A stretch of DNA of 23,861 nt from the NCBI GenBank assembly GCA_963825055.1, contig CAWGSK010000006.1:1-23861 (forward strand), given 5' to 3'. The notes under the pieces are model-generated. The model was not told the origin of the DNA. It made no database searches and was given only the letters and a program-made list of their open reading frames with translations. Every line of letters starts with the position of its first letter. The first letter of the stretch is position 1. This DNA comes from an uncultured Gemmatimonadales bacterium. Its GTDB lineage: Bacteria; Gemmatimonadota; Gemmatimonadetes; Gemmatimonadales; GWC2-71-9. Both the position numbers and the translations under genes were made by a program. This document shows positions 1 to 23,861 of the stretch, in pieces.

Positions 1-125
1 GGCTGAAGGTGACCGGCGCGGAATCCGAGCTGATCCTGCCCGTCATGCTGCCCTCCAGGCCGAAGACGGTGGAATTCAACGACCTGGATGGGGTCCTGGC
101 GGAGGTCAAGACCGAGGGCTGGTGA
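1..125 (+). CDS. 3' end of a CDS entering from the left edge; product not assignable (loosely reminiscent of M1 aminopeptidase-like C-termini)
   Basis: Frame from position 3 reads LKVTGAESELILPVMLPSRPKTVEFNDLDGVLAEVKTEGW then TGA at 123-125, with GC3-rich codons. Confidence 0.7.
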   Translation, partial: LKVTGAESELILPVMLPSRPKTVEFNDLDGVLAEVKTEGW

Positions 126-150
126 CGCGAAACCCTCCCGAGGTCGGCAC

Positions 151-199
151 CGGCGAACGGGGAGCGGTGATTGGTGATTAGTGATTAGTGCCTGGGGAG
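151..199 (+). repeat. Degenerate G-rich heptamer array
   Basis: CGGCGAA CGGGGAG CGGTGAT TGGTGAT TAGTGAT TAGTGCC TGGGGAG in exact 7-nt phase. Confidence 0.75.
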
Positions 200-211
200 A
201 AAGTATCTTCG

Positions 212-260
212 CGATCCCCGATCCCCGATCCCCGATCCCCGATCCCCGATCCCCGAACCC
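212..260 (+). repeat. Heptamer tandem repeat (CGATCCC)x6 + CGAACCC
   Basis: Read directly: six perfect units and one variant. Confidence 0.97.
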
Positions 261-292
261 GCGGCCCCGGACTCACCTGAGCCCGGGGCCGC
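261..292. terminator. GC-rich stem-loop between convergent genes, probable terminator or 3'-end stabiliser
   Basis: GCGGCCCCGG (261-270) pairs perfectly with CCGGGGCCGC (283-292), with inner CTCA/TGAG. No U-tract. Confidence 0.6.
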
Positions 293-293
293 G

Positions 294-321
294 CCCTTCG
301 AACTTCGTCCTTCGTCCTTCG
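294..321 (+). repeat. Heptamer array (NNCTTCG)x4
   Basis: CCCTTCG AACTTCG TCCTTCG TCCTTCG, next to the BON gene stop. Confidence 0.85.
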
Positions 322-324
322 ACC

Positions 325-996
325 CTACAACACCGCAAACACCGGCGGGTCCACCTCGATGTGGTTGACCACGCTGGTGACCCCGGAGGCCGCCCACGCC
401 GCGCTGGCGGCATCGTTCTTCTCGGCCAGAGACGGCACCTTGCCGCGCAGGGTGACGGTATGGCCCTCGATCTCCACGGTGACATGCGAGGCATCGATCT
501 CGGCCTGGCGCTTGAGGGCCGATTCGATATGGCTGCGGACGTCCGTCCGGGTGGGAGCGGGAGCCATGGTGAGCGAGTTCACGATGCCCTTGACCCCGGT
601 CAGGTACCGGACCGCACGCTCAGCGGCGAGCCGCTGGTAGTTCCAGTCCACATCCCCGGTCAGGGTCACCCATCCGTTTGCGACTTTCACTTTGATCCGT
701 GGCTCGGGCACCTCGATGTCCATCTTGAGCGCGTTCAGCGCGGCGTGGGCGATCTCGGAGTCGGAGCGCTCGGTTATCCGGGACAGTTTCACCATGAGTT
801 CGTTGGCGATGGCCCGGACACCCTTGACCCGGGCGACGGCCCGCTCGGCCGCATAGCGCTGGGCGTAGGTGTCCACCGTGCCGGCCAGGGTCACGACCCC
901 GTCCTTCACGACAATGGCGATGTCCTCGTCCCGGATGCTGGGTTCCCAGGTCAGTTCGGAGACCACGTCCTGCTGGAGTGCGGAATCTGCTTTCAT
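325..996 (-). CDS. BON-domain protein (three BON domains, OsmY-like), 223 aa
   Basis: MKADSALQQDVVSELTWEPS...GVVTLAGTV...GWVTLTGDV...HTVTLRGKV...GVTSVVNHIEV gives three BON repeats. GGGAGG SD upstream of the ATG at 996. The longer ORF-track start (1257) runs through repeats. Confidence 0.92.
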   Translation of the reverse strand: MKADSALQQDVVSELTWEPSIRDEDIAIVVKDGVVTLAGTVDTYAQRYAAERAVARVKGVRAIANELMVKLSRITERSDSEIAHAALNALKMDIEVPEPRIKVKVANGWVTLTGDVDWNYQRLAAERAVRYLTGVKGIVNSLTMAPAPTRTDVRSHIESALKRQAEIDASHVTVEIEGHTVTLRGKVPSLAEKNDAASAAWAASGVTSVVNHIEVDPPVFAVL

Positions 997-1130
997 CTTT
1001 GCCTCCCTGCGTTGCAGCGCGGTCGCCAGGCCGACAGAGAGCCGACACGGAAACCGGCGACAATACAAACTGGCACGGGAGACCTGAATTACCTGTGAAC
1101 CGGGCGTGAAGGTTCCTGCAGTAACGCTCC

Positions 1131-1162
1131 TCGATCCCGCGACCTCCTGGCTTCCCGACCTC
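1131..1162 (+). repeat. Degenerate 8-mer C-rich array (CGACCTCC-like)
   Basis: TCGATCCC GCGACCTC CTGGCTTC CCGACCTC show approximately 8-nt periodicity. Confidence 0.4.
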
Positions 1163-1191
1163 CGCCCCCCCAATCGCCCGCCCTGCGTACA

Positions 1192-1247
1192 ACCTTTGAC
1201 TTTCGACCTTTGACCTTCGACCTTCCCGACACCCGATCTCCGAGGCC
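1192..1247 (+). repeat. C/T-rich heptamer array directly upstream of the DUF481 start
   Basis: ACCTTTG ACTTTCG ACCTTTG ACCTTCG ACCTTCC, then CGACACC CGATCTC CGAGGCC. Confidence 0.9.
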
Positions 1248-1251
1248 CCGC

Positions 1252-1986
1252 ATGCACGTCCGTCGTCCGCTCGCCTGTCTCGTCGTCCTCATCCTGGCCG
1301 CGTTTTCACTCGCGTCCGCCCAGGACGCGGAGGAGGTCAGGCCATTCCAGCTCCAGGCCGACCTGGGCTTCGTCAACGTGGCAGGCAACACCGAGGTCAC
1401 GTCGCTGAACGCCGGAGAAAAGGTCATCTACACGACGGCACCAGTCGTGCTGACCCAGACATTCACCGCCATCTACGGGCGGACCGACGGGCAGACCTCG
1501 GCCAGTACCTGGAAGGCGAGCGGGAGAATGGACTACGGCCTGACCGAGCACCTCGCTGTGTTCGGCCTGGTGGGTTTCGAGAAGAACCGCTTCGCCGGTA
1601 TCGACCGCCGCTTCGAGGAAGTGGTCGGGCTTGCCCTGAAGATCCTGACCGGTCCCCGGGACATTCTCGAAACCGAAGCCGGCCTGTCCTTCAACCAGCA
1701 GCGGACGACCACGGCTGTCGACGACAATTTCACCGCCGCACGTGCCGCGGCGATGTACAAGCATCTTCTGGGAGAGAAGGCCTTTGTCCAGCAGACGGCC
1801 GAGGCGCTGCCGAACCTTGAGGACTCGGAGGACCTTCGTGTGAACACCGAGACCGCGCTCGTGGCACCGCTTTCCTCGAGCATTTCCCTGAAGCTGGCCT
1901 ACGCGATCCGGTTCGATAACCAGCCCGAGCCAGGGTTCAAGAAGACCGACCGGATGTTCACGTCCGGGGTGCAGGTGGTGTTCTAG
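1252..1986 (+). CDS. DUF481/YdiY-like outer-membrane beta-barrel protein
   Basis: Signal peptide (MHVRRPLACLVVLILAAFSLASA-Q), LGFVNVAGNT N-terminal motif, alternating beta strands, FDNQPEPGFKKTD and C-terminal Phe. Confidence 0.85.
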   Translation: MHVRRPLACLVVLILAAFSLASAQDAEEVRPFQLQADLGFVNVAGNTEVTSLNAGEKVIYTTAPVVLTQTFTAIYGRTDGQTSASTWKASGRMDYGLTEHLAVFGLVGFEKNRFAGIDRRFEEVVGLALKILTGPRDILETEAGLSFNQQRTTTAVDDNFTAARAAAMYKHLLGEKAFVQQTAEALPNLEDSEDLRVNTETALVAPLSSSISLKLAYAIRFDNQPEPGFKKTDRMFTSGVQVVF

Positions 1987-2089
1987 TGGCCAGGGAACAG
2001 GGAATGGGGATTAGGCAACAGGGCGTTTAGCTTCAGGTAGCCCGATACCCGATACCCGATACCCGATACCCGATCCCCGATCCCCGAGC
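1984..2089 (+). repeat. G-rich heptamer arm (1984-2025) and C-rich heptamer arm (2041-2089)
   Basis: TAGTGGC CAGGGAA CAGGGAA TGGGGAT TAGGCAA CAGGGCG, a spacer, then (CCCGATA)x4 (CCCGATC)x2 CCCGAGC. Confidence 0.93.
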
Positions 2090-2094
2090 TTCCC

Positions 2095-2580
2095 ATGTCC
2101 ATGCCCAGCCTGAACGCCCTGCACGAGAAGCTCCAGCGGCTCGAGGGCCGCTGGGTTGGCAAGGAGCACCTGCACCCTTCGCCCTGGGATGACAAGGGCG
2201 GACCGGCGGAAAGCGAGGTGGTGAACCGGGTGGCGCTGGATGGGTTCGCCGTGGTGCAGGATTACGTACAGCGCCGGCACGGCAAGGTGACCTACCGGGG
2301 GCACGGGTTGTTTCGCGTGGAACCGGACGGCCACACGATTGCCATGGACTGGTATGACAGCATCGGGTTCCCCCCGGAGACGTTCCACGGCGAATTTGAT
2401 GGCGAGACGCTGGCGCTGAGCAGCAAGGGCGCCCAGGGCACCATGCGCGCGACCTGGACCTTCCACGACAGGAACCGGTACGACCACTGCATGGAAGTGA
2501 GCGGTGACGGCAGCGGCTGGAAGCCGTTCATGGACGGGGAATACCGGCGGGAAGGGAAGGGCGATGGCGAAGGGAAGTAA
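2095..2580 (+). CDS. DUF1579-like beta-rich protein
   Basis: LHEKLQRLEGRWVG...VALDGFAVVQDY...YRGHG...WYDSIG...FMDGEYRR matches the family pattern as I recall it. GC3-rich codons. Confidence 0.7.
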   Translation: MSMPSLNALHEKLQRLEGRWVGKEHLHPSPWDDKGGPAESEVVNRVALDGFAVVQDYVQRRHGKVTYRGHGLFRVEPDGHTIAMDWYDSIGFPPETFHGEFDGETLALSSKGAQGTMRATWTFHDRNRYDHCMEVSGDGSGWKPFMDGEYRREGKGDGEGK

Positions 2581-3085
2581 GGCGGGCGAGGTCGAACGGA
2601 TCGCGGAGGAACTGCAGGCCGGCTACGACGGCTCTCCCTGGCATGGACCCAGCGTGGCCGCCCTGCTCGAGCCGGTGAACTACGCCGTCGCCGCCGCCCG
2701 GCCCGTGGGTCACGCCCACACCATCTGGGAGCTCGTCCTCCACATCACCGCGTGGTCTGCCGAGGTGGCCCGGCGAATCAGCGGGGAGCCGCCGGGACTC
2801 CCCCCCGAGGGCGACTGGCCGGTACCCGCGGCCCCGACGCCGGCTGCGTGGAAGCAGACCCTGGAGCGGCTGGAACAGGTCCGTCGGGACCTGGAGTCAG
2901 CGGTGCGCGCCATGGCCTCCGCGAGGCTGGACGATGTCCTCGGCCCGGTCGAGGAATCTCAGGAGAGTGCCGGGGTAACCCTCAGGACGATGCTGTACGG
3001 CCTCACGCAGCACGATGCCTATCACTCCGGCCAGATCGCGCTGCTGCGCCGCGCGGTGGAGAGCCGGGAGAGTGATTATCCGTAA
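2564..3085 (+). CDS. DinB/YfiT-like four-helix protein
   Basis: PWHGPS, HTIWELVLH and QHDAYHSGQI motifs. ATG at 2564 overlaps the upstream gene by 17 nt. Confidence 0.88.
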   Translation: MAKGSKAGEVERIAEELQAGYDGSPWHGPSVAALLEPVNYAVAAARPVGHAHTIWELVLHITAWSAEVARRISGEPPGLPPEGDWPVPAAPTPAAWKQTLERLEQVRRDLESAVRAMASARLDDVLGPVEESQESAGVTLRTMLYGLTQHDAYHSGQIALLRRAVESRESDYP

Positions 3086-3092
3086 GGCAGCC

Positions 3093-3217
3093 AGTGGCGA
3101 GTGGCAAGTAGCGAGTGGCGAGTAGCCCCGCATGGCCAACTCAACTTGCCACTTGCCACTTGCCACTCGCCAACTCCCCGACTGCCTGCTGCCTATTCCC
3201 TACTCCCTATTCCCCCT
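3093..3217. repeat. Inverted heptamer arms (AGTRGCN x5 / ACTYGCC x4) plus a third array TSCCTAY
   Basis: 3093-3127 AGTGGCG AGTGGCA AGTAGCG AGTGGCG AGTAGCC; 3144-3171 (ACTTGCC)x3 ACTCGCC; 3183-3217 TGCCTGC TGCCTAT TCCCTAC TCCCTAT TCCCCCT. Confidence 0.92.
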
Positions 3218-3242
3218 TACTCCTTGCCTATATTACAGCCCT

Positions 3243-3316
<74 letters not shown>

Positions 3317-3377
3317 CTGGACTTCCCACTGTGCACCCCCCCCTCCCATCCGACGTCTCCATCGTAAAACGCGCCCC

Positions 3378-3405
3378 TTGCGCCCCGCATCCTCGCGGGC
3401 ATACT
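3378..3405 (+). promoter_or_regulatory. Putative sigma70-type promoter for the lipoprotein pair
   Basis: TTGCGC-N16-CATACT upstream of a GGAG SD and the ATG at 3440. Confidence 0.35.
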
Positions 3406-3439
3406 GACCCCTGTTACCCCTTGGCCGGAGCAGGTGCAG

Positions 3440-4741
3440 ATGCGTGCATATCCCGGGATAATCGCCGTGGCCCTTCTGACTGCCGCGTGCAACGATCCTG
3501 TTTCGACTTCCCGGTATGATGGTGCGGTCACCATCACCCCCTCCACCCAGTGGAGCGGGGGAACCGTCATGGTGACCACCGACCAGCTGCTGAACTATTC
3601 CACCACGCCCGTCATCACGGCTGGCACCGATACCCTGTCGGCGACGGTGGTGGACGACACCACACTGTCCGTCACCCTGCCGTCAGTCCCTACCAGTACC
3701 GTGTCTCTCGTCGCGCACGGATCCGCCGGCGACATGGCCCTCGGGATCGTGGACGTCCTCGGATTCAACCGATGGATCACAACGGGGGAGCGGGTCGGGG
3801 CTCCTTTTGTACCGTACCCAGTGGAACAACCCAGCGGGGTGCTCGGCTTCGACGAGGCCGGCCAGGTCGTATTTCTGCATGCGGCAACCGGCCATGTCAC
3901 TCACACCCAAATTGCTCCAACGCCGGGGTTCGAGCGCGCGATTGGAATGTCATATCAGCCTGGGGTGTTCACCGCCGTCGCCGGCGATTCCGTGATATTC
4001 TGGTCGTGGCCCTACCCGCCCGGCAGCGCTCCGGTGATGGCCGGGTTCCTGAAGTCTCCCACCTTCTACAGGGACGCGATCAGCGTCGTCGCACCCTGGA
4101 CGCTCTTTGCCACGCGCCACGATGTTACCGTCACCTTCCGTTCAGCGGATAGCGGCATCACCTGGTACAGCGTTTACAACGCCAGTGGAAATCGTGCCGA
4201 GGACTATCCGAGGGTTCCCGTGGTGAATCCCGACCGTACCCTGTTCACCATCTGGGCGGATGGAACAACCCCGTACGGAACGCCGGTCTTCGACCTGCCC
4301 GCCGCGACTCTGCGCTACCGGATTCCAACGTTCTTCTTCACGACCCAGCGCCCGTTCTTTGCCGACAGCGGAGATCTGTACATTGCCGGCGACAGCGCGT
4401 CGATCGGCATCGTGGCCCGTTACCGTGCGGAAGACGGGACCGAGCTCAACCGGCTCGAGCTGGCCGGCAGCCGGGTTGACGTCATGGCGCCGATCCCTGG
4501 TGGGGGTGGGGCATACATCTTCGTCATCGACCGTGATCCCGCCAGCGTCGATTATGTGGGGCCCCGTCTGATGGTGCTCGACCGAAGCCTCAATGTTACC
4601 GCCGAACTGATGGTGCCGCAGGACCAGTGGGAAGTCGTCAGGAGTGCCGTTTTCCACGCATTGATCGCTGATCAGTCGCGACGCCAGGTCTATCTCATCC
4701 AGCCTGGGTACGAGACCCTCGTCTTCGATGTCCTCAATTGA
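3440..4741 (+). CDS. Lipoprotein paralog 1: N-terminal IPT/TIG-like Ig domain plus probable beta-propeller with an Asp-box
   Basis: Lipobox LTAA-C; ITPSTQWSGGTVMV...DTTLSVTLP is IPT-like; SADSGITW is an Asp-box; ends LVFDVLN. Confidence 0.8.
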   Translation: MRAYPGIIAVALLTAACNDPVSTSRYDGAVTITPSTQWSGGTVMVTTDQLLNYSTTPVITAGTDTLSATVVDDTTLSVTLPSVPTSTVSLVAHGSAGDMALGIVDVLGFNRWITTGERVGAPFVPYPVEQPSGVLGFDEAGQVVFLHAATGHVTHTQIAPTPGFERAIGMSYQPGVFTAVAGDSVIFWSWPYPPGSAPVMAGFLKSPTFYRDAISVVAPWTLFATRHDVTVTFRSADSGITWYSVYNASGNRAEDYPRVPVVNPDRTLFTIWADGTTPYGTPVFDLPAATLRYRIPTFFFTTQRPFFADSGDLYIAGDSASIGIVARYRAEDGTELNRLELAGSRVDVMAPIPGGGGAYIFVIDRDPASVDYVGPRLMVLDRSLNVTAELMVPQDQWEVVRSAVFHALIADQSRRQVYLIQPGYETLVFDVLN

Positions 4742-4755
4742 GCGACGGAGGATGT

Positions 4756-6030
4756 ATGTATAGGCCAATTCTGGTGGCGGGAACGATGCTGGCCATCTGC
4801 GCGTGCAGCGATCCTGTATCGACTTCCCGGTATGATGGTCCCGTCACCATCACCCCCTCCATCCAGTGGAGCGGGGGAGTGGCCACGGTGACCACCGACC
4901 AGCTGCTCAACTATCCCACCACCCCCGTCATCACCGCTGGGACCGATACCCTGGCGTCGGCCGTGGTCGATGACACGACCCTGAGTGTGACCCTTCCGCC
5001 GCTGCCAAGCGGGACCGTCAACCTGATCGCTCACGGCTCTGCCGGTGACCTGGATCTGGGAAGCGTCAGCCTCGTCGGCTACAGCGGCAGAATCCAGGCC
5101 TCCGGCTTCCTGGGAGAACAGCAGCGCTGGTCCCGGTCCAGCCCGGCTGGCGCGCTCGGCGAGACCGCGAATGGAAAGGTCGGGTACCTGCACGCAGCGA
5201 ATGGCGTCCTCACCATCCTTCCGGTCGATGACGGCGCCTCGCCCTACGGCCCGGGAGCCAGCTACCGCGATAATGTGTTCACCGTACTCTCCCCGAACGG
5301 GGTCGATTTCTGGCAATACTCAGCTGGGGGAACACCGGTCAAACTCGATTCGGCCCCGGTGAGCAATCCGGCCGGCCGACCTGTCCATGAGCTTGCCCCA
5401 TGGACATTTCTGGTACCAAGCCACCACTCGATGTATATCGAGAAGTCCCCCGACAACGGAGCGACGTTCACGACGACGTACAATCCTTCCGCGGCACAGA
5501 CGGAGGAATCGACCTGGGGCGTGGTGTACGCCCCGTCAGGGTCGCTGGCCACCATCCGGGTGAGTGCCACGCCCATGGGCGTCCCGGTCTTCGACCTGCC
5601 CGCGGGAACGCTGCGCTATCGCGTGCCGTTGTACGAGCCTGCGGGAGGCGCTGTGTTTACCACCGACGGCGAACTCTACATGGCGGGTGATACGCTGTAT
5701 GGCGGGCCGGGAGATATCGTCCTGCGGCTGGACGCGAACACCGGGGCAGAGCTCGGGCGGACCAGCATCCCGGCTCCCTGGTCGGTCCTTGGGTTCGCCA
5801 CGGACGTCACCGAGAGCCGCCTCTATGCCTTTCTCTCTGGCTTTCCTTCCGGGCTTGCCGTGATGGTGCTGGACCGGAGTCTCCAGCCCGTGGCGACGCT
5901 CGCGGTTCCGGAAGGGACCGGCTTTTCGACCCTCTGTGATGGCATTACGGTCATTCCGGACGCTGCCCACGGGAAGGTGTATGCCATGAGCTGTCTCGGG
6001 GAGGTCCTGACGTTCGACCTGTTGAACTAG
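4756..6030 (+). CDS. Lipoprotein paralog 2, same architecture
   Basis: GGAGG SD, MYRPILVAGTMLAICA-C lipobox, SPDNGATF Asp-box, ends VLTFDLLN, collinear with paralog 1. Confidence 0.8.
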   Translation: MYRPILVAGTMLAICACSDPVSTSRYDGPVTITPSIQWSGGVATVTTDQLLNYPTTPVITAGTDTLASAVVDDTTLSVTLPPLPSGTVNLIAHGSAGDLDLGSVSLVGYSGRIQASGFLGEQQRWSRSSPAGALGETANGKVGYLHAANGVLTILPVDDGASPYGPGASYRDNVFTVLSPNGVDFWQYSAGGTPVKLDSAPVSNPAGRPVHELAPWTFLVPSHHSMYIEKSPDNGATFTTTYNPSAAQTEESTWGVVYAPSGSLATIRVSATPMGVPVFDLPAGTLRYRVPLYEPAGGAVFTTDGELYMAGDTLYGGPGDIVLRLDANTGAELGRTSIPAPWSVLGFATDVTESRLYAFLSGFPSGLAVMVLDRSLQPVATLAVPEGTGFSTLCDGITVIPDAAHGKVYAMSCLGEVLTFDLLN

Positions 6031-6147
6031 GCGGCGGGGGCTGGTGCGCAGCGTCATCGGGATTACGTTTCATGCTGAAACCGAGAGGTTGCCCCGTCCG
6101 TAGGGACCTCGAGACCAGCACAATCCCCCACGAGCCGGAGGCCGGAG

Positions 6148-6540
6148 ATGCGCCCAGTCCCATCCGACAAGTCCCGCACCGTCGCCCTGATCCTGGCGGC
6201 CGTCCTGGGCGTCTTCGGCGTCCACCGGTTCTACGTCGGAAAGATCGGCACCGGCCTCCTGATGCTGCTTACCATGGGCGGACTCGGGATCTGGTATCTG
6301 TATGACGTCATTACGATTGCCGGCGGCTCCTTCCGCGACGTGGACGGCCGCCGCGTCCTGCGGTGGGATCCGGAGGACGTCATGTACGACCAGCGGCAGC
6401 TGCCGCCGGAGGTCGAGGATGAGCTGGACATGCTCCGGGGGGAGTTGAGCGACCTCCACGAGCGGCTCGACTTCACCGAGCGGCTGCTGGCCAGCCGGGA
6501 CCGGGACACCCTGTCGCACACAGGGGATACCCCCCGCTAG
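6148..6540 (+). CDS. TM2-domain membrane protein with C-terminal coiled coil
   Basis: KSRTVALILAAVLGVFGVHRFYVGKIGTG is the TM2 signature. Tail LRGELSDLHERLDFTERLL. Confidence 0.9.
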   Translation: MRPVPSDKSRTVALILAAVLGVFGVHRFYVGKIGTGLLMLLTMGGLGIWYLYDVITIAGGSFRDVDGRRVLRWDPEDVMYDQRQLPPEVEDELDMLRGELSDLHERLDFTERLLASRDRDTLSHTGDTPR

Positions 6541-6659
6541 GCCCGTGGTCCATCGGGGGCGGCTACCGCTGTCCCCGCTTCCGCATTACCATCCCAATCT
6601 GCCCTTCAAACTCGAACACCGGCCCTTTCCCGGGCCGCGCTTCCTCATCTGGAGGATTC

Positions 6660-9419
6660 ATGTCATTGTTCCGTCGTCTGCTCGCGACCGCCCTGGTGCT
6701 GTCCACCGGCGTCGCGCTGCCCGCGGCTGCCCAGTCCACCGGCAGCATCGACATCCCCTACCAGAAGTTCGTCCTGAAAAACGGCCTGACGGTGCTGGTC
6801 CACGAGGACCACAAGGCGCCGATCGTGGCGGTCAATATCTGGTACCACGTCGGCTCGAAGAACGAAAAGCCGGGCCGCACCGGCTTCGCGCATCTCTTCG
6901 AGCACCTGATGTTCAACGGGTCGGAGAACTACAACCACGATTTCTTCGACCCGTTCGAGAAGGCCGGCGCCACCAACCAGAACGGCACCACCAACGAGGA
7001 CCGGACCAACTACTTCGAGAACGTCCCCACCCCCGCGCTGGACATGGCGCTCTGGATGGAGTCAGACCGGATGGGGCACCTCCTCGGCGCCATTGACACC
7101 GCGAAGCTGAACGAGCAGCGCGGGGTGGTGCAGAACGAGAAGCGGCAGGGCGAGAACCAGCCCTACGGCAAGACGGACGAGCTGATCACCGCCGCCACCT
7201 GGCCCGCCACTCACCCCTACAGCTGGACCGTGATCGGATCGATGGAAGACCTGGACGCCGCGAGCCTGGAGGACGTGCGGGAGTGGTTCAAGACCTATTA
7301 CGGACCCGCGAACGCGGTGCTCGCCATCGCCGGCGACATCGACGCCGCCACGGCCCGGCAGAAGGCCGAGCAGTATTTCGGTGATATCCCCTCAGGGCCG
7401 CCGATCTCGAAGCAGGACGTCTGGATCGCGAAGCGGACCGGCGACCACCGGCAGGTGATGCAGGACCGTGTGCCCCAGGCCCGGGTCTACAAGGTGTGGA
7501 ACATTCCGCAGTACGGCGATGCCCAGGCCCGCTACCTGGACCTGGTGAGCGACGTGCTCGGCGCGGGCAAGAACTCCAGGCTCTACAAGCGGCTGGTCTA
7601 TGACGACCAGATCGCCACGGACGTGGCCGCCTACGTGGACCTCCGCGAGATCGGCGGCCAGTTCTACATCCGGGCCACCGCCCGCCCGGGCCAGGACCTG
7701 GGCGCGGTGGAGAAGGCGGTGGACGAAGAGCTGGCCCGCTTTCTGAAGGAAGGGCCGACCGACGAGGAGATGTCCCGGGTCAAGACCCAGTACCGGGCCC
7801 GGTTCGTCCGGGGCGTGGAACAGATCGGCGGGTTCGGCGGCAAGTCGGACGTGCTGGCTCGCGACCAGGTCTACATGAACGATCCTGCCTTCTACAAGAC
7901 CACGCTGGACCGGGTGGCCAATGCTACCGCGGACGACCTGGCCGGCGCGGCCCGCGACTGGCTCTCCGACGGCGTCTACGTGCTCGAGGTGCATCCGTTC
8001 CCGAACTACGCCACGACCGCGAGCACGGTCGACCGCTCGAAATTTCCGGACATCGGGTCCGCGCCGAAGGTGGCGTTCCCGGCCCTCGAGCGGGCCACGC
8101 TGTCCAACGGGCTCAAGATTGTCTTCGCGAAGCGGGACGCGGTACCGGTGGTGAACCTGACCCTGCTGGTTGATGCGGGCTATGCTGCCGACCAGTTCGG
8201 CAAGCCGGGGACGGCGAGCCTCGCGATGAACATGCTGGATGAGGGCACGAAGTCGCGGAACGCGCTCCAGATCAGCGAGCAACTGGCCCAGCTGGGCGCC
8301 AACCTCGGCACGGGGTCATCGCTGGACATGTCCCAGGTGTCCCTCTCGGCGCTCAAGAGCAACCTGGACCAGTCCCTGGCACTCTACGCCGACGTGATCC
8401 TGAACCCCAGCTTCCCGGCCGACGAGTTCGACAGGCTCCAGAAGCAGCAGCTCGCCCGGATCCAGCGGGAGAAGGTGACACCGGTCCAGATGGCGCTCCG
8501 GGTCTTCCCCCGCCTGCTCTACGGGGAAGGGCATGCCTATGGCAATTCCTACACCGGCACCGGGACGGAGGCCAGCGTCAGCAGCATGGCCACGGGCGAT
8601 CTCCAGAAGTTCCACACCACGTGGTTCAAGCCGAACAATGCCACGCTGGTGGTCGTGGGCAACACGACCATGAACGAGATCCGGCCGAAGCTGGAGAAGC
8701 TGTTCAGCGGCTGGAAGCGGGGGGACGTGCCGAAGAAGAACCTGGCGACGGTGAAGATGCCCGAGAAGCCGGTGGTGTACCTGATCGACCGCCCCGGCTC
8801 GGACCAGTCGATCATCTTTGCCGGCAACGTCGCACCGCCCAAGGCGAATCCTGACGAAATCGGCATCGATGTGATGAACGATATCCTGGGCGGGAAGTTC
8901 GGTTCGCGGGTGAACATGAACCTGCGGGAAGACAAGCACTGGTCGTACGGAGCGTTCACGCTCCTGCTGGATGCGCGCGGACAGCGCCCCTTCATCGCGT
9001 ATGCCCCGGTGCAGACCGACAAGACCGCCGAGTCCATGGCCGAGGTCCAGAAGGAACTGGAAGGCATCCTGGGCCAGCGCCCCGTCACGGCGGACGAGCT
9101 GACCACGGCCAAGGCGAACCTGACCCTGACCCTGCCTGGGCGCTGGGAGACGATGGGCGCCGTCGGGGGCTCGATCAACGAAATCGTGACCTACGGGCTC
9201 GACGATCGCTACTGGGACACGTATGGGGCAAAGGTTGACGCCCTCCGGGCCGCTGACGTGGTGCCGGCCGCGAAGAAGGTCGTCGCCCCCTCGCACCTGG
9301 TCTGGGTGATCGTGGGGGACCGGTCGAAGATCGAGGATAAGGTCCGCGCCCTGAACCTGGGCGAAGTGCGGTTCCTGGATGCGGACGGCAAGCCGGCCGG
9401 AGATACGGCGGGGAGGTAA
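6660..9419 (+). CDS. Secreted M16 family zinc peptidase (PqqL/pitrilysin-like, two-lobed)
   Basis: Signal peptide, GFAHLFEHLMF inverted zinc motif HxxEH, second inactive M16 half (LSNGLK...LREDKHWSYG), GGAGG SD. Confidence 0.95.
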   Translation: MSLFRRLLATALVLSTGVALPAAAQSTGSIDIPYQKFVLKNGLTVLVHEDHKAPIVAVNIWYHVGSKNEKPGRTGFAHLFEHLMFNGSENYNHDFFDPFEKAGATNQNGTTNEDRTNYFENVPTPALDMALWMESDRMGHLLGAIDTAKLNEQRGVVQNEKRQGENQPYGKTDELITAATWPATHPYSWTVIGSMEDLDAASLEDVREWFKTYYGPANAVLAIAGDIDAATARQKAEQYFGDIPSGPPISKQDVWIAKRTGDHRQVMQDRVPQARVYKVWNIPQYGDAQARYLDLVSDVLGAGKNSRLYKRLVYDDQIATDVAAYVDLREIGGQFYIRATARPGQDLGAVEKAVDEELARFLKEGPTDEEMSRVKTQYRARFVRGVEQIGGFGGKSDVLARDQVYMNDPAFYKTTLDRVANATADDLAGAARDWLSDGVYVLEVHPFPNYATTASTVDRSKFPDIGSAPKVAFPALERATLSNGLKIVFAKRDAVPVVNLTLLVDAGYAADQFGKPGTASLAMNMLDEGTKSRNALQISEQLAQLGANLGTGSSLDMSQVSLSALKSNLDQSLALYADVILNPSFPADEFDRLQKQQLARIQREKVTPVQMALRVFPRLLYGEGHAYGNSYTGTGTEASVSSMATGDLQKFHTTWFKPNNATLVVVGNTTMNEIRPKLEKLFSGWKRGDVPKKNLATVKMPEKPVVYLIDRPGSDQSIIFAGNVAPPKANPDEIGIDVMNDILGGKFGSRVNMNLREDKHWSYGAFTLLLDARGQRPFIAYAPVQTDKTAESMAEVQKELEGILGQRPVTADELTTAKANLTLTLPGRWETMGAVGGSINEIVTYGLDDRYWDTYGAKVDALRAADVVPAAKKVVAPSHLVWVIVGDRSKIEDKVRALNLGEVRFLDADGKPAGDTAGR

Positions 9420-9443
9420 TGGGAGATCTCGACAAGGCTCACT

Positions 9444-9541
9444 GTGAGTAGTGAGTAGTGTTTCAGGGTGGGTTCGCAGCCGCTGGCCCGACCTCACCCT
9501 GAAGCGCTACTCACTAGTCACTAGTCACTAGTCACTAGTCA

Positions 9542-9544
<3 letters not shown>
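9444..9544. terminator. Long stem-loop built partly of heptamer repeats between the convergent M16 and icd genes
   Basis: 9449-9470 pairs with 9495-9516 (22 bp including 2 G-U). The CTAGTCA x4 array runs into the icd stop. Confidence 0.75.
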
Positions 9545-10798
<1,254 letters not shown>

Positions 10799-10810
10799 TG
10801 TTCGGCCTTG

Positions 10811-10820
10811 TGGTATGATA
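10811..10820. promoter_or_regulatory. Overlapping divergent -10-like elements between icd and aceK
   Basis: + strand TG-G-TATGAT (10811-10819); - strand TATCAT (10820-10815). Confidence 0.45.
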
Positions 10821-10888
10821 GAGGACGTGCGGTCGGGGTCCCGATCCCGGCGACGCTGACTGTACCTAAGATAGGCGTATGGAGGCTC

Positions 10889-12613
10889 ATGGCCACACCT
10901 GCGGAAACTGCCCGGCGCGTCCTCCAGTCCCACACGGCGTATCGCGCGCGCTTCTCGTCGATCACCCGTCGCGCTGAGGATCGATTCCTGTCGCGAGACT
11001 GGCAGGCGGGCCAGGAGGATGCACGTGAGCGCCTCCGCTGCTATGGCGAGGAGGTGGAGCGGGTGGTGGCCGACCTGCGGGAAACCCTCGGTGGCGCGGC
11101 ACGGAACGCGTTCTACTGGCGCGGCGTGAAGTCGGAGTACGGGCGGCTCGTGGCCGGGCGCGGCAATGAGGAGCTCGCCCGCACCTTCTACAACTCCGTG
11201 AGCCGCCGGGTGCTGGGGACGGTGGGGGTCGAGCCGGCGGCGGAATATGTGGGATCCACCCGGGAGCGCCGCCGGGCCCTGGCCGACGAACCCGAGGTGC
11301 ACGTGACGCTCCCCATGGAGGGGGGGGTGGAGGAGGTCGTGGCCTCGTTGCTCGGACGGCTTCCCTTCGCGGCCGGAATGGAGAATCCCGGCCGCGACGC
11401 CGCGCTCGTGGCCTCCGCGCTCCGCCGCGAGCTCCGGACGGAGGAGGAGGGCAGGGAACTGCGGGACCTGCAGATCCTGCCCATGCCGTTCTACCGGAAC
11501 AAGGGCGCCTACGTAATCGGGCGGGCGCGCACCGGGTCGGGACTCTGGCCGTTCGTACTGGCACTGGTGCATCCGCCGGAAGGGGTCCGGGTGGACGCGG
11601 CGCTCTTCGCGTCGGACGAGGTCAGCATCGTCTTCAGCTTCACCCGCTCGTACTTCCATGTGGAAGCCGATCGTCCCCGCGCCATCGTCGCCTTCCTCCG
11701 GAGCATCATGCCGCTGAAGCCGGTGGATGAGCTCTACACGGCGCTGGGACATCACAAGCACGGCAAGACCCTCCTGTACCGCAACATCGTCCGGCACCTC
11801 GAGCAGTCCGATGCCGGCTTCGAGCCGGCCCCGGGGGCCCGGGGGCTCGTGATGGCCGTATTCGCGCTCCCGTCGCTGCACACCGTCTTCAAGGTCATCC
11901 GTGACCGGTTCGGCGCGCCCAAGACCGCGAGCCGGGACGAGGTACGGGCCAAGTACGGCCTGGTCTTCACCCATGACCGGGTCGGCCGGCTGGCCGATGC
12001 CCACGAGTTCGCCGAGCTCGAGTTCGAGCGCGAGCGGTTTGCTCCTGAGGTGCTGGAGGAGCTGCTGACGGAAGCGGGCGAGTCGGTGCGGGTGGATGGC
12101 GGGCGACTGGTCATCCGGCACCTCTACACCGAGCGCCTGGTCACACCCCTCAACCTGTATTTGAAGGATGCCACGCCTGAGGCGGCCCGGGCCGCCATGC
12201 TGGACTACGGACAGGCCATCAAGGACCTTGCCGCCGCCAACATCTTCACCGGCGACATGCTGCTCAAGAACTTCGGCGTCACCCGGCACGGCCGGGTCAT
12301 CTTCTACGACTACGACGAACTCTGCTTCATTACCGACTGCAATTTCCGGCAGCTCCCCGAGGCACGGGATCCGATCGAGGAGATGGCGGCGGAGCCGTGG
12401 TATTCGGTCGGGGAGCATGACGTCTTCCCGGAGGAGTTCCGGGCCTTCTTCCTGCTCCCCGGTGAATTGGGCGAGGTCTTCCGCGAGGCCCACGGCGATC
12501 TCATGACCCTCGAGTTCTGGCAGCGGATGCAGGACCAGGCCCGGGCCGGGGCGGTGCTGGATGTGTATCCGTATCCTCCCTCCCGACGCTTCCAGGGCGA
12601 CGGAATGGCGTAG
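10889..12613 (+). CDS. aceK: Bifunctional isocitrate dehydrogenase kinase/phosphatase, 574 aa
   Basis: [93 protein letters not shown] at 10881-10885. Confidence 0.96.
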
Positions 12614-12638
12614 GCGTCATCACGGCAATACTCATCGG

Positions 12639-12707
12639 TCCGCCCGTGTCCGCCCTGTCCGCCCTGTCCGCCCGGTCCGCCCTGTCCGCCCGGTCCGCCC
12701 TGTCCGT
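12639..12707 (+). repeat. 9-bp tandem repeat TCCGCCC(T/G)G, six units plus variants
   Basis: Units at 12649, 12658, 12667, 12676, 12685 and 12694; a 10-nt variant at 12639; ends TCCGT. Confidence 0.95.
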
Positions 12708-12870
12708 GTGAAAGCCCGCGCCGGTCGGGCGTCCCTTATTACTGAGGCACGAACCGATCGGGGCTGGCCGCCCCCCCCGGTTCGCCCCCCCCAATCCTTC
12801 TCACAGCGGTCTTGCGGGCGTTGCGTCGGGCGACATACTCGAATCCATGTACCTTCGCCATGAGGTAGTG

Positions 12871-15800
12871 GTGTCGCGCTTTCGACTCAGTGCTGTCCTT
12901 GGGCTTCTGCTCCTGCCATCCGTCGTGGCGGGCCAGAAACCTGCGCCGGTCAGGGCCGGGTTCGGCCTGTTCGATGCCTCCCGCATCAGAGTCAACCACG
13001 TGGACTGCGGTTTGGCCAACATCGGGGCTGTCTGCCAGGATGATGCATACTCGACACTGAACGGAGCGCTTTGGCCCACATCACTCGGCCTGACCTACAT
13101 CTTCAGCTCCGGCCCGTCGGTAGCGGGCATTATCGGGACGGACGGCGGCCCGTGGCAGGGTGACACGACCGGCGCCATGTTCTACGACCCCAGGGGGACG
13201 CAGCAACATGGCGTGGGGCTTACGACGATCTTCAACGCGAGCCGGTCCGCCGACCTGGCCGCCTGGCCCGAGGCGGGGCTGGTGCAGGGCAGCCTGCCAT
13301 ATGACTTCCACGCCGCCGGCCGGAAATCAGTAAGTGAGGGGGACGTCTGGTGGCTCACGTGGGAAGGGGATCCGTGGTACGCGTCCGGGCGGCCGCATCC
13401 GCTCGGCGTGCTGGCGGAGTTCCGAGTGCTGGAGTGGAACTATCCCCTGGGCAACGACGATATCCTCTATGCGGCCGTGACCTATCACAACATTACCTCG
13501 CTCGACCCCGTGGATTACGCCGGCGTCCCGGCGGGGCTCCGGGATTCGCTGATGGTGGTCGCGGCGCGGTTCCACCGGCAGAACGACTCCGCCTATGGGA
13601 TCACCCTCCCCCGGAGTGGTTACACGATCGAACGGATGTACGCCGCATGGAATACCGATCCCGATGTCGGATTCGGGGGTGGGAATTTCAGCAGCGTCAA
13701 CATTCCAATGGGGCTCGCATACGCCTGGAGTGACGGCTTTCAGCAACTCGTCTATCCGCGATACGATCCCGCCGTGTTCGGCGGACCTTTCTTTCCCGGT
13801 ACCGGACTGGTCGGAGTCGGCGTCCTCGGGCCCCCGCTCACCGTTTTTACGGAGACCTCGTACGGCGGAGGGCTGGAAGACCCGTTGAGTATCGGAGAGC
13901 TGTACCGGCGCGCCACGGGGAACTTCGACGCGGCCGGGTTCCCATGCACCTTCGATCCACTCGTTTCGCACATCTGCAGTATCCGCCTGTCCACCCCGTT
14001 TGACATACGACTGTTCCAGGCGGCGGGTCCCCTGACGCTTGCGCCGGGCCAGTCGGCAACCACGATGGTGGCGTTCGTGTTCGCGGCGCCACTCCCTGCC
14101 GCCGGCTGTCCGGGCCTCGGCTGTACCGTGGCCCCGGGCGATTCCGCGATCATCGCCGGCATGTCCGATCCTGCGGTCGTGGCCGCGGGGGTGAACCCGA
14201 TCGACACCATCGCGGGTTTCCTTGGGGCGCAGGACGCGAGTGGGGACGGGGTACTCCAGGGTGACGAGTTCATCACCGAGCCTCGCTCGCTCTACTGGAA
14301 GGCCCAGGTGGCCCAGGCGCTGTTCGACCATCAGTTCCTGCTGCCCCAGGCCCCGGCGGCGCCGGACTTCTTCCTGATTCCGGAGCGGGATGCGGTGACG
14401 GTGGTGTGGCGGCCCAGCATCTCGGAACAGACAGGCGATCCGTACTACGACGTGGCCAGTGGAGCCCGGGTCGATCAACGCACAGGGAGCCTCGGTGCCG
14501 AACGTGCTGTACGACCCGAACTACCGGCAGTTCGACGTGGAGGGATACCGCATCTACCGGGGGCGGGTGGACGACCCGGCGGCGCTGGAGCTGGTGGCGC
14601 AGTTCGACTACTCGGGCACGACCATGTCCGACTACGGCGGCTACGTGAACCCGAACCAGTTCTGCGCGCCGGAACTTGGCGTGGTGTCCGCGTGCGCGGC
14701 CGCCTTCGACTCCATGGTGCCGGGCATCGCGCGCACGGCCCATGTGGACGTGGACATCGGCTGGCAGTTCGTGCAGACCAGGCTTGGTGACCGGACGACC
14801 CTGCCGAACGGCCTGGTGACGGTACTCCACGCCGACACCGTAGGTGGGGCGGCCGGGTATCTCCAGAACACGGGAGTGCCGTTTTCCTGGCGCGACACGA
14901 CGGTCCGGCAGGGCTTCCGGTACTTCTACACCGTGACGGCGTTCGACGTGAACTCGCTTCAGTCCGGCCCGCCCAGCCAGGAGAGCCCGCGCGTGCTCAA
15001 GGCCGTCCGGCCGGAAAGCCGGGCAGGCAATCTCGTGGCGGAGGGTCGCCTGACGGCCACCCATCTGATCGGCCGTGGCGTGGTGTTGGATACGGCGACC
15101 ATCGCCGGTGCCCAGCCGGATACGATCGAGCCGGCCACGGGACGCTTCAAGCACCCCTTCCCACCCGCCTCCAGCTGGGGGCTCTCCTTTTACGCCTATG
15201 TACCGGCCCTCCTCGATTCGGGGAGTGTCCGGCTCACCCTGGACAGCGCCACGCTGGGTTCCCCCTATGACGGTATCCCCCATGTCTACTGGTGGACCAG
15301 CCGGAGCGGGGGAGCGACGACCCATTTCTCCCTGCCGGTTCTGCAACACCAGGAAACCGGGGTCGTGTACGCCTCCGTGCAGGCCAACGCCGTGCCCGTA
15401 GCACCGGCGCTGGCCGGCCAGTACGGCGGGGACGCCGGGTACCGGCTGCCGGTCAACCTGTCCCAGGGTTTACCCGGTGCGGATTATGCCGGACTGTACG
15501 GTCGAGGCTGTGTCAACGGACGCCCCGGGTTCCTCAACGGCTACCAGTACGGTGAGTGCGCCTACAACGGGTCCCGCTGGTTTGACGGCCCCTCGCCCGC
15601 GAAGAACGAGACGAAGGTGCATCCGATCGAAGGCAACCAGGCCAACTTCACTGGCACGCCCGTCACCAACTACAACAACGCGGGCGAACTGTCCGGCGTG
15701 GTCACGATCCATAACACCCAGGCGTATCAATCGGTCGGTGGGGCGGAGTACCGCCCGGTCGAGGGGATCAAGGCGGGCGCCCACCGAGCGGCGGACTTCA

Positions 15801-16687
15801 ATGTCTACTGGGGCAGTGGCGGAAGGGTTGACTCAGTCATCGACATTACGCACAACGTCCCCGTGCCGTTCAGCCCGGACATGGGGTTGAGCTGGGGCAT
15901 CCTGAACGGACCGGCGGCATCACTGCCCGGGTCGTACGACCAGCGCCTGGACCTGACCGGGACGGACATGGGGTGTGTCGAGCCCCTCCGCTCGTACGGG
16001 ACGACCATCTCCTGCGGCAGCGGCGGGCCGCGATACCAGCTCGCCAATGTCGCCGTCCCGTCTTCCATCGCCTTCTTCAGCCCGGTCCTGATCGATGCCC
16101 GCACGGCCCCAGTGGCGCCGAACGCGGGCATCGTGTTCTACCTCGCGGGCGATTTCTTCACGATGGAACTGGCGGGAGGGCAGGTGCCGGCGAAAGGGAC
16201 GGTCTGGTCGCTGCGGCAGTATATCGGCGCCATCACGGGTGGCTCGGGCGACGGGGGCAATTACGGGTCGTATGCGTACTCCAACCCCGAAAGCACCCTG
16301 CCGCTGACGGCGGCCGGGGTGGAAATCGAACTGACCTGGAGCGGGGTAAACGCCTTGCGCGCCCCGATGAAGTCCGACCTGGCATCGGTCCACCCGGTAC
16401 CGGACCCCTACATGTTCGGCAACGCCTGGACGAATGACCAGGCGCTTCCGGTCATCCGGTTCGTGAACCTCCCGGCCGATGCCATCATCCGGATCTACAC
16501 CTCGAGCGGGGTGCTGGTCCGCCTGCTGGAGCACCACAGCACCACCTTTGGTGGCTCGGAGGACTGGGACGTGCGGACCCGCTCGGGCCGCAAGGTGGCC
16601 AGCGGGGTGTACTTCTTCCACGTGGAATCCGGCGACGCCCGCCGCACCGGCCGGATGACCATCGTGAACCCGGACGGGGGGCGCTGA
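12871..16687 (+). pseudogene. Large secreted protein (~1271 aa when joined) with a T9SS type-A-like/FlgD-Ig C-terminal domain, frameshifted at ~14461 (real lesion or sequencing error)
   Basis: Signal peptide after GTG 12871 (GAGG SD). Removing one G in AGT-G-GAG joins ...GDPYYDVAS to EPGSINAQ...LYDPNYRQFDVEGYRIYRG. C-terminus VHPVPDPY...IRFVNLP...IRIYTSSGVLVR...WDVRTRSGRKVASGVYFFHVE. Confidence 0.8.
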
Positions 16688-16762
16688 CGACGCGCCCCCA
16701 TTCCATTACCTTCCGGGGCACGGCCGACGCCGGATGCACTGTGTCCCCCGTCCCGGAAGCGT

Positions 16763-17491
16763 GTGCGACCCCACTACTTCGGTACCGTCATCTTTGACTG
16801 TGACAGCACCCTCGCCACCCTGGAGGGCGTCGAAGCGCTGGCGGGTGACCATCACCAGGAAATCACCGCCCTCACCGAAGCCGCGATGCGCGGCGCGGTG
16901 CCGCTCGAGGAGATCTACGGGCGGCGCATGGGGCTGATCGCCCCCTCGCGCGACCTCATCGACCAGGTGGGTCGCGCGTACGTCGCCTCGCTCGTTCCCG
17001 ATGCCGACATCGTGGTCGAAACCCTGCGCGGCGCCGGCGTGGACGTCAGGGTGCTCTCCGGCGGCCTCCGACCCGCTGTCCTCGCGGTGGCGCGCCACCT
17101 CGGTGTCCCCGATGATCACGTGGCCGCCGTCGACGTCACGTTCGGCGCGTCCGGGGAGTACCGGGGCTTTGACGAGACCTCCCCGCTCGCCCGGGCGGGT
17201 GGCAAGGGCGAGGTCATTCGCCGGTGGCGGCCGGAACTCACCCCTCCCGTCATGCTGGTGGGGGACGGGGCCACCGATCTCGAAGCGCGTCCCGACGTCG
17301 ACTGCTTTCTCGCGTTCATGGGTGTCGCGGATCGCCCCGAAGTTCGCGCCGGCGCCGATGGCGCGATCAACTGCCTCTCGCTCGCCCCCGTCCTCCCCCT
17401 CGTGCTGCCCGATCCGCCGGCTGATGCCCGCGGTCGCGACGCGTGGGAACGGGGCAGGGAGCTCGCACCCGACATGTTCCCCACTTCCTGA
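16763..17491 (+). CDS. serB: HAD-IB phosphatase, probable phosphoserine phosphatase
   Basis: FDCDST (motif I), LSGG, GGK, GDGATD; first gene of the operon with serA. Confidence 0.8.
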   Translation: MRPHYFGTVIFDCDSTLATLEGVEALAGDHHQEITALTEAAMRGAVPLEEIYGRRMGLIAPSRDLIDQVGRAYVASLVPDADIVVETLRGAGVDVRVLSGGLRPAVLAVARHLGVPDDHVAAVDVTFGASGEYRGFDETSPLARAGGKGEVIRRWRPELTPPVMLVGDGATDLEARPDVDCFLAFMGVADRPEVRAGADGAINCLSLAPVLPLVLPDPPADARGRDAWERGRELAPDMFPTS

Positions 17492-17502
17492 CCACGACTG
17501 CC

Positions 17503-18597
17503 ATGACCCAGGCTTCCTATACAGGGCGTTTTTTCCTTCCCGGGCCCACCGAGGTTCGCGCCGAGGTGCTCGAGGGCCAGCTCCATCCGATGATCGGCCA
17601 CCGGGGCAAGGCGATGGAAGAACTCATCGCCCGCCTCCAGCCGATGCTCCAGGACCTTTTCCGTACGGCCCGCCCGGTCTACCTCTCCGGCTCCAGCGCC
17701 ACGGGATTGATGGAGGCCGCCATCCGGAACGGGGTGGACCGCAGGGTGCTCTGCCTGGTGAACGGCGCGTTCAGCGAGCGGTTCTACAGGATCGCGGAGT
17801 CCTGCGGTGTGGAGACGGTCCTGCTCCAGGTCCCATGGGGACAGGGACACACGCCGGACATGCTGGCCGACGCCCTCGCGGCCGATCCGTGCGACGCGGT
17901 CACCGTGGTCCATTCGGAGACCTCCACCGGCGCACTCAACCCCATCAAGGACCTCGCGCGGGTGGCGCACGACGCCGGAGCCGTCCTCCTGGTGGACAGC
18001 GTGACCGGCGTGGCGGGCGCGCCCGTCCTCACGGACGAGTGGGAACTCGACTTCGTCCTGACCGGATCGCAGAAGGCGCTCGCGCTCCCGCCGGGCCTCG
18101 CGCTGGGGGTGGCGCAGGAGGGGATTCTCCGGCGGGCGATGGGGCGACCGGGGCGCGGCACGTATTTCGACCTGCTTGAATTCGAGAAGTACATCCAGAA
18201 GAACCAGACGCCGAATACGCCCCCCGTCTCGCTGCTCTACGCGCTGCTCACGCAGCTGGAGCGGATCCGGGCCGAGACCCTCGAGGCGAGGTGGGCCCGT
18301 CACGCGGACATGGCCGCCAGGGTTGTCGATCGCGTCGCGGAATGGCGGGGCCGGGGGATCGAGGTGGACATTCTCGCGCCGGAAGGATTCCGTTCGCCCA
18401 CGGTCACCTGCCTGACGGTGGGAGGAACCCATACCGGATCGGCCGTGAACGCGGCCATGAAGGAGCGCGGTTTCACCATTTCAGCCGGCTACGGGAAGCT
18501 CAAGGACGCCACCATCCGGATCGGCCACATGGGTGACCATACCGTGGAAGAACTCGACGACGTACTCGACGCGCTGGAGGAGGTGCTCTCCGCATGA
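17503..18597 (+). CDS. Class V PLP aminotransferase (serine-pyruvate/alanine-glyoxylate type), probably acting as phosphoserine aminotransferase
   Basis: FLPGPT, IGHRG, VHSETSTG, LVDSVT, TGSQKALALPPG (PLP Lys), IRIGHMG; lies between serB-like and serA. Confidence 0.88.
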   Translation: MTQASYTGRFFLPGPTEVRAEVLEGQLHPMIGHRGKAMEELIARLQPMLQDLFRTARPVYLSGSSATGLMEAAIRNGVDRRVLCLVNGAFSERFYRIAESCGVETVLLQVPWGQGHTPDMLADALAADPCDAVTVVHSETSTGALNPIKDLARVAHDAGAVLLVDSVTGVAGAPVLTDEWELDFVLTGSQKALALPPGLALGVAQEGILRRAMGRPGRGTYFDLLEFEKYIQKNQTPNTPPVSLLYALLTQLERIRAETLEARWARHADMAARVVDRVAEWRGRGIEVDILAPEGFRSPTVTCLTVGGTHTGSAVNAAMKERGFTISAGYGKLKDATIRIGHMGDHTVEELDDVLDALEEVLSA

Positions 18598-20198
18598 GCC
18601 GGTACCGTATTCTCGTTGCTGACAAGATCCGGATGGACGAACTCGAACCGCTCCAGGATCCCGCGCAGTTCGAGCTGGTCGAGGTCAGCGGGCTCAAGGG
18701 CGATGCCCTTGCGGACGCGCTGGTGGACGCCGATGCCATCCTCGTGCGGAGCGCCACGAAGATCACCCGCGAATCCCTGGCCCGCACCAGTCGCCTCAAG
18801 ATCGTCGGCCGGGCCGGTGTCGGGGTGGATACGATCGACGTGGAAGCGGCGACCGAGCGTGGTGTCGCCGTGCTCAACGCGCCGGCCGGGAACACCGTCT
18901 CCGCAGCCGAGCTGGCCTTCGCCCTGCTCCTCTCCCTCGTGCGGCGTGTCGCCGCCGCCGACCGGTCCATGCGGAATGGCGGGTGGGAGCGCTCGAAGTT
19001 CACCGGCACTGAACTGTACGGCAAGACGCTGGGCCTCGTCGGTGTGGGGCGGGTGGGAGGCGATGTGGCCCGGCGCGCGCGTGCGTTTGGCATGAAGGTG
19101 ATCGCCTACGATCCCTTCCTGCCAGAGCAGGCCGCCCGTCGCCTCGAGGTGGAGCTGCATGCCCTCGGCGACGTCCTCCGGACGGCGGACGTGCTCTCGC
19201 TCCACGTGCCGCTCACCGACAAGACCGCCGGGATGATCGGTGGCGCCCAGCTGGACCTCATGAAACGGGGCGCCGTCCTGGTCAATGCGGCACGGGGCGG
19301 GGTGGTGGACGAGGAGGCCCTGATCGAGCGACTGGTGGATGGCCGGATCGGCGGGGCCGCGCTGGATGTGTTCGAACAGGAGCCGCTGCCGGCCGACCAC
19401 CCGTTCCGTTCCCTCGACCACGTGGTGCTGACCCCCCACCTCGGTGCCTCAACGGAGGAGGCCCAGCGGAACGTGGCGGTCGAAATCGCCACGGCCGTTC
19501 GGGGTGCCCTGCTCGACGGGGACCTGAGCCACGCGCTCAACGCGCCCGCGATCGGCGGCGAGAAGATGCGCCGCCTCCGGCCGCTCCTGGTACTCGCCGA
19601 GCAACTGGGCAAGGTGGGAGCGGGACTGGTGAACGGCCCGGTCGTGGAGGTGGAGGTGCGGTACGCCGGCGACGTGGACGATGCGCTGCGGCCGCTGGCC
19701 GCCGCGGCCCTCTGCGGAGTCCTCGCCGGCGTGGTGGGTCGTCCGGGGGTGAACATGGTCAACGCGCTGCTGCTGGCGCAGCAGCGGGGCATTACCCTGA
19801 AACGGGTCCGTCTTGATCCCGTGGGCGATTACGCCCAGTTCGTCGAGCTTCGCGTGGCCTGCCGGCAGCGGAAGTCCCGGGTGGCGGGCGCGCTACTGGC
19901 GGCTGCCCATCCACGCATGGTGCGGATCGACGGCTATCATGTCGACATCGTGCCGCGGGGCACCCTGGTCGTGCTGCACAACCGGGACGTTCCCGGTGTG
20001 ATCGGACGGGTGGGGAGCGTCCTGGGTGGCGCGGGAGTGAACATCGGGGAGTATCACCAGGCCCGCCTGGAAGCGGGCGGCGATGCGCTGGCAACGATCA
20101 GTATCGATGGACGGCTGCCGGACGGCGTGGCGGGGCAGCTGCGGGCCCTTCCGGAAGTGACCGATGTCAGGGAGATTGTTCTCGACACCGGTCACTGA
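18594..20198 (+). CDS. serA: D-3-phosphoglycerate dehydrogenase, long form with ASB and ACT domains
   Basis: VRSATK, GRAGVGVDTID, GLVGVGRVG, NAARGG, LDVFEQEP, TPHLGASTEEAQ, ACT segment NRDVPGVIGRVG...NI. ATGA overlap with the upstream gene. Confidence 0.96.
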   Translation: MSRYRILVADKIRMDELEPLQDPAQFELVEVSGLKGDALADALVDADAILVRSATKITRESLARTSRLKIVGRAGVGVDTIDVEAATERGVAVLNAPAGNTVSAAELAFALLLSLVRRVAAADRSMRNGGWERSKFTGTELYGKTLGLVGVGRVGGDVARRARAFGMKVIAYDPFLPEQAARRLEVELHALGDVLRTADVLSLHVPLTDKTAGMIGGAQLDLMKRGAVLVNAARGGVVDEEALIERLVDGRIGGAALDVFEQEPLPADHPFRSLDHVVLTPHLGASTEEAQRNVAVEIATAVRGALLDGDLSHALNAPAIGGEKMRRLRPLLVLAEQLGKVGAGLVNGPVVEVEVRYAGDVDDALRPLAAAALCGVLAGVVGRPGVNMVNALLLAQQRGITLKRVRLDPVGDYAQFVELRVACRQRKSRVAGALLAAAHPRMVRIDGYHVDIVPRGTLVVLHNRDVPGVIGRVGSVLGGAGVNIGEYHQARLEAGGDALATISIDGRLPDGVAGQLRALPEVTDVREIVLDTGH

Positions 20199-20804
20199 TC
20201 AGAGAGATTCGAGCAGCGTCTCCACCGCCAGGACCTCCTCGAGCAGCGCGCCGCGCTCGAGGTGCGCGTCGAACCGGAGCAGCGCCGCCTCGCTGGAGCG
20301 CCGGAGCGCGCTGACCATGTCGGCATCGGCCGCGCGTTCCCGGCCGAAGCGGTGCAGTGCTTCGCGCATGGCCGCCTGTTCCACCAGCATCCGCGCGGCG
20401 AGGACGAGATTCTTGTGGCATGCCTCTGCGACGGGGGTAATGTGCTCCTCACCCGGCAGGCCGAGCCGGGGCAGCCGGAGCGCGGCCAGCGCCTCGTCCT
20501 GCAGCTCCACGATGGTCGAGAACGGCCGGCCGCGCCGGCGCAGGAACTCGAGCCGCTGGTGTTCCAGCTCGGCCCGGATCGCCGCCAGGGAAGCCTCGGT
20601 GTCCTCCGATTCCTCGTGCAGGACGTCCCACAACCCCGGAATCGGCCACTCATGATGCTCCCGGAGCATCTCCTGCACCGCGAAACCGTATTCGCCCGTG
20701 CGGCGGGCGAACCGTGCGGCTGCCCGGGCGAGCGAACCGCGGGTACGCCAGAGCTCGCGGAAGGTGTCGTACTGCATCAGGGTATGCGTGATCTCGGGTG
20801 TCAT
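20199..20804 (-). CDS. Hypothetical alpha-helical protein, 201 aa
   Basis: Fills the gap exactly (its stop abuts the serA stop: TGA-TCA), GC3-rich codons, upstream sigma54-type promoter. Confidence 0.75.
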   Translation of the reverse strand: MTPEITHTLMQYDTFRELWRTRGSLARAAARFARRTGEYGFAVQEMLREHHEWPIPGLWDVLHEESEDTEASLAAIRAELEHQRLEFLRRRGRPFSTIVELQDEALAALRLPRLGLPGEEHITPVAEACHKNLVLAARMLVEQAAMREALHRFGRERAADADMVSALRRSSEAALLRFDAHLERGALLEEVLAVETLLESL

Positions 20805-20852
20805 GGGGCACTCGCGACTGGGCCGCTGGTGAAGGGGACATCACCATCATCG

Positions 20853-20868
20853 GCATGACCCGTGCCAG
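20853..20868 (-). promoter_or_regulatory. Sigma54 (RpoN) -24/-12 promoter
   Basis: Minus strand CTGGCACGGGTCATGC = TGGCACG-N4-ATGC with exact GG-N10-GC spacing, about 50 nt upstream of the ATG at 20804. Confidence 0.7.
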
Positions 20869-20917
20869 ACGGCAGGAAGTTGCACCGACACTTAGACTTT
20901 ACTTCATATTGTCATCG

Positions 20918-20930
20918 TAAGCATTTGATA
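20918..20930 (-). promoter_or_regulatory. IHF binding site in an AT-rich patch
   Basis: Minus strand TATCAAATGCTTA matches WATCAANNNNTTR exactly. Confidence 0.6.
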
Positions 20931-21068
20931 TATATATCGTTACGGATTCTGCACACTGTGACTGACTGAGAGCCCCCTCGCGAGTGGGTGGTCCGCCAGG
21001 GCCGTCGTGCTGGCGGCGATGCCGGAATTCGCTATTATCACGCCCCCTTCACCTCCCAGGAGCGCCCG

Positions 21069-22688
21069 CTGGTCCCGACCATCGTTCGTACCCTGCGCGG
21101 CTACCGCCGGGAGCAGTTCGCCGCTGACCTGGTCTCCGGGCTCATCGTCGGCATTGTCGCGATTCCTCTCGCCATCGCCTTCGCCATTGCCAGCGGCGTC
21201 ACGCCCGACCGCGGGCTGGCGACCGCTATCGTCGCGGGATTCCTCATCTCCGCGCTGGGCGGCTCGCGTGTCCTGATTGGCGGACCCACCGGCGCCTTCG
21301 TCGTCATCGTCTACGGCATCGTCCAGCAGCACGGTCTCGAGGGGCTGCTTCTCGCCACGATGATGGCCGGACTCCTCCTCGTGATGTTCGGCCTCGCCCG
21401 TCTTGGCACTGTCATCAAGTACATCCCGTATCCCGTCACCCTCGGCTTCACCAGCGGCATTGGCCTCGTGATCTTCGCCGGTGAGGTGAAGGATTTCCTC
21501 GGGCTCGAGATGGGCAGCCTTCCACCGGGGTTCATCGGGCGCTGGGGGGCATATGCTGCGGCCATCGGGACGGTGAACTGGTGGGCGTTGGGGGTGGGAC
21601 TGTTCGCGCTGGCCATTCTTGTATGGTGGCCCCGCGTAAGCCGGGGCGTGCCGTCACCCTTCGTTGCCCTGGTGGCAAGCACGCTGGTGGTTTACCTGGC
21701 CGGATTGCCGGTGGAGACCATCGGGGACCGGTTCGGCCACCTGGGCGGCGGACTGCCGCTGCCCCGGCTCCCCCATGTGGACCTCGCCCTGGTCCCGGCG
21801 CTGATCGGTCCCGCGCTGACGATCGCGGTGCTGGCGGCCGTCGAGTCGCTGCTGGCCGCGGTGGTGGCCGACGGCATGATCGGCGACCGGCACGACTCCA
21901 ACATGGAATTGATCGGGCAGGGGATCGCCAACCTGGTGACGCCGCTCTTTGGCGGCATCCCGGCCACGGGGGCCATTGCCCGGACCGCGACGAACGTCAG
22001 GGCCGGCGGTCGCACCCCGGTGGCCGGGATCGTGCACTCCGTGATGCTTCTCTTCGTCGCGCTCTTCATCGGGGGGCTGGTGGAACGGATCCCACTTGCC
22101 ACGCTCGCGGCCATCCTGATGGTGGTGGCCTGGCATATGGGGGAGTGGGGTGTCTTTCGCGCCGAGCTCAAGGGACCGGGGAGTGATGTCGCCGTCCTGC
22201 TGACGACTTTTGCCCTGACGGTGCTCGTGGATCTGACCGTGGCCATTGAAGTCGGGATGGTGCTGGCCGCGTTCCTCTTCATGCGGCGGATGTCGGAAGT
22301 GGCGAGCGTATCACTCGTCTCGACCGACGAAGCCGGGCAGGGGACGATACCTGACCTGCCGAAGGCGGTGGCGGTCTACGAGATCGATGGACCGTTCTTC
22401 TTCGGCGCGGCGGAAACATTCCGGGAGACAATGCATGAGCTGGCGGAACGGCCCCGGATCCTGGTCCTCCGCCTCCGCCACGTTCCGGTGATCGACAGCA
22501 CGGGGCTTCATGCCCTGCACGACCTGGTGCTCCGGTGCCGGGCGGACGGTACGCGTGTCATCCTGAGCGGGCTTACTCCCCGCCTCCGCGGAATCATCGA
22601 GCGGTCGGCGCTCGGGACCCAGCTCGAGCCCGCGCAGTTGTTCGGGGATTTTGAGGAGGCGCTGGAGGAGGCGCGGCGCCGGGTCTAG
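21069..22688 (+). CDS. sulP: SulP/SLC26 anion transporter with STAS domain
   Basis: DLVSGLIVGIVAIPLAIAFAIASG, GGSRVLIGGPTGAF, ELIGQGIAN, PATGAIART, GPFFFGAA, VIDSTG. Start is uncertain (CTG 21069 behind AGGAG, or GTG 20988). Confidence 0.93.
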   Translation: MVPTIVRTLRGYRREQFAADLVSGLIVGIVAIPLAIAFAIASGVTPDRGLATAIVAGFLISALGGSRVLIGGPTGAFVVIVYGIVQQHGLEGLLLATMMAGLLLVMFGLARLGTVIKYIPYPVTLGFTSGIGLVIFAGEVKDFLGLEMGSLPPGFIGRWGAYAAAIGTVNWWALGVGLFALAILVWWPRVSRGVPSPFVALVASTLVVYLAGLPVETIGDRFGHLGGGLPLPRLPHVDLALVPALIGPALTIAVLAAVESLLAAVVADGMIGDRHDSNMELIGQGIANLVTPLFGGIPATGAIARTATNVRAGGRTPVAGIVHSVMLLFVALFIGGLVERIPLATLAAILMVVAWHMGEWGVFRAELKGPGSDVAVLLTTFALTVLVDLTVAIEVGMVLAAFLFMRRMSEVASVSLVSTDEAGQGTIPDLPKAVAVYEIDGPFFFGAAETFRETMHELAERPRILVLRLRHVPVIDSTGLHALHDLVLRCRADGTRVILSGLTPRLRGIIERSALGTQLEPAQLFGDFEEALEEARRRV

Positions 22689-22693
22689 GAACT

Positions 22694-22775
22694 GGTCGAA
22701 GGTCGGAGGTCAAAGGTCGCTAGTGAAGGGTCGCAGGTCGCCGATTCGCGACCTGCGACCTTTGACCCTCGCCCG
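22694..22775. repeat. Inverted heptamer arms (GGTCRNN) with a central 13-bp hairpin between convergent genes
   Basis: GGTCGAA GGTCGGA GGTCAAA GGTCGCT AGTGAAG GGTCGCA GGTCGC; 22729-22741 pairs perfectly with 22748-22760. Confidence 0.88.
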
Positions 22776-22777
22776 AC

Positions 22778-23861
22778 TCAGGGCCCGAATGCGGCGACCA
22801 CGGCATCCATCGTCCCCCCAAAGGAGCCCGAGGAATTCAACCGCGGCCAATCGCTCGAATTCGTATTGCCGACCGCATACAGAACCCCGGTGGGTCCTGC
22901 AGCCAGTCCGCGGCCGGCGTCCAGACCGCTGCCGCCTAGAGTGGTACCGAAGAGTTCCTTGCGGAGATCCGAGGAAAGCAGAACGACAAAGACCTCCTGC
23001 CCCCCGCGGGCCGTCCCGGCCTGGGTGTCCGGGAAGTTCGCGGAGGTGGTGGATCCCCCCACACCGATCGATCCGTCGGGTCTGATGGCAATCCCCTGGG
23101 TCAGTTCATCGCCACTGCCACCGAGATACGTGCTCGCGCCCAGCGATCCACCAGGATTGACCCGGGTGACGAAGCTTTCGCTTCCTCCAGCTCGCGAGGT
23201 TTGAAAGGCGCCAGACGTTGTCGGGAAGTCAGATGAGTTTGTCACGGAACTGACGTATGCGTCGCCGGCAGCGCTCACGGCAAGGGAGTGTGTCTCGAGG
23301 GATTCATTCCCGCCTCCCCCGATGTACGTCCCGTACCGAAGGGACCTTCCGTCGCTGCTGACTCGCGCGAGATAAAGATCCTCAGCTCCACCCAAAGACT
23401 TGTCGAACCCCGCGGGCGTGGGCATGTCAGGGCTGTCCGTCGAGGTCAGGTAGTACACATCACCACTGGCATCGACGCCAATGGATGGTGTTGCACCCTC
23501 GTCGCCTCGGCCCCCGAGATAGGTTGCCCAGAGCACGCGGGAGCCGTCTGGGGAGATCTTGGCCAGGACCCCATCCCGGCCGGCGTGGGGCGTCGCCTGA
23601 TATGCGCCGACAAACCATGCCGCCGGAAAATTACCCGAGTCGTGAGCGCTGGCGACATAAATGTTGCCCCCGGCGTCGACGGCCGCGTCGCGAACAATCC
23701 ACGGATCGCTGGTACCGAAGTAGCTGCAGAAGATGATCGCGGTGCCGTCCGGGCGGATCTTGCAGACGAAGCCGTCCTGGGGTCCGTAGGCGTCGGTCGG
23801 CAAGACCCCGCCCTGAAAGGCGGTCTGGAACGCACCGGTGGTGACCGGAAACCCGGCGCCA
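22778..23861 (-). CDS. SBBP-repeat beta-propeller protein, 5'-truncated by the window edge
   Basis: Repeats of YLGGxGxE...IxVDxxGxxYV...TxSxDFPTTxGAFQ. The frame stays open to the window end (GAGFPVTTGAFQTAF...). Confidence 0.88.
   Translation of the reverse strand, partial: GAGFPVTTGAFQTAFQGGVLPTDAYGPQDGFVCKIRPDGTAIIFCSYFGTSDPWIVRDAAVDAGGNIYVASAHDSGNFPAAWFVGAYQATPHAGRDGVLAKISPDGSRVLWATYLGGRGDEGATPSIGVDASGDVYYLTSTDSPDMPTPAGFDKSLGGAEDLYLARVSSDGRSLRYGTYIGGGGNESLETHSLAVSAAGDAYVSSVTNSSDFPTTSGAFQTSRAGGSESFVTRVNPGGSLGASTYLGGSGDELTQGIAIRPDGSIGVGGSTTSANFPDTQAGTARGGQEVFVVLLSSDLRKELFGTTLGGSGLDAGRGLAAGPTGVLYAVGNTNSSDWPRLNSSGSFGGTMDAVVAAFGP

Follow-up and report, generated by a model that had tools for sequence, protein, structure and literature searches.

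What sets short tandem repeats, differing in unit from site to site, beside the ends of genes? Intergenic heptamer repeats are known from cyanobacteria as STRR, and neither scattered heptamer arrays nor the 'S23/IVS' four-helix-bundle proteins, widespread as both are, have been explained. The question is raised by a contig of an uncultured Gemmatimonadales bacterium (GCA_963825055.1, CAWGSK010000006.1), positions 1 to 23,861 of which were analysed and are referred to here as the window. An earlier note on this DNA named seven junctions as bearing such arrays, and all seven do carry them, as established by TRF and direct view of the letters. The leading explanation, given a probability of about 0.6, is that the arrays are non-autonomous REPIN-like copies of the arms of IVS-type (PF05635) cassettes, set beside gene ends. 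If true, a link would be made between a protein family and a bacterial surplus of 7-base repeats, both of them unexplained, and about one fifth of intergenic regions >30 bp, together with half of convergent junctions, would be shaped by an undescribed copying route.

Repeat arrays in the window

Arrays were detected with TRF, flanking genes were confirmed with Pfam and the tRNA with ARAGORN and Rfam, and because genes were called by a custom hexamer gene caller individual start positions may be off. Period-7 arrays were returned at 167-190, 212-260, 295-321, 1192-1225, 1991-2023, 2041-2087, 3093-3123, 3144-3172, 3192-3214, 9444-9460, 9507-9544 and 22694-22719, and a 9-mer array at 12638-12706. 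The junction at 126-324, described as a single array site in the earlier note, does contain arrays, but as a nested composite rather than one array. A G-rich heptamer arm GTGATTA (C-strand TCACTAA; 166..190, +), 41 nt past the stop at 125, is followed by a non-periodic 21-nt linker (191..211, -) separating two different arm families and by a TRF-detected C-rich arm of seven TCCCCGA units (212..260, +), so that 166-211 and 212..260 are one composite gene-less element. This linker is a variant, with two departures, of an 18-nt linker that recurs seven times in the genome and in 0/40 relatives, and is not itself counted among the seven. A further C-rich arm (CCTTCGT/CCTTCGA; 295..321, +) lies 4 nt from the stop of a minus-strand BON-domain gene.

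The lone C-rich arm CCTTCGA/CCTTTGA (1192..1225, +), 27 nt ahead of a DUF481 start, is retained in the strain-like C12 copy despite an adjoining 2-kb insertion. Directly past the DUF481 TAG stop lies a degenerate G-rich arm (1991..2023, +), which folds weakly (z -2.1) with the C-rich arm TACCCGA/TCCCCGA (2041..2087, +) ahead of a DUF1579 start. Past a DinB-family stop, a matched inverted pair (3093..3172, +; G-arm AGTGGCG/AGTGGCA at 3093-3123, C-arm TTGCCAC at 3144-3172) forms a strong predicted hairpin (z -8.6) and shares its unit with the cassette at C13:276166; a second C-rich arm, TCCCTAY (3183..3214, +), with 18 nt more in its C12 counterpart, precedes a tRNA-Arg(TCT) gene (3243..3317, +) that borders this fourth junction from outside the element. 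The G-rich arm GTGAGTA past an M16 peptidase stop (9444..9468, +, with a family-specific inner terminus at 9461-9468) pairs with an inner terminus (9497-9504) and five TCACTAG units overlapping the icd TAG stop (9497..9544, +); the predicted hairpin has z -7.4 on the plus and -5.2 on the minus strand, and the C12 copy of the pair has different units. The exception noticed earlier at aceK is upheld: an unpaired C-rich 9-mer arm, GTCCGCCCT (12638..12706, +), lies 34 nt past the stop, and C12 has a shorter 8-mer version. Lastly, a matched inverted pair (22694..22777, +; z -4.3) lies between convergent SulP and SBBP-repeat genes, its G-arm (GGTCGAA/GGTCAAA/GGTCGCA) at about 22694-22741 and its C-arm, found by direct inspection of the letters, at about 22748-22777. 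These sites have an inverted-repeat stem without an ORF, and no window junction holds a PF05635 gene, all eight Pfam hits lying elsewhere in the genome.

Genome-wide geometry of the arms

The arrays are real and do not arise by chance. Across the genome, 553 intergenic arrays of 7-, 8- or 9-mers occupy 337 junctions; periods 7, 8 and 9 contribute 327, 142 and 84, where base-shuffling of the intergenic sequence leaves 0-0.3, and none of the periods 4-6 or 10-12 exceeds 10 arrays. Wherever a junction holds both polarities the G-rich arm precedes the C-rich arm, with one exception (139/140). The rule that G-rich arrays lie nearer the left gene and C-rich arrays nearer the right gene accommodates 500/613 arrays over all four junction types, and 448/553 after removal of strain-duplicate contigs. 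Orientation relative to genes is thus non-random, as had been suspected, but a separate code for gene direction is not borne out: the rule holds equally at tandem, convergent and divergent junctions, because a G-arm-first inverted pair reads identically on both strands. It is broken by a gene within a cassette loop, which has G-rich repeats before its start and C-rich repeats after its stop. The apparent stop/start rule therefore follows from the built-in G-then-C order of cassette arms; Rehm et al. 2015 (PMC4692102) had earlier reported it in Xanthomonas and Nostoc.

Arms lie close to stop codons (median 3-4 nt) and paired arms are separated by a median of 40 nt; in 33/140 pairs the two arms differ in period, and many are poorly complementary. 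Arrays are borne by 100/206 convergent, 188/1013 tandem and 42/320 divergent junctions, and a TAG stop is favoured (45/76 among arrays of stop-free units vs 215/842). As in the REPIN-RAYT class, extragenic inverted doublets that form hairpins are over-represented.

Kinship and register of the units

The YNNYYRN register proposed in the earlier note is genuine within this genome and a mere tendency elsewhere. On the C-rich strand it fits 361/371 heptamer arrays (shuffled units 232+-38, max 335) and 48/55 heptamer unit types (shuffled 34.9+-3.1, max 44), and on the opposite strand 7/55; across phyla the excess is weaker (31/47, null 22.5), and among relatives it is non-significant (17/30, null 15.3). 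The units, previously regarded as unrelated, are kin, differing by a single inserted base or by no more than two substitutions, with 50/55 types joined in one single-substitution network. Since they are relatives, a common reader is unnecessary for the shared register. Related 7/8/9-mer units number about 100 in the genome, and many of them cannot form G-tracts; the commonest (ACTACTC 38, ACTAGTC 30, ACCGTTC 25, ACTTGCC 22, ACCTTCG 22) have no CCC/GGG tract, and some families have one.

Four-helix-bundle cassettes and their arms

Eight PF05635/TIGR02436 four-helix-bundle genes are present in the genome, 8/8 above the Pfam cut-off and, for the four proteins tested, 4/4 above that of TIGR02436. 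The predicted structure of a cassette protein (pLDDT 95, four helices) is closest to XCC0516 (TM 0.92 to 2GSC). Each of the eight genes is preceded by a G-rich array and followed by a C-rich array complementary to it, vindicating the earlier guess of a link to such cassettes, and seven of them are antisense to both neighbours; no published description was found for this gene-plus-arms layout. In this genome together with its relatives, upstream and downstream flanks are complementary above the 95th-percentile null at 89/94 loci, against 10/94 in direct orientation; for named loci, drawn from about 14 phyla, the figures are 65/77 and 17/77. No catalytic motif was identified in the cassette protein, its invariant columns being mostly structural, and no target-site duplication was identified.

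Arm period goes with protein descent rather than with the host. A tree of the proteins from 60 labelled loci shows eight switches of period (7 vs 8/9), compared with 18.2 (min 10; 0/1000 at <=8) after within-host label shuffling, in an analysis that left 37/97 loci unlabelled and many tree forks unresolved. Arm likeness is 0.019 within host, 0.016 between hosts and 0.100 for proteins >55% identical, with a weak protein-vs-arm Mantel correlation (rho 0.086, p 0.013), and two paralogue pairs in the genome carry the same arms at different sites.

Gene-less arms resemble those of resident cassettes. Of the gene-less arrays (588), 190 repeat a unit found unchanged in a resident cassette arm (null 7+-9, max 36, using eight random foreign cassettes) and 379 lie within one base of one (null 73+-38, max 212). 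The non-periodic terminus RGTG-YYTBR closes 56/85 TAGTGA-family arms (3.3 expected) and also occurs on the cognate cassette's upstream arm; it is on both arms in 14/24 gene-less pairs, unlike the one filled site, where it is confined to the upstream arm. Because the loops of gene-less pairs are mostly unique (101 compared), whole-element copying is documented for the linker family only. The match could partly have the opposite origin, cassette arms having been converted to host repeats. Some cassette-rich genomes have few or no matching arrays (eight cassettes and no hits in G031), and array load over 40 relatives, scored with a partial IUPAC pattern, showed no significant correlation with cassette number (rho 0.25, p 0.12).

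Near-identical copies capture arm gain or loss and paired replacement. In strain-like duplicate contigs one junction is bare vs a 158-bp arm pair, and at two junctions both arms are swapped for another family; among indels above 3 nt, those of 7 nt are commonest (12, array junctions). Such differences need not be recent, since recombination with a relative may have brought in the alternative alleles.

Alternative origins

Several explanations compete with REPIN-like copying. The repeats might be made by the host, through local slippage mirrored by quasi-palindrome template switching, and persist because their hairpins at gene ends stabilise mRNA 3' ends or act in termination, four-helix-bundle genes merely sitting inside with arms converted to host units. 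The variable copy number and units of near-identical copies, the prevalence of 7-nt indels, the enrichment at convergent junctions, the mostly unique loops and an array load not tied to cassette count all fit such an origin, and a polymerase-slippage hypothesis for heptamers is cited in the accessible text of Rehm et al. It is nevertheless unlikely: shared non-periodic termini and linkers are beyond the reach of slippage, which alone is insufficient, as the earlier note had argued, and the inheritance of arm period with the protein and the near-invariant G-then-C order also speak against it. The transcribed strand has no folding advantage, and none of the six intrinsic-terminator-like sites that window 1-13000 contains (5.1 expected) coincides with an array, so that terminator identity was rejected. 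Still less probable is that whole cassettes alone move and that later gene deletion leaves arm pairs or single arms as scars. Here the filled and empty alleles envisaged by the earlier note do exist, the ychF 5' junction being filled in this genome (G000) and G025, frameshifted in G027, arms-only in about 4-5/30 loci (by eye) and bare in most; gene-less units match resident cassettes, and the sister cassettes L005 and L012, both 5' of the same orthologous gene, face opposite ways. When all intergenic DNA was searched with a profile, however, the eight filled sites alone were returned, with no cassette-gene remnant at hundreds of gene-less junctions, and the upstream-arm terminus on both gene-less arms, the 40-nt inter-arm gap and the dispersal of a gene-less linker family as a unit are poorly reconciled with gene loss.

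An RNA-end or processing signal served by one dedicated factor, whether RNase III excising RNA as in IVSs or an RNA-binding protein specific to the register, would account for strong predicted hairpins near stop codons and for a register exceeding chance across phyla, and recalls the heptamers, S23p ORF and RNase III stem cleavage reported, in the accessible text, for Coxiella (PMC4990558). Yet it is the least credible of these proposals. Searches for RNase III matched 8 to 9/14 controls and gave no hit in 40/41 genomes, namely 39/40 relatives and this one (87% complete; three models), nor was an RVT_1 reverse transcriptase matched here, which together argue against IVS-like RNA processing. 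No G-U over A-C bias was seen on the transcribed strand (9 vs 12), the sense strand was no more stable than the antisense (28/69), the register is non-significant among relatives, and the poor complementarity and unequal periods of many pairs are a further objection. The apparent lack of RNase III in an arm-rich order would separate the element from the RNA excision of rRNA IVSs.

A proposed model of arm copying

The REPIN-like reading rests on arm geometry, the arm families of resident cassettes, shared non-periodic termini and linker, the gain, loss and paired replacement of arms seen when near-identical copies are compared, and an arm period inherited together with the protein. The alleles at the ychF junction, the preference for TAG stops and convergent junctions, and the published Xanthomonas array abutting XCC0516 also speak for it. 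For the copying chemistry, we infer that the four-helix-bundle protein would be a pentamer resembling Avd, able to bind nucleic acid but lacking an evident catalytic site, each lineage recognising its own repeat as single-stranded hairpin DNA and assisting a host recombination or template-switch step. Arms, gene-less pairs or whole cassettes could thereby be copied into the DNA immediately following a gene end, with TAG stops and convergent junctions favoured. Slippage in the inserted copy would then alter copy number, point changes and one-base insertions would create new units, and arm-to-arm copying may partly re-match both arms. With several cassette lineages, each having its own arm family, and hundreds of matching gene-less arms, this genome makes the link testable, the model predicting that each protein binds only its own repeat.

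A broader proposal is decidedly more tentative. These elements might constitute a distinct class of mobile DNA, in which small non-catalytic four-helix-bundle pentamers, every one of them co-evolving with a 7-9-base repeat of its own, copy hairpins and sometimes themselves to gene ends with no need of RNase III, a transposase or a reverse transcriptase, and which might have generated the bacterial heptamer excess (Xanthomonas GGGAATC, Beggiatoa TAACTGA, cyanobacterial STRR) and ORF-bearing 23S IVSs.

Comparison with known systems

The closest repeats are the intergenic heptamers GGGAATC and GGGGA(C/T)T of Xanthomonas and Nostoc (PMC4692102), which in the accessible text lie with the G-rich strand <=50 bp past stops and the antisense before starts, are few at divergent junctions and form 70-75 convergent inverted pairs. 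Stop/start polarity, inverted pairing and a unit fitting YNNYYRN are common to both systems. There, one unit per genome is described, as opposed to about 100 related units here, and the arrays are interpreted as G-quadruplexes and said to be unassociated with mobile elements, whereas the commonest units here lack a GGG tract and the arrays are tied to four-helix-bundle cassettes; a table in that paper places a GGGAATC array next to XCC0516, uncommented in the accessible text. The single TAACTGA unit of Beggiatoaceae, for which translational regulation was proposed (MacGregor 2015, PMC4679880), likewise forms intergenic direct repeats oriented to starts and fits YNNYYRN in its forward form, but the accessible part of that report describes neither the inverted pairing nor the cassette link found here.

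In the Coxiella 23S rRNA IVS (PMC4990558), as far as its accessible text goes, heptamers lie at the 5' side and a mobility role of the ORF was proposed and left untested. The same protein family is looped out by an inverted-repeat stem at the filled sites here, but all eight cassettes, and the window arrays, sit between protein or tRNA genes and outside 23S rRNA, the cassettes usually antisense, with hundreds of gene-less arm copies and no RNase III found. The Avd accessory protein of diversity-generating retroelements, described in the accessible text as a pentameric, positively charged barrel working with RNA and reverse transcriptase (PMC6182149, PMC10053308), has the same fold (TM ~0.8 to 4DWL and 8UB7), yet shares 7-10% identity with the cassette protein, which scores 29.9 against the 80-bit cut-off of the Avd model; with no RVT_1 match in this genome, a retroelement of this kind was rejected.

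A further parallel is with REPIN-RAYT systems (PMC3116915; 10.1101/2022.05.22.493013, from their accessible text). Their arms are short palindromes instead of tandem arrays and their cognate gene encodes an HUH tyrosine transposase instead of a four-helix bundle; the RAYT-like Y1_Tnp gene inspected in this genome (one of two) has different, non-heptamer flanks. In both systems, dispersed extragenic inverted doublets and singlets form hairpins, and repeat groups, several per genome in REPINs, each correspond to the sequences flanking a small cognate gene, here PF05635.

Tandem arrays at gene boundaries

The genome to which the window belongs as contig C6 (3.53 Mb, 35 contigs, 87% complete, ~68% G+C) includes about 15 small contigs, the window's own among them, that are strain-like duplicates of stretches of larger contigs, so that the assembly is likely a two-strain bin and its array junctions can be compared at close range. 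The window (1–23861) is itself duplicated at 352457–380987 of contig C12, with a patchy identity of 75–99.8%. Genes were called with a purpose-made hexamer model (3142 genes) and tRNAs with ARAGORN, and key array counts were repeated with the strain-duplicate contigs removed. Among other window features, two overlapping long ORFs in different frames at 12847–16687 (647 and 742 aa, no Pfam match, paralogues on contigs C12, C18 and C30) give the impression of a single large surface protein that a frameshift near 14480 has divided, and two tandem paralogous lipoprotein-like ORFs of ~430 aa at 3440–6030, also without a Pfam match, begin with 267 bp that are 80% identical.

Arrays are present at all seven window junctions listed in the earlier note. 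Genome-wide, 233 tandem-repeat (TRF) rows scoring at least 50 have period 7, 100 have period 8 and 71 have period 9, compared with three of period 6 and one of period 10. Intergenic arrays come to 327 (period 7), 142 (period 8) and 84 (period 9), where shuffling yields no more than 0.3; with duplicates removed there are 553 intergenic arrays at 337 junctions. Among junctions longer than 30 bp, again without duplicates, arrays occupy 100 of the 206 convergent sites, compared with 188 of the 1013 tandem and 42 of the 320 divergent ones. The proposed polarity, G-rich after stops and C-rich before starts, is obeyed by 500 of 613 arrays and within every junction type, and is the same as a G-rich arm at the left edge and a C-rich arm at the right, i.e., an inverted pair read from either strand. 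Two-polarity junctions (without duplicates) run G-then-C in 138 cases, with one GCGC and one CG, and single-polarity junctions keep the outer end at the gene more loosely than pairs do (120/165). This rule is not new, since Rehm et al. 2015 (PMC4692102) already report it, with 70–75 inverted pairs, for GGGAATC in Xanthomonas. The median distance from arm to stop is 3–4 nt, that from arm to start 31–39 nt. Of 269 stops next to an arm, 147 are TAG (controls 215/842), as are 45 of 76 once units containing a stop codon are left out; when TAG was checked as a part of the element, the start-side outer flank gave a weak excess (39/187 versus 131/1169 controls).

Register and kinship of the units

The earlier note had described the units as unrelated sequences sharing a YNNYYRN register. 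In this genome the register stands, being found on the C-rich strand in 361 of 371 heptamer arrays and in 48 of 55 heptamer unit types, both above all 2000 shuffles; an unbiased unit alignment carries 3.77 bits (null maximum 2.93). Outside the genome it is a tendency: across phyla 31 of 47 downstream units fit (null 22.5; 4 of 2000 null values reach this), and in relatives 17 of 30 do, which is not significant (null 15.3). The units themselves proved to be kin: a single-substitution network takes in 50 of the 55 types (null mean 23, maximum 43), and allowing one-base insertions links 93 of 104 types and 594 of 605 arrays across periods 7, 8 and 9. Of 153 pairs of arms sharing a junction, 61 differ by at most one base (null 19.8, maximum 33) and only 10 are identical, and an inner motif is common to only 10 of 118 8- and 9-mer arms.

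Four-helix-bundle cassettes and their arms

A connection with four-helix-bundle cassettes, suggested in the earlier note, was borne out by the eight PF05635 genes of the genome, all of which lie between G-rich upstream and complementary C-rich downstream arrays, seven of them antisense to both neighbours. Among loci of relatives where orientation could be assigned, 14 of 21 have a downstream neighbour that converges on the cassette gene, and the family is present in 34 of the 41 genomes searched in the order. From ~140 matches 97 loci were fetched and three omitted for short flanks; in 89 of the remaining 94 (this genome and relatives) upstream/downstream flank complementarity lies above the null, as it does in 65 of 77 named loci from ~14 phyla, 56 of these with strong 7- or 8-mer arrays. 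The protein is TIGR02436, its modelled structure being Xcc0516-like (TM 0.92) and more distantly resembling DGR Avd, and 83 of 97 cores carry a net positive charge. In the supplementary table of Rehm et al. (PMC4692102), the stretch separating bccP from XCC0516 has a GGGAATC array, on one side of the latter gene; a second arm at XCC0516 may be listed as well. The Coxiella IVS has heptamer repeats ahead of its S23p ORF (PMC4990558).

The arm type varies. One clade (loci L016, L020, L129, L131, L135, L144 and L151, in relatives G031 and G035) has no strong tandem arrays, and L020 at least has long non-periodic inverted arms in their place. At L001, L005, L013 and L023 the G/C skew of the arms is reversed (TAGCTGA- or TAACTGA-like), which means that skew in base composition is not the invariant; the TAACTGA unit of Beggiatoa fits this type. 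Both GxxExxY (PF13366) genes of the genome (C13:290993–291337 and C30:97640–97984) are antisense to their neighbours inside degenerate 9-mer inverted arms of their own, a loose pattern for which has 37 matches in the genome. Three further small nuclease-type genes (DUF559 at C8:64416, GIY-YIG at C3:91267, RAYT-like at C3:21452) are each accompanied by a separate family of palindromic repeats, the GIY-type palindromes often being nested within heptamer-pair loops. Thirteen non-cassette candidates for other cargo inside matched arms were considered, none convincing.

On the protein tree, where a fixed score gave labels to 60 of 97 loci, arm period switches 8 times, against 19.7 in free and 18.2 in within-host shuffles (minimum 10). 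Because kin share traits, the result establishes that arm and gene are linked, not that the protein binds the arm. Arm likeness is no higher within a host than between hosts, and is higher where the proteins are close. Of 588 gene-less arrays, 190 have exactly the unit of a resident cassette arm and 379 come within one base of one, where foreign cassettes give 7 and 73. For the two largest units left without a match, inspection by eye shows agreement with the arms of the C2:172520 cassette, which the script missed.

Turnover of arms and of filled sites

Array junctions having a strain-like second copy are identical in 5 of 29 cases, against 109 of 196 array-free junctions. One duplicated junction is bare in one copy and in the other carries a 158-bp pair lying between two TAG stops, and at two others both arms have been swapped for another family, position unchanged. 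Variation between filled and empty orthologous sites, the comparison that had been suggested, is seen at the 5' junction of ychF, compared across 30 loci and L024. This genome and relative G025 have an intact cassette, each with its own units; in G027 it is frameshifted, about five loci retain arms alone (judged by eye), and most have neither cassette nor arms. A possible cassette remnant at the ychF junction of G037 found no confirmation in a profile search. Sister cassettes L005 and L012 stand in opposite orientation at one orthologous gene.

At junctions orthologous to those of the window, 52 icd and DUF481 loci of relatives held no four-helix-bundle gene, gene order being poorly conserved there. 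The divergent icd/aceK pair (9542–12613) is kept in 8 of 30 icd loci fetched. Opposite window positions 1114–1185, the duplicate (C12:353570–355638) carries 2 kb of inserted DNA with two or more ORFs; the insertion lies between the BON gene and DUF481, immediately beyond the C-rich arm.

Origin of the arrays

We favour, at a probability of roughly 0.6, the reading that the arrays are non-autonomous copies of cassette arms. In the TAGTGA family, 56 of 85 arms end in one non-periodic five-base sequence (3.3 expected), as in the window pair at 9420–9541; the end is on both arms in 14 of 24 gene-less pairs and, at the filled site, on the cognate cassette's upstream arm only. An 18-nt linker joins varied G-arms to a TAGTGA arm seven times in the genome (six sites and one duplicate), with a variant at window 166–260, and occurs in none of 40 relatives; the loops of other gene-less pairs are mostly unique. 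Shared non-periodic ends and linker imply that arms were copied rather than made by slippage. Several results count against copying from cassettes: protein–arm correlation is weak, array load does not follow cassette number significantly, and evidence of catalysis or of intermediates is lacking. Repeats made by the host are an unlikely source. That the arrays are scars of cassettes seems less likely still, the loci with arms alone at the ychF junction being in its favour and the lack of any cassette-gene remnant at gene-less junctions of the genome against it.

An RNA-end or processing signal, also suggested previously, is improbable. Matched pairs do have strong predicted folding (z −4 to −9), but mismatches on the transcribed strand show no G–U over A–C bias, the sense strand is no more stable than the antisense, no terminator-like site falls on an array within window 1–13000, and RNase III (PF14622, PF00636, TIGR02191) was not found in the genome, with one match among 40 relatives and 8–9 of 14 controls matched. 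The lone match (PF00636) is on a short contig. A search of this genome for RVT_1 also gave no match. An RNase III match is missing in 33 of 34 near-complete genomes, absence in drafts being no proof, and the enzyme may have been lost across the whole order. An Rfam scan returned a tRNA as its sole match.

Comparison with known systems

A literature search, in which subscription papers were mostly out of reach, found no paper that connects dispersed heptamer arms with PF05635 genes. This genome contributes cognate matching for several families of arms, the shared non-periodic ends, paired arm replacement, the TAG preference and an apparent independence from RNase III. The arrays behave like REPINs around their cognate gene, but fall outside that class because the gene is not a RAYT. 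The cassette has the same build as an ORF-bearing IVS, from which it differs in lying outside rRNA and apparently operating without RNase III.
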